A DNA stretch of 61,393 nucleotides, counting the filler, from Candidatus Woesearchaeota archaeon (lineage in GTDB: Archaea; Nanobdellota; Nanobdellia; Woesearchaeales; GCA-2687795): assembly GCA_030753365.1 (NCBI GenBank). It is 6 parts of 6 records of this genome, joined end to end, with 100 filler letters (N's around TTAATTAATTAA, not from the genome) between each part and the next. Parts side by side here need not be neighbours in the genome. Positions count along the whole stretch, not along the records: positions 27,403 to 40,769 come from JASMCJ010000071.1; 5 more parts are not named here. One strand, written 5' to 3'. Shown piece by piece: positions 1 through 61,393 of the stretch (positions are counted from its first letter, which is position 1; the number at the start of each line of letters is the position of its first letter). The translations under genes were made by a program, and so were the position numbers. The notes beneath the pieces were generated by a model, which saw only the letters and a program-made list of their open reading frames with translations, made no database searches and was not told the origin of the DNA.

Positions 1-660
1 TTCATCAGAAACAAAGCAGAAGCTTCTTGTCTGCTTCCCATCACCAAAGATGGTGATTGGCTCATTTTTTAGAGCCTGGTTAATAAATGTTGGGACTGCT
101 CTTCCATCGTCAGCCCTCATTCTAGTGCCGTAAGTGTTAAAGATTCTTAGTATCTTGGTATTGATTCCATGTACTCTGTGATAAGCCATGGTAATTGCTT
201 CGCCAAACCTTTTGCTTTCATCGTAACAGCTTCTTGTTCCGATGCTGTTTACGTTTCCCCAATATGTTTCTGGCTGAGGGTTGACCAAAGGGTCACCATA
301 GACTTCAGATGTTGAAGCAAGCATAAAAATCGCGTTCTTATCCTTTGCTAATCCTAAGGCATTGTGAGTTCCAAGTGAGCCTACTTTTGCTATCTTGATG
401 GGAATTTTGTCAAAATCTACAGGTGATGCAGGGCTTGCAAAGTGAAGCACATAGTCTAAATCTTCTTTAAGGGTGATATGTTTTGTTACATCGTACTCAA
501 TGTAAGTAAAGTTCTCATTGCTTTTGAGATGCTCTATGTTTTTAGCATTGCCTGTAACCAGATTGTCCATACAAATAACTTTATAACCTTTCTCCAGAAG
601 GTAATCGCATAAGTGCGAACCAATAAAGCCTGCCCCGCCAGTTATTAATACTGTTTTCAT
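1..660 (-). CDS. NAD-dependent epimerase/dehydratase, UDP-glucuronate decarboxylase-like (runs off window edge)
   Basis: Manual translation [22 protein letters not shown]...LHFASPASP...STSEVYG...[10 protein letters not shown]; extended SDR motifs. Confidence 0.9.
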
Positions 661-749
661 AGTATATAACTATAATTAAGGGAGAGTTTATAAAAATTGC
701 TTAAAAATATGGTAATGTTTAAAAACAAACTTGAAAACTATATACTTAT

Positions 750-857
750 GGACCCGTAGCCTAGCCTGGACAAGGCGACAAAGAAATAGAAAAAATCTAT
801 TTTATTCGCTAGAGCCTTCTAAGCTGTAGATCGCGAGTTCGAATCTCGCCGGGTCCG
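750..857 (+). tRNA. tRNA-Arg(TCT) with 33-nt non-canonical intron (780-812) in the anticodon stem
   Basis: GGACCCG/CGGGTCC acceptor stem, GTTCGAAT T-loop; removing the intron gives ACAGC-CTTCTAA-GCTGT. Confidence 0.9.
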
Positions 858-976
858 CTTTTTTAATACCAAAACATAACTAAGAGCTATAAAACCCAAA
901 AAGAACCCTTCTCCATAGTAAAGTTTATAAACACTATTAGCTTCTAAGTTCATAACACATTGGGGGTGTCAGAAAC

Positions 977-1210
977 ATGGTTGAATACAGACCTTTAGAT
1001 GCATTAAATAAGTCAAGAGACAAAAGAGTAATAGTTGAGTTAAAGAATAATAAGCAGTATATAGGGATTCTTAAAGCATTTGACATTCATATAAATATAG
1101 TATTAGAAGGTGCTGAAGAAAGAGAAAAAGATGAAGTGAAAAGAAAGTTAGGAGTAATATTCATAAGAGGAGATACGATTACAATAATCTCACCTGAACA
1201 AGCAAACTAA
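977..1210 (+). CDS. Sm-like (Lsm) RNA-binding protein
   Basis: Sm1/Sm2 motifs GILKAFDIHINIVL and IFIRGD; upstream of L37e as is typical in archaea. Confidence 0.93.
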   Translation: MVEYRPLDALNKSRDKRVIVELKNNKQYIGILKAFDIHINIVLEGAEEREKDEVKRKLGVIFIRGDTITIISPEQAN

Positions 1211-1231
1211 ATAACTAATGGAGTTCATACT

Positions 1232-1393
1232 ATGAAAGGCACGCCATCAATGGGAAAGAAAAGTGGAAAGAGTAACATGATCCACTGCCGAAGATGCGGT
1301 AAAAGGACATACCACATGAGAAAAAAGAAATGTTCATCCTGCGGTTATGGTAATTCTGCTAAACTAAGAAGTTATGCCTGGCAGAAGAAATAA
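1232..1393 (+). CDS. rpl37e: 50S ribosomal protein eL37 (L37e)
   Basis: Manual translation [40 protein letters not shown]. Confidence 0.95.
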
Positions 1394-1492
1394 AGATTAA
1401 ATTCTGTTGATTTCTATTAGAGAGATAATCTTCATGCTACCACTCTCAGAGTAACAACAAACTATATATAACTATCAAGTTACTCCTAAAGT

Positions 1493-1899
1493 ATGAAAAG
1501 AAGCCTAAACAAAGCTCAAATGGCTACTGAGTATATGGTAATAGTGGGACTTGTTCTTGTGGTTACTATCCCATTGTTTTATTATGCAATAAGAGAATCC
1601 AACACAAATATCCAAATAAACCATGCAAATGATGCTATGAGCACATTAGCAAAGGCTGCGGATACTGTTTATTCTATAGGGCCTGGAACACAGAAATATG
1701 TCTGAATAAATATACCTGGAGGTGTTCAGGCTTACTCAACAGCAAATAAAACTGCTTTGATAAAGATTTATGCTTTTGGAGGAGAAAGCGATGTGTTTGC
1801 AGAAACAAAAGCAGACCTGGCAGGAGAAATTCCTATAACAAAAGGTGCTCATAGAATAAAAGTAGAAATGTTAGAATCAGGGTATGTAAGGTTTGGGGA
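1493..1899 (+). pseudogene. Class III signal peptide (pilin-like) protein, in-frame TGA at 1703-1705, cut by the 102-bp element
   Basis: KAQMATEY plus hydrophobic stretch; ORFs 1493 and 1757 share a frame (KYV*INIPGG). Confidence 0.75.
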
Positions 1900-2001
1900 A
1901 ATAAAAAATCCCAATCGCAGCAAGCTGCGGGGTATTTTTAGTATTTAGTTTGCGTATTAAGCCGATGCAAGCATCGGGGTATAAAACCCAAACTAAATAA
2001 T
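1900..2001 (+). mobile_element. 102-bp twin-hairpin non-autonomous element, copy 1
   Basis: Identical to 28809-28910, 39145-39246 and reverse complement of 44989-45090. Confidence 0.85.
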
Positions 2002-2002
2002 A

Positions 2003-2380
2003 AACTTTGACAGGTATGAGATTGATATGACTATAGATATTCAGAATGTTACCTCTTGTGATTGGGATATAACAGCGGGCACTTTTAATCTGACTATAGA
2101 AGCAACAGGTCAATACGGAACAAGCTGTGTTGATTCCCAGCTAGTAGATCTTTCTCAAGAGAATAATATATCTATAAACAATGGGGCTGTGAATGTTGAA
2201 ATAGATAATAATGTGATGGCTATAGTGGTCAATAATGCTAGTGGAATAACTGCAAACGTGAAAACAACTATAATTAAAAATAATATTGATATAGATTATA
2301 TAGAGGTTCCTTCGGTGAATACAATAATTTCTTTTAATGAACTAGGTGTTTCAAAAGAAAAGATTATGAGGGTGGATTAA
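2003..2380 (+). pseudogene. Headless C-terminal fragment of a surface/secreted-type protein
   Basis: Open frame starts at the element's right end (NFDRYEIDMTID...); Asn/Ile/Thr-rich. Confidence 0.5.
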
Positions 2381-2626
2381 CAAATATATACTCTATAACA
2401 GCAAAATATAAATAGTAGTTAATCTAAGATAGGCTTTGATATGTTAAACTCCACTCAAAATTGGAATGTGTACGCATTATATTCTTGTCACATGAGAGTG
2501 GACTTCACTATCAAACCACTATATTGCTGAGAGCCTAAAAAAAGTCGGGTTCCTGCAATATCGTCTTCTGTTATCTAACTTTATTGCAAGAACCCAGTAG
2601 TCTTATCGTTAAAAAGAAAAGAGCTG

Positions 2627-2905
2627 GTGAAAATGCAAGAAAGCAAATGTATTGTTTGCGAAAAAACAATAACAAACCCCATATGCCTTAACTGCCTGAA
2701 TAAAGAAGTTAATGTGTGGCTGGAAGAAAAAGGCTGCAATATAGGCTTAACAAGCAAAGATGCAGAACCATCACCAAACAACTGCATTCTATGCAGCAGT
2801 AACATGGACATCTGTCCTCATTGCCATGTAAAAGACTTATCACAAACAATAAAGAAAGAATATCCAAAGCTAGCTGAAGAGTTTAGTGAAATGTTCAGAT
2901 ATTAA
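2627..2905 (+). CDS. Small Cys-rich putative Zn-binding protein
   Basis: Four CxxC pairs; GGTGA RBS-like site. Confidence 0.7.
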   Translation: MKMQESKCIVCEKTITNPICLNCLNKEVNVWLEEKGCNIGLTSKDAEPSPNNCILCSSNMDICPHCHVKDLSQTIKKEYPKLAEEFSEMFRY

Positions 2906-2933
2906 CACAAAACAACATGAGGTGGGAACACAA

Positions 2934-3407
2934 ATGAAAACAATAACATCTATAGTATTAGCATTTGCGTTAGTGGTTACTGCAAATGCTGCTGAGCCTG
3001 GAAACCCTTTAGGAATACCGCAAGCCAGCCTTGATGATTTAGTGGGAGTAGAAGGAGGAATAAACCCCCCAGGCATATATTTAGAATATGATAGAAACAA
3101 AGAAGATAATATTCCATATGATTTGATAAACTATTATTCACCTAGGCAAGGTATATTTGGCTATGGAATGTTACCAACTGACAAACCCCTTAGATATGTG
3201 TGGTATGATGGAGAAAGATGGAGAAGAGTAGAAGACCCTAGAAGAGACGGCATAAATGGCAATGAAATAGAATTAAGCGCATCATACAATCCAGGAATTG
3301 AAAAGAAAGAAGAACAAAAAAGACTACCACTGCCAGAACTACAAAAAGAAGAAAACAGACGATTTGAACTAGATAATGAATTACCTTCAGGTTTTGCAAT
3401 GGGGTAA
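2934..3407 (+). CDS. Hypothetical secreted protein
   Basis: GAGGTG RBS; signal peptide MKTITSIVLAFALVVTANA. Confidence 0.65.
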   Translation: MKTITSIVLAFALVVTANAAEPGNPLGIPQASLDDLVGVEGGINPPGIYLEYDRNKEDNIPYDLINYYSPRQGIFGYGMLPTDKPLRYVWYDGERWRRVEDPRRDGINGNEIELSASYNPGIEKKEEQKRLPLPELQKEENRRFELDNELPSGFAMG

Positions 3408-3408
3408 A

Positions 3409-3801
3409 TCAAACCTTTTTTTTCTTCTTATAGTTCTCAACAGCCCTCTTAAGTGCATCAACTGCCAAAAGCGAGCAATGAATTTTGTTAGGTGGCAATT
3501 TCCCTAACTCCTTTACAACATCATCTTTAGTAATCTCAGATACTTCTTCAATTGTTTTGCCTTTTACCATATCGCATAAAATATCTGATGAGGAGATTGC
3601 TGCAACACAGCCGAAGGTTTTTACTTTAATATCCTCAACAATCTCTTTGCCAGCTTTGTTCTTTACTTTGATAGAGATCTCCATGACATCCCCGCATGTA
3701 GGATTACCCACCTTTCCAATGCCATCTGCATTCTTGAGTTCTCCTATATGTTTAGGATTCTTGAATATTTTCATAACTTTTTTTGAGTACATTTTTAACA
3801 C
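3409..3801 (-). CDS. iscU: Fe-S cluster scaffold IscU/NifU
   Basis: GNPTCGD, TFGC, KIHCS motifs. Confidence 0.95.
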   Translation of the reverse strand: MLKMYSKKVMKIFKNPKHIGELKNADGIGKVGNPTCGDVMEISIKVKNKAGKEIVEDIKVKTFGCVAAISSSDILCDMVKGKTIEEVSEITKDDVVKELGKLPPNKIHCSLLAVDALKRAVENYKKKKKV

Positions 3802-4962
3802 CTATTTGTTTTTAGCAAGAGGGCTCATTTTCCTTAATTTTTCAACAATCTCTGGCAAAACCTTCAATACATAATCAACCTCTTCTTCAGTATTATCTTT
3901 ACCTAATGTTAACCTTAAGCTGCCATGAGCTTCCTCTGGCTTTAATCCAATTGCAGTCAAAACATGACTGGGCTTCAGTTCTTTAGTAGAACATGCAGAG
4001 CCTGTTGAAGCTGCTATCCCTTTCTCATCAAGGTACATAAGCAAAGACTCACCTTCAATATATTTGAAAGAAAAATTAGCATTACCTGGCAATCTTTTTG
4101 TTTGATGACCATTCAGCCAGCAATCTTCAATTTCCAAAACACCTTTAATTAGTTTATCTCTTAAATTTGTTAAATGTGTTGTTTTCTTATTCATTCTTTC
4201 CATAGCAAGCTCGCAGGCCTTTCCAAAGCCAACAATGCCTGTAACATTCTCAGTGCCAGCCCTTAATCCATTTTCATGATTACCACCATGAATAAGTGAG
4301 CTAATCTTGGTGCCTTCTCTAACAAATAAGAATCCAACTCCTTTAGGTCCATATAATTTATGCGCTGAAGAACTCAAAAGGTCAACATTCATCTTCTTAA
4401 CATCAATAGGCACTTTGCCAACAGTCTGCACTGTATCAGTATGGAAATAGATATTATTTTCTTTACATGTCTTACCAATTTCTTCAATAGGCTGTATAGT
4501 CCCAATCTCATTATTAGCATGCATTATGCTGACTAAAATTGTTTCTTTTGTGATTGTTTTTTCTAGTTCTTCTGTTGAAACAAAACCTTCTTTGTCAACT
4601 GCAAGATAAGTAATCTTAAATCCCATCTTCTCTAAGAACTTGCATGTGTTTTCCACAGCAGGATGCTCTATCTTAGAAGTAATAATATGATTCCCTTTCT
4701 CTCTATTATTAAAAGCAATCTCTTTGATTGCCATATTATCTGCTTCAGTTCCTCCTGAAGTGAATATGATTTCTTTAGGCTCAGCATTGATTAGTTTTGC
4801 TATGTGTTCTCTAGCTTTATCAATGGCCTCCATAGCTTCCCTTCCAAAAGAATGTAGTGAAGATACATTGCCATACTTCTCAGTAAAATAAGGCAGCATT
4901 GTTTTGGTTACTTCTTTATCAACAGGTGTGGTTGCTCCATGATCTAAATAGATTCTTTTCAT
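3802..4962 (-). CDS. iscS: Cysteine desulfurase IscS/NifS
   Basis: YLDHGATTP, SAHKLYGPKG, STGSAC motifs. Confidence 0.96.
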   Translation of the reverse strand: MKRIYLDHGATTPVDKEVTKTMLPYFTEKYGNVSSLHSFGREAMEAIDKAREHIAKLINAEPKEIIFTSGGTEADNMAIKEIAFNNREKGNHIITSKIEHPAVENTCKFLEKMGFKITYLAVDKEGFVSTEELEKTITKETILVSIMHANNEIGTIQPIEEIGKTCKENNIYFHTDTVQTVGKVPIDVKKMNVDLLSSSAHKLYGPKGVGFLFVREGTKISSLIHGGNHENGLRAGTENVTGIVGFGKACELAMERMNKKTTHLTNLRDKLIKGVLEIEDCWLNGHQTKRLPGNANFSFKYIEGESLLMYLDEKGIAASTGSACSTKELKPSHVLTAIGLKPEEAHGSLRLTLGKDNTEEEVDYVLKVLPEIVEKLRKMSPLAKNK

Positions 4963-5324
4963 TTCACGCAAACCTCACAATTACAAGGTAGATTTATATC
5001 TTCTTTTTTATGTATCTTACAAAGATTTCCAGTCTTCTTAAAAAAAGTACAAACACTTTGAAGCTCTTTTATAACACAGCTTTTATCATTAACAATATTA
5101 CTCGCAGACTGATTAATCCTTTCAAGAACATCCTCATCAAAAACTATATCATTCCCTCTCTTTTCCTTAAAATACTGCGAAACAGCAGACTCTGTAACAC
5201 CAATAGCAGAAGCTGCATTTCTCTGGCTAAGATGATACTCACTAACCAAAACCTTTGCCAACTCCTTTCTTATAGCAGGCAAAACAATCCAAACTTCCAG
5301 TTCCTGAGGCATTCTTAACTTCAT
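4959..5324 (-). CDS. HTH transcriptional regulator with Cys-rich C-terminus
   Basis: PQELEVWIVLPAIRKELA...SQRNAASAIGVTESAVSQY; heads the isc operon. Confidence 0.8.
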   Translation of the reverse strand: MKLRMPQELEVWIVLPAIRKELAKVLVSEYHLSQRNAASAIGVTESAVSQYFKEKRGNDIVFDEDVLERINQSASNIVNDKSCVIKELQSVCTFFKKTGNLCKIHKKEDINLPCNCEVCVK

Positions 5325-5457
5325 AAACTTAACGATTGTTTAACTATATATAAAGTTTATGGTAATAAGTTAAAAATTTATGAAGAGAATTGCTTTTAAA
5401 CAAAAGGAAATAGGATTTTAAGTAACATTTATAAACAAAATAACAATCCTTCATACT

Positions 5458-5634
5458 ATGACAGATGAAAAGTTAATATGCACATCATGCAAGAAAAGGG
5501 TAACCAATCAGCCTGGAACAGCCAAATTCAATTGTCCTAGCTGCGGTAAAACCGAAATAGTAAGATGCAAGCACTGCAGAGAGATTGCTGCAAAATATAC
5601 ATGCCATTCTTGCGACTTCACAGGTCCTAATTAA
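5458..5634 (+). CDS. Zn-ribbon protein (DUF1610/HVO_2753-like)
   Basis: Manual translation, 58 aa, four CxxC, ends CDFTGPN. Confidence 0.88.
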   Translation: MTDEKLICTSCKKRVTNQPGTAKFNCPSCGKTEIVRCKHCREIAAKYTCHSCDFTGPN

Positions 5635-5646
5635 TTAATCACACTA

Positions 5647-6345
5647 ATGAGATTACCTTCTGGAAGCAAAATACTGGACAGATTATTAGAAGGAGGTTAT
5701 GAAAAAGATACCATAACAACCATCTATGGCCCTGCTGGTTCTGGTAAAACAAACCTATGCATTCTCTGCGCAATCAACACAGTAAGAGCAGGCAAAAAAG
5801 TAATCTACATAGACACAGAAAACAATTTCTCAGTAGAACGGGCAAAACAAATAGCCTTTGACCATAAAAAAATTCTGGAAGAGATTATATTTCTAAAGCC
5901 GGCCAGCTTTGAAGAGCAGAAAAAAGCCTTCAGAAAGCTAAACGACCTTAAATCAGACAACATCGGCCTAATCATAGTAGATACAATCGCTACATTATAC
6001 AGACTTGAATTCAGCAATTGTGATAATGTTTATGAAATTAATAGAGAGCTTGGAAAACAATTAAGCTATTTAGCAGAGCTGACTAAGAAATCAAATATAC
6101 CTATTATTGTTACCAATCAAGTTTATGCAAATTTTGAGAATAAAGAGAAAGTTAACATAGTAGGAGGAGATATTCTCAAGTATACTAGCAAGTGCCTTAT
6201 TGAGCTGCAAATAACGCCTAACAGAAACAGAAGATGCATTCTCATTAAGCATAGAAGCATAGCAGAGCAAAAAGAATTTATTTTCAAAATAGTTGATGGT
6301 GGGATTATCGGCACTAAAGAAGGGAAAGGGTTTAGGTTGTTTTAG
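5647..6345 (+). CDS. radB: DNA repair protein RadB
   Basis: GPAGSGKT Walker A, short RecA core, C-terminal KHR motif. Confidence 0.93.
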   Translation: MRLPSGSKILDRLLEGGYEKDTITTIYGPAGSGKTNLCILCAINTVRAGKKVIYIDTENNFSVERAKQIAFDHKKILEEIIFLKPASFEEQKKAFRKLNDLKSDNIGLIIVDTIATLYRLEFSNCDNVYEINRELGKQLSYLAELTKKSNIPIIVTNQVYANFENKEKVNIVGGDILKYTSKCLIELQITPNRNRRCILIKHRSIAEQKEFIFKIVDGGIIGTKEGKGFRLF

Positions 6346-6391
6346 TGCTGTAAACAAAATCTTTAATAACCCTTTAAGAATTTATTAGATT

Positions 6392-7504
6392 ATGTATAAA
6401 TTAATTAAAGAAGGCAAAGCATCAATTAAAATACCTGTTGAAAAAAAGGTGAGTAAGGAACTGCCAGTATTTTATAACCCTGTGATGAAGTCTAATAGAG
6501 ATGTTTCTGTTCTTTTGTTGAATTCCATAAATAAAAAGAGTATGCAGATAGGATTGCCTTTATCGGCCTCTGGTGTGAGGGGGATTAGGTTTCTGCTAGA
6601 ACTAAAAAAAGCCAAAGTAAAAAACATCTCTTTCAACGATCTCAACACAACCTCCTACAAACTAATAAAACAAAACCTAAAACTGAACAAACTAAAAAAT
6701 AAAATCAAAGTCTACAACAAAGATGCAAACAACTTCCTCTTATCATCAAAAGGTTTTGACTACATTGATATTGACCCATTCGGAGATCCTTCTGATTTCT
6801 TAGATAGTTCAATGAAAAGGTTGGCAAGAGAAGGAATCTTAGCAGTAACGGCCACAGATACTGGCTGTATGTCAGGAACCTTCCCAAAACCATGTCTAAG
6901 AAAGTACTGGTCAAAACCTCTAAAAAACGAATTCATGCATGAAACAGGCTTAAGAATCTTAATAAGAAAGGTTCAGTTAATAGCTTCACAGTTTGATAAG
7001 GCGTTAACACCAATATTCTCCTACTCAAAAGAGCATTATTTTAGAACGTTCTTAGTGTGTGAAAAAGGAAAGCAGAAAGTTGATGATATAATGAAACAAC
7101 ATGGTTACATAGTTTACTGTAAAAGCTGTCTATACAGAGAACCAACAAACCATATCTTCAACAAAGTTTGTCCTATATGCAAAAAGGAATTAGACTACGC
7201 AGGACCATTATGGTTAGGTAGTTTATGGGACACAAAACTATCAAAAACAATGAAAAAGCTAACCAAAGAAAAAGCACTACAATCCTTCCTAACCACTATC
7301 TCAAAAGAATCCCAAATAAACAAAAGCTGTTTCTACAACATCCACAAAATCTGTAAGCACTACAAAATAGATTCCATTCCAAAGAAAGAAGAATTGATAA
7401 AAGCCATAAGAAAAACCAACAACTGCTCAGAAACGCATTTTGATGCATTGGGATTAAGAAGCGATATAAGCCTGAAAGATTTAATAGAAATATTAAGGCA
7501 CTAA
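6392..7504 (+). CDS. trm1: tRNA (guanine-26 N2)-dimethyltransferase
   Basis: VFYNPVM, SASGVRGIR, DIDPFG, GPLWLG. Confidence 0.93.
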   Translation: MYKLIKEGKASIKIPVEKKVSKELPVFYNPVMKSNRDVSVLLLNSINKKSMQIGLPLSASGVRGIRFLLELKKAKVKNISFNDLNTTSYKLIKQNLKLNKLKNKIKVYNKDANNFLLSSKGFDYIDIDPFGDPSDFLDSSMKRLAREGILAVTATDTGCMSGTFPKPCLRKYWSKPLKNEFMHETGLRILIRKVQLIASQFDKALTPIFSYSKEHYFRTFLVCEKGKQKVDDIMKQHGYIVYCKSCLYREPTNHIFNKVCPICKKELDYAGPLWLGSLWDTKLSKTMKKLTKEKALQSFLTTISKESQINKSCFYNIHKICKHYKIDSIPKKEELIKAIRKTNNCSETHFDALGLRSDISLKDLIEILRH

Positions 7505-7843
7505 CCTTACTCCCCCAATGCTAGCTGCTTTCTCAATCTGCCTCTTAACATATGCAGACTCTGCATACAGTTCTTCCAGATCTGTTAAACACTTTTCATC
7601 AAGCATACCACTAAGTGCATCTGCAGACAAAAACTCATCTTCATATAACTCTTCATCTCTCACTCCTTTAAACAAATCATACAACTTCCTATATCTTCCT
7701 TCAATATCCCACAAATCAATATTTTTATACACATGCTCCTCAAGAAAATGATTAAGCACATCCCTATCTACTCCTCCTAACTTCAACTCTCCATCATTAT
7801 AAGGCCTGAAAAACTTGTCAATGTATTCATTAATGTCTTCCAT
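7493..7843 (-). CDS. Hypothetical acidic protein
   Basis: ORF with protein-like composition and upstream TATA-like site. Confidence 0.55.
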   Translation of the reverse strand: MEDINEYIDKFFRPYNDGELKLGGVDRDVLNHFLEEHVYKNIDLWDIEGRYRKLYDLFKGVRDEELYEDEFLSADALSGMLDEKCLTDLEELYAESAYVKRQIEKAASIGGVRLVP

Positions 7844-7956
7844 AGGAACCTAATTGGTTATTAACTTATAAAATTACTGCCAAAAACCCACAATTTAAAA
7901 AAACAAAAACTTAATAACCTCTAACCAACCTAATCAAACTAAATAAAAGAGGTAAA

Positions 7957-9615
7957 ATGAGCATATTCCGTTCAATCAGAAATTTTAAGAGGTTTGAGCA
8001 TATTCTAAATACATTATTAAAATACGAGTTAGGCTTCATAATACACAAACTTCATCTAAAGCACCACTTGCCGTTGCACAAAAGACTGCAAACCAAACAA
8101 TTTGAAGAAAAAAACGATGGCCCTTACAAAATTAGGCGTGTATTTGAAGAGCTTGGCGGCGCATTCACAAAACTCGCACAGCTGCTAAGTGTAAGACCTG
8201 ACTTAATACCTCCAGATTATATAATAGAGCTTGAAAAGCTGCAGGACAAGGCAAAACCCGTTCCTTTTGAAGACATAAAAGAAGAAATAGAAAAACAACT
8301 CAAAAAACCATTAAAAGAAATATTCCCTTACTTCAAAAAAGCTCCAATTGCTTCTGCATCAATATCCCAAGTACATGAAGCAAAGCTGAAAAATGGGCAA
8401 AGGGTTGCAGTAAAAGTTCAAAGGCCTAAAATAAGAGAAACTATGGAAGAGGACATAAGCATCATGTTCTTCCTTGCCAATCTCTTAGAGAAACATATTC
8501 CAAGATTAAGAGAATATTCCCCTATTACCATAGTAAAAGAGTTTGAAACCTGGACAAGACAGGAACTTGACTTCAGAATAGAAGCCAAGCATGCAAAAAG
8601 GTTCTACTATAACTTCAAAGATAGTAGGACTGTAAAAATACCCAAAGTCATAGATGAACACACAACAAGCAAAATATTAACACTAGAATATATAGACGGA
8701 ACCGAGCTTCACGACATTAAAAAAATAAAAAAGAAACATTGTAACATAAAGAAAGCAATCAAAAATGGATTTGATGCTATACTAACACAAGTATTCGTCC
8801 ATGGCTTCTTCCATGCAGACCCTCATCCAGGAAATATCCTAGTAAGCAAAAACAGTACTATCTCTTTTGTTGACTTTGGGATTGTAGGCTACTTTGATGA
8901 CGCCCTCAAAAGCAGGGCAATAAATGTATTCTATGGAATAATAGAGAACCAGCCTGAAAGAATAATAGAAGCGCTTACAGAAATGGGCCTCTCAACAAAA
9001 GAAGGTCGCAGTAGATTTAGGATGGACTTAGAAGATCTCATAAGGCCTCTGCAAGACAACTCTCTAAGCGATGTAAAAGTAAGCTATGTATTGGAAGACA
9101 TATTCGAACTGGCTCATAAGCACAAGGTAAAACTCCCTGTTGACCTCATCCTATTTGGAAAAACCTTTATCACTTTAGAAGGCCTTGCCTTAAGATATTA
9201 TCCTGACTTCAAGATGGTAGAACAAAGCAAGCCATTCATAAAAAAAATAAAAAAGCAAAGCTTTAATCAATTAAAAGAAGACATAATAAATACTGGTTGG
9301 AAGTACAAAAAGCTCATAAAAATCATCCCTGACAAAACCTCTGGCTTCCTCAACAAACTTGAGGCTGGCTCAATAAAGGTTGACATAGAAGACAAAGACA
9401 TAAAAAATCTCACTTCAGAGTTAGACAAGTCAAGCAACAGGCTAACTTATGGTATGATAATCGCCAGCCTGATTATAGGCTCTGCATTGCTTTCATACAT
9501 AGGAAAAGGGCCTATGATATCAGGATTGTCAATATTCTCTATTGCAGGATTTTTCGTTGCTATACTTCTCAGCATTATTCTAGCAATATCTATTCTAAGG
9601 GAAAATAAGAGATAA
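7957..9615 (+). CDS. ABC1/AarF/UbiB-family atypical kinase
   Basis: ASASISQVH, VAVKVQRP, FFHADPHPGN, DFG; C-terminal TM helices. Confidence 0.93.
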   Translation: MSIFRSIRNFKRFEHILNTLLKYELGFIIHKLHLKHHLPLHKRLQTKQFEEKNDGPYKIRRVFEELGGAFTKLAQLLSVRPDLIPPDYIIELEKLQDKAKPVPFEDIKEEIEKQLKKPLKEIFPYFKKAPIASASISQVHEAKLKNGQRVAVKVQRPKIRETMEEDISIMFFLANLLEKHIPRLREYSPITIVKEFETWTRQELDFRIEAKHAKRFYYNFKDSRTVKIPKVIDEHTTSKILTLEYIDGTELHDIKKIKKKHCNIKKAIKNGFDAILTQVFVHGFFHADPHPGNILVSKNSTISFVDFGIVGYFDDALKSRAINVFYGIIENQPERIIEALTEMGLSTKEGRSRFRMDLEDLIRPLQDNSLSDVKVSYVLEDIFELAHKHKVKLPVDLILFGKTFITLEGLALRYYPDFKMVEQSKPFIKKIKKQSFNQLKEDIINTGWKYKKLIKIIPDKTSGFLNKLEAGSIKVDIEDKDIKNLTSELDKSSNRLTYGMIIASLIIGSALLSYIGKGPMISGLSIFSIAGFFVAILLSIILAISILRENKR

Positions 9616-9629
9616 GAACAAAAGTTAAT

Positions 9630-10253
9630 CTACTTTATACCTTTCACAATACTAAGAATATCCTCTGGCTTCTCAGCTATAAAGTCTGGATTACCTTTCA
9701 TCAGCAAACTCTTACTATTAAAACCCCATGAAACAGCAATCACTTTAACACCCACCCTCTTACAAGCCCTAATATCTCTTAATTCATCTCCAACATACAC
9801 AATCTCATCATTCTTAAGTCCTCTCTTCTTCAATATCTTCCTCAAAACTATATCCTTACCAAACAAAGAGCTGCTGCTAAAAACAAATTTAACGCAGGTT
9901 ATTTTCTCTCTCCTAAGCATATACTTAACATACTTCTTTGAATTTGTGGTAAGTATGCCTATAGCATATTTCTTTGACAGCCTTTCAATAACACTCTTAA
10001 TCCCTTCAAATATTTTAACGTCCTTAAGCTTATCTTTTGCTTTTCTTCTCATCTTCTTAATAAGCAAGGGAAGTTTATAGATAGGCAATCCTAAATCTTT
10101 TATAATCTCACCTATACCTTTATTACGCAAGGCTGGAATATTCTCAATCTTTTTATAGCCAAACTTCTCTGAAAATCTGTTAGCTAACTCAATTATTAAT
10201 GGGAGCGAGTCAACTAAAGTACCGTCTAAATCAAAAATAACTGCTTTAATCAT
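9630..10253 (-). CDS. HAD-superfamily hydrolase
   Basis: FDLDGTLVDS and YVGDELRD motifs. Confidence 0.9.
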   Translation of the reverse strand: MIKAVIFDLDGTLVDSLPLIIELANRFSEKFGYKKIENIPALRNKGIGEIIKDLGLPIYKLPLLIKKMRRKAKDKLKDVKIFEGIKSVIERLSKKYAIGILTTNSKKYVKYMLRREKITCVKFVFSSSSLFGKDIVLRKILKKRGLKNDEIVYVGDELRDIRACKRVGVKVIAVSWGFNSKSLLMKGNPDFIAEKPEDILSIVKGIK

Positions 10254-10307
10254 ATCCTAATGAAGAATATTCTGGTTTAAATATTTATCCTATTGCTGAG
10301 AAAAAAG

Positions 10308-13300
10308 TTATCCAAACCATTTGCCTAAGCCTTCCTGCTTCTCTTTATCTTTACCAAACACGCTCTCAACTCTCCTCTTAGTTAATTCAAGAGTCTGCAC
10401 AAGATAGTTGGGAACGCCATACTTAGTAGCCAAGCTCATAGAAGGCTCTAAATACTTGACAACGCCTCCTTCAGGAATAGTAAAAATAATCTTACCTCCA
10501 CATTCAACACATTTCCCAATCAATGGTGGCCTTCTATAAATTTCATTGCATTTGACGCATCTGAACTGCTGCATAGAAAACTTCCTTAAATTTCCTTTAA
10601 TATCCTTCAAAAAATGCTTCTCTATAACAAACTTAGCAACTTCAGGCGCATCAACAGCCCTAATCTTCTCAGCAAGATCCATCTGCCCCTTCAGCTTATC
10701 CTGCATAGAAGGCAGCAACTTATAATCAGAACACTTAACTCCTAAATTAATATCAGAAGTATCATGGGTAAAACCAGTCCCTAGATACATGTCCTCAGAT
10801 TTAAGCTTGTCTGCAAACAGTTCTACTTTTAATGACCATGGCGCCTTATACTCTAAAGCTGCTTCATACAGTTCAAGTGGATATTTCCAGACAGTGTCCA
10901 TATCAAATATCATGTCATCAACTTCAGAAGGGATGAGCTTTGTAGTCAGTACAAGAGGAGCATCCTGCACAGAACCTCTATGGGCTGGGAGGAACTGCCT
11001 TGAAAAGTTAAGCAGCGCATCCATTAAAAGGATAACGGATGCTTCATCACCATCACAATCCCTCCTTGTAGCTGCATGCACCAAAGGATGCGCATAAAAT
11101 CCTTGAGTCTTTGAAAAACCTATAATCCTGCCAAGCATGGCCGCAGAAGTGTGAGGAGCTAAGCATAATACAAGCGAGCCAATAATATCCATTCCTGATT
11201 CTGCATTATAAAACGGCTTTTGTTTATACAACTTGACCAATAATTCATCAATAAACTTTGCAACTCTAACTAAAACCTTATCCGCTCCCTCATCAGTTGC
11301 CTGATGACACAAAGGAAGCACAATATCTTGTGGAAAAATCTCAAGAATCTGGTTAGGCTCTTCCAATTCTTTGCCATGAATATCCTTTTCATAACCAAGT
11401 TCTCTCAATCTCTCAATAGATGTCCCAATCTCTTTCGGTTTAAAATGAGTGAGAGCAAGCTGTGTCATATCATACCTTGTAGTCCCATCCTTATTCACAT
11501 ATATACTATGCTTTGCTCTCAATATACCTTTAACTATATGCTCAGGAACATGTTCCTTATTAGAAGTTCCCCTAACACCTTTTATTAAATCAGGGTAAGT
11601 ACTTGTTCTAAGCATCTTTAAAGCATTGTTAAAAATAGGATTAATACTAACATCCTTTCTTCTATAAGAAACTGTATCACCATGCCTAGGGCATTTTTCA
11701 GACTTCACAAGTTCTCCACACATCTTACAATAATAACCTTTCACCGTTTTCCTGCCGCAATCCTCACAAACTCTGAAAATTGTCTCTTTGCTGCACTTAG
11801 AACATATAAAAACAGGAAACTCCGCCTTAATCTTCCTGGCATCCAGAGCAGACTGGAAACATCTCATCCTGCCACCTTCATTTCCCACAGGAAACAGCAC
11901 TTGTGGAGCTCCTGTCAACTTCCTCATCTTCGCTTTCTCTGGTCTGCCCATTCTTGCGCCTATAAAAGTGCCAGCTTTATCTCTAATCCTAACCTTAGAA
12001 ATCATATTAATTATCTCTAAAACGTTCTTATCCTTCTTCTCAACAGCAATCTTCTTTGAAGCTTCTATATCTTCCCGTTTACTAATATTAAGCGAACACA
12101 AAAAGCCAGCTGCATCATTCTTCTCAATAACCACAAACTCCTTATTAACAACCTTATGAGGAATTCCTAACAACTCTATCACACGCTTTCCTTCTTCCTC
12201 CAAAGGCAAAATAATCTTATTAACAACATCGCCTTCCTTGGAAATATTGATTTTATCCAACCATTTAAACAAGCTCATCAGCTGCTCAAAAGAAATCGTA
12301 CTCCAGTAATATGTATAATCAGGATACAAAGGTATGGAAAGCCTTTCAGAAATCCTAACCGCCTCTTCTCCGCTTAACTTCTGTCTCAAAGGATTCTTTA
12401 GCAAAGGCTCCAATAAAGCTACAGGAACATCCACAAGTTCTGACAGCTTATCCAAATCCAATGTGCCAAAAGAATCCACAATAGCTTTTTCCAATTCCTG
12501 TATCCACCATTCCTCACAATAACCTACTGGAACAAGCGAGTGGGCTCTGTTAAAAAAATCACCATAATTAACAAGGAGGTCTCCCATAAAAATAATCTCC
12601 TTAACATCCTTACTATATTCTTTCCCTTCAGCTTCAGTATTGATTCTAATAACAGAACCATCTTTCAATTTCACAATAGGCCCTAGTATAGTATCACAAG
12701 ATGAAAGAGAAGTGGCTTTTCCAGGCCTCTCCATCTTTAACTGGGTCCCAATCCCAATATACTTATCAAGAATATACATTGTCCCGGGATGTATATCAGC
12801 AGATGAATACCCAGAATTCCTGCACCTACCCAATCTTAACCTAAACCCTCCCACTCTAAGAGGAAAAGTAAGCACAGGCCTGCCAGCTACAAGATCTTTA
12901 ATAAATGTATAGTCAGGAGTAATCTTAACATCTTTAGCCTCATCATCATGCTTACCCTTCCCAGCCTTCGCCTTCTTCTGTATCTTCAAAAACTCTTCAA
13001 GGAAATTCCATTGAGTCATATCAAAGTCTCCTCCCCATTTTGATAATTGTTTCCAAAGCTTAGGCGCTTTCTGGCAAAGGCATTCACCAATAACCAAACA
13101 AGTTCCATTCCTAATTATATTAGTCTCAATCCTCTCAAGATCCTTATAATTAGAAACCTCAATCTTCTCTGAAGGGTCCCCATCTATCTGCACAGGCAGG
13201 TTCTCCACCAAAAATTTAACCTCATTCTCAGAAGGAAGGTACTGAAGATTAGAAATTCTTTCATGATAATCATAAACCTCAGTAACCATCCTCTTAATCT

Positions 13301-13856
13301 CTTTCTCAGTAGCATCATACACAGAATAGCCCATCTTCTTTCTCACATAATCTGAGATAAGCACAGAAACTGCAGCTCCCGTGCCGCCAGCGCTCCTTAT
13401 AGGCCCAGCATAAAACAAAGCAAAATACTCTTTGCCATCCTGCCTCTTCTTAATCTTAATATCACTCAATCCTTCAAGAGGGGAAGCCACAGTTCCAAGA
13501 GTAATATAAGCAAACCCAACCCTAATTCCAGTCAATATAGCCTCAATCTTTGAATCAAACTTACAAACCTTGCCCTTGGCAATCTCTTCAGCAATCGTCA
13601 AAGAAACTCTCCAATCCAACAACCCAAACTTTTCCTCCAGCTGCCTAATCCTCTTAGAAACACCAGAACCCTTAATCTGTGGCGCAATAGTAGAAATAAG
13701 CCCCTCAACCCTCTCAGCCATATCCTTAGCAATAGGAATATTAACTGTATCCTCTGGATCAAAACCTTTCTTCCTTGCCTCACTGGCAACCTTATAAGCG
13801 GACTTAATCTCATCATCTACTTTGTTAAAATAATTTTCAATATTGTTAGTTATCAT
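10308..13856 (-). CDS. polC: DNA polymerase D large subunit DP2
   Basis: GPIRSAGGT, RRDCDGDE, Zn fingers; no intein seen. Confidence 0.97.
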   Translation of the reverse strand: MITNNIENYFNKVDDEIKSAYKVASEARKKGFDPEDTVNIPIAKDMAERVEGLISTIAPQIKGSGVSKRIRQLEEKFGLLDWRVSLTIAEEIAKGKVCKFDSKIEAILTGIRVGFAYITLGTVASPLEGLSDIKIKKRQDGKEYFALFYAGPIRSAGGTGAAVSVLISDYVRKKMGYSVYDATEKEIKRMVTEVYDYHERISNLQYLPSENEVKFLVENLPVQIDGDPSEKIEVSNYKDLERIETNIIRNGTCLVIGECLCQKAPKLWKQLSKWGGDFDMTQWNFLEEFLKIQKKAKAGKGKHDDEAKDVKITPDYTFIKDLVAGRPVLTFPLRVGGFRLRLGRCRNSGYSSADIHPGTMYILDKYIGIGTQLKMERPGKATSLSSCDTILGPIVKLKDGSVIRINTEAEGKEYSKDVKEIIFMGDLLVNYGDFFNRAHSLVPVGYCEEWWIQELEKAIVDSFGTLDLDKLSELVDVPVALLEPLLKNPLRQKLSGEEAVRISERLSIPLYPDYTYYWSTISFEQLMSLFKWLDKINISKEGDVVNKIILPLEEEGKRVIELLGIPHKVVNKEFVVIEKNDAAGFLCSLNISKREDIEASKKIAVEKKDKNVLEIINMISKVRIRDKAGTFIGARMGRPEKAKMRKLTGAPQVLFPVGNEGGRMRCFQSALDARKIKAEFPVFICSKCSKETIFRVCEDCGRKTVKGYYCKMCGELVKSEKCPRHGDTVSYRRKDVSINPIFNNALKMLRTSTYPDLIKGVRGTSNKEHVPEHIVKGILRAKHSIYVNKDGTTRYDMTQLALTHFKPKEIGTSIERLRELGYEKDIHGKELEEPNQILEIFPQDIVLPLCHQATDEGADKVLVRVAKFIDELLVKLYKQKPFYNAESGMDIIGSLVLCLAPHTSAAMLGRIIGFSKTQGFYAHPLVHAATRRDCDGDEASVILLMDALLNFSRQFLPAHRGSVQDAPLVLTTKLIPSEVDDMIFDMDTVWKYPLELYEAALEYKAPWSLKVELFADKLKSEDMYLGTGFTHDTSDINLGVKCSDYKLLPSMQDKLKGQMDLAEKIRAVDAPEVAKFVIEKHFLKDIKGNLRKFSMQQFRCVKCNEIYRRPPLIGKCVECGGKIIFTIPEGGVVKYLEPSMSLATKYGVPNYLVQTLELTKRRVESVFGKDKEKQEGLGKWFG

Positions 13857-13920
13857 TTTCTTTAAGAAGAATAAACCCTTAAAAAAGTAAAGAGATGTGT
13901 TACTTAAATATTTTTATGTT

Positions 13921-14056
13921 TAGAAATCGCTATATCCCACAACTGAAGTTGTAGGTATTGCGATTTCTGACATGCTCAGAAATGTAAAGCATTTCTGGCA
14001 CACAGGGAGCTTCGCTTCCTTGTGTCCTAGAAATCAGCTTTTCGGCTGATTTCTAT
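13921..14056. repeat. Intergenic array of four hairpins, three closed by AGAAAT...ATTTCT
   Basis: Stems visible by inspection; shares ATTTCTGA(G)CATGCTCA with 22655-22807. Confidence 0.6.
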
Positions 14057-14098
14057 GATTTTAGAGGATATATGTTAGAGTAAGTATTTTAAACTTAT

Positions 14099-14455
14099 TC
14101 ACTCTTTATTCCATTTAATCATTGTTCCATTTCTTCTTGCATCCTTAATTGTGAATCCATTAGGGTATCTCTTTTTTAGTTTCTCTATGTTCTCATTCAG
14201 AACTTCTTGCATATCCCATCCGAAGAAGTTACAAATCATTGCAGCATACCATAAAGTATCTCCAATGTTTTCTCTTATTCCTATTTTCTGGTCATTGTCA
14301 TGAATAATTGTTTTTTTTATACAAGATGCAATATCTCCGGCTTCTCCTGCAATACCTAAACCCCATGTAAGAATTTCTTTATCAGGGATGTCAAACTTTT
14401 TAGCAGTATTCTTACATAACTCCTGATATTCTTTTAATGTTTTGTTTGATTCCAT
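14099..14455 (-). CDS. MazG-like NTP pyrophosphohydrolase
   Basis: LGIAGEAGD, ENIGDTLWY, NIEKLKKRYP. Confidence 0.88.
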   Translation of the reverse strand: MESNKTLKEYQELCKNTAKKFDIPDKEILTWGLGIAGEAGDIASCIKKTIIHDNDQKIGIRENIGDTLWYAAMICNFFGWDMQEVLNENIEKLKKRYPNGFTIKDARRNGTMIKWNKE

Positions 14456-14490
14456 AAGCATGTTATAAAGTTAAAAACTTATTAAGTTTT

Positions 14491-15963
14491 CTAAAACCTC
14501 ATCACCTTAACCTCTCTGGTTTTAAGGTTAACAATCGGTACTCTGCATGGTTCAGGATGATGGCCTACTTTCTCCTGGAAAGCAGTCTTAGATTGCCAGC
14601 ATGAGCAGCAAATTAAAGAAATGTTCCTGTATAATGAAACAGAAGACTTGTGGATGTGACCTGTTACAAAGAAGTCTGGCAGAGCATCAATCACTAAGGG
14701 GTCTCTTGATTGCTCAGGAATATACAAAGTAGAAGTATGCGTAGGCGCAAGGTGCCTTCTCTGCAACAAAAACTTCATAATCAAGTCAGGCCTGTCATAA
14801 CCTCCTTTATTTCTAATGTTCTCAACATTCGCAACAAAATAATCAAACGAAAACCCATGATAAAGCAAAACATCAAAGCCAGGAAAATCTGAATTAGAGC
14901 CAATATTAACAAAAGAGGGATTAGATACCATTGTAACATTAGGCAGATCCCATATAGGTCCTGCAAAATCCTTATACAAAACAGGCTGCGGCTCAGCAAT
15001 CCTCATAGAATCATGGTTACCAGGGCAAATAATAAGTTTCTTCTCAGGAGAAATCTTCTTAAGCAGTTCAGCGCAATAACCATACTGTTTATAAACATCC
15101 TTTATGGTGAGTTCATCCTCCTGCCCAGGATAAATTCCCACGCCATCAATAAGGTCTCCAACAATAAAAACATATTTTACCTTTTTGCTAACCGCTTTCT
15201 GTGCTTCACTGCCAAGGTCTCCATTAAGCCACCTTATAAACTTAACAAGTTCCTTTTCCATAAAATTATTAGAGCCTACATGCAGATCAGAAATAAAAAC
15301 TGCATATTCCTCTTCATTAGACTTCTTCAATTGTTTTGTAAAAGGCACATCAGGCACTATAATATTATCCACAAAAACAAAGTTATTGCTTGCAGAGCCT
15401 AAAATGCCAATTACCTCATCAAGCACTATATCTTTTGCCTTCTCAAGCAATTCAGGCTTGCTCTTATGCATACAAACTTTTATATTTCCTGTTGGATCCT
15501 CAATTTCAACTAAAACATTCCCAGTTTTAGTAGTATTCTTGTCTTTTACTAATCCTATAATAGATACTTTCTCCCTTTCACGAATATCTTTAACCCTATT
15601 AATCGAAACAAGATTAGACAGTTCTGACCGGCTCTTAAGTATTGAACTTAAAGAATTAAACCTTTTATTAAAATAAGAAACAAAATCCTGAACACACCTC
15701 TTTTTGCTCTCTTCTTCGTAGGAAGATATTATTTTTATAGTCTTATCATCTTCAATATGCACAATGTTCTCATCCTGCTTAATTTGGTTTAATTTATCAA
15801 CTATCTTCTCATTAAAAAACAATGAATCATCATCCTTCAACTTCTCATATAATAGCAATAAATCTTCTTTAGATTCTATTTTATCTAAAATGTCTTTTGT
15901 AACAAGCTGGCCTTTATCCAGCAAAAACTTTACTAATTCCTGTTTAAGCTCTTCTTTTTCCAT
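14491..15963 (-). CDS. polB: DNA polymerase D small subunit DP1
   Basis: SDLHVGS, GDLIDG, PGNHD, GHIH phosphoesterase motifs plus OB fold. Confidence 0.95.
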   Translation of the reverse strand: MEKEELKQELVKFLLDKGQLVTKDILDKIESKEDLLLLYEKLKDDDSLFFNEKIVDKLNQIKQDENIVHIEDDKTIKIISSYEEESKKRCVQDFVSYFNKRFNSLSSILKSRSELSNLVSINRVKDIREREKVSIIGLVKDKNTTKTGNVLVEIEDPTGNIKVCMHKSKPELLEKAKDIVLDEVIGILGSASNNFVFVDNIIVPDVPFTKQLKKSNEEEYAVFISDLHVGSNNFMEKELVKFIRWLNGDLGSEAQKAVSKKVKYVFIVGDLIDGVGIYPGQEDELTIKDVYKQYGYCAELLKKISPEKKLIICPGNHDSMRIAEPQPVLYKDFAGPIWDLPNVTMVSNPSFVNIGSNSDFPGFDVLLYHGFSFDYFVANVENIRNKGGYDRPDLIMKFLLQRRHLAPTHTSTLYIPEQSRDPLVIDALPDFFVTGHIHKSSVSLYRNISLICCSCWQSKTAFQEKVGHHPEPCRVPIVNLKTREVKVMRF

Positions 15964-15979
15964 TTTGACTATTAAAAAT

Positions 15980-17188
15980 TCAGGACACATTAAGTGACTG
16001 CTCAAGCAAAGAAATAATTTTAGGCAGCATAGAAGGCTGGATTGCTAAAGAAATCTCTCTTGTTCTTCCATATCTCCCTTTTGAAATCACTTTCACATTC
16101 AAAATCCCAAACATGTCCAATTCTGCTATAATATCAGAAATCCTTCTCTGTGTCAGAGGTCTTAACCCTGAACGAGAACAATGCTCCTTATAGATATCAT
16201 ACACTTCCCCTGTAAGAATCACATCTTTCTTCTTCAAATACATCTTAATAATAGCATACAAAACCAGCTGGCACTGTAAAGGCTGTGTCTTAATAGTATC
16301 AACAATCCTATCCTTCTCAATCTTCTGTTCAGCCTTATCAAGATGCTCTATATTAACAGAAGGCGAACTCTCCCTTTCAGCCAGCTCTCCTGCAACCCTT
16401 GTCAACTCTAAAGCCCTTCTAGCATCACCATGTTCCCTTGCAGCATAAGCAGCGCACTTAGCAATAACTCCCTGATGAACAACATCTTCCTTAAAAGCCT
16501 TAATAACCCTTTGGCTAAGAATATCTTGTATCTGCAATGCATTATAAGGCGGAAAAATAATCTCTTCTTCAGAAAGCGAGCTCTTCACCCTTGGATCCAG
16601 ATTATCAACAAAAACAAGATCATTAGAAATCCCAACAAGGGAAAGCTGAGAATTCTTAAGCTCTTCATTGATTCTTGTAAGATTGTAAAGAATTCCATCA
16701 CCGCACTTCTTAACAAGCTGGTCAATCTCATCAAGAATCAATATAAGCAGCTGCTTCTTACTATCAACTATGTTAAAAAACGTCTTATAAATCTCATCAG
16801 TAGGCAACCCAGTAGTAGGAATATCCTTCCCAAAATCTCTAATAAGCTGCGCCATCAGCCTATACTCAGTATCAGCCACCCTTTTAAGCTTGCAATTAAT
16901 ATACAATATCTTCAAAGGAACATTCAGCTTATTTGCAGTATCAAGCAGTTGGTTTGTAATATACTTAACAACCAAAGTCTTTCCAGAGCCAACCTTTCCA
17001 TAAATAAACACATTAGAAGGCTTCTGCTTTTTAAGGCTAGGAGCTAATATCTCTGCAATCTGATCAACCTGCTCATCTCTATGTGTAATGTCATCAGGGA
17101 TATAATTCATCTGAAGTACTTGTTTATCCTTAAACAATGTATCTCTTGCAAGGAATTTCTCAAAGAATTTTGATATTTTCTTAGCCAT
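15980..17188 (-). CDS. cdc6: Orc1/Cdc6 replication initiator
   Basis: GKVGSGKT, LDEID, GDARRAL, winged-helix GRYGRT. Confidence 0.96.
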   Translation of the reverse strand: MAKKISKFFEKFLARDTLFKDKQVLQMNYIPDDITHRDEQVDQIAEILAPSLKKQKPSNVFIYGKVGSGKTLVVKYITNQLLDTANKLNVPLKILYINCKLKRVADTEYRLMAQLIRDFGKDIPTTGLPTDEIYKTFFNIVDSKKQLLILILDEIDQLVKKCGDGILYNLTRINEELKNSQLSLVGISNDLVFVDNLDPRVKSSLSEEEIIFPPYNALQIQDILSQRVIKAFKEDVVHQGVIAKCAAYAAREHGDARRALELTRVAGELAERESSPSVNIEHLDKAEQKIEKDRIVDTIKTQPLQCQLVLYAIIKMYLKKKDVILTGEVYDIYKEHCSRSGLRPLTQRRISDIIAELDMFGILNVKVISKGRYGRTREISLAIQPSMLPKIISLLEQSLNVS

Positions 17189-17243
17189 AATTAAATGTTA
17201 TATCCAAAAATCTATATAAATCTTGTTGTGATAAAATATAGAT

Positions 17244-17553
17244 ACCCTTTCATTTCCTTTGGAAAATATAAAACGGTTTTGAGGTTTGTTTGTTTTTCTT
17301 TTTTGTTTGTTTTTCTTTATCTTTCTATATTGAAAGTAAATATATATATATATATAATATATAGTATAAATATAATATAATAATAAATAAAATAATATAA
17401 TAATAAAGAAATAGCGACGATAGATTCAAATGAAGTTTAAGAAAGAGTGATAGGATTGTAGTAGAGTGTAGTGTATTTTAAGGAATAATAACAAAAAACC
17501 TTCAGACAGAGTCACTAAAATCATGAATAATTCTCCATAGGAAATCAAGGGGT
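17244..17553. promoter_or_regulatory. Putative replication origin: two inverted ORB-like boxes flanking an AT-rich unwinding element
   Basis: TTCCAAAGGAAATGAAAGGGT (minus, 17244-17264) and CTCCATAGGAAATCAAGGGGT (plus, 17533-17553) upstream of cdc6. Confidence 0.8.
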
Positions 17554-17704
17554 CTCCCTCTTCTCCTTTTTTCAGTTTTCTTTTTCAATTTTCGTTATAT
17601 TTCTTCTCATTATTTGTTTATTAATCATAAAGTAGTAACAAAACCACAACCTTTATAAACAGATAAGCGTTTTGCTACTATAGATAATCAAATAGACAAT
17701 TAAA

Positions 17705-18490
17705 ATGATAATTGATAAAGTATTTTTAAGCAAATTAAAGGATTTTGGTCTTAATAGCTATGAATGTAAGCTATGGACAGCACTCTTATCTAGAGGAATT
17801 TCTACAGCTGGTGAGCTATCAGAGATAGCTAATGTTCCAAGATCAAGAAGCTATGATGTTCTTGAAAGCCTTGAAAAGAAAGGATTCATCATAATGAAGC
17901 TTGGAAAGCCAATAAAGTATATAGCTGTAGAGCCTGATGAAGTCATAGAAAGAGTAAAAAAGACCATAGAAAAGCAGGCAGACGAAAATATTAATCTTGT
18001 TGAGAACATAAAATCAACAAATCTTCTTAATGAATTAAACACTTTATATTCAGATGGTATAGATAAAATTGATCCTATGGAGTTCTCAGGCTCTTTCAGA
18101 ACCAGAGAAAACATTTATTCTCATATGGAATCAATGATTAAAAACGGAACAAAGTCAATTATTATGAACATCTCAGAAACTGGCTTAAAAAGGAAGTTAA
18201 GAAGTTTCTCAAGATTACTTGAAAAAGCAAGCAAGAAGGGTGTTAAAATCAAAGTTGGTGTAAGAGGTAAGATTAACTTTAATGTACCTAAGCATATGGA
18301 AGTAAGAAAAAGCAACATAAATGCAAGATTCTGCATAGTAGATGGCAAAGAAATACTATTCATGTTGTCAGATGATAAGGAAATTAATGCTAACAATGAT
18401 GCAGGTGTATGGGTTAACACAGAATTCTTTACATCAGCAATTCAGAATTTCTTTGAGAATGAATGGAAAATCATGGAAAAGGTTCAGTAA
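17705..18490 (+). CDS. TrmB-family transcriptional regulator
   Basis: FGLNSYE, VPRSRSYDVLESLEKKG HTH. Confidence 0.92.
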   Translation: MIIDKVFLSKLKDFGLNSYECKLWTALLSRGISTAGELSEIANVPRSRSYDVLESLEKKGFIIMKLGKPIKYIAVEPDEVIERVKKTIEKQADENINLVENIKSTNLLNELNTLYSDGIDKIDPMEFSGSFRTRENIYSHMESMIKNGTKSIIMNISETGLKRKLRSFSRLLEKASKKGVKIKVGVRGKINFNVPKHMEVRKSNINARFCIVDGKEILFMLSDDKEINANNDAGVWVNTEFFTSAIQNFFENEWKIMEKVQ

Positions 18491-18552
18491 GGCCTTTATC
18501 TGCTGTCTTTTAACTATATTCTAACAATCTTATTATAATTTCTTTATCTTAC

Positions 18553-19755
18553 CTATTTAGTCAAATAGTAATCTTCAAGCACAATACTATCAATCTCTTC
18601 AACCTCTTTAACAATATACATTCTTCCATCTCCTAATTGAACAACTTTCTCAGCAAACTTCCTTCCTTTATCATCAAGATTAATCCCAAGCAAAGAAATT
18701 GTAATGCCACGTGCTCTTGCCTTCCCCACAGCCTCCAGAGTTTCCTTTTCAGGCTCATTTCCTTTAGTAGGCATAGCATCTGTGATAAGCATCAAATGCT
18801 TAGCTGCTCTATCATCTGGAAACAGTGTAATAGCACTCTCAATCGTATCCTTAATATTCGTTTCTCTCAGTGCTCTAACCTTTACAATCTCAAGCAAAAG
18901 TTTTGAGAAATCGTTAGTTGGCTTTATAACTGACTTAACCTCAGAATTAAACACAAGCAAGCCAACCTGATCCATATTTTCTATCGCTTTAAAAGCCAGT
19001 GCAATGCCTGCCTTCTTACACATCTCAATCTTCTTTCCTTTCATAGAACCAGACGCATCAAGGGCATACATAATCTCAATCTTACCCTTTGCTTTCCTCT
19101 TATAGCTCTTTATATCCTCAACAACCAATTCCTTATGATGCCTTCTTAAGGCTAGCTTAATACTCTTCTTTAAAGCTATATCTCTATACCTTGTATCTCT
19201 CTTATAGCCTTCTATGCTATCTTTATCACCATAAACAGACATCTTCTTGTTCTCATTTTTACCTGTTCCATATAGCTTCAGCTTATCAAGCTCTTCAAAA
19301 AGCATTGTAACAGAAGCAAGCTGGAAACCCTTTTTTGTAACACCAGAATCCTCAACCAATCCTTCATCCTTCAGCTTCTCTATATTCTCTTCAACATTCT
19401 TCTTAATCTCTCTCTTAAACTCTGGCAGGTTAATATTCTTAGAAACATAATCCGGATTATAATTTGACAAAAGCTTAATCAAAGCTTTCCCATAAATCTT
19501 CTTTGCAAGAGAAAAATTTTTAATCAGATTCTCTGAAATATCACTAGGAATAAAAGCAAGACTATGGTTAATAGCCTGGTTAAGAAGATCTCCATTGCCC
19601 GTAGTTTTCTTATCCTTCTTAACAACATTATCAACAGTCTTATCATCAAGCTCTCCAAGCTCACTTCTTAGATTGTTTTGTTCCTTTTTGCCTTCTTTTT
19701 TTTCACTGCCTGCTTCTCTAATCTCTTTCTTAAGCTCCTTGTTACGGGCAACCAC
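18553..19755 (-). CDS. VWA-domain protein (chelatase D-like partner)
   Basis: DASGSM MIDAS, LITDA; paired with AAA gene. Confidence 0.85.
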   Translation of the reverse strand: MVARNKELKKEIREAGSEKKEGKKEQNNLRSELGELDDKTVDNVVKKDKKTTGNGDLLNQAINHSLAFIPSDISENLIKNFSLAKKIYGKALIKLLSNYNPDYVSKNINLPEFKREIKKNVEENIEKLKDEGLVEDSGVTKKGFQLASVTMLFEELDKLKLYGTGKNENKKMSVYGDKDSIEGYKRDTRYRDIALKKSIKLALRRHHKELVVEDIKSYKRKAKGKIEIMYALDASGSMKGKKIEMCKKAGIALAFKAIENMDQVGLLVFNSEVKSVIKPTNDFSKLLLEIVKVRALRETNIKDTIESAITLFPDDRAAKHLMLITDAMPTKGNEPEKETLEAVGKARARGITISLLGINLDDKGRKFAEKVVQLGDGRMYIVKEVEEIDSIVLEDYYLTK

Positions 19756-20761
19756 CTAATTTCCTCTTATTTTCTTTAAAGAAATTTTTAAACCCCTCAG
19801 CAACAAACTCTTTTGGAGTTTTAAGAAACCTTATAGAAGGCTTCAACTTTATCCTGTGTTCTAAGACAGATACTATTGCCTCTTCTATGTCGTTTATGTC
19901 AACAGTTTTCTTTCCTTTAAGCAAAGCATTCGCCTGGGCTCTTTCATATAACTGTAATGATGCTCTCACTGATGGCTTTTTTTCTATATCTTCATTGTCT
20001 CTAAGCTCTCTAACAAACATTACCATGAATGTTAAAATATTATCTGGGAAATCAACCAGCCTTTTACCTTTGAGTTTAAGGATATCTCTTTCAATCTCAG
20101 TAGTCTCAGGATATCCCATATAAATCAAATCAAACCTGTCAAGAAAAACATCACTAAGCTTCTCAGTGCTAGTATCCTCAGGGTTCATTGTAGCAATAAG
20201 AATCAAGTCTGTGGGAATATCAACATCATAACTGCCAATAGTAACCTTTCCTTCCTCTAAAACCTGTAGCAAAGCATTCTGCAGTTTCTCAGGGCATCTG
20301 TTAATTTCATCAAAGAATAAAACTCCTCTGTTAGCCTTAAATACTTTACCTGGAGTGAATGCTTTAGCATCCAAAGGCCCGAACTTTAGAGCTTTAATGG
20401 GGTCTATATCTCCTATTAGGTCTTCTACAGTTAAGTCAGGGGAGCCTTGTACTCTTACAAACCTTTCATAACCTTCTCTCTTCTTCTTCTCTAAAGGCTG
20501 CCTTTCCCTGCACTCAGGACATATAACATTATTAGGATTGCAGTTAAAAGAACACTCTTTTACAACATCAATAGCTGGCAGAACAGCTGCAACGTTCTTT
20601 GCAAGCGTAGTTTTACCTATTCCAGGAGATCCAACAAGGATGATATGATGATTACTGATAAGAGCAGACTTGATTTCATTCTTAACACTATCCTGTCCTA
20701 AGATATCCTTGAATTGTTCATCTTTTCCTAAAAATGTTGTTTCAAATTGTTTGGCTAACAT
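19742..20761 (-). CDS. MoxR/Mg-chelatase-I-like AAA+ ATPase
   Basis: GSPGIGKT, FFDEINR, ATMNP, FLDRF. Confidence 0.9.
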   Translation of the reverse strand: MLAKQFETTFLGKDEQFKDILGQDSVKNEIKSALISNHHIILVGSPGIGKTTLAKNVAAVLPAIDVVKECSFNCNPNNVICPECRERQPLEKKKREGYERFVRVQGSPDLTVEDLIGDIDPIKALKFGPLDAKAFTPGKVFKANRGVLFFDEINRCPEKLQNALLQVLEEGKVTIGSYDVDIPTDLILIATMNPEDTSTEKLSDVFLDRFDLIYMGYPETTEIERDILKLKGKRLVDFPDNILTFMVMFVRELRDNEDIEKKPSVRASLQLYERAQANALLKGKKTVDINDIEEAIVSVLEHRIKLKPSIRFLKTPKEFVAEGFKNFFKENKRKLGGCP

Positions 20762-20822
20762 ACTGCTTAGAAATTCAATTCTGCTTATAAAGTTAATTAA
20801 AAATAAAGGGAAATTCAGCGCT

Positions 20823-21368
20823 TTAAGGCGTAAAACTGGTTTGTATCCTTTCTATTAACTCAGAATAATCTTCCAATTTTACTGTTAAAAGGTGTTTGAG
20901 ATATTTTCCTTTTTCACCATGCCTTTCTTCATTGTAATACTTATTTAGTGAATAAGCTATCCTATCCGCTTCATTTACCACTTTTAATTTTTTATCAGCT
21001 TTTGCTATAAATTCAATCTTAGGTATATGATGGGGATAAAGAGTTCTTTCTATTTCTTCTATTGTATGACCTTTGCATTCTCCATCAACTATTACTTTTT
21101 CAAGTGTTTTATCTCTATCAAAAAATTGGATAAATTCCACAGTAGTTGCAATAGAAATCCCCATGTCACCAAGCATATCTTTATGCAATTCTGAGATAAT
21201 TATATGCCTATACTCTTCATTTTTAGGAATAAACTTCTTTTTACGGACCTTTGAAAATAATGTTATTTCTTCAATATCTTTTTCAAATTCTGATGGCACG
21301 CACACATATATTTCTGGGAATCTTCCATGATTAGATTCATCAATGCCAAGATATAGATAAGCACCCAT
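20823..21368 (-). CDS. RNase HII-like fold protein (divergent)
   Basis: N-terminal GIDES, IVDG, KADKK...ADRIA pattern. Confidence 0.55.
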   Translation of the reverse strand: MGAYLYLGIDESNHGRFPEIYVCVPSEFEKDIEEITLFSKVRKKKFIPKNEEYRHIIISELHKDMLGDMGISIATTVEFIQFFDRDKTLEKVIVDGECKGHTIEEIERTLYPHHIPKIEFIAKADKKLKVVNEADRIAYSLNKYYNEERHGEKGKYLKHLLTVKLEDYSELIERIQTSFTP

Positions 21369-21539
21369 AAAGCTTCACAAAGAAGAAGTAATAAATACTT
21401 TTGTATTGTCTAAAACAACTCTTTCAAACCTAAGTTTGCTTTAAATATTTCTTAATACATATAATAGAAATCTAATTTAACTGTATCTTTGAGAACAATA
21501 AACCTTTTAAATAATCTGCCGTTATATATTTTTTTTAGT

Positions 21540-22652
21540 ATGGTTGATAAAAAACAAGTAAAACTCATTCTTGAAGACAATTCCATTTTCTATGGCTTTT
21601 CATTTGGCTCAGAAAAATCAGTATCTGGTGAAGTGGTGTTTAATACAGGAATGGTTGGTTATCCTGAAACTATGACTGACCCTTCTTATAAAGGCCAAAT
21701 CTTAGTTCTCACATATCCTTTGATTGGAAACTATGGCATACCAAGTGATGATCAAGAAAACAATCTAAAAAAACATTTTGAATCAGACAAGATTCACCTT
21801 CAAGGCCTCATAGTATCTGACTACTCAAAAGACCATAACCATTGGAACTCTGAGAAATCATTATCAGGCTGGATGAAAGAGCAAGATATTCCAGGTATCT
21901 ATGGCATAGACACAAGAGAACTAACAAAGAAGTTAAGAGAAAACGGCACGATGCTTGGCAAAATCATCTGTAACGATAATGATATAGTATTAGATGACCC
22001 AAATAAGAGGAACCTGGTTAGTGAAGTTTCAGTTAAAGAATCAGTGATTTATAATGAACAAGGAGATAAGAAGGTTGTAGTGATAGATTGCGGGGTTAAA
22101 AACAATATCATTAGATGTCTCGTTGAAAGGAATTGCTGTGTAATAAAAGTTCCCTGGGATTATGATTTCTTTAAGCATGAATTTGATGCAGTTCTTATTT
22201 CAAATGGTCCTGGTAATCCAAAGATGTGTAAAGAGACAATAAATAATGTAAAAAAATGCTTAGAAAAAGATATTCCAACGTTTGGTATCTGTCTTGGCAA
22301 TCAAATACTGGCATTAGCAGCAGATGCAGACACATATAAATTGAAGTATGGCCACAGAAGTCAGAATCAACCTTGCATAGAAGTGGGCACAAAAAGATGT
22401 TATATCACTTCCCAGAACCATGGTTATGCAGTTGATACTAAAACATTACCTGAAGGCTGGCTGCCCTGGTTTGAAAATGCAAATGATGGAACTAATGAAG
22501 GTATAAAGCATAAGACAAAACCTTTCATGAGTTTCCAAGGGCATCCTGAACATTATCCAGGTCCCGTGGATACTAACTTTTTGTTTGATAAGTTTATTGA
22601 AAATATCGGAAAAGATTTTCAATCCCAAAAATTTGTCTCAATTAAAATTTAA
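21540..22652 (+). CDS. carA: Carbamoyl-phosphate synthase small subunit
   Basis: GEVVFNTGMVGY, SNGPG, GICLG, QGHPE. Confidence 0.97.
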   Translation: MVDKKQVKLILEDNSIFYGFSFGSEKSVSGEVVFNTGMVGYPETMTDPSYKGQILVLTYPLIGNYGIPSDDQENNLKKHFESDKIHLQGLIVSDYSKDHNHWNSEKSLSGWMKEQDIPGIYGIDTRELTKKLRENGTMLGKIICNDNDIVLDDPNKRNLVSEVSVKESVIYNEQGDKKVVVIDCGVKNNIIRCLVERNCCVIKVPWDYDFFKHEFDAVLISNGPGNPKMCKETINNVKKCLEKDIPTFGICLGNQILALAADADTYKLKYGHRSQNQPCIEVGTKRCYITSQNHGYAVDTKTLPEGWLPWFENANDGTNEGIKHKTKPFMSFQGHPEHYPGPVDTNFLFDKFIENIGKDFQSQKFVSIKI

Positions 22653-22654
22653 TA

Positions 22655-22807
22655 TGTCAGAAATATACCACTGGTTTCTAACCAGTGGATTAAATCCACA
22701 TTCCTGTTTTGGAAGGTGATATATTTCTGAGCATGCTCAAGAACCACCTGAAGTTGGCAAGCTATGCTTTAAGCATGCCACCTATCTATGATGGGTGGTT
22801 CTTGACA
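22655..22807. mobile_element. Structured ~150-bp element (MITE/ncRNA-like, IS200/IS605-type hairpins)
   Basis: TGTCA...TGACA ends; stems TCAGAAATATA/TATATTTCTGA and TCAAGAACCACC/GGTGGTTCTTGA. Confidence 0.55.
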
Positions 22808-22837
22808 AAGACAAATTTTAGTTATAGAGGTGATAAA

Positions 22838-23209
22838 ATGAAAGAATCATTCGCAGAACTAATTGAATTAACCAAGAAAAGCCTAAAACATGACCCGTGG
22901 TGTAATGATAATGGACTTAAAGGCTACTGTGAATCAATAATCAAAGAAACCGAAGAATTAAAGGAAGCAGTTAACAAGAAAGACCATAAAAACCTTAAAG
23001 AAGAACTAGGAGACGTTTTACTTTGCTGGTGCCATGCTTGTATGTTAGCTGAACAAGAAAAATTATTCACAACCAAAGAAGTCATAGACAGCATAAGAAA
23101 CAAACTTACAAGAAGAAAGCCATATATCTTGACAAATACAACAGTAACAAAAGAAGAAGCTGTTGAAATCTGGAAACAGGTCAAGGAACAAGAAAAACAT
23201 AAAAAATGA
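22838..23209 (+). CDS. MazG nucleotide pyrophosphohydrolase domain protein
   Basis: DPW, EELGDVL, KLTRRKP; GAGGTGA RBS. Confidence 0.88.
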   Translation: MKESFAELIELTKKSLKHDPWCNDNGLKGYCESIIKETEELKEAVNKKDHKNLKEELGDVLLCWCHACMLAEQEKLFTTKEVIDSIRNKLTRRKPYILTNTTVTKEEAVEIWKQVKEQEKHKK

Positions 23210-23343
23210 TTAACAACCCACTGGTCACTGGTCAACCGTACGTAGGATTTATAAATGATAATTCTTTAGTCTTAAATACATTTAAACCTAATTTTTATCT
23301 TGACTTTTCAGAGTTTATCATCCCAGAAAAGGAGAGTCTTATT

Positions 23344-24693
23344 ATGAATAATAAACAAAAATCAAATAAAGATTGTGAAGTTAAAATGAGACAAAAGAAT
23401 ATACAAAAAAGAGGAGAATACATAATCACAATTAAAAAATTGGTAAACGAGGATAGCAATCATTTAAATTCTAAGTACTTAGGAAATTTAGAAGATCTTA
23501 AGTTTAAGTATAGAGCTACTAAGTATTTTGGTGGTTGGAGAAAAGCGATTAAAGCGGCAGGGTTTCGACCTATAACCAATACTTGGACCAAAGATCAGGT
23601 TATAAGGGAAATTAAAGAGGTTAAGAGAGGTTTTGGATACATTCCTCATGCAAAGTATCTACACAAACTGGGTTATAGGGGCTTACATAATGGTGCAATT
23701 TCTAAGTTTGGTAACTGGAGTAATGCGTTAATGGTCGCAGGTTTTAAAGTAATGAGGAAAAAATGGAATAAAGAAAAAGTGATTAAGGAACTTAAGCTGT
23801 TGTACAAGAAAACCGGCAAAACGCTAAACTATGGTGAGCTTTATAAAAATGGTGAAAAAGGACTTGTTCAGGCAGCAAGAAAGTATCATGGTAGCTGGGT
23901 GAATGCAATGCGAGCTGCAGGATTAAAAACTCTTAGAAATGATTATTGGACAAAAGAACAACTTATGGAAGAGTTAAGGTGCGAAATTAAAACTATAGGA
24001 TATATACCATCGGGAAAAGAGTTAAAAAGAAGAGGAAGATGTGATCTAGTCTCATCAGGATCAAAGTTGTTTGGAGGATACAACAATTTTCTATCTGTAG
24101 CGGGATTTAAGCCTATTCTAATACCAAATATCTGGACCAAGAAGAACATAAAAAAGGAACTATATCTTATAGCAAAACAACTTAAACGTACACCGACAGA
24201 GCGTGATTTAATAGTTTTAGATAAAAGAACTCTAATACCAGCTACATGGAGGCAATTTAAAGGTTGGAATAATGCTATAGAGGCATATGGACTTAAAGCA
24301 AATGCAAATTTCGTTAAAGATAAAACATGGAAAACATAGGAAAAATTTGTACTAAATCTATGCAGTTCTATGTTTCCAGATTCCGAACAACATAAAATAT
24401 TACCAAACAAAACAATTCCTGATTTTTATGAACACACGATGAAAAAAATAATTGAAGTGAAAATTAACGCAGCTGATACAACAATTCCATCAGCAATTAG
24501 AAATTATTCTCCCTACTGTAATAGAATGGAAATTTGGCACTTAACAGGAAAACCTTCTAAAAATTACAAAAACAAAGTAATCTTTAGAGGACCAGATTAT
24601 ATAAGAAGCTTAATCAAAGAGGATAAAGAACTTTTAGAGGAATTTACAAAAATGCTAAATCATTACAGTCAAAATGAAAAAGAAAAACATTAG
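23344..24693 (+). pseudogene. Homing-endonuclease-associated-repeat protein with C-terminal PD-(D/E)XK nuclease; in-frame TAG at 24337-24339
   Basis: About five repeats WTKxxVIxE...FGxWxxAxxAAG; same-frame continuation WKT*EKFV...TIPDFY...IIEVK. Confidence 0.72.
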
Positions 24694-27302
24694 GAAAGTA
24701 TTAGTTTTAGGTTCTGGTGGATTGACTATAGGTCAAGCTGGCGAGAGCTTATTGTAAAGACAATAAGCCGCAAATTTGACTATAGTGGATCACAGGCCCT
24801 TAAGTGCCTTAAAGAACATGGCATTATAACGGTACTTATAAATCCAAACATAGCAACGGTGCAAACGTCCAAAGGTATGGCAGACAAAATATACTTTTAT
24901 CCTGTAACCCTTTTTTTTGTAGAAAAAATCATAAAAAAAGAAAGGCCAGATGGAATTCTTCTGGCATTTGGTGGCCAGACTGCTCTTAACTGTGGCGTTA
25001 AGCTTGAAGAAAAAGGAATTCTTAAGAAATACAATATTAAAGTTTTAGGCACCCAGGTAAAAGCAATAAAAGATACAGAAGACAGGGCTCTCTTTGTCAA
25101 AACGCTGTCTGAAATAAACTTAAAGACACCCAAAGGTTTTGCAGTAACATCTTTTGAAGAAGCAATGACTGCAGCAGACAAGATAGGCTATCCTATAATG
25201 GTAAGGATAGCATATGCATTAGGCGGCTTAGGCTCAGGAGTCTGCTACACAGAAGAAGAGCTTTTAGACAGATCAAAAAAAGCATTCTCATTCACAAATC
25301 AAATACTAATTGAAGAATACTTAGAAGGTTGGAAAGAAGTAGAATATGAAGTAGTACGGGACATATATGATAATTGCATTACAGTATGCAACATGGAAAA
25401 CTTTGATCCTATGGGAATCCACACAGGAGAAAGTATAGTAATTGCTCCTTCTCAAACATTGACAAACTCTGAATACCATAAGCTAAGAGCCATCTCAATT
25501 AGATTAATAAGGCACTTAGGCATTGTAGGAGAGTGCAATGTCCAGTTTGCACTAGACTCAAAATCAGAGGATTATAGGATAATAGAAGTAAATGCACGCT
25601 TGTCTAGGTCATCTGCATTAGCTTCAAAAGCAACTGGCTATCCTCTTGCATTCATTGCAACTAAACTAGCATTAGGCTATTCGTTAACAGAACTTCAAAA
25701 TCAAATAACAAAGAAAACAATGTCCTGCTTTGAGCCAGCTCTTGATTATGTAGTTGTCAAAATACCAAGATGGGACCTCCAGAAATTTAAAAGTGTTAAA
25801 AAAGAAATCGGTACAGAAATGAAAAGTGTGGGAGAGATAATGGCTATTGGCAGAAAATTTGAAGAGACTCTCCAGAAAGCAATAAGGATGCTCAATATAG
25901 GAATGGATGGCCTTGTTGCAAACGATGCTAAACTGAACAATATTGAAAAAGAGCTTAAAAATCCAACAGACCAAAGAGTGTTTGTTGTTGCAGAAGCAAT
26001 AAAACAGAGATATCCTATAGACAAGATATATGAACTCTCAAAAATAGACAAATGGTTCTTATATAAAATAAAAAATATAGTTGAAACTGAAGAAAAAATA
26101 AAACAGCATAACATAGAAACAATTTCTAAAGAATTAGTTTATGAGGCAAAGATTAATGGTTTTTCTGATGTTCAAATTTCAAAACTGCTCAATACAGATG
26201 AACTATCATTTAGAAAAATAAGAAAAGAGATGAATATTGTTCCCTGTGTAAAACAAATAGATACGTTAGCAGGCGAATTCCCTGCTAAAACTAACTATTT
26301 GTATCTTACTTATAATGGAACTACTGATGATATATCTTTTGAAGACAAAAATCAGGTTATAGTCTTAGGTGGAGGCGCTTACAGGATAGGCTCTTCCGTT
26401 GAATTTGATTGGTGTTGCGTTAATACAGTATTAACATTAAGAGACCTTAAGTATCCTACAATTATGATCAATTATAACCCTGAAACGGTTAGCACAGACT
26501 ATGACATCTGTGACAAACTTTACTTTGACGAATTGACATTTGAAAGGGTTATAGATATTTATGAAAAAGAAAATCCTTTAGGGGTTATTGTCTCAATGGG
26601 AGGCCAGATTCCAAACAATTTGGCAATGAAGTTCCATAATAATAATATAAGAGTATTAGGAACTGATCCCCAATCGATTGACAATGCAGAGAACAGACAC
26701 AAATTTTCAAAACTACTTGATAAACATAGCATAAAACAGCCAGCTTGGAAAGAATTAACAAATATAGAAGAAGCAAAAAAGTTTGCAGAGAAAGTAGATT
26801 TTCCAGTTCTGATAAGACCAAGTTATGTGTTAAGCGGCGCAGCTATGAGTGTTGTATTCAATGAGCATGACCTTGAAGAGTTCATATCTAAAGCATCAGA
26901 AGTTAATAGGGAACATCCTGTTGTGATTAGCAAGTTCGTGATGGGGGCTAAAGAGATAGAGATTGACGCAGTGTCAAACAAAGGCAATATACTTGCTTAT
27001 GCAATCTCAGAACATGTAGAAAATGCAGGAGTCCACAGCGGTGATGCTACTATGGCGCTTCCGCCTCAAAAAACATATCATGAAACAATAAGAAAAATAA
27101 AAAGAATTGCCAAAGAAGTTGCAGAACATCTCAAAATAACAGGGCCTTTTAACATCCAATTCCTAGCAAAGGATAATAAAGTCAGTGTAATTGAGTGCAA
27201 TCTAAGAGCATCAAGATCATTTCCTTTTGTATCAAAGGTGTTCAAAGTAAATTTCATAGAGCTTGCAACCAAGGCCATCATGAACGAGCAAGTAGCCAAG
27301 AT
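24674..27302 (+). CDS. carB: Carbamoyl-phosphate synthase large subunit, N-terminal part, interrupted by a 29-nt insert (24746-24774); truncated by gap
   Basis: Removing the insert gives [36 protein letters not shown]..., in frame with ORF 24859. Confidence 0.95.
24746..24774 (+). other. Putative BHB-type intron in carB mRNA
   Basis: Perfect 9-bp hairpin GCTTATTGT-AAAG-ACAATAAGC; removal restores the conserved motif and frame. Confidence 0.75.
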
Positions 27303-27402
27303 NNNNNNNNNNNNNNNNNNNNNNNNNNNNNNNNNNNNNNNNNNNNTTAATTAATTAANNNNNNNNNNNNNNNNNNNNNNNNNNNNNNNNNNNNNNNNNN
27401 NN
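27303..27402. other. Artificial contig spacer (others at 40770-40869, 45239-45338, 50436-50535, 57741-57840)
   Basis: N run, TTAATTAATTAA, N run; 100 nt each. Confidence 0.98.
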
Positions 27403-28367
27403 TAGATGGCGATTCTGATAAGAACCTTAACGATGGCGATTCAATTGACGAAAAAGCAAGACCTTCATCAACTGTTAAGTTTGATATAAGGCTTGATAAC
27501 AGGTTTAGTGATGATGACGATATAGAAATAGAAGATATTGAAGTTACAATAATCATTGAAGAGATTGATGAAGGCGATGACCTTGAAGAGGTTTTAGACG
27601 AGTTCGACTTAAAACCTGATAAATGGAAAAGAGTACAGCATGAATTCAAGCTTCCTTTAAATATTGGTGAAAGCACTTATAATGTTGTCATAACTGTTGA
27701 AGGCGAAGATGAGAATGGAGTTACACATATTAGCGAAGCAAAGCTTTATCTTGAACTAGATAAAGAAAGCCATGAGATTGTAATCAGCAAGTCTAGCTCA
27801 TCTCCTAAAGAAGTAAGCTGTGGAAACAGTTTTGTGCTTGATGTTACTGCAACTAATATAGGCTCTCATAGCGAAGACGAGGTTATCATAAGCATAATCA
27901 GTACTGAACTAGGGGTTAATATCAACGAAGAGACACCAGAACTTGACAAAGATTATGATGATAATGAGAACAAGTTCAACAAGGATTATACAATTGAAGT
28001 GCCAGAGAACAAAGCTGCAGGCAGATATCCTATTGATATAAGAGTATATTATGATACAGATGAGATAAGCGATCATGTTAGAGAATTTATCACAATAAAA
28101 GCATGCAGTGATAGTGACGATGACGATTCAACCACTGACACATCAGATGATTCAGTTACTCTTATAACTGGTAATGATGGAGATGACACTATGCCTCCAA
28201 CTATACAGCCTGATGTTCAGCCTTGGACTCAAGACGCTGTTGACAGCACAACCAAAATAACCTTTACTAAATCAAACGCTTATGTGGCACTGCTTGTATT
28301 AGCTAATATAGCTTTAGTAGGAGTAGTTGGTATTATGGTTGCTAAGTTCCTGTTCTTAAGACCATAA
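27403..28367 (+). CDS. S-layer-like surface protein, C-terminal part with membrane anchor (partial)
   Basis: Frame open from the gap; acidic beta-rich domains, D/T/S linker, C-terminal TM helix. Confidence 0.75.
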
Positions 28368-28384
28368 TTAATATTTCTTTTTAA

Positions 28385-28702
28385 TTAATATTCTTCTACT
28401 TCAGGAATATCTATTTTAATTTCTTCTTCATCAGGTTCTTTATTCTCTTCAGAACTTTCTTCCTTTTCTACATCATTATTAGTCTCAGGGTCATTGAATA
28501 TGCTTCCAAAGGCTGTCTCAACCTTTTCTATCTCTTCCTTGTCTGCAACACTGCTTTCAGCAGCAGCATTATCATCAGAGAATATGTTGCTCTTATTCAC
28601 ATAAACATCCTTATTTTCTACTTCAAGAAGGTTGGAAAGCATTTGTATTATCTTCTTTATTTCATCTTTACTGTCTTCTTTTGTGTCTATTGTGATTTTC
28701 AT
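28385..28702 (-). CDS. Hypothetical acidic protein
   Basis: MKITIDTKEDSKDEIKKII N-terminus, acidic tail. Confidence 0.7.
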   Translation of the reverse strand: MKITIDTKEDSKDEIKKIIQMLSNLLEVENKDVYVNKSNIFSDDNAAAESSVADKEEIEKVETAFGSIFNDPETNNDVEKEESSEENKEPDEEEIKIDIPEVEEY

Positions 28703-28808
28703 AAGGATTTTATTGAAAGCGGAAGTTAAAAAAGGTTTCTATTTAATTTTGTTTTAGAAGTTATAACCATTGAGTAATAGTAAAATATATAAATGAAGAG
28801 TTATTTCT

Positions 28809-28910
28809 AATAAAAAATCCCAATCGCAGCAAGCTGCGGGGTATTTTTAGTATTTAGTTTGCGTATTAAGCCGATGCAAGCATCGGGGTATAAAACCCAA
28901 ACTAAATAAT
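28809..28910 (+). mobile_element. 102-bp twin-hairpin element, copy 2 (between TATA box and start of ORF 28926)
   Basis: Identical to other copies. Confidence 0.85.
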
Positions 28911-28925
28911 TAAATAAGTGATAAA

Positions 28926-29720
28926 ATGTCTAACAAAGAATTAAGACAAGACCTAAGGATAAGAGGAGACAACTTAGCAGAGCTTGCTAGAAAGCTTCAT
29001 AGCATAATCTCAAGTGACAACCCAGACGCAAGTTCAGTTGGTTTTGAATATCAAACATATTCTTATCCAAGATATCATGAAAAGAAAGATGATGATGAAG
29101 GAACAATTGAACACTTCTTTGAAAATTTAGCTGCTTTAAGTCCAGAGAATGTCGTACATGAAGATGAAAAAGGAAACGTACTATTAGATGAAGAAAGTAT
29201 TGTTAGCCTAGTTTCTCAGTATGACAAAAAAGGTAAGATGATATTTATTCTTACACAATCTTCTAATTTTGATGATGCCCCTAAGATAAATAATATGCAA
29301 TCACATATTGAAAACTCTGATTTAAACCTTACTTTAAAAGATAAAAACTTGGAAGAAGGATTAACATACAGGGTTAAATGCGGCAAAAAAGAAGGTAAGG
29401 GAGCTGCATATGTTGGATTACAAATAAAAAGGGTTGCCTATACGAGAATTGAAAAAAGATTAATGAAAGCAAAACAAAGATTGATGAAAGGTTATTCAGG
29501 GAAAGTTATAAGACATTTCTCAAAACCTGAACAAAGAGAAAAAGTGAAAGATGGCTTAAGAGAAGTTAGAGGAAAATTAAAGACCCTAGCAGATTACATA
29601 AGTCTTTGTTCAAAGCCATTATATATGGATATAGAAATATATGGAAAAGAGAACATGTCACCAAGAGAAGATACAGAAGCGCTTACCATAGGAAAACTTT
29701 TCCCAAAACAAGTATTATAG
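28926..29720 (+). CDS. Hypothetical protein
   Basis: 264-aa ORF with GTGAT RBS-like site. Confidence 0.7.
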   Translation: MSNKELRQDLRIRGDNLAELARKLHSIISSDNPDASSVGFEYQTYSYPRYHEKKDDDEGTIEHFFENLAALSPENVVHEDEKGNVLLDEESIVSLVSQYDKKGKMIFILTQSSNFDDAPKINNMQSHIENSDLNLTLKDKNLEEGLTYRVKCGKKEGKGAAYVGLQIKRVAYTRIEKRLMKAKQRLMKGYSGKVIRHFSKPEQREKVKDGLREVRGKLKTLADYISLCSKPLYMDIEIYGKENMSPREDTEALTIGKLFPKQVL

Positions 29721-29743
29721 AACTAAAGAAATTTCTATCCCTG

Positions 29744-30310
29744 CTAAACAGAGCCTTCAAGAACAGGCAAATCTAACTTACTTACATCTTTTCTAAACTC
29801 TTCTATTGTTTTTATATCATCTCTGTTCACATAAAAGTATTCAATTTCCCGGGATTTAATTTCCTTTGGCATTCTACAATGATATATTTTACATTGCATT
29901 GGTTTTATTTCCTGTATACCACATTCCATCCTTCCTTCTTTTAAGAAGTATCCTAGAATATGAAACATTCTTATTGCTTTCTCTTTAACAGTTTCAATAG
30001 GTCTCTCTATTTTAGATTCAATTTCCTCTAATTGAACCTGTTTTTCTCCTTTTCTAACAGCAAAGATACAAAGAGACTTATACTCTTTTGGCATATATCC
30101 TTCCTTAAAAGAAACAATTTTTTTATTAAAGAACTTATCAAAATCTTCTGCTCCTAAATAATCAAGCACTTGTTGCGCTTCTCCTTCAAACAAAAAAGGA
30201 GGATTATAACAACAATATGTGCTTCTACAATTACAACTATATTCACTTGTTATCTTCAGTATTTCATCCAATGGTGTGGTTGCTTTGATTTTTGGATTAG
30301 ACATATTCAT
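29744..30310 (-). CDS. YkgJ-like cysteine-cluster protein
   Basis: CNCRSTYCC...LCIF...CGIQEIKPMQCKIYHC. Confidence 0.7.
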   Translation of the reverse strand: MNMSNPKIKATTPLDEILKITSEYSCNCRSTYCCYNPPFLFEGEAQQVLDYLGAEDFDKFFNKKIVSFKEGYMPKEYKSLCIFAVRKGEKQVQLEEIESKIERPIETVKEKAIRMFHILGYFLKEGRMECGIQEIKPMQCKIYHCRMPKEIKSREIEYFYVNRDDIKTIEEFRKDVSKLDLPVLEGSV

Positions 30311-30366
30311 TAAAGAATTTAAATTTATTTTTAAAGATTAGGTATTTATTACTTGTCAAGAATGAA

Positions 30367-31140
30367 TTAGAAAACCCTTCCAAAATTCATATAAATATTA
30401 TTCACAACTTCCTGTTCATCCATTCTCTTAATCTCTGCTATTTTCTTTATTGTTTCTGTTATAAAAGCAGGCTCATTCCTTTTATCTTTGTAAGGAGAAA
30501 GGTATGGCGCATCTGATTCTGTAAACAACTGTGACAAAGGAACTTCTTTCACAAGCTCCTGGAACTGCTGCGTTCTCACAACAATAGCAGGTATGGAAAA
30601 ATACCATCCATTCTCTTGTATTCTTTTAACTAATTTCTTCTTGCCGCAGAAACAATGCATTATCACTTTCTTTAGCTTAAAACTCTCAAGTATTTCTATG
30701 CATTCTTCTTCAGCTTTCCTTGAATGCACTATCACAGGCTTCTTTAATTCTTCAGCTAATTTAAGCATCTCCTTGAAATCTTCTATCTGCCCTTCGTCTC
30801 TGCCATTCACAAAGTCTAAGCCAATTTCTCCTATTGCAACAATATTATCTTTATTAGCTTTAATAAAGTCAATCTCTTTAAGAACATCAAACTCTTCTAA
30901 TTTAAGAGGAAACTCACCATCCTTAGTTTCTCTTTTTAAAGCTGACCTTGGATAAACTCCCAGAGAACATTGTATAATATCATATTTCTTAGCAAGCTTT
31001 AATGCCTTCCTATTAGTCTCAGGGTTAATGCCAGCAGTAATCACTGCTTTAAACCCAGCTTTCTTTGCATTTTCTAGTACTTCATCTAAGTCATCCTTAA
31101 AGAGTTCAAGATGTGAATGAGTGTCTGTTAGTAATTTCAT
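30367..31140 (-). CDS. tatD: TatD-family deoxyribonuclease
   Basis: DTHSH, GEIGLD, HSR, HCF, ESDAPY. Confidence 0.93.
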   Translation of the reverse strand: MKLLTDTHSHLELFKDDLDEVLENAKKAGFKAVITAGINPETNRKALKLAKKYDIIQCSLGVYPRSALKRETKDGEFPLKLEEFDVLKEIDFIKANKDNIVAIGEIGLDFVNGRDEGQIEDFKEMLKLAEELKKPVIVHSRKAEEECIEILESFKLKKVIMHCFCGKKKLVKRIQENGWYFSIPAIVVRTQQFQELVKEVPLSQLFTESDAPYLSPYKDKRNEPAFITETIKKIAEIKRMDEQEVVNNIYMNFGRVF

Positions 31141-31141
31141 T

Positions 31142-32038
31142 TTAATTAACATAAGCACCTAGTATCCAGGCTTCTATATTATCAAAGTCTCCTAATTTCT
31201 TTAAAGCTTTGTCTTGTATTTGCCTTATTCTTTCTCTGCTTAAATGGTATTTATCACCAGCCTCTTTTAATGTTAATGGAGTTCTTCCATTCAGTGCAAA
31301 TCTATCTCTTAAGACATCTGCTTCTCTTTCAGTTAAAGTTTCCAAGACCGAGTCAATTGTTTCAATCAAAGCGTCATTTAAAGCATCTTCTTCCATATCA
31401 TAACTTAAATCCTCCATGAAATCTACTAGACTTGAAAAAGCCCCATCGTCTCCTGTAGGAACATCAAGAGAAACAGGTTGCATATTATCAGCATCTAATG
31501 TTCTTTCTACTCTCTCAACCGCCATATTCAAGTTTTCTGCAACTAATTGTAAATTTGCTTCATATCCTATTTTTTCAAGTCTTTTTTGTTCTTTTCTTAT
31601 TCGATTCAATTCAGAAACTCTATTTATTGGCATTCTAATCGTCCTGGCCTGATCAGCCAATGCCCTGAAAATATTCTGCCTTACCCACCAATAAGCATAA
31701 GAGATTAAATGGTAACCTTTCTCAACGTCAAACCTATTTACTCCTTCAATTAATCCAATATTTCCCTCATTAATAACCTCTAAAAGAGTAAGACCAAAAT
31801 ATTGGTATTTTTTTGCAACATTAACAACAAACCTTAGATTCGCCTTAACAAGTTTATCTTTAGCATATTTATCTCCCTTATCAGCTCTTTTGGCATACAT
31901 AACTTCATCTTCTCTTGTGAGCATTGGTATTCTATTTATCTCTTTAAGATACATAGGCAAAATTTCCCTGTCTTCTCGAGAACCATTTCCTCCCACATAA
32001 TCTATTTTTTCCTTGACTCTTACAGTTGCATATGGCAT
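31142..32038 (-). CDS. Bacterial-type sigma-70 family factor (RpoD/RpoS-like, regions 1.2-4)
   Basis: YLKEINRIPML, ANLRFVVNVAKKY, EGNIGL, SYAYWWVRQ, SRERIRQIQDKALKKL. Confidence 0.92.
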   Translation of the reverse strand: MPYATVRVKEKIDYVGGNGSREDREILPMYLKEINRIPMLTREDEVMYAKRADKGDKYAKDKLVKANLRFVVNVAKKYQYFGLTLLEVINEGNIGLIEGVNRFDVEKGYHLISYAYWWVRQNIFRALADQARTIRMPINRVSELNRIRKEQKRLEKIGYEANLQLVAENLNMAVERVERTLDADNMQPVSLDVPTGDDGAFSSLVDFMEDLSYDMEEDALNDALIETIDSVLETLTEREADVLRDRFALNGRTPLTLKEAGDKYHLSRERIRQIQDKALKKLGDFDNIEAWILGAYVN

Positions 32039-32218
32039 TTTTAATTAGACTCCCGCCTTATATTTCAATTCCTTATAAGAAATTATATTATAGCTTATAA
32101 AATTATTGTAACGATGCAAGAAAATATTTCCATTTAAATTTTTGTCATTAATTTCCTCATTTCCTTTATACGCATTATAGGAGATTTATGATGTACTTTT
32201 CTTTAAATTTAAGTAAAA

Positions 32219-32311
32219 TGGGGCCGCGGAGACTTTCAAACCATTAATGGCTTTTGAACTCCGGTTACCAGACCCCCAGCCTGGTATCATTCCAAGCTAG
32301 ATCACAGCCCC
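32219..32311 (-). tRNA. tRNA-Pro(GGG) with 20-nt T-loop intron (32233-32252); first 10 nt overlap the LAGLIDADG ORF end
   Basis: GGGGCTG/CGGCCCC acceptor, CCAGG-CTGGGGG-TCTGG anticodon arm, spliced T-loop TTCAAAT. Confidence 0.88.
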
Positions 32312-33129
32312 AAATGATTTTTCACTCTAGATAAATGTTTTTTATTTGAAAATCCTATTTCCTTTATATATATTCTAACTTCATCTTTTTTATACAAAGT
32401 AACGGAATAAGGAGTGTTTTGGATAAATGTAAGATTAAAATAGTTTGCCATCTTTTGTAAATCAGTTAATAAGTTAGACGCCCTGTTGTGAAAAGAGATA
32501 TATAGTTGTTTATCACGTTTATGGTAGTGCGTACAACCATCTGTATCAATCATTCCTCTTATACAGTATCTTGAGAAAGTTTTGTTGGTTTTAATCCACT
32601 TGGGTACTTGAATATTTCTTTTTACTTTATTACCTTGACCCAAACCATATTTTTCAAGAAGTATCCTTAATTCTTTACTATATACATATATAGATACTGA
32701 TTTAGACCTTTTACTTTTATATACTTTTGGTCCTATTCCGAACAATTTCTTAAATAGTTTTTTTATATGTTCTTTAAATTCCTGTTCTTCACTACTTATA
32801 ATTATTCTTATGCTATCCCTATAAATATTTCCATCACCAAGCATTATACCAATAAATTCTGCAAAATCTTGGACCTTACCTTCAAATTGTATTTTAATGG
32901 GTTTAAGATACTTTCCAAAATTTCTTTCTGAATGGAATTTTGCTTCGATTAGCTTCAATGATTTTCTAGGAATCCTGCTTATTTTTACTATTACATCCAA
33001 TTGACTTTCAGAAATTGATTTGCTTTTATATATGAGATTCTTCAAATTAGTTCTTATTGATGTCTTTAATAGCTTTTTATAATACTGTCTTAGTAGTTGC
33101 CTTATTAGTAAATTAATTTTGTATCTCAT
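32302..33129 (-). CDS. Free-standing two-motif LAGLIDADG homing endonuclease
   Basis: FAEFIGIMLGDG and YCIRGMIDTDG; no intein splicing motifs. Confidence 0.88.
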   Translation of the reverse strand: MRYKINLLIRQLLRQYYKKLLKTSIRTNLKNLIYKSKSISESQLDVIVKISRIPRKSLKLIEAKFHSERNFGKYLKPIKIQFEGKVQDFAEFIGIMLGDGNIYRDSIRIIISSEEQEFKEHIKKLFKKLFGIGPKVYKSKRSKSVSIYVYSKELRILLEKYGLGQGNKVKRNIQVPKWIKTNKTFSRYCIRGMIDTDGCTHYHKRDKQLYISFHNRASNLLTDLQKMANYFNLTFIQNTPYSVTLYKKDEVRIYIKEIGFSNKKHLSRVKNHLGL

Positions 33130-33142
33130 GTAATTTCAGGTG

Positions 33143-33194
33143 CTGGAGATCAAATTTATAAATCTTTTGATAGACCAAGCTACACTACGGCCCC
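33143..33194 (-). pseudogene. Orphan 5' half of tRNA-Pro, probably with a 19-nt intron
   Basis: GGGGCCGTAGTGTAGCTTGGTCTATCA...CTCCAG; perfectly complementary to the 3' acceptor strand at 32220-32226; TATA box about 28 nt upstream. Confidence 0.75.
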
Positions 33195-33250
33195 TTTACA
33201 TAAGAAGAAAACCGCAACCAATATAAATAACTAATCAAAATAAAGATTAT

Positions 33251-33787
33251 ATGCTTACTTTAATCCTTAAATCATTATATCTTATGCTTCCTGCATATTT
33301 TGCTAATATGGCACCTATTATATGCAAGAAAATAAAGTTTCTCAATGTTCCTGTTGATTTTAATGAGAAACTTGAAGGCAAGCCAATATTTGGCAGAAAT
33401 AAAACCTACAGAGGCCTGCTTGCAGGCGTGATATTTGCAGTGATTATAGCATTCATTCAATTCCTTCTTTCAAGATTTAATTTTTTCAGTAGTATTAGTA
33501 TATTAGATTATTCAGAGTGGCATATTATAGGGTTCCTTTTAGGATTAGGCGCTTTAGTAGGCGATATGGCAGAATCATTCATCAAGAGAAGGCTGAACAT
33601 CAAACCAGGCAAGTCATTCATACCATTTGACCAGACTGACTATGCTATAGGCGCATTAATTTTCATTTCAATACTTAACAGATTAGAACTGAATTTTATA
33701 TTCATAACTATAGCATTAAGCTTTATGCTGCACATTATTGTTAATCATCTTAGTTTCTTGTTCAAGATAAGAAAAAGTAGGTGGTAA
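33251..33787 (+). CDS. carS: CDP-archaeol synthase
   Basis: PAYFANMAP, GRNKTYRG, GDMAESFIKRR, DQTD. Confidence 0.92.
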   Translation: MLTLILKSLYLMLPAYFANMAPIICKKIKFLNVPVDFNEKLEGKPIFGRNKTYRGLLAGVIFAVIIAFIQFLLSRFNFFSSISILDYSEWHIIGFLLGLGALVGDMAESFIKRRLNIKPGKSFIPFDQTDYAIGALIFISILNRLELNFIFITIALSFMLHIIVNHLSFLFKIRKSRW

Positions 33788-33798
33788 AGTTTAGCTTG

Positions 33799-34731
33799 TT
33801 AAAATAAATTTATGCCAAGAATAATTAAATATCCAACAACACATCCCATGCTAAGGAAAGGCATTGCAGGATAAAACTTATCTTTCTGCCCTTTGATGAA
33901 TAAAAACATTAAGGCAATTGTTACACAGACTGGTATTATTAAAGTCTTCAAAAATCCAACTAACAATGTATTCTGCAGCATAAGGCCTTTCATCACAACA
34001 CCCGCAAATAATAAAGGAAATCCTATATCTCCTCCCCCAAGTATTGCATGCCTTGTCTTAACTTTCACAAGCTTCTCTGTTTTTGTCATCTTTTTAGCTT
34101 TCTTAGTCCCCATAGTAGCTTTCCCACCATAAGGTATAAGCATACCTGCAAAGATGTTTGACTTGGTTTGGAATTTTGCCAACTTTACCATATGCTTGCT
34201 TTGCCATACAGCGAACATATCATATATTGATATAAACAGAAGCAGCATGAAGGCTGCAAAGAGGTTTATCATTGGCACAAATATTGCAGCCAATCCTCCA
34301 TAGATAAACAATTCAGCAACATTATGTATTATAACATTAGGCCTGTATGTTCTCCAGGCTGCAACAATAAAAGCAAGTATAGAAGCAACAAAGCTTGATA
34401 TAAAAGCTGAGAACGCAAAAGCAAGGCAAAGCCAGGCAACAACAAAGAACCATGCCTTTATTATCATAACCTTCTTGAATCTTATAAGGAGCAATAGAAT
34501 AACAGTACCCATTAATATTGCAAAGAATATGTAACCAAAAGAAGCTCCTCCTTCTACCTCAGGCCTTTGAAAAGATACACCTAAAATACTTGGAAGTTCT
34601 TTATATTCAGTAATCCCGCTTACAGCTGTTGCAGCATGGTCTATATATCTATCTATAATAGTCAAACCAACCACTTGAGACACAAAGAACAGAATTAATA
34701 ACAGAATTGTTACTTTAAGCTCATGTTTCAT
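33799..34731 (-). CDS. Presenilin-family intramembrane aspartyl protease
   Basis: YD, LGGGD and PAMP motifs, multi-TM. Confidence 0.9.
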   Translation of the reverse strand: MKHELKVTILLLILFFVSQVVGLTIIDRYIDHAATAVSGITEYKELPSILGVSFQRPEVEGGASFGYIFFAILMGTVILLLLIRFKKVMIIKAWFFVVAWLCLAFAFSAFISSFVASILAFIVAAWRTYRPNVIIHNVAELFIYGGLAAIFVPMINLFAAFMLLLFISIYDMFAVWQSKHMVKLAKFQTKSNIFAGMLIPYGGKATMGTKKAKKMTKTEKLVKVKTRHAILGGGDIGFPLLFAGVVMKGLMLQNTLLVGFLKTLIIPVCVTIALMFLFIKGQKDKFYPAMPFLSMGCVVGYLIILGINLF

Positions 34732-34762
34732 CAGAAAATTAGACCAGAGAAAGTATATAAAA

Positions 34763-36061
34763 CTATTGTATGGCCTCGCCTATAAGATAATGCACAGTTA
34801 TTTTATTGATCTTAACCTTTATCCAGTCTCCCACTTCAAACTCTCCTATAACAACCACTGGCTTATACGAAGGGTTTCTTCCAACAAAACTGCCTTCTTT
34901 TCCTTTTTCTTCTATAAGGATATAACCTTCCCAGTTTTTCCATTTCTTGTTACTTTCAAAGGAAACATAATCAAACACTGAAGTGATATGAGTTGACCTC
35001 TTTTTTGTTTCATTGCCATGGACCTGCTTAAGCTTTGCAGCTTCAGTTCCCTTATGCGGCCAGAACCTTGACCTGTTAAGCACATCCGGCTTTATCTCAT
35101 TTATTAGGTTAATCGTCTGCTTGAACTCTTCTTCAGTTTCTGTGGGAAAGCCTGCTATCACATCTGTTGAGATTGTAATATTTGGTATTGCCTCCCTGAA
35201 TTTATTTATGATTTTTTTAAAATCTTCCACTGTATGTCCTCTTTTCATCAATTTCAAAACTCTGTCAGAGCCTGACTGCACTGGCAGATGAATAAATTTG
35301 AACATCTTTTCATGCTTAAACGCTTCTATAAGCTCATCAAGTATTGGCAGCACATTCTTAGGGTTCATCATTCCAACTCTCACTCTAAAATCTCCTATCT
35401 GCCTGCAGATTTTGTTTAGAAGTTGTGGAAGCAATACTTTTTCTTCAGCTTTAACAGGAGTTTTATCTAAATTATAGCACGCATTATCTTGTGAGGTTAT
35501 CCAGACTTCTCTGCAATCTTGCTCAACCGATTCTTTTACCTCTCTTATTATTTCTTCAACAGGAAACGAATAGAATTTGCCCTTTATTAACCTTGTATTG
35601 CAGAACGAACAATTATTAGTGCATGAGTTAGAGATGGGAATTATGCTTATTGCCTTATTCTTCCTTAGCCTTGGCAGTGCAATCTTAGGCTCTTCCTCAT
35701 ATGCCATTACTTCCACAAGATTGTCATTAATGGTTTCCTCAACAACTTCAACAATTTTTGCTATATTATGAGTATTGATTAAAGAAACGTCTGCAATCTT
35801 TCTTATATCACCTATGATTTGTTTCGGTATGCAACCTGCTATTATCAGCTTACTATGAGGATATTCCTTGCTGAAATATTCTATTTCCTTTAATGCAGTG
35901 CTTATTGAAGGCCGTTTAACTGCGCAGATTGATAGTATTATCACAAACGCATCTGCAGGAGTGTTTACTAAGTTAAAATCTGCCTCCTTTAATAGGCCAA
36001 GCATCATTTCAGCTTCTGCTACATTGTTAGAGCAGCCATGCACTTTTAGATAGATGTTCAT
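34763..36061 (-). CDS. tRNA methylthiotransferase (MiaB-like, archaeal MtaB type), radical SAM
   Basis: UPF0004 N-terminal domain, CTNNCSFC, TRAM domain. Confidence 0.92.
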   Translation of the reverse strand: MNIYLKVHGCSNNVAEAEMMLGLLKEADFNLVNTPADAFVIILSICAVKRPSISTALKEIEYFSKEYPHSKLIIAGCIPKQIIGDIRKIADVSLINTHNIAKIVEVVEETINDNLVEVMAYEEEPKIALPRLRKNKAISIIPISNSCTNNCSFCNTRLIKGKFYSFPVEEIIREVKESVEQDCREVWITSQDNACYNLDKTPVKAEEKVLLPQLLNKICRQIGDFRVRVGMMNPKNVLPILDELIEAFKHEKMFKFIHLPVQSGSDRVLKLMKRGHTVEDFKKIINKFREAIPNITISTDVIAGFPTETEEEFKQTINLINEIKPDVLNRSRFWPHKGTEAAKLKQVHGNETKKRSTHITSVFDYVSFESNKKWKNWEGYILIEEKGKEGSFVGRNPSYKPVVVIGEFEVGDWIKVKINKITVHYLIGEAIQ

Positions 36062-36146
36062 ATTAATGAGAAATCGTTGGTATTATTTAAATATAGCTTC
36101 TAAAATGTTCGTTCTTCTATTAAAACCAACAACTTTAAATACAAGC

Positions 36147-36212
36147 AATACTACAACAATCTTATAAAGATACTAATACAATATTAAAGTAGTATTACAA
36201 CAATACTGCAAT
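36147..36212. promoter_or_regulatory. Possible operator: repeated AATAC/GTATT and ACAACAAT units upstream of an RHH gene
   Basis: CAATACTACAACAAT ... GTATTACAACAATACTGCAAT. Confidence 0.4.
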
Positions 36213-36221
36213 AAATCAAAA

Positions 36222-36359
36222 ATGCCAAAAAGCGACAAAAGATTGATGGTGCACGTGTACCTGACAAAGAAAGAAAAGAAGAGGATAGAAGAAGAGGCAG
36301 AGGAATTAGGTATATCTCTTTCTGCTTATATCAAGGTAAGGTTATTCAGCAACAAATGA
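36222..36359 (+). CDS. Small ribbon-helix-helix (CopG-like) protein
   Basis: Manual translation MPKSDKRLMVHVYLTKKEKKRIEEEAEELGISLSAYIKVRLFSNK; ATGA overlap with next gene. Confidence 0.75.
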   Translation: MPKSDKRLMVHVYLTKKEKKRIEEEAEELGISLSAYIKVRLFSNK

Positions 36360-38788
36360 AAAAGAAAAGCAGGCATATCAGCAAAAAGAGCATTATTGTC
36401 CTTATCACAATAGTAATAGTTATCAGCTTTTTCTTAGTCAGGCCAAGATTAACAGGCTTCGTCAGTATAAAGAAGGAATATGCCCTCATCGACAAAGTAA
36501 GCATCACAGCAAACGAAAGCAGCGAATATACATGGATACCTAAAGAACAAGGCACTCTAAAAAGCTTTAAGCTGAGCGGAACTGTTCTAAGGCAGGGAGC
36601 TGCAAAGGTTTATCTAAACTATAGCAATAAATTATACTTGGTATTTGACAGCGAACAGCTCGAGAAGAGTCTGAGTGCTGTAACAGGCATGGTTATAACA
36701 AACATTAGCATAGCTAACCAAACAATAGAAGAAATAGTAATTAACCAGTCTAATAATGAAACACAGGTTCTTAATGAAACCATAGAAGACCAAATCAATG
36801 AGTCAACAGAAGAGCTAGTAAATGAAACCATTGAAGAGCCAACAACTAATGAACCAGAACTAACTAAAACCATTCAACTAGCTCTCACTTACTACACGGA
36901 AAGCAGTTATGACACTGATAATAATGGCTTTGAAGAGCTTGATGGTGTAATAGACTTAACTGTAAAAGATACAGATTTCAATTTCAACGCTTCTCCTGAC
37001 AACCTATGCACAAAGTGGACTATTAATTCCATTGACAAAAACACCATTAGTAATGTCTGCCATGGAAGCAGCAGTTGCTGTAACTTCTTAGATATGGATC
37101 CATCATCAACAAATTGGAACGATCCTTACTACAGCTATTTTGAAAAAGATAACGCTGGCTATAACAATTTAGTATCCGCTCAAATAATTCATGCTTATTA
37201 CGATTTCACAACTTTAGAGGCAGATATTATCTACAGCAGCAGCTCAAGCCTAAGCGCTAAGTTTAAGGCACCTTATATTGAATTTGAGGATGTTTGCTTA
37301 GAAACCTGCCTTCTGCCAGGGATTAATGAAACTAATTATAACCTAATCTTCGAAATCAATAATACTCAACTTGACATTGACAGTATATCCTATACTATTG
37401 AAAAAATAATCATAAGCGACCATCCGCCTAAACTTATTAAAAACATTTCTGATATTACTATTGCAAAAGATAATAATTACATCATCAATCTAAGTGAGTA
37501 TTTCTTTGATGAAGACGGCGATATCCTTAGCTATTCCTTTTACAAGACAGATAATGTTTCAACCATAATCAACGAAAACATTGCAGTTATCTCTCCTGAT
37601 AAGGGTTTCACAGGATTAAAGAGTTCTTTCTTTATCGCAAACGACACCAATTCAGTGGCAGTGAGCAATGTGTTCAGGATTAATGTGAGCGAGTTTGGCC
37701 AGGAAAATGTGAGCGAAGGCCTTGTACAGGGCCAGGCAGTCATAGGAAAGCCTGTTAAATGGATTAGGAAAATCAAGCTGAAAGAATCATCTAAAAACAT
37801 TTCAATAAATATAACAAAGCATGCACATAATATCACTATTAAAAAAATAGTTAACGGCACAAAGCTTAAGCTCAAGAAGGAGAAGATAAAGGTCAACAAT
37901 CTTGATTTTAAGGATTATGAAAAGCTTATTGATGGCAAGGTTAAGGGAATATCAATAATAGAAGAATTGAACGCAACAACTATAGATATATTGGATAACA
38001 GCACAGAGTATGAGATTGAGTATGAAACTGAAGGCCCTTCTCTCACAGAAGAAGAGCTTAGTTTTTATAAGAAGACAATAACTATCAGCTCTGATATACA
38101 TTACACTAACATCCTAAGCTATACCTCCCTGCCCATTGAAGTGCCTGTTAATAGTATAAAGCTTTACTGGATAAACAACGGCACAAGGGAAAGGGTAAGC
38201 ACTAACAAATTTGATAAGAACAATAACAGCCTTATAGATTATATTGAATGGATTGTTCCTCACCTGAGCAACCAAACTTATGAATTAGAGTTAGTTATAC
38301 TTAATACCCAAAGCTATCCAACAAGGGGAGGCAACTGGACTGTTATGTTTAATGCTAACGGTATAGGCAACCTAACAATAAGCTCAAGCAATAGCACATC
38401 TTATTCCGAGATGTTCAATGATAACAGCTCAACAATCAATGATTTAGATTTATTAGATTTAAGATGCGGAGATAACCTTTTCTTCAACAAAGAGAGCCTG
38501 TTTATGCAGAATAACACATACCTTATCTTATCCAACAGCACAAAAGTCAAAATAACTGAACTAGCAAACAGTTCACTGGAAGTATCTTCTTTATTCATAG
38601 AAGATTATTCTTGCAATAAAACCGGTTACCATACTGTGAGAGTTTTGACAGATGGAAAGCATCACCAGCTGTTTGATTTTAATGGCTTTCAGGCTTATGC
38701 CCATAACCTTGTAAATAATATCCCAATCACTAGCATTACTGTATTTAGTGATATGAACTCAACCAGGACAAAAGTTTTCTTATCTTGA
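36356..38788 (+). CDS. Large N-anchored surface glycoprotein, possibly C-terminally truncated
   Basis: TM helix plus LTGFV, many NxS/T sequons, cadherin-like DEDGD.LSY; ends abruptly in the convergent gene. Confidence 0.75.
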   Translation: MKKKSRHISKKSIIVLITIVIVISFFLVRPRLTGFVSIKKEYALIDKVSITANESSEYTWIPKEQGTLKSFKLSGTVLRQGAAKVYLNYSNKLYLVFDSEQLEKSLSAVTGMVITNISIANQTIEEIVINQSNNETQVLNETIEDQINESTEELVNETIEEPTTNEPELTKTIQLALTYYTESSYDTDNNGFEELDGVIDLTVKDTDFNFNASPDNLCTKWTINSIDKNTISNVCHGSSSCCNFLDMDPSSTNWNDPYYSYFEKDNAGYNNLVSAQIIHAYYDFTTLEADIIYSSSSSLSAKFKAPYIEFEDVCLETCLLPGINETNYNLIFEINNTQLDIDSISYTIEKIIISDHPPKLIKNISDITIAKDNNYIINLSEYFFDEDGDILSYSFYKTDNVSTIINENIAVISPDKGFTGLKSSFFIANDTNSVAVSNVFRINVSEFGQENVSEGLVQGQAVIGKPVKWIRKIKLKESSKNISINITKHAHNITIKKIVNGTKLKLKKEKIKVNNLDFKDYEKLIDGKVKGISIIEELNATTIDILDNSTEYEIEYETEGPSLTEEELSFYKKTITISSDIHYTNILSYTSLPIEVPVNSIKLYWINNGTRERVSTNKFDKNNNSLIDYIEWIVPHLSNQTYELELVILNTQSYPTRGGNWTVMFNANGIGNLTISSSNSTSYSEMFNDNSSTINDLDLLDLRCGDNLFFNKESLFMQNNTYLILSNSTKVKITELANSSLEVSSLFIEDYSCNKTGYHTVRVLTDGKHHQLFDFNGFQAYAHNLVNNIPITSITVFSDMNSTRTKVFLS

Positions 38789-39998
38789 TTTCTTAATCCT
38801 TGTAAACACAAAGAATATCAGAATCACAAGGAAAATGTCCACAAGAATGAACGCAACTTTGTTATAGGTTAACACTGCTTTAATCTTAGGTAAAGGAGAC
38901 AGTTTAACTGTCTCTTCTTCTACTTGTTTAACTTCTTCTGCAGGCTCTTCCGAATCACCTGCAAGAGACTCAACTTTTTCTATTGTACTGCTTGTGTTAA
39001 GGCTTTCATTAAGTGTTTGATTCGTGCCAGGCAGAACAACATTAATCTCTCCAGTAGCCTGAGAATAAAGCTTCTGTTCAAATAGGGTTTCATAGGTAGC
39101 ATTAGCAAATATAAAATATTTAGCGGGCATACCTAGCGCCACAAAATAAAAAATCCCAATCGCAGCAAGCTGCGGGGTATTTTTAGTATTTAGTTTGCGT
39201 ATTAAGCCGATGCAAGCATCGGGGTATAAAACCCAAACTAAATAATTAACTATTTCTCCTACTTCAAGCTTGTCCTTGCTTGAATTGAACAATATTGAGA
39301 GAATAATCTTTTACTCTAATGTTAGTTGTAGTTGGGCTTATTGTCTTGGTGCTGTTTCCATTGAAATAGCTTATTGAATTGTTTGAGTTGAATGTTGTTT
39401 TATTGATGGCTTCAATTGTCCATGAACATTCTTTTTTTCTGTTAACAGCAAGATCCCCAGTCCATATAACCTCCTTATTTCTTACCATGCAACCTTCCAT
39501 ATTCAATATATTAAATCCATCAAACACATCCAAATACTTAATACTATTAGCTGTCAGGCTGCCTGTGTTCTCCATTGTAATATCAACATCTGTCCTTTCT
39601 CCTATAAGCAGTTCGCCATCTTCTATGGTCATTGTCGCTTCAATGTTAGCAAGAAGTGAGTAAACAGCCACGCCCGCCTGATACACATCCTGATGCAGCG
39701 TGTAATTCCTGTAACTTACATTCATTCCATTAAAGCATATACTTAAGTTGGCTATTTCCTCGCAATATCCTCTATCTATGAAAAGATTATAGCCATTAAG
39801 TTTTACAGATACTTTCTCACTAAATTCATCAAGTTCAACAATGAAACTTTTACTATTAACTGTGAAACCTTCTCCAGAATGCAACCAGCTATTGTAAACT
39901 TCCTCCTGATATCCTGCCTTAGCAAAGCCAGCTAAAAGTATTAAAAGAAATATTGTAGGAATATATTTTGCTTGCATACTATTAATTATATAATCCAA
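38780..39998 (-). pseudogene. Secreted/S-layer-like protein broken by a frameshift (~39290) and element copy 3
   Basis: Signal peptide ORF 39264-39998 continues in another frame (FNSSKDKLEVGEIVN), through the element, to a C-terminal TM helix. Confidence 0.7.
39145..39246 (+). mobile_element. 102-bp twin-hairpin element, copy 3
   Basis: Identical to other copies. Confidence 0.85.
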
Positions 39999-40095
39999 AG
40001 TTTTAATACTTATCGATTACTTAGAAAGTTTTTAGTTTTGAGTATATCAAAGTTTATACAAAGCTTTATATAAAATCTACTTCTTAAAATTATTT

Positions 40096-40263
40096 ATGAA
40101 ACCGGTCAAATATTCTGAGATGCTTAAGAACAATAAGCTCACAAAGTTTAGGCCGGTTAAGGACATTGTAGTCGATAACACTACTTCTGGCGGATATAAA
40201 GAAGAGCAAGAATTAAAGAACAAGGACGAGAAGTCAAGGCAGATACTTCTGGATAAGTTTTAA
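40096..40263 (+). CDS. Small hypothetical protein (55 aa)
   Basis: MKPVKYSEMLKNNKL...QILLDKF; TTTATATA box about 25 nt upstream. Confidence 0.5.
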   Translation: MKPVKYSEMLKNNKLTKFRPVKDIVVDNTTSGGYKEEQELKNKDEKSRQILLDKF

Positions 40264-40269
40264 CAGAAT

Positions 40270-40614
40270 CTATTTTTTTTCACAATCTTTAACATCCTCT
40301 TCTCCCTTAATCCTCGAGAAGAATAGTATGCCAATAACACATATTATTGTTACAATGACTGCAGATACTATTTGATAAATATAACCGGTTCCTTCCATTC
40401 CAGACCTTTGAATTATTTCATCAACGCCAGCTCTTATTGCATCTCTCCAGACAAGAGCTATAACAAATCCGAAAGCAGCAAGCACTGCTGTTAAGACATT
40501 CTTTTTTATCTCGCTTTTCAGATTAACTGCGCTGGATCTAACAGTATGAAAGGACCTATGCGCTATTCCTTTTATTCTGGAATGAATACCTTTTCTTTCT
40601 TCTTCAGATGCCAT
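40270..40614 (-). CDS. Small two-TM membrane protein (DUF5654-like)
   Basis: TAVLAAFGFVIALVWRDAI pattern. Confidence 0.75.
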   Translation of the reverse strand: MASEEERKGIHSRIKGIAHRSFHTVRSSAVNLKSEIKKNVLTAVLAAFGFVIALVWRDAIRAGVDEIIQRSGMEGTGYIYQIVSAVIVTIICVIGILFFSRIKGEEDVKDCEKK

Positions 40615-40869
40615 TTTATAATCTAGGGCACAATAGTAATTATAGAGCCTATTGCTGTCTTGTTAAAACCATCATCTCCTTTGCTGAACATGATTGAAAT
40701 ATCTTCTTTGAATTTGCTACTTGATGCCAATACGCAGCTAACCTCCATATTTTCACTGCTATCAGACGCNNNNNNNNNNNNNNNNNNNNNNNNNNNNNNN
40801 NNNNNNNNNNNNNTTAATTAATTAANNNNNNNNNNNNNNNNNNNNNNNNNNNNNNNNNNNNNNNNNNNN

Positions 40870-41779
40870 CAATATACTTGCTTATGCAATCTCAGAACAT
40901 GTAGAAAATGCAGGAGTCCACAGCGGTGATGCTACTATGGCGCTTCCGCCTCAAAAAACATATCATGAAACAATAAGAAAAATAAAAAGAATTGCTAAAG
41001 AAGTTGCTAAGCATCTTAATATAACAGGTCCATTCAACATCCAATTCCTAGCAAAAGACAATAAAGTAAGCGTCATTGAATGCAATCTAAGAGCATCAAG
41101 ATCATTTCCTTTTGTATCAAAGGTGTTCAAAGTAAATTTCATAGAGCTTGCAACCAAGGCCATCATGAACGAGCAAGTAGCCAAGATTGACAAATCACAC
41201 TTTGAGCTTGACTATGTTGGTGTTAAGGCCCCTCAATTTTCTTTTTCAAGGCTTAAAGGCGCAGATCCTACATTATCAGTTGAGATGGCTTCTACTGGCG
41301 AAGTTGCGTGTATAGGCAATGATATAAGAGAAGCTTTCCTGCTCTCAATGCTCTCAGTAGGTTTTAAGATACCTCAAAAGAACATCCTTCTTTCCACAGG
41401 GCCAGTTGAAAGCAAAGCCTTACTGCTCAAAGAAATAAAAAAACTTCAGGAAATGGACTACAAGCTCTATGCAACCAAAGGAACTGCCAACTTTCTAAAG
41501 GAAAATAACATTAAAACTGAAACCTTGCACTGGCCACTTGAAGAAGAGAAACCTAACATTGTTGATTTCATAAAAGAAGGTAATATAGACCTGGTGATTA
41601 ACATCCCAAAGAACTTTGAACGGGAAGAACTAACCAATGGCCAGATTATAAGAAGGACAGCAATTGATTTTGGTATTCCTCTTGTTACAAATCCTCAGAA
41701 TGCAAAGCTTTTAATCGATGCGTTGCATGAAAAGAAGTTAGAAGATATTGAAGTTAAAAGCTGGGATGAGTTTAAATAA
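40870..41779 (+). CDS. carB: Carbamoyl-phosphate synthase large subunit, C-terminal part (overlaps contig-1 copy)
   Basis: First 318 nt correspond to 26985-27302; EMASTGEV, MGS domain. Confidence 0.95.
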
Positions 41780-42187
41780 ATGAAAATATATCTAACAAAA
41801 GGTATTGTAAGGTTTAATGGCAAATATTTGCTCCTTAAGAAAGTGAAAGATATGGTTCCAGAAAATTCAGGAAAATGGGAGTGTTCTGGAGGAAAAATAG
41901 ACAAAGACGAAAACCCTGAAAAAGCTGTATTAAGAGAAATCAAAGAAGAAACTGGTCTTGATTGTAAAGTCATAAAAGAATTACCATTTCTAGAAATGAA
42001 GAATGATGGCTATGAAAGCAGTTGTCATGTTTGCCTTGTTCAAGCTCCTTCTGATAAGGTAAGATTATCACCAGAACACTCTGAATATATATGGGTAAGA
42101 CCTGAAGAAGTTAAAGATATGTCTCTTGTTTTATTTGCAGACTTATTGTTGAAGTATTTTAATCATGCTGAAAAGTATTTAGAATGA
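41780..42187 (+). CDS. NUDIX hydrolase
   Basis: GGKIDKDENPEKAVLREIKEETGL Nudix box. Confidence 0.92.
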   Translation: MKIYLTKGIVRFNGKYLLLKKVKDMVPENSGKWECSGGKIDKDENPEKAVLREIKEETGLDCKVIKELPFLEMKNDGYESSCHVCLVQAPSDKVRLSPEHSEYIWVRPEEVKDMSLVLFADLLLKYFNHAEKYLE

Positions 42188-42270
42188 AAATAATAGTAAA
42201 ACCAAATTCCTCTAAAAACAAGATTGTTACCGGGTTAAGAAGCAAAGTTAAGGTTGTTAAGATAGATTAA
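42184..42270 (+). pseudogene. Internally deleted DUF167/UPF0235-like gene remnant
   Basis: MKIIVKPNSSKNKI joined directly to VTGLRSKVKVVKID*. Confidence 0.6.
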
Positions 42271-42811
42271 TTTTTTTCTTCAGCCACTCCACTACAGTTC
42301 CTACAACCTTATCTATAGAAACTCCAGAAGTATCGACAACAAAATCATAGTGCTTCTTATCATAATAATTCAATCCATAATACTTCTTATATCTTAGCAT
42401 CTCACTCTTCATTCTTTTCTTGATGTTATCTTTGGTTTTCTTTAAGTTAAGATTATCCTTCTCATCTTTTCTCTTAGCATTAAAAATCCTCTTTGCACTT
42501 TCATTTAAGTTAACATCAAGGAAAACCTTTACAGACTTAGGAATAAAATAAAATCCCAACCTGGAATCAATCACAAAACCATCTTCTTTCTTTCCAAGTT
42601 CTATCTGCCGCTTATCAAGCTCATCATCAACCCATCTCTCTTTCTCAGCAGTTTTACCTAGTTCTAGTAAAGATACACCTTTTTCTTTAGCAATATCTCT
42701 CATAAAATCTCCTATAGAATAATGCTTAAGATTTAATCTTTCAGCAATAATCTTAGCAACAGTGCTCTTCCCTGAGCCTGGCTTTCCAGATATAGTTATT
42801 ATCATAACCAT
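42257..42811 (-). CDS. cmk: Cytidylate kinase (archaeal type)
   Basis: ITISGKPGSGKST, DSRL, RYKKYYG. Confidence 0.9.
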   Translation of the reverse strand: MVMIITISGKPGSGKSTVAKIIAERLNLKHYSIGDFMRDIAKEKGVSLLELGKTAEKERWVDDELDKRQIELGKKEDGFVIDSRLGFYFIPKSVKVFLDVNLNESAKRIFNAKRKDEKDNLNLKKTKDNIKKRMKSEMLRYKKYYGLNYYDKKHYDFVVDTSGVSIDKVVGTVVEWLKKKINLS

Positions 42812-42867
42812 AGCTTTGCTCCCTAAATATAAAAACATTTTTATTCTAACCTAACATTTTCTATGTT

Positions 42868-43611
42868 ATGACACTATATATCATAGGATTAGGCCTAAAC
42901 AATGAAAAAGATATAACCCTGAAAGGGTTGGAAACTATCAAGAAGTCAGATTTCATTTATTTGGAGAACTATACTTCTTCATTGAGTTGTCCAGTTAAAA
43001 GTCTTGAGAAGTTGTATAAAAAGAAGATGATCCTTGCAGACAGGAACCTTGTTGAAAGTGAGGTGGAAAGCACGATACTGAAAAACGCCAAAACAAAAAA
43101 TGTGTCTTTTCTTGTGATTGGTGATCCTTTTAGCGCAACTACTCATGTTGATATTATGCTAAGAGCAAAAGAGCTTAATATAAAAGTGAAGGTAATTAAT
43201 AATGCTTCAATATTAACAGCGGTTGGGATAACAGGACTTCAGTTGTATAAGTTTGGCCAGGTGACGTCTATTCCTTTTGATAATAAAGAAATAAAAACGC
43301 CTGTGGAAGTTCTAAAGAAGAACCAGAAAATGGGGTTGCATACATTATTCTTATTAGACCTTAATCCTGAGAAAAAAGAGTATCTTACTGTTAGCGAAGC
43401 TTTGAAATATTTGATGGGAAATAATGTGAGTAGAGATACATTGTGCATTGGATGTGCGGCTATTGGTTCTGATAAGCCTGAAATAAAGTTTGGTAAGATA
43501 AAAGATGTGTTAAAAGTAAGTTTTAGGAAATATCCTCAGTGCTTAATTATTCCAGGGAAGCTTCATTTCATGGAAGAAGAAGCCCTTGAAACTTATTCTA
43601 CTTCTTCCTAA
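42868..43611 (+). CDS. dph5: Diphthine synthase
   Basis: LYIIGLGL, LENYTS, GDPFSATTH, GLQLYKFG, HTLFLLD. Confidence 0.95.
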   Translation: MTLYIIGLGLNNEKDITLKGLETIKKSDFIYLENYTSSLSCPVKSLEKLYKKKMILADRNLVESEVESTILKNAKTKNVSFLVIGDPFSATTHVDIMLRAKELNIKVKVINNASILTAVGITGLQLYKFGQVTSIPFDNKEIKTPVEVLKKNQKMGLHTLFLLDLNPEKKEYLTVSEALKYLMGNNVSRDTLCIGCAAIGSDKPEIKFGKIKDVLKVSFRKYPQCLIIPGKLHFMEEEALETYSTSS

Positions 43612-43831
43612 AATAACTATACTCTGAAACAGGCGCATAAGTCATAGATATTAATGATGCAACAAACATTAATGTGAATATTAAGCAGAAGCTAAGCCCC
43701 CATGTCTTATCAGCATCATAAACCAAATATGCAGAAATTAAGAATCCTACAATACTCATAATCATAAATCCTCCAGATAAAGGAGCTATACCTGGTCTTT
43801 TGGTAAGGCTTTTTTTCTTTCTAGACTTCAT
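43598..43831 (-). CDS. Small two-TM membrane protein
   Basis: GAGGTG RBS; APLSGGFM...FVASLISMTYAP. Confidence 0.7.
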   Translation of the reverse strand: MKSRKKKSLTKRPGIAPLSGGFMIMSIVGFLISAYLVYDADKTWGLSFCLIFTLMFVASLISMTYAPVSEYSYFRKK

Positions 43832-43958
43832 AAAACACACCTCTTTTTTATATTTAGAATTTTGTTCTTTATAAATCTTTTTTATTCTTCTAATTTTTTG
43901 AACATAATCTCCCAAACAAAACAAAAAACCTATAAACCCTATCTGATTTCTAAGTACA

Positions 43959-44156
43959 ATGCTCACACCAATTGAACGGATAGCAAAGATTCTTAACATA
44001 TTTAGGCCTGGTATAAGAATCCCTCCTGAAATAGCATCAGCAGAAGCATCAGGCACAGGAGCCAATCTGGAAGCAATCACAAAAACACCAAACATTGATC
44101 AGGTTACTATTAGCGAAAGGGCCAAAAAAGATATAAGGAAGATGTTTATAGGGTAA
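43959..44156 (+). CDS. Small hypothetical protein
   Basis: 65-aa ORF with TATAAA about 25 nt upstream. Confidence 0.5.
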   Translation: MLTPIERIAKILNIFRPGIRIPPEIASAEASGTGANLEAITKTPNIDQVTISERAKKDIRKMFIG

Positions 44157-44264
44157 ACCCTATCAAGCCAATTCAAGCATGCGTTTATGACTGGCGTGGT
44201 AGAATAAGAAAATATAAAGAGCCTTTTGAGCAGGCTGATTATATGAATTCTTAATATAATTCTT

Positions 44265-44930
44265 TTAATACCATCTTTCAACTTCATTTCTAAGATGCTC
44301 TAACAACTCTTCAATTCCTTCATCAGGAACTTCAATAGGATTGCCAACTTTCATTGTGACATCTTTTCCTTCATACTTAATATCAAGCGGCACAAACGTA
44401 ATCTGTTCTCCATAAGCTTTCTGGCTCTTCATAATATTCTTTACATTAGCCTTTCCAATCTTAACCTCATCCATTTCCATCCTTGTGCCTTCAATATGTG
44501 TAACAACTATCTCATCCCTTGCAAGAAGGTTTGGAATTTCATGAGTATAAATCTCTTCTTCTCTTTCCCTTGCAGCTCTTATAGCTTCTCTCCTGCCATA
44601 CTTTTCTGCAAGAATCTTCACTTCCTTATCCCTGATTATGCTAATCCCTCCCATAGGTTCAAACACCCATTTTGGCAGACTGCCTTTCATAATATAGTTA
44701 CCTTCTCTGTTAAGCTTCCTTTTCAACAAAATCCCTTCTAATGGAATATCGATCCATTTTTGGTGATTAGGCAGAAGCACAAATCCTTTATCTCTTAAAC
44801 CCCACAACCTTTCTTTGTGTTCAAATGATATATTATGAGTGTTGCCTAGAACAAGAGAAGAAACATTTACTCCAATATATGTAGGAATTGTTTTTCTTTT
44901 TAACCTATAATTAGTATTGTACTCTTTCAT
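44265..44930 (-). CDS. PlsC-like lysophospholipid acyltransferase
   Basis: NHQKWID (HX4D) and IEGTR blocks. Confidence 0.75.
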   Translation of the reverse strand: MKEYNTNYRLKRKTIPTYIGVNVSSLVLGNTHNISFEHKERLWGLRDKGFVLLPNHQKWIDIPLEGILLKRKLNREGNYIMKGSLPKWVFEPMGGISIIRDKEVKILAEKYGRREAIRAAREREEEIYTHEIPNLLARDEIVVTHIEGTRMEMDEVKIGKANVKNIMKSQKAYGEQITFVPLDIKYEGKDVTMKVGNPIEVPDEGIEELLEHLRNEVERWY

Positions 44931-44988
44931 TAATTTATCAATCCTCTGTCATTATATAAACACTTCTCCAATGCAATATATATTTTTG

Positions 44989-45090
44989 ATTATTTAGTTT
45001 GGGTTTTATACCCCGATGCTTGCATCGGCTTAATACGCAAACTAAATACTAAAAATACCCCGCAGCTTGCTGCGATTGGGATTTTTTATT
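44989..45090 (-). mobile_element. 102-bp twin-hairpin element, copy 4 (inverted), abutting tnpA
   Basis: Exact reverse complement of other copies. Confidence 0.85.
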
Positions 45091-45092
45091 TT

Positions 45093-45238
45093 ATGAAGCA
45101 TATTTGTAAGGGGATTGAAAAAAGATACTTTCTTCGTTTTGATGCTTTAGGTTACGAAAATGATCATATTCACTTAGTGGTTGAGGGTGCTCCTCGTTAT
45201 TCTCCTTCAAGAATCATGCAAATCTGTAAAAGTGTTTT
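45093..45238 (+). mobile_element. tnpA: IS200/IS605-family Y1 transposase fragment (N-terminus missing, cut by gap)
   Basis: ICKGIEKRY...ENDHIHLVV...PRYSPSRIMQICKS with HUH motif. Confidence 0.85.
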
Positions 45239-45338
45239 NNNNNNNNNNNNNNNNNNNNNNNNNNNNNNNNNNNNNNNNNNNNTTAATTAATTAANNNNNN
45301 NNNNNNNNNNNNNNNNNNNNNNNNNNNNNNNNNNNNNN

Positions 45339-46217
45339 ACTACTCATGTTGTTATCAAAAATGGTAAATTAATAAGCGGCATAATGGACAAAAGCAATTT
45401 AGGAGAAGAAGTAGGATTATTATTAAGATCATTCCATAAAAAATATGGACCTGATAAAACCTTAGAATTCCTTGAAAGGTTATACAAACTAGGCATAGAA
45501 ACCCTTCAAAGGGAAGGGCTTAGCGTAGCAATATCTGACACAGACCTATCACCTTTAGCAAAACAGAAAATTAATGAAATAATAACAAAAGCCACAGAAG
45601 ATGTCAGGGAACAAATTAGAATATTTCACAACAAAGAGCTTGAAACTTTTCCTGGAAAAAGCATGAAAGAAACAGTAGAACTCAAAATCATGGACATATT
45701 AAACAAGGCCAGAAACAAGACTGGTGAAGCAGTAAGTGAATACTGCAATAAAAAGAGCCATACCATGGTCATGGCTGATAGCGGTGCAAGAGGTAATATA
45801 CTTAACCTTACTCAAATGGCAGCATGCGTTGGTCAGCAGGCAATGAGGGGCAAAAGAATAGAAAAAGGTTACAAAAACAGAACACTTTCATGTTATCAAA
45901 AAGACGATCTTATGCCAAAAGCTCATGGTTTCATTGATGCAGGATTCAAAGATGGGCTTTCACCTCAGGACTTCTTTTTCGCTTCAATCACAGGAAGAGA
46001 TTCCTTAATGGATACAGCGCTTAGAACGCCTAAAAGCGGTTATTTATACAGAAGATTAGCAAACGCTACACAGGACTTAAGAGTAGAATATGATTATACA
46101 GTAAGAGATTCTAACAATAAAGTCATTCAGTTCGAATATGGTGAAGACGGCATAGACGTCTCAAAGAGCGAGCAAGGTGTTATAAACATTAAAAATATAA
46201 TCAACTCTATAAGGTGA
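45339..46217 (+). CDS. rpoA1: RNA polymerase subunit Rpo1N (A'), C-terminal part
   Basis: SGARG, GQQAMRG, DTALRTPKSGYLYRRL. Confidence 0.96.
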   Translation, partial: TTHVVIKNGKLISGIMDKSNLGEEVGLLLRSFHKKYGPDKTLEFLERLYKLGIETLQREGLSVAISDTDLSPLAKQKINEIITKATEDVREQIRIFHNKELETFPGKSMKETVELKIMDILNKARNKTGEAVSEYCNKKSHTMVMADSGARGNILNLTQMAACVGQQAMRGKRIEKGYKNRTLSCYQKDDLMPKAHGFIDAGFKDGLSPQDFFFASITGRDSLMDTALRTPKSGYLYRRLANATQDLRVEYDYTVRDSNNKVIQFEYGEDGIDVSKSEQGVINIKNIINSIR

Positions 46218-46225
46218 CATGATAA

Positions 46226-47368
46226 ATGGATACAATATTTAAAACTTATAAGGACGTTTTGCCAAAGAAAATGCTGGAAGAAGTAAAAGAGAATCTTCCT
46301 AAAAATGTTTCTTCTGAAAAGCTAAAGAAAATATTAGCAAAAGTAAAAGAAGAATATTTCAACTCAAAGGCAGAGCCAGGAGAATGTATAGGATTGGTTT
46401 CAGCAGAATCCATAGGAGAACCAGGCACTCAGATGACATTAAACACATTCCATTTTGCAGGAGTTGCAGAGATGAATGTTACCATGGGTCTGCCAAGAAT
46501 AATCGAAATACTTGACGGAAGGAAAAAGATAAAGACTCCTATGATGGAAATATACTTGAAAAAGCCATATTCTGAAGGCAAGAACATAAAAGAGATAGCT
46601 TTCTCTATAAAAGAAACAAAAGTTGAAGAAGTTATAGATGAGTTATCTATGAACATCACTGAGCTAAGTGTTGAGCTTAAGCTTGACAAAGCTAAAATGA
46701 AACAATTAAATGTAACCGAATCCATGCTCTTAAAAATCTTAAGCAAAGACCTTAAAGGTACATCAATCAAACAGAAGAAAGATATAATCGTCATAAAGCC
46801 TAAAATAAAAGAAGACGAAATGAACGAAATTTATAAAACCAAAGAAAATGTTAAAAAGATTTATTTAAGGGGCATAAAAGGCGTTACCCAGGTATTGCCA
46901 GTCAAAAGAGAAAATGAATTCATAATCATCACTGCAGGATCCAACCTAAAAGAAATCTTCAAGATAGACTGTGTTGATACAACAAGAACAATAACAAATG
47001 ACATCCATGAAGTTGAAAAAGTATTAGGTCTCGAAGCTGCAAGACAAACAATCATAGAAGAAGTATTCAAAGTAATTGAAAGTCAGGGTCTTAATGTAGA
47101 CGTAAGGCACATCATGTTAGTTGCTGACACCATGTGTTCCACTGGCACTATCAAAGGGATCACCAGATTTGGAATAGTTAGGGAAAAAGCCTCTGTGCTT
47201 GCTAGGGCATCCTTTGAAACACCTATAAAACATATCATCGGCGCAGCTTTAAAAGGAGAAGTAGATAAATTGGATTCAGTAGTAGAAAATGTCATGATTA
47301 GCCAGACAGTTCCTATAGGAACAGGCCTACCAGGATTAGTAATTAAGAAAAATGAAAAAAACAACTAA
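46226..47368 (+). CDS. rpoA2: RNA polymerase subunit Rpo1C (A'')
   Basis: SIGEPGTQMTLNTFH, LARASFE. Confidence 0.97.
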   Translation: MDTIFKTYKDVLPKKMLEEVKENLPKNVSSEKLKKILAKVKEEYFNSKAEPGECIGLVSAESIGEPGTQMTLNTFHFAGVAEMNVTMGLPRIIEILDGRKKIKTPMMEIYLKKPYSEGKNIKEIAFSIKETKVEEVIDELSMNITELSVELKLDKAKMKQLNVTESMLLKILSKDLKGTSIKQKKDIIVIKPKIKEDEMNEIYKTKENVKKIYLRGIKGVTQVLPVKRENEFIIITAGSNLKEIFKIDCVDTTRTITNDIHEVEKVLGLEAARQTIIEEVFKVIESQGLNVDVRHIMLVADTMCSTGTIKGITRFGIVREKASVLARASFETPIKHIIGAALKGEVDKLDSVVENVMISQTVPIGTGLPGLVIKKNEKNN

Positions 47369-47630
47369 AGAAAGCAAAGCAAGCCTTGCTAAAGATCTGA
47401 AAAGCAATAAAATAATCATTGGTACAGATAGAGTTATCAAAAGCTTAAGAGCTGGAAAGCTCAGCAAGATTTACATATCATTAAACTGCAAAGATAGTAT
47501 AAAATCAGATATATCTCATTATAGTAAATTAGGAGATGTTGAGGTTATATCTCTTAAGGTTTCAAATGAAGAGCTGGGCATACTATGCAAGAAACCATTC
47601 TCTATTTCTGTATTAGGGCTGGCTGGTTAA
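47352..47630 (+). CDS. rpl30e: 50S ribosomal protein eL30
   Basis: L7Ae/L30e fold, ELGILCKKPF; operon position. Confidence 0.9.
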   Translation: MKKTTKESKASLAKDLKSNKIIIGTDRVIKSLRAGKLSKIYISLNCKDSIKSDISHYSKLGDVEVISLKVSNEELGILCKKPFSISVLGLAG

Positions 47631-47641
47631 AGAGTGATTCC

Positions 47642-48055
47642 ATGAACAAAATCAGATATGACATTAACATTATAAAATACATTTCACTGTTTGAAACCCT
47701 TGTTAGGGTAAACGTTAAGGACTGCATAGACACCAATCCAATAACCTTTATAGTTAAGCAGAACCAGATTGGCAAGGCCATTGGCAAAAATGGGGTCAAT
47801 GTTAAGAAGCTGGAAAGTATGTTTAACAGAAAGATTAAAATACTAGAATTCAATCCTGAGGTATTACAATTCGTAAAAAACGTTATATATCCTTTAAAGG
47901 GGGATGAAGTATCAAAAAGGGACAATACAGTCATAATCAATGTTAAAGACAACACAAGCAAAGCGTTATTAATCGGCAGAGAAAGTCAAAACATAAAGAA
48001 TACTACCCAAATAGTCAAGAGACACTTTGAAATTGATGATATAAAGGTTATTTAA
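47642..48055 (+). CDS. nusA: Archaeal NusA (KH domains)
   Basis: AIGKNGVNVK and LIGRESQN KH motifs; operon position. Confidence 0.92.
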   Translation: MNKIRYDINIIKYISLFETLVRVNVKDCIDTNPITFIVKQNQIGKAIGKNGVNVKKLESMFNRKIKILEFNPEVLQFVKNVIYPLKGDEVSKRDNTVIINVKDNTSKALLIGRESQNIKNTTQIVKRHFEIDDIKVI

Positions 48056-48058
48056 AAA

Positions 48059-48496
48059 ATGTCACGCAAAACAAAAGGAATGAACGCTGCAAAAAAGCTT
48101 CAAAAAAGAAGAAGAAAAAGTAGATGGAGCCATAGGTCATTCATTAGAAAGACACTAGGCCTTAAAGAGAAATCAGATCCTCTAAAAGGCGCTTCACAAG
48201 CCAAAGGCATAGTAATAGAAAAAGTCCAGTTAGAAGCAAAACAGCCAAACAGCGCTATGAGAAAATGCGTCAAGGTCCAGCTATTAAAAAATGGCAGGCA
48301 GGTCACAGCCTTCGTACCTGGCGATGCTGCCACCAAACAGATTGACGAGCACGATGAAGTGCTAATAGAATGTATTGGCGGAAGAATGGGCAGGTCAAAA
48401 GGCGACATTCCAGGTGTCAGATGGCAGGTTATAAAAGTTAACGATCAAAGTTTAAATGCCCTATTAAGAGGCAAGATTGAAAAAGCTAGGAGATAA
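48059..48496 (+). CDS. rps12: 30S ribosomal protein uS12
   Basis: [18 protein letters not shown]. Confidence 0.97.
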
Positions 48497-48510
48497 AACA
48501 GGAGACAGAG

Positions 48511-49110
48511 ATGACAGCACTAAAAGTATTCAACAAATGGGACGTAAAAGACATTAAAGTAGAAGACCCTGGCTTAATAAATTATATCACTCTTGAGCCT
48601 AAGATAGTCCCCAAAACAGGTGCAAGATATGCTGGCAGCAGGTTCCACAAAAGCAAAATCTTCATAGTTGAAAGATTAATCAATAAGCTAATGATTCCTG
48701 GACATAAGGGAAAGAAGCATTTCAAAAGCAGTTCAAACATCACAGGAAAATCAAACACTGCTTATGACATCGTTGAAAAAGCTTTCACACAAATAGAAAT
48801 TAAAACCAAAAAAAATCCAATAGCAGTATTCGTCAAAGCAATAGAAAACGCTGCGCCAAGAGAAGAAATTCTCACAATAGAATATGGCGGAGCCAGATAT
48901 CCAAAAGCTGTAGAATGCGCTCCTCAAAGAAGAATAGACCTTGCCTTAAGATACATGGTACAGGGAGCATTCCACAAATCCTTTGGAAAAAAGGTATCCA
49001 TGATAACCTGCTTAGTAGACGAAATCATCAATGCATACAACTGCAGCCCAAACTCCAACGCAATAGCAAAGAAGAACGAAGGAGAAAGGCAGTCAGACGC
49101 TAGCAGGTAA
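48511..49110 (+). CDS. rps7: 30S ribosomal protein uS7
   Basis: IVERLIN, ENAAPRE, APQRRID. Confidence 0.96.
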   Translation: MTALKVFNKWDVKDIKVEDPGLINYITLEPKIVPKTGARYAGSRFHKSKIFIVERLINKLMIPGHKGKKHFKSSSNITGKSNTAYDIVEKAFTQIEIKTKKNPIAVFVKAIENAAPREEILTIEYGGARYPKAVECAPQRRIDLALRYMVQGAFHKSFGKKVSMITCLVDEIINAYNCSPNSNAIAKKNEGERQSDASR

Positions 49111-49219
49111 AGTATCTTAATTCTATTTTAGTTATTCTTTGTTTCAATTCTTATTTTTATTATAGAAAACTATATAAACAGTAACTTCTCAGATTTACTT
49201 AATTCTAATTCAAAAAAGA

Positions 49220-50266
49220 ATGTTACCCTGGCACAAAAAACTCAAATTCAGAGGAAATCCTTTAGATGCACGGCCCAACCCTAACCTTGTTGGGTTAGAT
49301 GAAGAAGAAGAGCAGCTAAAAAACCATATTGTAAAAGAAGAAATCTGCTTTCTCAACGGCTTAACTGGCTCAGGCAAAACATCCTTACTCCACAAAATGC
49401 AAAAAGAGCTAAAAGGCTACTCCTTTATCTACCTTGATGCCCAAGATCTTCCACCTGATTTCAATCTTGAACAAGCAATATCAAACAAAAAAAGCTTCTT
49501 TGACATGATAAGCCTTAGAAGATTTCCCAAAAACAAGCCAGTACTAATCATAGACGAATTCCAGGCAACCGACCCAAGACTAATTCTTGAAGCAAGAGGT
49601 AAATGGGAAAATAGGGGAGACAATAAAATCAAAAGCATAGTCATTGCTCAAATCAACAGACAATTAAAAAACGTTTCAGACTCTTTCAAGGACAGGCTAG
49701 GCAACAGAATCATAACACTCAAAACCTTAGACGAAGAAGAAATGAAAGAAATATTAAAAAGAAGGCTTCAAAACAAAAAAACAGGCATAAACTACCTCAC
49801 CAGGCTAAGTGAGGACGCACTAAACCTTCTTATCAAATGCGCTGACGGCAATGCCAGAAGGCTATTGGAATACACAGACATGATCTTTGACTTCCATCAC
49901 AGAAGGTTCAAAGACATAAACCCCATAGACCGGGACAATTATTTTATCTCATACTATGCAGCAAAAGAGATATTGGAACAAAATAAAATCAATGTAAGAG
50001 CTTTTGAAAAACAGGCAGACGAAATAAGCTCCTTCTCAAGTAAGCAATTCTCAGAACTTCAGGAAAGGCTGTTAAGATTCTTGATAGACTATGACAGGGT
50101 AACCGTTGACACCGTAGCCAAAACCCTAAAAATATCTGTCAGCACAGCAAGAAGAAGCATATCCTCACTAAAAAAGAAAAAAGCAATACTCATTGCAGGC
50201 AAGAAAAACAGAAAAGAACTATTGGTAATATCACCATCTGTAAAAAGAGTGTTAACAGAAGAATAA
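49220..50266 (+). CDS. P-loop AAA+-type ATPase with C-terminal HTH
   Basis: GLTGSGKT, IIDE, GNARRLL, C-terminal HTH. Confidence 0.8.
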   Translation: MLPWHKKLKFRGNPLDARPNPNLVGLDEEEEQLKNHIVKEEICFLNGLTGSGKTSLLHKMQKELKGYSFIYLDAQDLPPDFNLEQAISNKKSFFDMISLRRFPKNKPVLIIDEFQATDPRLILEARGKWENRGDNKIKSIVIAQINRQLKNVSDSFKDRLGNRIITLKTLDEEEMKEILKRRLQNKKTGINYLTRLSEDALNLLIKCADGNARRLLEYTDMIFDFHHRRFKDINPIDRDNYFISYYAAKEILEQNKINVRAFEKQADEISSFSSKQFSELQERLLRFLIDYDRVTVDTVAKTLKISVSTARRSISSLKKKKAILIAGKKNRKELLVISPSVKRVLTEE

Positions 50267-50535
50267 TCATTTCACATTCTTCCAATAAAACTTGAACATC
50301 CTAATCTCTTTTTCTATTAATTCTTCAGAAAATATTTTTTGATCAATAGTTCCATCCTTCCTATACTGCGCATCAAACTCATACTCTTCAAAAATATCAT
50401 TAGCTCTCTCAATCCAGCCATCAGTAAACTCCACANNNNNNNNNNNNNNNNNNNNNNNNNNNNNNNNNNNNNNNNNNNNTTAATTAATTAANNNNNNNNN
50501 NNNNNNNNNNNNNNNNNNNNNNNNNNNNNNNNNNN

Positions 50536-52357
50536 CATAAGAGCCTCCGTCAAGATATGTTCCAAGAGTATTATTAATCTGGATTGGAGTGAGCCAGCCG
50601 GAATAGCTGTATGTTAGGTTTTCTTCATTGTCAGGATCAATGCCTAAAGGAAATATTTCAATTGGCTCTCCTACATCAATGATGATGTTAGAGTTATAGG
50701 AAGGATCAAAAGGCTGGCTTGTTTTGTTGTAAACCACTACAGGAGTTCTTCCATAATAAGTTGTGAAATATCCATAATAGTAAAAGCTGCTGTTTACTGA
50801 GTAGTCTATAAAGTCAAGCGCTGGCCTTCTGTTTTCAACTGCAAAAAGGAATACAAAGGGCTCGCCATCTATTAAGGATTGGTTGTCTGTTATCATGTAT
50901 ACATCTGAATAGTTTCCACCATTATCGCAATCATGGCATACTTCTTCATCTTCATATTTTGTTATGTTCATCCCAGATTCCAGACATGACCTGGTGAATA
51001 CGTTCCTTGTGCTGCTGCTAACATTAAAGTTAGGGCAATTGTTTAGCGTATTTGCTTCAGTTTCCATGTCAAAGAATATGTTGCCTACATCTTCTTTTAT
51101 AAGATGATATGCCAGCTCATAGATTTTCTTGAATCTTATTTTTAGGTCTGTGCTGTATAATAAGAATTTTGTAACTGGAGCTTCTCCTTCAACAGTGATT
51201 TTTAAAGGGTATTCCATTGTGATATATACATTGTTCTCTCCGAAGAGAACTTCTGTGCTTATGTTTCCTTCTTCAAGTTCAAAGCCTGTTTCGGGAATGA
51301 ATGAGGAGAAGTCTATGCAGTTGTCAACTTTTTGGGCTATGTATTCTTCAAGATAAGTTTGGACAGTGTGAGGGCTTGCTGCATTATATAGATCTTCTTC
51401 GCAGGAGAATTTGACAGATGCGTCTATGTAGTTAGAGCCCTGCCTTGAACATAACGCTCTCAGGTTTGAAACTTTGTTGGGCTTTGACGGCAGATAGTTG
51501 CCAAGGGAGTTTCTTACAGTAAAGTTGTCTATTTCTATTAGGGTTCTTAGGTTGCCTTCATAAGGGTAACCTGGCACAGTAGGATGATATTTTGAGCCGT
51601 CTAGTCTTGGCCTGATGATGGAATATATTAAATAGGGTACATAATTTACAGAATAATTAACAAAAGGAATACCTAGAATGCCTATGTCAGAGCTAGAGTC
51701 AAAAGATGGGCCGGTTTCTATATTAAGGCCAAAGATGTTGACATAGTTGGAATATACAACCCCTCCTTGCAGCCCGGCCAGTATTAATGCTTCTTTAACA
51801 CTATCATCAAGGCAGATTTGCACATAGTTCTTGATTGCTGGCGTCTCCAAAGTGTCAGAGGACATCTTCTTTACTTCTTTCTTAAGTTTTGTTTCGGTTA
51901 CGGAACGCTTTAGGTAGAACATAAAGAAGAAAACGGATATTAATACGATGCCAAGCAGGAAGAAGATGGTGAGCTGGGATTTTTTATTGTGGTTGAAGTA
52001 AATAAAGCAGGCTAATAAGGTTATGAATAATGACCATGTGACCATTATGAAGAGATTTGGCTGGGCTAGAATGAAGTTTCTTGTTTTTTGAAGGCTTAGT
52101 TGGTTGTCTTGAAAGAGAATAAGGTTGTAAGTTGAAGGTTTTGGGCTTTGTTGAGCAGAGTAGGATGGTTTGATAGATGATATGGCGGTTATTTTGCCAA
52201 AAGTGCCGTTTAGATAAGAAGTTGATACTTTTCTTGTGAAAGAGATTTGAGGAGTGTCATCGCTGTAAGCTGAGGCAAAGGGGAGTATGGATAGGTTTAG
52301 TATCATCCAGATTAGGAGAATGAATCTTAAGAACTTGGTCCCTTTTTTGTGGTGCAT
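50536..52357 (-). CDS. Large membrane/surface protein with internal class III signal-like motif (partial)
   Basis: N-terminal signal, TM helix, then KKSQLTIFFLLGIVL; DPDNEENLTYSY. Confidence 0.7.
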
Positions 52358-52440
52358 AAGGTTTTATTGGTATGAAGGTTATATATATATATTTTCATAA
52401 CTTTTTTATAATCCTTAAGTTATACTATCTTAAAGGTGAT

Positions 52441-52788
52441 ATGATGATAGAACCAATACAGATTGTGGGGATTAAAGAGTTGGATGATACTGATAAGGAT
52501 ATTGTGAATAAGCTTGCGAATGAGTATTTTGTAAAGATAAAGAGGAAATTGAAGAATTTTACTTCTCTTTTGATACATATTAAGTGTTCTAATAAAGATG
52601 GCAAAAAGAAAATGTATTCTATTAATGCAAGGGTGACTGCACCAACTAGGATGTTTGAATCTACAAAAGCGGCTGACTGGGATTTGGCTAGGACACTGCA
52701 CAAGGCTTTTAAGGATTTGGAGAGGGAGATAGAGCATAAATTGCATACTGATGACCAGCATGATAAGGTTAGTGAAAGGCTGGTTTAG
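52441..52788 (+). CDS. Putative HPF/RaiA-like ribosome-associated protein
   Basis: AGGTGA RBS; beta-alpha-beta3-alpha pattern ending DWDLARTLHKAFKDLERE. Confidence 0.55.
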   Translation: MMIEPIQIVGIKELDDTDKDIVNKLANEYFVKIKRKLKNFTSLLIHIKCSNKDGKKKMYSINARVTAPTRMFESTKAADWDLARTLHKAFKDLEREIEHKLHTDDQHDKVSERLV

Positions 52789-52808
52789 TGGAGAATTCTT
52801 GAGAGAAA

Positions 52809-52883
52809 TAGCGGGGGTAGGATTTGAACCTACGACCTGAGGGTTATGAGCCCTCCGGGCACTCCTGACTGCCCTACCCCGCT
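52809..52883 (-). tRNA. Initiator tRNA-Met(CAT), no intron
   Basis: A1-U72 pair, GGG/CCC in anticodon stem, CTCATAA loop. Confidence 0.95.
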
Positions 52884-52954
52884 GTGTAGTGTGAATTAAT
52901 TAAGCTTTCTTTATAAGCCTTTTTGTTTGAAGCAAAATATATAAGAAAAAGAAA

Positions 52955-53103
52955 CGCCACGACCCGGACTTTCAATGCAAAGCGTTAGGACTTTGCTTTT
53001 TGAACCGGGAGACCCTTGCGGGAACAAGATTTCTTATTCATAAATTCCAGTCTTGCGCATTTGGCTGTAGGTATCTACACTTACCAGATTGTGCCATCGT
53101 GGC
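52955..53103 (-). tRNA. tRNA-Ser(GGA) with three introns (53060-53080 D-arm, 53031-53044 at 37/38, 52969-52998 T-loop)
   Basis: Removing 21+14+30 nt gives an 84-nt cloverleaf with long variable arm CCCGCAAGGG and G discriminator. Confidence 0.88.
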
Positions 53104-53128
53104 ATATTTAACCGAGTGGTAACTCTTT

Positions 53129-53833
53129 TTATAAACCTAACGATTCTTTTAGGGTTTTGGTCTTTTTGCTATGCCAGAATCCTATCCAATTATAGAATCT
53201 CAACCTACTTTCCTTTTTTAGGATAAATATTATACCTACAGGAGATTCAGATTTCTTTTTAGAGTTATATTCATAGTAATTGTTGTCTATGCCCATATTA
53301 TTTAGAATATTAGATATCTCTTTCATTCCATTTAGATTAATTGTTTGTACCTTTATACTTTTGCTGTTAACATACGCTTCTGCTGAGAAGAATGCCTTCA
53401 ACCAGTTTTCTTTTGCACCACTAATTCTAAATAGAATCTTTGGTAATGTCCACTTTTTTAATCCAAATTCTGCAAGGTTATATAAATCCTCAACAACTAT
53501 TTTAGAGGTAAAACGAACAGAATAAAATTTATTATCTTTTTTAACTCTTGGAATCTTATTGTAAATTGTTTTTATTTGTCTTATATAGGTATCCATCATA
53601 ATATCATCATCTGGGAAAAAATCTATTTGATAATGATAAAATGTTTTTTCTTTTCTTTTTTGGACGCTACCATCACCTGCAAGGAATCCGCAAATAGCTG
53701 CTTTCATTATTAATGAATTGGAATTACTAGAAATTCCTTCTTTCTCCTTAGCGTGAACTCTATTCCAACGTGCTAATGCTACTTTCTTATTTCGTCTTGA
53801 AAAATTCATAATTCCTAGCTTATTTAGGAGCAT
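53129..53833 (-). CDS. Free-standing two-motif LAGLIDADG endonuclease
   Basis: AAICGFLAGDG and WLKAFFSAEA. Confidence 0.85.
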   Translation of the reverse strand: MLLNKLGIMNFSRRNKKVALARWNRVHAKEKEGISSNSNSLIMKAAICGFLAGDGSVQKRKEKTFYHYQIDFFPDDDIMMDTYIRQIKTIYNKIPRVKKDNKFYSVRFTSKIVVEDLYNLAEFGLKKWTLPKILFRISGAKENWLKAFFSAEAYVNSKSIKVQTINLNGMKEISNILNNMGIDNNYYEYNSKKKSESPVGIIFILKKESRLRFYNWIGFWHSKKTKTLKESLGL

Positions 53834-54018
53834 TTAAAGTTTTCTGTTACTACGCAGTACCAGAATATAAATAAAAAAAAGTTAGGTAGTTGGACTAATA
53901 AGTCAAAAATAATAAGAATTTAGTAACATTATTAAGAAGTTTTTGAAAAAAACTTCTTCTCAGCTAAACAATCAGAACAGAATATCAGTTATTATTAATT
54001 ATTTTTATAACAGAAATA

Positions 54019-54330
54019 TTAAAAGTCTATCATCTCAATCTCAATGTTGAGGCCTTCTGGGATGGGTACTCTCATAACGAGTCTTAAAGCTCTTTCGTCA
54101 ATGCCGAGGTCAATGACTCTCTTATGGATTCTCATCTCATGCCTTTCCCATGATGCTGAGCCGTCTCCGCAGGGGCTTTTTCTGGTTGTTACCCTTAGCC
54201 TTTTGGTTGGCAGTGGGATTGGCCCTCTTAGGTCTACTCCTGTCTTGGTTGCGATATCATTGATATAGCTGCAGACTCCATTCAGCTTGTTTATATCAAT
54301 GCTTGCTAATTTGATTCTAGCTTTTTGCAT
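54019..54330 (-). CDS. rps10: 30S ribosomal protein uS10
   Basis: [24 protein letters not shown]. Confidence 0.97.
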
Positions 54331-54411
54331 TTTACGTTAATCTATCTCTTGGTATATAAGATATAATAGAGAAGAAAAAGAAGTAATATAAAAAAGTTAC
54401 TATGAACTTTC

Positions 54412-55692
54412 TTATTTCTTCACGTAATCTGTGCACATTCCAGCTGCTACTGTAGCACCAGAGTCCCTTACTGCAAACCTTGACATGTAAGGATTCTCGT
54501 CCTGCTTTTCAATAACTAATGGCTGGACTGGCTTAATCTTCACTATTGCAGCGTCACCATTCTTTAAGATGTCCTTATTTTCAGTCACTTCCTGACCTGT
54601 TTTAGGATCCATCTTCTTAACAATTTCTGTTATCTGGCATGCTACCTGCGCAGTGTGTATATGGAATACTGGAGTATAACCAACGGTTACAACGCTTGGA
54701 TGGTTCAGAACAACTATCTGAGCTGTGAACTCTGAAACCACGGTAGGTGGGTTGTCTGAAGGTCCTAAGACGTCTCCTCTTGCAATGTCAGACTTTCCTA
54801 TGCCTCTTACGTTGAAGCCTACATTATCGCCAGGTTCTGCTTCCTGCATCTGTTCATGGTGCATCTCGATGGTTTTAACTTCACCGCTTACACCTTTACC
54901 TTCTCTTCCAGGCATTACAGTTACCTTGTCGCCGATTTTCATTACACCAGTTTCAATTCTTCCAACTGGTACAACTCCTATACCTGTGATGTTATATACA
55001 TCCTGGATAGGCAGCCTTAAAGGCAATTTGGTTGGCTTTTCAGGCTCTTTTAGATCGTCAATTGATTCAAGCAATGTTTTTCCTGTATACCAGCTCATGT
55101 TTTCGCTTTTCTTGCATACGTTGTCTCCTACTAGAGAAGCAATAGGCACGAAAGGCACTTCTTCTGGCTTATAGCCAACGCTCTTTAACAGAGTGGTTAC
55201 ATCATTCTTAACAGCATCGAACTTCTTCTGGTCATATTTTACCATGTCCATCTTGTTAACAGCTACAATTAGCTGGTTAACTCCTAAAGTTCTTGATAAG
55301 AATACATGCTCTTTTGTCTGTGCCTGGACACTATCATTACCAGAAACAACTAATACAGCAGCGTCAGCTTGTGAAGCTCCTGTTATCATGTTCTTAATGA
55401 AGTCTTTGTGCCCTGGAGCATCAATTATTGTAAAATAATATTTGTCTGTTTCGAACTTCTTATGAGCTAAGTCAATGGTAACTCCCCTTTCTCTTTCTTC
55501 TTTAAGGTTGTCCATCACAAAAGCAAACTCAAATCCGCCTTTGCCTAACTCTTCAGCTTTTTCTTTAAGCTTTCTCATAGCCTGTTCGTCAACGTTTCCA
55601 CTATCAAAAAGTAATCTACCTACTGAGGTTGATTTACCATGATCAACATGTCCTATAAATACAAGATTAATGTGTTTTTTCTTTTCTGCCAT
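54412..55692 (-). CDS. tuf: Elongation factor aEF-1alpha
   Basis: [18 protein letters not shown]. Confidence 0.98.
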
Positions 55693-55886
55693 ATTATTAT
55701 TCCCCCTTTGAATTGATTAACTTAATATAGGGAATGCTGGTTTTATTTATAAAGTTTATGGTTTTTAGGCTTATTTAAGCGGTTCTCTCGGTATATGGCT
55801 AAAATAGCCCCATATTGAAGGATCATTATTTACTACGAAGTGGTTAAAATAGGTAGGTTTATAAGGAGGTTATCTTTCATTCATAT

Positions 55887-56462
55887 ATGGCAGATGATTT
55901 ATTTGATGTAGATAACCTTAATTCAGTATTAAGGCAAATAATAAAGAAGAAGAGAGTTATTGATATAAAGAATTATAATGTTCTTACTTATAGTATTCCA
56001 GAGGATTATATGGTTAAAAGCGTTTGTTTTGATTCTGAAGGTTATGATGAAGAGATAAGAGATGCTATAAGACCTATAGTTCATGCTGCTGAAGAAAAAG
56101 GATGTTCAGAAACATTGTTTACAGCTCTTTATGAAGCTGTTTTGAATGCGTATCAACATGGTAATAAAAGAGAGATTAATAAGAAGGTTACAATTGCACA
56201 TAAAGTGAATAATGATTCTGTAGAGGTTGCGGTTGTTGATGAAGGAGGTGTAATTGATTCAGATTTTATTCCTTTTGTTATTAGGCATAGAGAAGGTAGG
56301 CATGAAAAGCATTTTTTAGATTATTATGATTTCTCAGGAAAGGAAAGGCCTCCAAGGAATAATGGAACTGGCACTTCATTTATGCATACTTATGTTGATG
56401 ATATTTCATATTTTAAATCTAAACAAGGCGGTCTTGTGGTACATCTTACCAAAAAATTCTAA
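55887..56462 (+). CDS. RsbW/SpoIIAB-like anti-sigma Ser/Thr kinase (GHKL fold)
   Basis: ALYEAVLNAYQHGN N-box, VVDEGG, GTGTSFM. Confidence 0.78.
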   Translation: MADDLFDVDNLNSVLRQIIKKKRVIDIKNYNVLTYSIPEDYMVKSVCFDSEGYDEEIRDAIRPIVHAAEEKGCSETLFTALYEAVLNAYQHGNKREINKKVTIAHKVNNDSVEVAVVDEGGVIDSDFIPFVIRHREGRHEKHFLDYYDFSGKERPPRNNGTGTSFMHTYVDDISYFKSKQGGLVVHLTKKF

Positions 56463-56522
56463 CTTTATAGTATATGTATTTTTAGAGTAAAGCTTATAAA
56501 CCATCAGCAATTTCTAGGTGTT

Positions 56523-57320
56523 ATGTCTCAGATAGTAGAAGCATTGGTAGAAGCTGGAAAAGCATCAGCTGGTCCCCCTATTGGATCTAGTTTAGGCCCA
56601 TTAGGCGTTAATGTAGGCCAGGTTGTATCTCAGATTAATGAGAAGACTGCTTCTTTCAAAGGTATGCAAGTGCCTGTTAAGATTATTGTAGATGAAGATA
56701 CGAAAGAGTTTGAGATTTCTATTGGCACTCCACCATCATCCTCGCTGATCCTTAAGGAAACTGGGATTGAGAAGGGCAGCAGGAATCCTAAAGCTGACAA
56801 AGTAGCTGATATTCTTATTGAACAAATTATTAAGATTGCTAAGATGAAAGAGGATGCTTTATTGGGCAAGAATCTTAAGCAGAAAGTTAAGGAAATAGTG
56901 GGAACATGCAATAGTATGGGTGTTCTTGTAGAAGGCAAACCTGCTGTTGAAACTATTCAGGATATTAATAAAGGCAAGTTTGATGAAGAGATCAGGACAG
57001 AGAAGACTGAACTTAGCGAAGAGGAGAAGAAAAAGCTTGATGAAGAGAAGAAGAAGCTTGCTAAGGAGATTGAAGAAAGGAGAGCTGAGTATGTGGCTAC
57101 TGCCAAGCAGATTATTAGTGAGATGGCTGGGAAAGAGAAGGGAGAGATTAAGGCTAAACTTAATGAGGCTAAGATACCAGTAGAGATTATTAAAGAGTTA
57201 ATGCCTACAGAGGGTGAAACTGGAGCAGCTGCTGAAAGCGGAGAAGGCGCTAAGGAAGGAGAAGGAGAGAAGAAAGAGGAAGAAACTCCTAAGGAAGAAA
57301 AGAAAGAAGAGAAAAAATAA
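56523..57320 (+). CDS. rpl11: 50S ribosomal protein uL11 with long charged C-terminal extension
   Basis: GKASAGPPIGSSLGPLG, GTCNSMGV. Confidence 0.95.
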   Translation: MSQIVEALVEAGKASAGPPIGSSLGPLGVNVGQVVSQINEKTASFKGMQVPVKIIVDEDTKEFEISIGTPPSSSLILKETGIEKGSRNPKADKVADILIEQIIKIAKMKEDALLGKNLKQKVKEIVGTCNSMGVLVEGKPAVETIQDINKGKFDEEIRTEKTELSEEEKKKLDEEKKKLAKEIEERRAEYVATAKQIISEMAGKEKGEIKAKLNEAKIPVEIIKELMPTEGETGAAAESGEGAKEGEGEKKEEETPKEEKKEEKK

Positions 57321-57740
<420 letters not shown>

Positions 57741-57840
57741 NNNNNNNNNNNNNNNNNNNNNNNNNNNNNNNNNNNNNNNNNNNNTTAATTAATTAANNNN
57801 NNNNNNNNNNNNNNNNNNNNNNNNNNNNNNNNNNNNNNNN

Positions 57841-58946
57841 AAGTTGTTCCTCAAAAAGAATGGGATTATGTGCCTAATCTAAGAGCGTTGAAGCCTGATT
57901 ATGTTGTTCATGGAGATGATTGGAAAACAGGGGTTCAAAAGGGGATGAGAGAGAGAGTTATTGAAGTGCTTAAAGAATGGGGAGGAGAATTAGTAGAATG
58001 CCCATATACAAAGGGCATATCATCCAGACAATTGCGCAAGAGCATATGTGATATAGGAACTACTCCAGAAGATAGGATGAAGAAGCTTAAGAGGTTATTG
58101 GGTGTAAAGCCTTTTGTCAGAATTATGGAAGCCCATAATGGCCTTACTGGCTTGATTGTTGAGAACACTAAAGTAACGGACCTAGAAAAAAAAGTAAAAG
58201 AGTTTGACGGCATGTGGGTAAGCAGCTTAACTGATTCTACAGCTAAAGGCAAACCAGATATAGAGTATGTTGATATAACATCAAGATTAAATACTATTCA
58301 TCATATACTTGAGGTAACTACAAAGCCAATTATTGTTGATGGCGATACTGGGGGAATCTCTGAACATTTCTCACTTATTGTGAAGAGTCTTGAAAGATTG
58401 GGAATTTCTGCAATAATTATTGAGGATAAGGTGGGCTTAAAGAAGAATTCTTTGTTTGGTACAGAAGTAGAGCAGAGACAGGATACAATAGAGGACTTTT
58501 CACATAAGATATCCTCTGGCAAAAAGGCGCAGGTTACTAATAATTTTATGGTTATAGCAAGGATTGAAAGCCTGATATTAAAGAAAGGAGTAGACGATGC
58601 GATTAAGAGAGCAAAGGCTTATATTGGTGCTGGTGCTGATGCGATAATGATTCATAGCAAAGAGAAAGAGCCTGATGAGATTCTTGAGTTCTGTAAGAGG
58701 TATAATGGTATGACTAATAAGGTTCCTTTAGTGGCTGTCCCTACAACTTACAATAGGATTACGGAGAAGGAGCTTAGTGATGCCGGAGTTAATATTGTGA
58801 TTTATGGAAATCATTTATTGAGAAGCGCTTATCCTGCTATGGTTAAGACAGCTGAAACAATACTAAAGAATGGAAGATCGTATGAGGTTGATGAATTTTG
58901 CATGCCTATAAAGAATGTCTTAGAGTTAATTCCTGGGGGAAAATGA
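57841..58946 (+). CDS. aepX: Phosphoenolpyruvate mutase with N-terminal cytidylyltransferase-like domain (5' partial)
   Basis: [10 protein letters not shown] matches the PepM motif EDKxxxxxNS; VHGDDW. Confidence 0.95.
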
Positions 58947-60073
58947 TATCGTGTGAACAATTATACGCTGAATTTAAGAAATGTGGCTTAACATTTTTTT
59001 CAGGAGTGCCTGATAGTACATTTAAGGATTGGATGAAGTTCTTAGTAGATGAGCATGGCAGTAGGTTAACTAATATTGTTGCGGCTAATGAATGTGAAGC
59101 GGTTGCTACTGTTGGCGGTTATCATTTACGCACTGGGAACTTAGGAGTGGTTTATATGCAGAATTCTGGTTTAGGGAAGGCAGTAAATCCTTTGACAAGC
59201 CTTACTGATAGAGAGGTTTATTCTATTCCTCTGCTTTTGATGATTGGTTGGAGAGGCGAGCCAGGGAAGAAAGATGAACCTCAACATAAAAAAATGGGAA
59301 GAATTACTGAAAGCCTTTTAGATGTTTTAGAGGTTCCTCATGAAATTCTTCCAGATGATCCTGCTCAGATTGCTTCTGTTATGGAGAGAGCGGTTGCGTA
59401 TATGAGGGATAATGGTTCTGCTTATGCTATCTTAATCAAAAAAGGAACCTTAGAAGAATATAAAGCAAAGAAAAAGATGGAAACTAATTATGAGATGTCA
59501 AGAGAGGATGCTATAAAAGCAATTGTTGACAGTTTAGATGGTTCTGAAGTAATCAGCTCGACTATTGGAAAAACATCAAGAGAGCTGTTTGAATATAGGG
59601 AGATTTTAGGCCAGGACCATTGCAAGGATTTCCTAACGGTAGGGAGCATGGGCTGCACAGCTTCAATTGCTAATGGGATTGCGTTGTCAGATCCTAATTC
59701 GCCTGTGTTTATATTTGATGGGGACGGTGCAGTTATAATGCAGATGGGGACTTTGGCTACGATTGGCCATTATGAAGCAAAGAATCTGTACCATATTGTG
59801 TTTGATAATGGTTCTTATGATTCTACAGGAGGACAGCCAACTGTTTCGCCAACTGTTGATTTAGGGAAAGTTGCTTTGGCATGCGGATATAAAGGAGCAA
59901 AAACAGTTGAAACTAAGGCAGACCTAGTAGAAGCTATTAAATATTTGAAATCTTCAGAAGGGCCGCAGATGCTTATTGTTAAGGTTAACAAAGGAGCAAG
60001 AGAAGATTTAGGAAGGCCAACAACTACTCCGATTGAAAATAAGGAAGCATTTATGGAAAAGTTGAAGAAATGA
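58943..60073 (+). CDS. aepY: Phosphonopyruvate decarboxylase
   Basis: [23 protein letters not shown]...DN ThDP motif; ATGA overlap with pepM. Confidence 0.95.
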
Positions 60074-60083
60074 GCGCAAGAGT

Positions 60084-61393
60084 TTACTTAGTCAAAGAGG
60101 AAGTATCATCATCTGGTCTTTTCTTAAACAAGCTCTTAACCAGATCAAGTTCTTCTTTGCCTATTGCTTTTAGTATGAAGAGTATTAGGAAGTAGATGGC
60201 TGCTGAGAAGGTTATGAGCAGGAATAAGTGCAGGCCGCTCATTGTGTAAATGAATAAGGCCATGCTTAATGAGGCGAGGATGGGTTTTATAGAAGTTTTG
60301 AATAACTTAAGACGATAATTATTTTTTCTTAAAATTGTGTATAGGAGGATGAAATTAATGAATGCGGAGATGAGCGAGGCTATTGCAGCGCCTATATGCT
60401 CTAAAGAAGGGATTAGGATGAAGTTTAGAATTATATTTACCAGTACTATTATTCCGGTTGTATAGGTGAATAGTTTTTCTTTGTTTATTGCGTTTAAGAA
60501 TTGTCCGAAGAGATAGTTTAGGAAGATAAACAATTCTATCCAGATTAATATTTTTAGGATTAATACAGAGTTTGAAAAGCCTTCGCCATAGATGAATAGA
60601 ATGATTCTCTTTGCGAGCATGGTTGTGCCTATGCAGATTGGAAGTATGATGATTAATAAATATTTGAATGCTTTCTCTAGTAATAACCTTAGGAAGCCTT
60701 TATTTTCATGGTAAAATCTTGACATAGGTGAGAAGATCGCGGCCATAAGAAGGATCGGAATGAAATTTAGAGTTGACACGAATTTCTGGGAGGCGCTATA
60801 CCATCCTACTATGCTGAAATCTTTCATTAAAGATAACATCACTATATCTATACGAAAATAGATTATTGTGAATACAACGCTGAACCAGAAAGGGATACCT
60901 TTTTTTATTAGGTGCCACCAGAAGCTTAGATCTATTTCAAACCCAATTTTTGTGATTTTTTTGTTAAATAATATATGCAGGAAAATTAAGTAACTAATGT
61001 GCGAAACAGCAAAAACTAGGGCAAATATAACGATACTATAACCTTTGCTTAGTACATATAAGCCAAGGGCAAAGGTAATGACTCTTTCTATTATTCTTGC
61101 TAGTGATTCATATTCTAATTTTTCATGGGCCCTGAAGAAAAAAGTGAAGTTTGTGCCATAGAGCATTATGAACAGGGCGAATGTTATTATTAGGGTTGAA
61201 ATTTTTGCTTCAACTGACTTATTTAAAAGTAGTATGATTACAAGAGCTATTAAGAATACAACGATAGTAAGGAATAACCTTAAGGCCATGATATTGTCTA
61301 AATATTTCTTTGTTTTTGACTTGTCTCTTGATATCTCTCTTAGAGCGAATGTGAGGAAGCCGATGTCTGTAAGCAGAGATAATAAGCTTGCAA
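60084..61393 (-). CDS. Wzx-type oligosaccharide flippase (start outside window)
   Basis: Multi-TM, IYFRIDIVML, VGWYSAS, LNFILIP...GAAIA. Confidence 0.88.
   Translation of the reverse strand, partial: ASLLSLLTDIGFLTFALREISRDKSKTKKYLDNIMALRLFLTIVVFLIALVIILLLNKSVEAKISTLIITFALFIMLYGTNFTFFFRAHEKLEYESLARIIERVITFALGLYVLSKGYSIVIFALVFAVSHISYLIFLHILFNKKITKIGFEIDLSFWWHLIKKGIPFWFSVVFTIIYFRIDIVMLSLMKDFSIVGWYSASQKFVSTLNFIPILLMAAIFSPMSRFYHENKGFLRLLLEKAFKYLLIIILPICIGTTMLAKRIILFIYGEGFSNSVLILKILIWIELFIFLNYLFGQFLNAINKEKLFTYTTGIIVLVNIILNFILIPSLEHIGAAIASLISAFINFILLYTILRKNNYRLKLFKTSIKPILASLSMALFIYTMSGLHLFLLITFSAAIYFLILFILKAIGKEELDLVKSLFKKRPDDDTSSLTK

Follow-up and report, generated by a model that had tools for sequence, protein, structure and literature searches.

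An intron in the cbf5 pre-mRNA of Crenarchaeota was reportedly described by Watanabe in 2002, and collaborative homing in phages, by a free-standing endonuclease and an ORF-less group I intron, is said to have been found by Bonocora and by Zeng in 2009. According to the accessible part of Yokobori 2009 (PMC2738675), the cbf5 introns of Crenarchaeota measure 16–44 nt, putative introns in further genes had been predicted, and no other archaeal pre-mRNA splicing was confirmed. A BHB intron was later described in the 5' UTR of Haloferax volcanii HVO_1309 (Schwarz 2020, PMC7714728), in an article that, in its accessible part, names cbf5 as the sole other mRNA case. The partnership of a free-standing endonuclease with an ORF-less group I intron in phages is likewise treated in the accessible part of PMC10448857.

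Here we analysed a window of 61,393 nt (the whole stretch of DNA, filler included) from the Candidatus Woesearchaeota assembly GCA_030753365.1. It contains carB, the carbamoyl-phosphate synthase gene, which codes for a core metabolic enzyme and is split by an insert at GE|FDYSG (Table 1). The start of carB, the 29-nt insert, the first in-frame stop within it and the resulting frameshift were all confirmed in the sequence as the initial annotation had placed them. Excision of the insert in the register of the bulges restores CarB, whose full length we estimate at 1063 aa. The split motif had been called invariant, which does not hold: GQAGE varies, and GEAGE is equally common. Of the statement that carA and the rest of carB are intact, the part on carA stands, and carB exon 2 is open as well, but the 3' part of carB sits on another contig.

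Table 1. Position and make-up of the features discussed, counted along the window.
Feature	Position	Strand	Remarks
tRNA-Arg(TCT) gene	750..858	+	33-nt relaxed-BHB intron at 780-812, non-canonical position 28/29
carA	21489..22652	+	intact
MazG-family gene	22709..23209	+	between carA and endonuclease-like gene
Homing-endonuclease-like gene	23206..24693	+	five HNH_repeat (PF18780) units and PD-(D/E)xK-like tail in one frame; single TAG at 24337-24339
carB exon 1	24674..24745	+	24 codons; ATG at 24674, last codon GAG 24743-24745; matches PF25596 positions 2-20, E 8e-4
Exonic 5' half of splice motif	24726..24745	+	exon-exon helix arm 24726-24736, unpaired GCT 24737-24739, GGCG 24740-24743, first two bulge bases 24744-24745
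Candidate carB intron	24746..24774	+	29 nt, relaxed BHB; in-frame TAA 24755-24757; 1 nt of 5' bulge, 9-bp hairpin 24747-24768, 3' strand of central helix 24769-24772, 2 nt of 3' bulge
Exonic 3' half of splice motif	24775..24785	+	last bulge base and exon-exon helix arm; duplex -12.2 kcal/mol
carB exon 2	24775..27302	+	open for 842 codons up to contig end; begins FDYSG
carB 3' end	40870..41779	+	second contig in window; 15 mismatches in 318-nt overlap with end of first contig

The 74-nt region around the insert folds at -31.3 kcal/mol, compared to -12.2 ± 2.6 kcal/mol for 200 shuffled sequences (z = -7.47), none of which reached the same stability. The fold consists of an exon-exon helix, a 3x3 internal loop, a central helix of three pairs, an AGA bulge and the perfect 9-bp hairpin with a 4-nt loop. 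Hairpin, exon-exon helix and the GGCG/CGCA central helix with three of its four pairs thus agree with the initial description, the outer G-A being a mismatch. The bases of both proposed bulges, AGA and AAT, are present, but the 3' one faces three unpaired bases and is therefore part of an internal loop. The 4-bp central helix with its 3-nt bulges is accordingly found in a relaxed form (three of four pairs, one true bulge, one 3x3 internal loop) and not as a strict BHB. Cuts after the second base of each bulge yield a functional exon junction, GAG|TTT, as had been claimed. Protein homology alone permits three registers (0, -1 and -2), which all read E-F, but the helix pairs are present only in register 0. 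A group I or group II ribozyme core (at least 150 nt) is absent from the 29-nt insert, which gave no Rfam match besides one chance match to a snoRNA. The hairpin is very probably cut from the carB message by the tRNA-splicing enzymes.

The alignment of carB from relatives for presence or absence of the insert, proposed at the outset, revealed a patchy distribution. Among 401 genomes of the order, 100 had a carB match and 97 were informative for the 5' end by hand count, a denominator that takes in four unpublished genomes, all uninterrupted and used nowhere else. The gene was interrupted at its 5' end in 14 of these 97. Six genomes with short frames that had been flagged were intact at the 5' end, and in G081, flagged as interrupted, a contig end without an insert was found. 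From 20 carB regions that were cut out, deletions were fitted to a profile of 26 intact CarB starts, with RNA structure left unused. The 14 genomes carry 18 inserts of 17–40 nt at three neighbouring sites: seven at site A, after G-S-G-A (one of them at a contig edge and read by eye), ten at site B, which is the site of the window, and one at site C, one base further in a divergent CarB. Sites A and B are both filled in 4 of the 14. For all 17 fitted inserts the bulge register tied for the best structure-blind profile score.

A genome of the same genus lacks the intron of the window but has a different 29-nt intron at site A. On a CarB tree from exon-2 sequence (52 rows, a quick tree with SH-aLRT support only) the introns did not cluster, and several branches with SH-aLRT values of 97–100 pair an intron-bearing with an intron-less gene. 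Genome G359, whose CarB belongs to another clade, matches the window at 22 of 29 intron positions and in its unusual exon codons for L-T-I-G, which looks like a transfer of the intron together with flanking exon. Named loci with the intron types of the order carry the labels Ca. Woesearchaeota or Nanobdellota, such that the order probably corresponds to this group.

Unrelated hairpins at these sites keep their pairing. Of the four outermost stem pairs, three are formed in all 62 distinct site-B introns and the fourth in 60, with up to four pair types. This pairing covaries, since none of 2000 column shuffles, a procedure that ignores kinship, reached the observed value. Pair 3 of the central helix switches from C-G to T-A along with the Gly codon. 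The exon-exon duplex amounts to -11.1 kcal/mol in intron-bearing alleles (n = 68) versus -5.2 kcal/mol in intron-less ones (n = 39), with -12.2 kcal/mol in the window. All 27 distinct introns of 3n length contain a stop in the carB frame, compared to 1 of 27 in each of the other frames, such that an unspliced message is never read through.

Outside the order we ran a degenerate pattern on species genomes, composed of the two exon ends and a gap of 10–40 nt and demanding no pairing. It returned at least 120 loci, at least 96 of them carB (89 called by script and 7 by eye) and mostly from ammonia-oxidising archaea; kinship makes some of them non-independent, and some loci belong to both the named and the unnamed set. 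Among the matches listed, at least three central and at least three stem pairs occur in 96 of 96 carB loci but in none of 24 chance matches elsewhere. Likewise among the matches listed, 71 of the 89 script-called carB loci are labelled Nitrososphaerota, and all four central pairs are formed in 78 of 89 relatives. With a site-A pattern that covers some of the helix as well, 15 loci were obtained from metagenomes, and 12 of these were parsed. The initial view of the intron as an isolated rarity is refuted by the 14 interrupted genes of the order and by the filling of site B in at least 96 carB loci. Some loci are labelled Methanosarcinales, Heimdallarchaeota, Gallionellaceae or Acidobacteriaceae and have intron types typical of the order or of ammonia oxidisers; these four labels are doubtful, and we took no host range from them.

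In the Nitrososphaeria 125 of 151 genomes had a carB match by hand count: 55 were uninterrupted, 35 had an internal stop and a longer span, and 35 were truncated at the start, the 70 apparently interrupted genes being counted from their matches. Four named ammonia oxidisers that were tested have one carB each, in all cases interrupted; intron-less alleles also occur among ammonia oxidisers. The CarB of Nitrosotalea devanaterra, a cultured ammonia oxidiser with the site-B intron, is annotated with an internal start and 1019 aa. Close relatives are likewise annotated from within the gene or with an N-terminus in the wrong frame, which bears out the earlier expectation that gene callers miss exon 1.

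The genome encodes an intact RtcB and a single EndA gene of 200 aa, whose best solved relatives are the catalytic subunit of N. equitans and the enzyme of M. jannaschii. This EndA, the only catalytic-type gene found, has no counterpart to the insertion near the catalytic His of the N. equitans enzyme. The accessible part of PMC5829648 ties cleavage of relaxed motifs to such loops and describes loop-less enzymes as strict for the canonical BHB. A loop-less EndA next to a relaxed carB motif therefore counts against splicing and is a caveat. The tRNA-Arg(TCT) gene of the window, however, contains a relaxed-BHB intron whose removal in the same register as in carB leaves a clean 76-nt tRNA, which suggests that the genome processes relaxed motifs. 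This tRNA intron, to which the carB core had been likened, is real, but the likeness is not: the GGCG in common lies in the exon, and the two introns themselves have unrelated bodies.

Taken together, we are confident that the insert is a host-spliced mRNA micro-intron, removed by EndA and RtcB. What speaks for this is that many archaea are interrupted at precisely this codon boundary by hairpins that are unrelated in sequence and keep their pairing. Both enzymes are also present, carB is under purifying selection, and in the database CarB entries of intron-bearing relatives exon 1 is missing or misread. The initial proposal that the tRNA machinery splices the carB mRNA thus receives comparative support. 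The pre-mRNA can form the exon-exon helix, the internal loop, the central helix, the bulge and the hairpin of the intron; EndA would then cut after the second base of each bulge, and RtcB would ligate the exons such that full-length CarB is made. An unspliced message would give a peptide of 27 residues. A regulatory use of the intron is speculative.

We also scanned the whole 897-kb genome for structure plus coding signal. Of 531 candidates carB ranked first, and five exceeded P 0.3. The 11 candidates next after carB resembled gene boundaries or non-coding frames by eye, and the one at 14492 is the junction of polD-small and MazG. With the structural score alone the P 0.3 cut-off recovers 51 of 63 site-B but 6 of 20 site-A introns and is blind to stop-free in-frame inserts, such that other mRNA introns may have escaped it. 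In this genome cbf5 has an intein and no BHB intron, and for RNase HII no match with PF01351 was found.

Selection on carB bears on whether this particular copy is a recent pseudogene of a real intron family, in which splicing has ceased or the need for CarB has gone. Relative to the sister species carB has 83% identity with pN 0.107 and pS 0.833, i.e. it is under purifying selection, and the relaxed selection that had been named as a refuting sign was not seen. Neither pyrB nor any other aspartate or ornithine carbamoyltransferase was found in the 94.5%-complete assembly by family search and tblastn, whereas such a gene is present in all five relatives tested and adjoins carA in the sister genome; this counts against a need for CarB here, although the assembly is in 78 contigs. 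The relaxed motif alongside a strict-looking EndA and the decay of the neighbouring endonuclease gene point in the same direction. The tRNA-Arg intron, however, likewise needs relaxed recognition, carA and 842 codons of carB are intact with pN far below pS, and hairpin and exon helix are perfect. Furthermore, the two contig versions differ by 12 synonymous and 2 non-synonymous codons in their 318-nt overlap, in the 3' part of the gene. We therefore regard a pseudogene as improbable.

Slightly less probable still is that the insert stays in the message and that translation of CarB begins internally, at GTG 24859, or that ribosomes bypass the hairpin or shift frame across it. An 831-codon frame runs from this GTG, and databases annotate internal starts in relatives; exon 1, however, is conserved and part of the pre-ATP-grasp domain. 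The arrangement, a stop-bearing hairpin next to a free-standing endonuclease, is reminiscent of gene 60 of phage T4, where ribosomes bypass a hairpin. In carB the triplet before the landing codon varies and differs from GAG, and the stop does not directly follow the take-off codon. The insert lengths fall in all three frames, such that no single frameshift repairs them, and what is conserved, a 4-bp helix and a 3-nt bulge spacing, is the signal that EndA recognises. An assembly error or chance hairpin insertion has a negligible probability and is already refuted for the family, as hairpins of different sequence occupy this codon boundary in 10 of the order's genomes and in at least 96 named carB loci, closed chromosomes included.

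The micro-intron has a neighbour that the earlier account of the locus, supported as to the intron, had missed: an adjacent, broken homing-endonuclease-like gene, whose ends overlap the MazG stop and the carB start. Its tail is 38% identical to the C-terminus of an intact 434-aa gene in the sister genome. The PD...E-x-K motif in this tail was recognised by eye, a Pfam restriction-fold match was below the cut-off, and Atlas leads lay at 0.85–0.89. TAG serves as stop in 87 of 419 long frames of the genome and is thus an ordinary stop here, such that this endonuclease copy is probably dead.

Among intron-bearing genomes of the order with upstream DNA, 9 of 13 have an HNH_repeat or LAGLIDADG gene directly upstream of carB, compared to none of 46 intron-less loci in 42 genomes. 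Loci with an intron at site A alone have, if any nuclease gene, one of the HNH_repeat type (7 of 7), and those with an intron at site B alone have one of the LAGLIDADG type (11 loci, some of them duplicates). The sole exception is the window, which pairs a site-B-only intron with an HNH_repeat-type nuclease and has recoded site-A codons. Here either a site-A intron was lost or a diverged nuclease was aimed at site B.

The co-occurrence suggests collaborative homing, and we lean towards a spread of the intron by the adjacent endonuclease. A free-standing endonuclease encoded just upstream would cut intron-less carB near its 5' end, and repair would copy the endonuclease gene together with the first ~100 nt of carB, whose intron would protect the new allele from cutting. 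In the window the endonuclease gene would since have decayed by one nonsense codon, leaving the intron behind. Against homing counts that no match to either endonuclease type was found upstream in 4 of the 13 intron-bearing genomes of the order or in any of the 45 Nitrososphaerota loci whose upstream sequence spans 600 nt or more, as does the site-A-associated nuclease type beside the site-B-only intron of the window.

By comparison of sequences the carB introns are well supported. We see about an even chance for the combined picture, in which the carB 5' end is a hotspot of host-spliced micro-introns that were spread between lineages by free-standing homing endonucleases (HNH-repeat/PD-(D/E)xK for site A, LAGLIDADG for site B) and became domesticated in about half of the Nitrososphaeria, kept there without endonuclease and always bringing a stop or frameshift. 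If true, the synthesis of arginine and pyrimidine precursors depends on tRNA-splicing capacity. Archaeal splicing in coding regions, which in the accessible literature rests on one gene, cbf5, would gain a second and metabolic one in two distant archaeal groups. As the introns reach cultured, globally abundant ammonia oxidisers, EndA-dependent mRNA splicing becomes testable there. In the databases many CarB proteins lack their N-terminus or have a wrong one, and archaeal genes considered frameshifted may be spliced rather than dead. The endonuclease link would also offer a concrete answer to the question, raised in the accessible part of PMC2738675, by what route introns without room for a nuclease gene originate and move.

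In the literature searched (few subscription journals and no supplements) the carB intron was not found, and cbf5 was the only coding-region precedent. As far as the accessible text of PMC2738675 describes it, the cbf5 intron is similarly short, often has a relaxed BHB within the coding region at a conserved codon, is removed by EndA, is patchily gained and lost and is mis-annotated by gene callers; the carB intron is likened to it, with splicing deduced from comparison. In contrast to cbf5, carB is a metabolic gene with hosts in a DPANN-type order and the Nitrososphaeria, has three neighbouring sites with two introns per gene in 4 of 14 genomes, and its intron always disrupts reading and is linked to a free-standing endonuclease. 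HVO_1309 (PMC7714728, accessible part) provides an mRNA substrate of EndA, as proposed for carB, but its intron is untranslated whereas that of carB disrupts the coding sequence. The non-canonical tRNA introns of DPANN archaea, as far as covered in the accessible parts of Kaneta 2018 (PMC5829648) and PMC12397907, are alike in size, relaxed motif and enzymes; the carB substrate differs in being an mRNA, with an exon helix made by synonymous codon choice. With phage collaborative homing, in the portion of PMC10448857 accessible, carB has in common an endonuclease beside and not inside the intron of an essential gene, joint gain and loss of both, and decay of the endonuclease. Unlike in the phage case, the carB intron would be a host-spliced BHB hairpin of 17–40 nt with no ribozyme on a cellular archaeal chromosome, and two unrelated nuclease families would act at neighbouring sites.

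The candidate 29-nt intron of carB, the carbamoyl-phosphate synthase gene, has a counterpart in another genome of the order (G359; carB locus L069, 2860-2944), which is identical to it at 22 of 29 positions. The unusual exon codons at the intron are likewise common to both genes. Despite the similar intron, CarB of G359 falls in a different clade from CarB of the window. Ten database CarB proteins (P0002, P0013, P0016-P0020, P0026, P0061 and P0105) begin with an N-terminus that results from out-of-frame translation of the intron region. Two contigs overlap within carB (window 26985-27302 and 40870-41187) with 15 mismatches, mostly synonymous, over 318 nt; these overlapping ends are strain variants that were assembled together.

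In the whole genome ARAGORN yields only 16 tRNA genes, several of them mis-called, such that many tRNAs probably carry non-canonical or multiple introns. Family searches of the whole genome gave no match for the aspartate/ornithine carbamoyltransferase families or for RNase HII. By eye, an RNase-H-like ORF was recognised at window 20823-21368.

The genome holds no fewer than seven other free-standing LAGLIDADG genes, one of them a broken copy, which adjoin core genes, namely rtcB (RNA-joining enzyme), metK, rps10/tRNA-Met and an RNA polymerase subunit. Inspection of their neighbours by eye revealed no intron. Another ORF beside a LAGLIDADG gene presumably resembles a bacterial sigma-70 factor, here within an archaeal genome. 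An imperfect palindrome with 21 near-identical copies (94-100%) over the whole genome has the appearance of a mobile element of the small, non-autonomous kind.

Locations of further features in the genome
Feature	Location	Strand	Remark
Free-standing LAGLIDADG genes	window 32305-33135 and 53132-53833 (minus); loci L222, L223, L224, L226, L227		
Sigma-70-like ORF	window 31142-32038	minus	adjoins LAGLIDADG gene
Imperfect palindrome	window 1916-2004		about 89 nt
cbf5/TruB gene with LAGLIDADG intein	locus L263 (contig G000:C10), around 3696-5213		844-aa frame

The cbf5/TruB gene, in which the classic mRNA bulge-helix-bulge intron of Crenarchaeota is found, is interrupted in this genome by a LAGLIDADG intein and not by such an intron.

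Follow-up and report, generated by a model that had tools for sequence, protein, structure and literature searches.

Free-standing endonuclease genes beside conserved genes with BHB micro-introns in a Woesearchaeota-like archaeon suggest an archaeal form of collaborative homing

Introduction

In one archaeal order, free-standing homing endonuclease genes appear to settle next to or within the best conserved segments of essential genes. The enzymes are of two kinds, LAGLIDADG proteins and a carB-specific family that combines HNH repeats with a PD-(D/E)XK domain, and the probable host targets include the ends of tRNA genes and, in carB and porA, the 5' segments that encode conserved motifs. In carB and porA, a BHB intron of 21–32 nt would break the conserved DNA beside the endonuclease gene, this DNA being the putative recognition or cleavage site of the enzyme, and the host EndA and RtcB would presumably take the intron out of the mRNA. 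With the intron in place, or else with a substituted motif, the carrier allele would escape cleavage, and the endonuclease gene and the intron would spread jointly by co-conversion, as in the collaborative homing of phages. At tRNA-Pro, protection would come instead from a gene-splitting cassette that brings a new 5' half. To this explanation as a whole, a probability of about 55% is assigned.

The window, that is, the whole stretch of 61,393 nucleotides analysed, is composed of six contigs with N spacers between them (C69, 1–27302; C71, 27403–40769; C72; C73; C75, 50536–57740; C76) and derives from a Woesearchaeota-like genome of roughly 0.9 Mb, labelled G000 in the comparisons. The source organism is a tiny marine archaeon and the completeness of its genome was estimated at 94.5%. 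Both an EndA splicing endonuclease (PF01974, 94.9 bits, G000:C7:10349-10606) and an RtcB ligase (on C21, E 4.9e-155) are encoded in it. An earlier note on this DNA had described an endonuclease gene paired with a gene bearing a mini-intron three times on three contigs, always co-oriented with its target, and this description was borne out at carB, tRNA-Pro and tRNA-Ser, where both members of each pair lie on the same strand. To our knowledge, archaeal BHB introns lack any mobility machinery and protein-coding genes hardly ever contain them, and no published description of a free-standing endonuclease paired with a BHB micro-intron was found in the literature.

The carB locus

The nuclease gene at the carB locus lies on the plus strand of C69. 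Its N-terminal part (23206..24339; PF18780, E 2.9e-30) comprises a conserved head of 45 amino acids and four copies of the DNA-binding HNH_repeat (PF18780), and ends at an in-frame TAG (24337–24339) that occupies the position of a Trp invariant in 16 homologues. Past the TAG, the same frame continues on the plus strand into a C-terminal PD-(D/E)XK-type domain (24340..24693) with a PD..E.K motif, whose residues P301, D302, E313 and K315 are invariant in 16 of 16 nuclease homologues. Since the TAG splits the ORF, the G000 gene is considered a pseudogene; the carB-adjoining nuclease was intact in five of the six carriers read. In the AF2 model, the tail folds into an alpha-beta-beta-beta-alpha-beta core, with D302 immediately preceding strand E303-305 and E313 and K315 within the next strand, so that the protein combines the catalytic motif with the predicted core of a PD-(D/E)XK nuclease. 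The matches of the tail to Tox-REase-7 (E 8.7e-4, 20 bits against a cut-off of 25) and to DUF7487 (26.5 bits against a cut-off of 27) were sub-threshold, the best Foldseek rows, with weak E-values of 4e-3 to 0.3, were restriction endonucleases (PspGI, Ecl18kI and the catalytic domain of EcoRII) and I-Bth0305I, and a PDB sequence search with the nuclease returned nothing relevant.

The start of carB overlaps the end of the nuclease ORF by 20 nt. As read from its translation, exon 1 (24674..24745, plus strand) contains 24 codons from the ATG at 24674 and opens a motif that is uninterrupted in relatives, and is followed at the position named site B by an insert of 29 nt (24746..24774, plus strand), which shifts the frame and splits ...IGQAGE from FDYSG.... 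This insert begins 52 nt past the nuclease stop, in accordance with the earlier observation that a repeat plus PD-(D/E)XK nuclease gene overlaps the carB start about 50 nt from the intron. Its sequence and MFE fold point to a BHB-type micro-intron: the fold reads helix, bulge, helix, bulge, and the insert is laid out as 1 nt, a 9-bp stem with a 4-nt loop, 4 nt pairing with GGCG of the exon, and 2 nt. When it was excised in silico, the stretch of 11 residues present in 14 relatives was restored. Exon 2 (24775..27302, plus strand) runs to the contig end, and the C-terminus is found on C72 (window 40937–41779). Apart from the insert, the frame stays open up to the contig end (869 aa), and G000 CarB shares 84% amino acid identity with that of its congener G001 over the 300 aa compared.

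A comparison of six evaluable nuclease-bearing genomes with 14 nuclease-free relatives, a small set whose members are not independent, found the carB intron in 4/6 of the former versus 0/14 of the latter (Fisher p about 0.003, by hand arithmetic and with phylogeny ignored). Two sites 23 nt apart, A and B, are occupied: besides the site B intron of G000 (29 nt), G001 and L187 carry introns of 29 and 30 nt at site A, and L188 has a double-intron allele, with 32 nt at A and 21 nt at B. The two intron-less carriers, L186 and L189, read IGQSGEFDYST and IGQGGE, respectively, at a motif that is otherwise invariant, being the uninterrupted IG[QE]AGEFD[YF]SG in all 14 nuclease-free relatives. A single rule describes the five inserts, namely 4 nt of exon, a 3-nt bulge cut after its second nucleotide, a hairpin, 4 nt that pair with the exon, and 2 nt, and excision according to it yields the consensus protein (GSGAIKIGQ and GSGALKIGE are two examples). 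The carriers are patchily distributed on the CarB tree, where four changes are needed and strong branch support makes at least two of these unavoidable; they formed one clade in none of 200 bootstrap trees, and nuclease-free lineages lie in between.

The porA locus and the BHB character of the inserts

A second protein-coding example, porA, lies outside the window in the same genome. At porA, two of 27 genomes have both a BHB intron and a divergent LAGLIDADG gene, and the other 25 lack both. The inserts, of 32 nt in G000 and 30 nt in G011, follow YPITPQ at the same site, about 100 nt into the gene, their hairpins show compensatory changes, and the divergent LAGLIDADG gene starts 55 nt from the porA start. 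The two porA-side LAGLIDADG proteins share 58% identity and the PorA proteins themselves 67%; as the similarity of the endonucleases does not exceed that of PorA, intron and endonuclease gene may instead have descended vertically, with several joint losses. On the PorA tree, G000 and G011 are not sisters and the relevant branches are weak, which is compatible with a single origin of the intron and endonuclease pair.

In all seven inserts (carB of G000, G001 and L187, both of L188, and porA of G000 and G011), excision restores the frame and the conserved residues. The architecture is a relaxed BHB form, in which the central helix has three Watson-Crick pairs plus G.A or G.U in carB and 4 bp in porA, the first bulge measures 2–3 nt and an outer helix is present in G000 carB only. 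The inserts are presumed to be spliced. A self-splicing group I intron was ruled out, the inserts being hairpins of 21–32 nt with BHB-like flanks.

The tRNA loci

The free-standing LAGLIDADG genes show a preference for tRNA genes, which four of the seven in G000 adjoin; because tRNA genes amount to about 0.6% of the genome (a rough estimate from about 45 genes of about 120 nt), this adjacency exceeds chance. The family was found in 45 of 201 genomes of the order, and in 14 of 30 fetched loci a tRNA end falls −48 to +43 nt from the LAGLIDADG ORF stop, as it does in G010, judged by eye. The proteins encoded on C71 and C75 match PF14528 (LAGLIDADG_3) with 41.5 and 45 bits, respectively, against a cut-off of 22.5, and motifs of the LAGLIDADG type were recognized in them by eye (GIMLGDGNIY and GMIDTDGCT in the former, GFLAGDGSV and FFSAEAYV in the latter).

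The C75 gene (53129..53833, minus strand; 234 aa; PF14528 E 1.4e-11) stops 25 nt before a tRNA-Ser(GGA) with three introns (52956..53103, minus strand), the spacing given in the earlier note. This tRNA, identified from its sequence and by our own scan (score 17.25), has inserts at 25/26, in the anticodon loop and in the T-loop, and was missed by Rfam and ARAGORN. At tRNA-Ser, as at the other tRNAs, the adjacency to endonuclease genes is real, whereas a role of their introns is at most possible.

A different organization was found on C71, where the end of a LAGLIDADG ORF (32302..33129, minus strand; 275 aa; PF14528 E 1.6e-10) overlaps the 5' end of tRNA-Pro(GGG) (32220..32311, minus strand; sequence and intron-aware scan score of 18.3) by 10 nt, the first tRNA bases encoding the final codons LGL plus stop. 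The tRNA forms a full cloverleaf with a compensated D-stem (ATCT/TGAT) within a replacement 5' half that begins GGGGCTGTGATCTAGCTTGG..., and has a T-loop intron of roughly 20 nt (about 32233–32252); its T-arm and intron are 96% identical to those of tRNA-Ile of G001. Upstream of the LAGLIDADG gene lies a 27-nt piece, GGGGCCGTAGTGTAGCTTGGTCTATCA (33168..33194, minus strand), followed by a TTTATAAA box; by its sequence, this piece is the displaced native 5' part of tRNA-Pro (positions 1–24). Its first 24 nt match exactly or with at most three mismatches in 16 relatives, 18 of the 19 relative matches listed continue directly as tRNA-Pro-like sequence, and its pairing with the 3' acceptor strand CGGCCCC is free of mismatches. 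In G010, the same layout occurs with a 78% identical endonuclease and another anticodon (CGG). The tRNA-Pro case is thus an endonuclease cassette inside an ancestral gene, to which it supplies a replacement 5' half. The earlier note was right about the overlap of the LAGLIDADG gene with an intron-containing tRNA-Pro, but a cassette that brings a new 5' half makes the T-loop micro-intron unnecessary to explain immunity.

Alternative explanations

The tRNA loci also furnish evidence for a neighbourhood without function, in which endonucleases settle at conserved, reliable targets, BHB introns are independently abundant and their adjacency is incidental. Indeed, the intron-aware scan found introns in 20 of 25 detected tRNAs of G000 and 15 of 22 of G001. 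The tRNA-Arg(TCT) of the window (750..858, plus strand) has, on its sequence, an intron of roughly 30 nt at 26/27, and no PF14528 match was obtained by profile search on its contig, C69, as expected from the earlier remark that this tRNA bears an intron with no adjacent nuclease. The "tRNA-Pyl cta" call of ARAGORN at the same locus is a misparse of tRNA-Arg(TCT). Additionally, tRNA-Gly(CCC) is 97.6% identical, intron included, between G001, where an endonuclease adjoins it, and G000, where none does, and two of eight free-standing endonuclease genes in G000 adjoin metK and rtcB with no intron seen in either. However, incidental adjacency leaves unexplained why carB and porA inserts occur in carriers only, why they lie about 55–160 nt from endonucleases of two unrelated families, and why the motif is changed in the intron-less carB carriers; it is therefore regarded as unlikely, if still a serious contender. 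The proposal that nuclease and intron co-vary finds its support in carB and porA (2/2 versus 0/25 for the latter) and none at tRNA-Gly(CCC), where the intron is kept without a nuclease. Likewise, the earlier idea of an archaeal collaborative homing with introns as immunity marks agrees with the co-occurrence at the two protein-coding genes, but gains no such support from the tRNAs, in which introns are present regardless.

It could also be supposed that the endonuclease causes intron gain and nothing more: repeated double-strand breaks would lead to the capture of short hairpin DNA, of which BHB-formers would survive, with no co-mobilisation. The two neighbouring carB sites and the double-intron allele would fit such a process, as would the fact that intron sequences differ by site and that each 3' end fits its own exon. 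On the other hand, comparison by eye suggests homology between the site-A introns of G001 and L187, and likewise between the two porA introns (G000 and G011), which points to inheritance or transfer and not to a fresh origin each time; neither repair scars nor duplications of the target were noticed, and this explanation is improbable.

That the inserts are not introns at all, carB and porA being decaying pseudogenes, genes with internal starts or assembly artefacts, is very hard to credit: splicing is deduced from sequence and the G000 nuclease is itself a pseudogene, but four mutually independent metagenome runs yielded contigs with the identical TAG and 29-nt insert, which are therefore not assembly errors, carB is open and conserved beyond the insert, one BHB rule restores frame and consensus residues in every case, and the inserts that keep the frame (L187 and G011) contain stop codons.

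Comparison with known systems

LAGLIDADG endonucleases such as I-DmoI are encoded inside archaeal rRNA BHB introns. The present loci share with this type the LAGLIDADG family and an intron that would be spliced by the same host system, but here the endonuclease gene is free-standing outside the intron, which is ORF-less. Disrupted tRNA genes (introns, split genes) were reportedly proposed by Randau and Soll in 2008 as a protection from integrating mobile elements. The explanation favoured here likewise has the interruption of a conserved gene protect a target site; whereas that proposal concerned virus and plasmid integrases and tRNA genes, the best support here comes from homing endonucleases and protein-coding genes.

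In the collaborative homing of phages (original papers by Zeng, Bonocora and Shub, 2009; see also PMC6083498), the free-standing F-CphI lies beside the intron-containing psbA of cyanophage S-PM2. Both systems have a free-standing endonuclease gene adjoining a conserved gene, with an ORF-less intron a few tens of bases away that is proposed to break the cut site, so that both spread jointly. In contrast to its self-splicing group I intron, the introns described here are BHB introns of 21–32 nt that would need host EndA and RtcB, the hosts are cellular archaea, and the LAGLIDADG and HNH-repeat/PD-(D/E)XK enzymes are known from their sequences.

In the trans homing of phage T4 mobE / I-TevIII (PMC2790892), a free-standing endonuclease mobilises flanking DNA, including a neighbouring element unable to move by itself, as is proposed for the present loci; that system differs in being a phage one, with an HNH enzyme and a group I intron that has a defunct endonuclease. 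The cbf5 pre-mRNA of Crenarchaeota contains a BHB intron of 16–44 bp with gains and losses among relatives, and this is likewise a short intron in an archaeal protein-coding gene, too short for a nuclease ORF (PMC2738675, available part). The same part mentions LAGLIDADG endonucleases within archaeal rRNA BHB introns, and in it no link of cbf5 to an endonuclease is mentioned, unlike the adjacent endonuclease genes seen here. The present cases also concern another phylum and other genes, carB and porA, with several sites and a double-intron allele.

Implications

Judged by their sequences, carB and porA would join the very few archaeal protein genes known to have introns of the tRNA type. Genomes of this kind are annotated wrongly by gene callers and tRNA finders; in G000, Rfam gave 16 tRNA matches when E values up to 1 were admitted, of which 11 were above its own cut-off. 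A broader reading, held tentatively and with more doubt than confidence, is that archaeal BHB introns, those of protein genes included, owe their origin and spread to homing endonucleases: a short host-spliced intron would arise in, or be copied into, the cut site, immunise the allele and travel to new genomes with the endonuclease gene by co-conversion. Under such a reading, an arms race between the specificity of the enzyme and its target would have left its traces in the two alternative carB sites, in the double-intron allele and in the substituted motifs of the intron-less carriers. The endonuclease-linked introns of carB and porA suggest how BHB introns reach new sites and, if the explanation is true, linkage to an endonuclease would be a mechanism by which they arrive at non-canonical positions.

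Free-standing endonuclease genes and their neighbours

The genome under study (G000) is an assembly of 897 kb in 78 contigs, estimated to be 94.5% complete, and six of these contigs, joined by N spacers, make up the 61,393-base window; homologues carry the labels Candidatus Woesearchaeota or Nanoarchaeota. Its PF14528 (LAGLIDADG_3) matches form two groups, seven free-standing genes and domains within large ORFs (open frames of 660-982 aa on contigs C7, C35, C25, C10 and C38), the latter probably inteins. With the carB nuclease included, eight free-standing endonuclease genes are present. The start of carB (C69) is overlapped by an HNH-repeat/PD-(D/E)XK gene broken by a TAG, and the 5' end of tRNA-Pro (C71) by a LAGLIDADG gene; other LAGLIDADG genes lie 25 nt upstream of tRNA-Ser (C75), 34 nt upstream of a multi-intron tRNA (C47), against the 3' end of tRNA-Ile(GAU) (C28, broken) and divergently from porA (C61:19121-20317). 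These neighbours all contain introns, and, as the porA intron was found on reading the C61 flank, micro-introns are carried by six of the eight. None was seen in metK, whose start is overlapped by the LAGLIDADG gene at C16:2630-3514, or in the tRNA ligase gene rtcB, whose 3' end is overlapped by that at C21:4496-5431. In the congener G001, the homologue of the metK-adjacent endonuclease instead converges on an iscU-like gene, with 2 nt between it and that gene's 3' end.

Of 201 genomes in the order, 45 contain a homologue of the LAGLIDADG family (E <=1e-10). In a strict scan of 30 fetched loci, a tRNA end was located between -48 and +43 nt from the ORF stop in 14, ten being co-oriented at the tRNA 5' end and four convergent at the 3' end; adding the relative G010 by eye brings the tRNA-adjacent loci to 15. 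When L162 (tRNA-adjacent) and L175 (a miss), which come from genomes flagged unpublished, are dropped, the scan gives 13/28 loci.

The carB locus

The earlier note had placed a nuclease and repeat gene across the carB start, near the intron, and the locus is as described there, with carB starting at 24674 inside the nuclease ORF. The ORF at 23206-24339 encodes four PF18780 'homing endonuclease associated repeats', and beyond an in-frame TAG the nuclease frame stays open to 24693 and contains a PD..E.K motif. The first 24 carB codons (...IGQAGE) are separated from FDYSG... by a frame-shifting insert of 29 nt (24746-24774). Both the insert and the TAG were unchanged in contigs from four independent metagenome runs; therefore, neither is an assembly error. 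Across 15 studies, 20 metagenome runs from marine and hydrothermal-vent settings contain the locus itself, and the runs checked showed no junction without the intron or without the nuclease gene. Amber suppression of the TAG was rejected, since the 'tRNA-Pyl cta' called by ARAGORN is tRNA-Arg(TCT) and TAG also terminates the same gene. In G001 the nuclease is intact, with Trp at the position of the G000 TAG. The G000 carB nuclease is dead while its intron persists, which fits what is expected of homing endonucleases, namely decay after fixation.

The protein collection contains 19 members of this nuclease family, each with HNH repeats and the C-terminal domain, and P-D...E-x-K is invariant in the 16 aligned members. 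The predicted core (AF2, mean pLDDT 77) follows the order alpha-beta-beta-beta-alpha-beta. The highest-ranking Foldseek rows for this model were restriction endonucleases together with I-Bth0305I, a homing endonuclease, at weak E-values (4e-3 to 0.3); a PDB sequence search returned nothing relevant, and the Protein Atlas comparison gave scores of <=0.87, which serve as leads only.

Two further features of this part of the assembly were observed. carB is split over two contigs (window 27220-27302 and 40937-41190), with an overlap of ~80 codons between their ends and a few differences within it (AKEVAEHLKITG vs AKEVAKHLNITG), and the break is probably due to strain variation. Additionally, a multi-copy palindromic element (...GGTTCTTGAGCATGCTCAGAATTTTC...GAAAATTCTGACAT), frequently adjoining tRNA genes, occurs at window 22649-22808 and elsewhere in G000 at C34:1640-1790 and 2030-2180, C28 ~21230-21350 and C47 ~1040-1170. 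In metagenome contigs the window copy shows many-fold higher depth and many contig ends; the element is a candidate MITE or shared promoter module.

Covariation of introns and endonucleases in carB and porA

A carB match was found in 16 of 60 relatives of the order, of which 14 were readable at this point, besides G001. All 14 are nuclease-free, with no nuclease homologue within 1.5 kb upstream of carB, and in all of them IG[QE]AGEFD[YF]SG is uninterrupted. In G001, a 29-nt insert occupies another position (site A, GSGA|IKIGQ), 23 nt upstream of that used by G000 (site B). Five more nuclease-bearing genomes were fetched: L187 carries a site-A intron of 30 nt, in frame and containing a TAG; L188 carries an intron at each site (32 nt at A, 21 nt at B); L189 and L186 have carB without an intron, with the motifs IGQGGE and IGQSGEFDYST; and L185, with a truncated nuclease and no carB, was left out of the tally. 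carB introns are therefore present in 4/6 carriers of the nuclease gene vs 0/14 non-carriers. The five inserts share a common layout of four exon bases, a 3-nt bulge, a hairpin, four exon-pairing bases and two bases, and the predicted cuts, after the second bulge base on both sides, restore the frame and the consensus residues. On the CarB tree the six carriers are scattered, and carriage of the nuclease requires four changes, two or more of them forced by well-supported branches; the carriers formed one clade in none of the bootstrap trees, and nuclease-free genomes such as G016 and G032 neighbour them.

The second protein-coding case lies outside the window, where G000 porA (MAKK...YPITPQ) is interrupted by a 32-nt hairpin insert at C61:18939-18970 before THIVEKLA.... 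The porA comparison covered 27 loci, a set that excludes three distant fused forms and four matches lacking a locus. An insert after YPITPQ was restricted to G000 and G011, the latter a member of another family, and the divergent LAGLIDADG gene to the same two genomes (its two versions being 58% identical; tblastn E 1e-136). Both features are absent from the remaining 25. The introns (32 nt in G000, 30 nt in G011) occupy the same site, both end in GTGG, which pairs with exon CCAC, and compensatory changes distinguish their hairpins. G000 and G011 are not sisters on the PorA tree (26 rows, G013 being dropped for an internal stop), although the pair may have a single origin because the branches are weak. 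Since G001 has no porA or EF-1alpha match, the congener is unusable for those comparisons. The covariation that the earlier note had anticipated was observed in part: it holds for carB (4/6 vs 0/14) and porA (2/2 vs 0/25), and the same-tRNA comparisons disagree.

A genome-wide search for other mRNA micro-introns, combining bulge-helix-bulge (BHB) detection with ORF merging, still yielded 17,023 candidates and 1,063 clusters once filtered, and was abandoned as too noisy given the AT-rich genome and its long antisense ORFs. A blastx split-alignment screen of G000 vs G001, blind to short first exons, gave 7 and 10 pairs, mostly short ORFs (possibly RNA genes) or frameshift-like cases, and no clear micro-intron in a large protein. 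A search for short upstream exons returned low-complexity noise only; its negative is weak because carB was also missed (score 22, threshold 28).

tRNA loci

The two tRNA architectures previously reported were recovered: the LAGLIDADG ORF at 32302-33129(-) overlaps by 10 nt tRNA-Pro(GGG), which has a T-loop insert of ~20 nt, and that at 53129-53833(-) stops 25 nt short of tRNA-Ser(GGA), a gene with three inserts. An intron without an adjacent nuclease was likewise confirmed in tRNA-Arg(TCT) (750-858). At E <=1, Rfam matched tRNAs 16 times across the genome, with 11 matches exceeding its cut-off; at five endonuclease loci it reported none even at E <=10, although tRNAs were visible there by eye. 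An intron-aware scan found 25 tRNAs in G000, with a clean score gap, and 22 in G001. Inserts were present in 20 (one to three each) and 15 of these, respectively, so that an intron in an endonuclease-adjacent tRNA is expected here anyway. Additionally, tRNA-Gly(CCC) is 97.6% identical, intron included, between G001, where the endonuclease is present, and G000, where it is absent, whereas on our own reading the inserts of tRNA-Ile(GAU) number about four in G000, where a broken endonuclease is present, and two in G001, where it is absent. As these comparisons point in different ways, the proposal that tRNA introns act as immunity marks is unsupported.

At tRNA-Pro, the DNA upstream of the LAGLIDADG gene (window 33168-33194) is the canonical tRNA-Pro 5' part of the order: its first 24 nt are exact in G005 and have <=3 mismatches in 16 relatives, and 18 of the 19 relative matches printed continue directly into the remainder of the tRNA. 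In G000 the fragment stops after position 24 and is followed by a TATA-like box and the endonuclease gene, whose final codons double as the opening bases of a complete tRNA. The 5' half of this tRNA is a different one, and its D-stem matches. G010 has the same layout, with an endonuclease 78% identical, but at tRNA-Pro(CGG); as a yardstick, identity between the two genomes is 79% for EF-1alpha and 41% for PorA. A giant BHB intron spanning the LAGLIDADG gene was rejected, as no BHB pairing was visible at the junctions by eye and in G010 it is with the downstream rather than the upstream 5' half that the 3' acceptor strand matches. The displaced native 5' part, the complete downstream tRNA and the G010 layout instead indicate a cassette inside the ancestral gene that brought its own replacement 5' half; this arrangement alone would be enough to destroy the target.

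Other observations concern the same tRNAs. Identity reaches 96% between the T-arm plus T-loop intron of G000 tRNA-Pro(GGG) (window 32233-32252) and that of G001 tRNA-Ile(GAU) (L031 ~1511-1530), so the same intron is common to different tRNAs. Directly downstream of tRNA-Pro, window 31142-32038 (-) encodes a complete bacterial-type sigma-70 factor in an archaeal genome, with Pfam regions 1.2, 2, 3 and 4 all exceeding the cut-off. In the relative G016, locus L143 (contig C34, 1501-1660) has an intron-less tRNA-Pro(GGG) whose 3' end (GAATCCCCGCGGCCCCATTCTTT) is repeated ~75 nt further on, resembling the att duplications that integrated elements leave behind.

Proposed mechanism

In a literature search we found no paper linking BHB introns with free-standing endonucleases and no description of mRNA introns in these archaea. 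The cbf5 intron is too short to encode a nuclease, according to the published account (PMC2738675). The host genome encodes EndA (C7:10349-10606) and RtcB, which would remove the introns; splicing, the cut site, immunity and co-conversion are inferred. On the best-supported account, the system would be the archaeal equivalent of the collaborative homing known from phages. Its endonuclease would recognise conserved DNA, a stretch coding for 17 residues in carB and that coding for YPITPQT in porA; in a carrier, a host-spliced micro-intron or a motif substitution would break up the recognised DNA, and the endonuclease gene and the intron would be inherited or transferred as a pair.

Follow-up and report, generated by a model that had tools for sequence, protein, structure and literature searches.

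What kind of element can place an endonuclease gene between an orphan tRNA 5' half and a complete copy of the same tRNA gene? The question is raised by a locus of Candidatus Woesearchaeota archaeon (assembly GCA_030753365.1), contained in a stretch of 61,393 nucleotides, filler included, which is called the window here. A first description, made from the DNA alone (the sequence-only reading), held that a LAGLIDADG gene splits a tRNA-Pro gene by intron-less homing and repairs its target with a recoded half-tRNA.

Results

Organization of the tRNA-Pro Locus

The locus is situated in the middle of contig G000:C71 (window 27403-40769). The genome, 0.9 Mb in size and 94.5% complete, is affiliated by homologue records with Woesearchaeota/Nanobdellota, and the sequencing runs containing it are marine for the most part. 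On the minus strand, a tRNA-Pro 5' stub is followed by a two-motif LAGLIDADG ORF and then by a complete tRNA-Pro(GGG) gene; the layout given by the sequence-only reading was recovered in all its parts. The stub (33168..33194, minus strand) comprises 27 nt, corresponds to tRNA positions 1-24 and has a GTG-type D-stem, as judged by comparison with element-free alleles. Next comes a 19-nt element-specific insert (33149..33167, minus strand), recognized from homologues and from the score of its palindromic TATA box (33162-33155), and then a short stretch (33142..33148, minus strand) that may be a relic of tRNA positions 25-31; it matches the natural allele L209 at 7/7 positions, with only 3-4 nt conserved among homologues. 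The stand-alone endonuclease of 275 aa (32302..33129, minus strand; identified by Pfam, fold and alignment) ends inside the complete hybrid tRNA gene (32219..32311, minus strand). This gene opens with the replacement 5' half, tRNA positions 1-26 (32285..32311, minus strand), assigned from its sequence and from homologue L025. Nucleotides 1-10 of this half overlap the last two sense codons of the ORF, part of a third and the TGA, and the stop codon is tRNA nucleotides 8-10. The tRNA does, as had been claimed, start within the last codons of the endonuclease.

A promoter had also been placed 5' of the original half. We found a weak TATA-like box (33220..33227, minus strand) 33 nt 5' of the stub, a distance that agrees with the 33-38 nt at which TATA boxes precede element-free tRNA-Pro genes. 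By its position this box is probably the original tRNA promoter, but its matrix score is just 1.0, so that the claim holds for distance and not for strength.

The flanking genes are a divergent host gene for CDP-archaeol synthase (33251..33787, plus strand; Pfam CarS-like, E 1.9e-37) and a sigma-70-like gene (31142..32038, minus strand; Pfam Sigma70 regions 1.2, 2, 3 and 4). The latter represents a bacterial-type sigma-70 factor with regions 1.2-4 encoded by an archaeal genome, immediately 3' of the tRNA. A sigma-70 promoter scan returned 9 sites versus 8.0 expected and was uninformative, the host being an archaeon.

Identical copies of the locus are present in two other public assemblies (L021 and L022), a 97% copy is present in L023, and error-free contigs cover parts of the locus in two sequencing runs that were not flagged as its possible source. 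Together, these copies and the contigs from independent runs rule against an assembly artefact.

Two further repeats were seen in the window. A palindromic dispersed repeat of ~110 bp, which looks like a MITE or a transposon end, occurs at 28808-28922, ~1898-2008, 39139-39256 and 44979-45094, with 21 copies on 18 contigs. Contigs C69 and C72, two of the six that N spacers join in the window, share a 318-bp repeat at their ends (95%; 26985-27302 and 40870-41187).

The Rebuilt tRNA-Pro(GGG) Carries a T-loop Intron

Neither ARAGORN nor Rfam detected a tRNA in the raw sequence at 32311-32219. The miss is due to a 20-nt intron in the T-loop (32233..32252, minus strand), which was absent from the sequence-only reading; once 32252-32233 was deleted in silico, ARAGORN called tRNA-Pro(GGG), and the gene has a fold z of -4.4. 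The intron is of the hBH type, lies at 59/60, forms a 4-bp central helix (4/4 pairs) and a 5-bp outer helix, and is a host feature of the 3' half. Comparable T-loop introns occur in the element-free alleles L177 and L203, and the host genome encodes a splicing endonuclease.

The rebuilt gene is the sole tRNA-Pro recovered in our screens of the assembly. A "Pro(CGG)" called by ARAGORN on contig C34 looks by eye like a mis-called intron-bearing tRNA-Arg, and relaxed ARAGORN searches (-ps85) gave noise only. Across the genome (G000), ARAGORN finds just 8 tRNAs without introns, and many tRNA genes appear to carry at least one non-canonical intron.

The Upstream Stub Is a tRNA-Pro 5' Half

Scored with a matrix derived from 21 tRNA-Pro alleles that lack the element and were gathered with custom patterns, the stub stood out against 300 shuffles (p=0.003). 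It is identical at 26/27 nt to the start of the intact element-free tRNA-Pro L193 and forms 7/7 pairs with the downstream acceptor, all Watson-Crick. The native stub fits empty alleles better than the replacement half does, these alleles all coming from other species.

The 19-nt Insert Is Probably a Promoter

The 19 nt between stub and ORF had been read as a probable intron. Relative to the natural allele L209, they are inserted between stub positions 24 and 25, and at this junction we found 2/4 central pairs and no BHB. Shifting the junction to 26/27 gives BHB-like geometry in 3/5 homologues but yields a G10-A25 mismatch in the D-stem; at none of these junctions does a BHB restore the natural tRNA. 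A D-loop intron at 19/20 or 20/21 was also considered and rejected, no full central helix being visible by eye. When 401 genomes were searched for the hairpin pattern, the 12 matches comprised the two element-bearing genomes and 10 others, and these 10, one of them from the unpublished genome G205, are by eye tRNA genes without the insert.

In 5/5 close homologues, a TATA box scoring 7.7-8.1 lies within the insert, 30-33 nt ahead of the ATG (genome 99th percentile 7.1, measured on a slightly narrower window). The lack of a BHB at 24/25, the conserved TATA box and the confinement of the insert to element-bearing genomes speak against an intron; from its sequence, the insert is probably the promoter from which both endonuclease and rebuilt tRNA are expressed.

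At 28-40 nt, the usual distance, the rebuilt tRNA lacks a strong TATA box of its own (3.2, as against a background 90th percentile of 4.0), and an internal tRNA promoter within the ORF tail is unsupported in the subclade of this locus at that score. For this reason, the ORF and the rebuilt tRNA are likely co-transcribed. A first regex test for promoters in ORF tails gave 1/22 observed versus 6.5 expected from synonymous recoding, and it missed a TTTATTAA motif. This motif, made of Phe-Ile-Lys/Asn codons, is found in the ORF tails of the sister subclade L034-L052, ~32-36 nt before the tRNA, which is promoter distance; it is possible that there it acts as a tRNA promoter embedded in coding sequence.

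The Endonuclease Is Intact

Pfam LAGLIDADG_3 matched two stretches of the 275-aa ORF (E 1.6e-10) and all 28 aligned homologues, and the acidic motif residues Asp-99 and Asp-197 are invariant in 28/28 aligned proteins. An AlphaFold model (pLDDT 92.4) had the TliVMA intein endonuclease, I-Tsp061I and I-DmoI as its best Foldseek matches, with WhiA also among the fold matches. Two motifs, both acidic residues and a pseudo-dimeric fold are those of a two-motif LAGLIDADG homing endonuclease. No intein domain was found in the protein, and its N-terminal domain of ~70 aa (residues 1-70) received no family assignment from Pfam, with Atlas matches <0.9. Among five close homologues (10 pairs), dN/dS was 0.08-0.19, with dS saturated for the pairs with L026. 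The enzyme is intact and under purifying selection.

Homologue Clades Follow One tRNA Isotype Each

We surveyed the 115 stand-alone homologue loci that remained once 8 duplicates, 26 viral loci, ORFs longer than 480 aa and loci with profile scores below 90 had been removed; one of the 115 (L127) comes from the unpublished genome G121. An intact T-arm lies within -60/+200 nt of the stop at 96/115 loci versus 4/541 control ORFs. The T-arm is truncated in 7 of the remaining loci and missing in 12, the window's own locus being counted among these 12 owing to its intron. Throughout, the loci are related by descent, and the counts overstate their independence.

In a quick tree rooted at the midpoint, the 28 loci with the highest scores cluster as a single clade (SH-aLRT 96), a grouping that was not blind, as the adjacency to tRNA-Pro had been noticed by eye beforehand. 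Three of the 28 are cut off before the stop. A tRNA-Pro-type gene overlaps the ORF in 24 of the 25 with downstream sequence, L035 being the single one without a tRNA; in 21 the ORF stops 10-35 nt into the tRNA, and in 3 it reads through. Automatic calling ranked Pro first in 19 of the 24; in 4 more, Pro was the second call or was read by eye, and L033 is ambiguous. In 16/28 members, which are not independent, a D-arm stub precedes the ATG with p<=0.05; it is full-length in 6, and the other 12 have no detectable stub. The sequence-only reading had called for a survey of tRNA-overlapping stops and upstream orphan halves, and both features recur in the clade. Where stubs persist they decay: L025 retains 5/7 acceptor pairs, L026 has lost the D-loop GG, and L024 has two G-to-A changes within its first three bases.

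Other clades follow other isotypes. The Ser clade has a tRNA-Ser at 38/40 loci, mostly in Patescibacteria/Omnitrophota, and Gln and Gly were found at 14/25 and 5/9 loci of their clades, calls on intron-rich genes being noisy. Several of the tRNA-Ser loci L053-L102 (Patescibacteria, Omnitrophota) have an opposite-strand tRNA-Ser-like sequence upstream. Clear 5' stubs are present in the Gln/Gly-associated relatives L112, L113, L105, L070 and L005, and in L112 an exact ~20-nt duplicate of the tRNA 5' end stands immediately before the ATG. The ORFs of L004, L018, L019, L119, L123 and L134 run antisense into a tRNA 3' end, some with a duplicated 3' fragment upstream, which is a mirror-image cassette.

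The host genome also contains a second stand-alone LAGLIDADG-like ORF (G000:C47, ~1300-2430, minus strand; E 1.6e-7 to the query), with an intron-rich tRNA ~55 nt downstream and, upstream, a sequence that we take to resemble an IS200/IS605-type end. On G000:C7 (~1030-3655, plus strand), an ORF that is eRF1-like by eye is split by what is probably an intein, part of which is LAGLIDADG-like.

The Cassette Has Moved between Host Families and the tRNA Gene Is a Hybrid

Locus L025 carries the same cassette as genome G010, which belongs to another family. DNA homology to L025 is limited to 33194-32271, from the first base of the stub to the anticodon stem (82.8%), and the flanks are unrelated. The enzymes are 78% identical, as compared with 37-65% for 8 host proteins. 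A match better than 1e-100 was found in 3/401 genomes. Patchy presence and this single host pair indicate, as far as sequence comparison goes, that the cassette has moved between host families.

The two 5' halves of the locus behave as expected if a donor 5' half had been placed on a recipient 3' half: the stub is all Watson-Crick with the local acceptor, whereas the replacement half forms a G-U pair with it and is all Watson-Crick with the acceptor of L025, whose anticodon is ambiguous (GGG or CGG). The first 20 nt of the replacement half are identical in L025.

The rebuilt tRNA had been said to contain a diverged and recoded 5' half. Divergence was confirmed, since the window's halves differ in the D-stem, by a D-loop that is 2 nt shorter in the replacement, and by changes at 20-26. 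Recoding was not: the ATC/GAT D-stem also occurs in the element-free allele L185, whose genome has no profile match at 1e-25, and the replacement half is more likely a donor's natural allele than a product of de novo recoding. Positions 10-13 of the D-stem differ between stub and rebuilt tRNA in 11/14 loci, against ~68% expected by chance among the 21 free alleles, so that this count does not by itself point to selection for resistance; 2 of the 3 loci with equal positions carry a D-loop intron (by eye). A LAGLIDADG site is roughly 20 bp and, around the junction, would cover positions 20-26. It is plausible that the rebuilt allele resists recutting.

An empty allele with the locus's own flanks was not found among sister strains, four sequencing runs and a congeneric genome. 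The sister strains L023 and L024 (93% and 84% DNA identity, same upstream flank) both carry the element. In the four runs, joints that skip the insert had only 21-26-nt sides and probably belong to tRNA-Pro genes of other organisms. The sole congeneric genome (75% complete) had no match to three flanking proteins, and an anticodon-arm pattern searched in 301 genomes recovered just the window's locus and one chance match.

Alternative Explanations

We consider it quite probable that the locus is an intron-free, stand-alone LAGLIDADG homing cassette with tRNA-Pro genes as its target. The claim of intron-less homing that restores the tRNA thus stands as far as a mobile, intron-free element with its own 5' half is concerned, on the strength of clade fidelity, transfer and decaying stubs; what is not supported is that the half was recoded.

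The element might once have been mobile and since have been domesticated, its protein kept as a DNA/RNA-binding regulator or as a WhiA-like maturase of its tRNA with homing lost. Such a history would fit the purifying selection across strains that all carry the protein, its long duration with no empty target visible, the extra N-terminal domain that lacks a family match, and the presence of WhiA among the fold matches. We nevertheless think it unlikely, because both aspartates at catalytic positions are invariant, the distribution is very patchy and transfer between families appears recent.

Less likely still is that site-specific integration of a pNOB8-like plasmid or virus into tRNA-Pro, or a tandem duplication, left the locus behind with the LAGLIDADG gene as a passenger. 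A tRNA fragment beside a restored tRNA is indeed the classic footprint of integration, and this origin was proposed for a similar tRNA-Thr locus of Caldiarchaeum (PMC3293823). Integration of the pNOB8/SSV type would entail an integrase and identical att repeats, but the insert has one ORF and no integrase, and its halves are diverged rather than identical att copies. Every enzyme clade follows one tRNA isotype, and the 26 matches on viral contigs are all distant (E 2e-8 or weaker).

A giant BHB-type intron of ~0.9 kb, with the mature tRNA using the upstream half, is very improbable. One hBH-shaped junction does exist, in which stub positions 21-24 pair 4/4 with downstream 22-25 beside an 8-bp outer helix (contrary to the claim that no BHB would excise the insert), the stub pairs perfectly with the local acceptor and the genome has a splicing endonuclease. 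But splicing there would yield an RNA that lacks one base, has G10-A25 and is mismatched atop the anticodon stem, and the junction is not conserved (L025 has 3/4 central pairs with 2 outer ones, and L026 lacks outer pairs altogether). The downstream copy is already a complete tRNA and, as the main evidence, the stubs decay in L025, L026 and L024. Neither the conserved BHB nor the correct RNA of an endonuclease-encoding BHB intron is found.

Discussion

Relation to Known Systems

The nearest functional parallel is with fungal mitochondrial mORFs, which form gene hybrids in atp6 of Allomyces macrogynus and in atp6, atp9, cox2 and nad3 of Glomus (PMC3630166). There too, an endonuclease ORF sits in an essential gene without an intron, a diverged foreign end restores the gene and the native end is left as a stub; in the window, the ORF likewise lies between a native end and a diverged restoring end. 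In contrast to mORFs, the target is a chromosomal tRNA gene of an archaeon, the 5' end rather than the C-terminus is replaced, and the replacement is written in the last codons of the endonuclease. By analogy, the locus would work like an mORF, but it is not a member of that group, whose targets are fungal mitochondrial protein-coding genes.

The tRNA-Thr(GGU) locus of Caldiarchaeum subterraneum has the same layout, with a 5' fragment (nt 1-27), an 813-bp ORF and a restored tRNA with a changed 5' part, and empty and filled alleles coexist within one population (PMC3293823). Its insert measures 1,868 bp with a repeated 545-bp region, and the ORF, named a putative recombinase, does not overlap the tRNA, unlike the ORF in the window, as far as the main text of that paper goes. 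The terms "LAGLIDADG" and "homing" are absent from this main text.

Among phage T4 enzymes, the GIY-YIG endonuclease SegB is intergenic and recognizes a tRNA motif (PMC2330249), and free-standing endonucleases cut hundreds to thousands of bp from their own genes (PMC2988022). What SegB and intronless homing have in common with the cassette is an endonuclease that lies outside any intron, next to tRNA genes, and spreads together with its tRNA neighbours. The cassette differs in that it appears to occupy its own target and to rebuild that gene, with an insertion point inside the tRNA gene and not between genes.

I-DmoI, I-Tsp061I and intein endonucleases have the same fold and the same acidic motif residues. 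By the titles of their PDB entries they lie in introns or inteins, whereas the window's protein has no intein domain, is probably unspliced and bears the extra ~70-aa N-terminal domain. The I-DmoI and I-Tsp061I genes are located in BHB introns of rRNA genes.

We found no description in the open-access literature of LAGLIDADG cassettes that rebuild tRNA genes in DPANN, and a term search of an Asgard tRNA-intron preprint (October 2026) found neither "homing" nor "LAGLIDADG". Apparently, the cassette family is broad and undescribed in DPANN; the gene-rebuilding trick itself has precedents.

Proposed Mechanism

On the homing reading, the enzyme would cut close to the D-arm of an empty tRNA-Pro allele, within positions ~13-35. 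Repair of the break would then copy the cassette through a short stretch of tRNA homology at either end: the stub at its left and the anticodon/T arms at its right. With homology arms that lie within the tRNA, the flanks need not be related. The first 24 positions of the recipient would stay behind as the stub, and the gene would be rebuilt from the 5' half carried in the ORF tail, which, as a donor-allele half, would probably escape recutting.

RNase P probably cuts the rebuilt tRNA from the 3' end of the endonuclease mRNA and removes the stop codon; if ORF and tRNA are co-transcribed, 5' processing of the tRNA would strip the stop from the message. The genome holds RNase P RNA, Pop5 and Rpp30, a search with PF01868 did not find Rpp29 in it, and these components together with the absence of a strong TATA box of the tRNA's own supply the prerequisites for such clipping. 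That clipping regulates the endonuclease is speculation. The overlap may also be a by-product, because tRNA positions 8-10 and 13-15 often spell stop codons.

A wider picture is offered more tentatively, as possible rather than probable. The locus may be one member of a large family, as yet undescribed, of intron-free homing cassettes that each keep to one tRNA isotype; in DPANN archaea and Patescibacteria they would carry tRNA 5' halves from species to species, and their hosts would come to depend on them. At this locus, transcription from the TATA box of the element would be the sole source of tRNA-Pro(GGG), which would arise as the tail of the endonuclease mRNA, and its maturation by RNase P would leave a non-stop message. 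The stub would have two roles, as the left arm of homology when the cassette homes across species and, in autorepression, as an operator that overlies the TATA box and cannot be cut. Autorepression has been shown for I-TevI (PMC2988022).

Annotation tools overlook both the stub and the rebuilt tRNA at this locus. Since each enzyme clade keeps to one tRNA type, targets would be predictable, and the family may provide a set of new LAGLIDADG specificities. The cassette offers a testable source of archaeal tRNA fragments, hybrid tRNA alleles and D-loop introns, and its spread implies that families of ultra-small archaea exchange DNA by means of as little as ~30-50 bp of homology. If the homing reading is true, neither an intron nor an intein is needed for a homing endonuclease to invade an RNA gene that is essential and single-copy.
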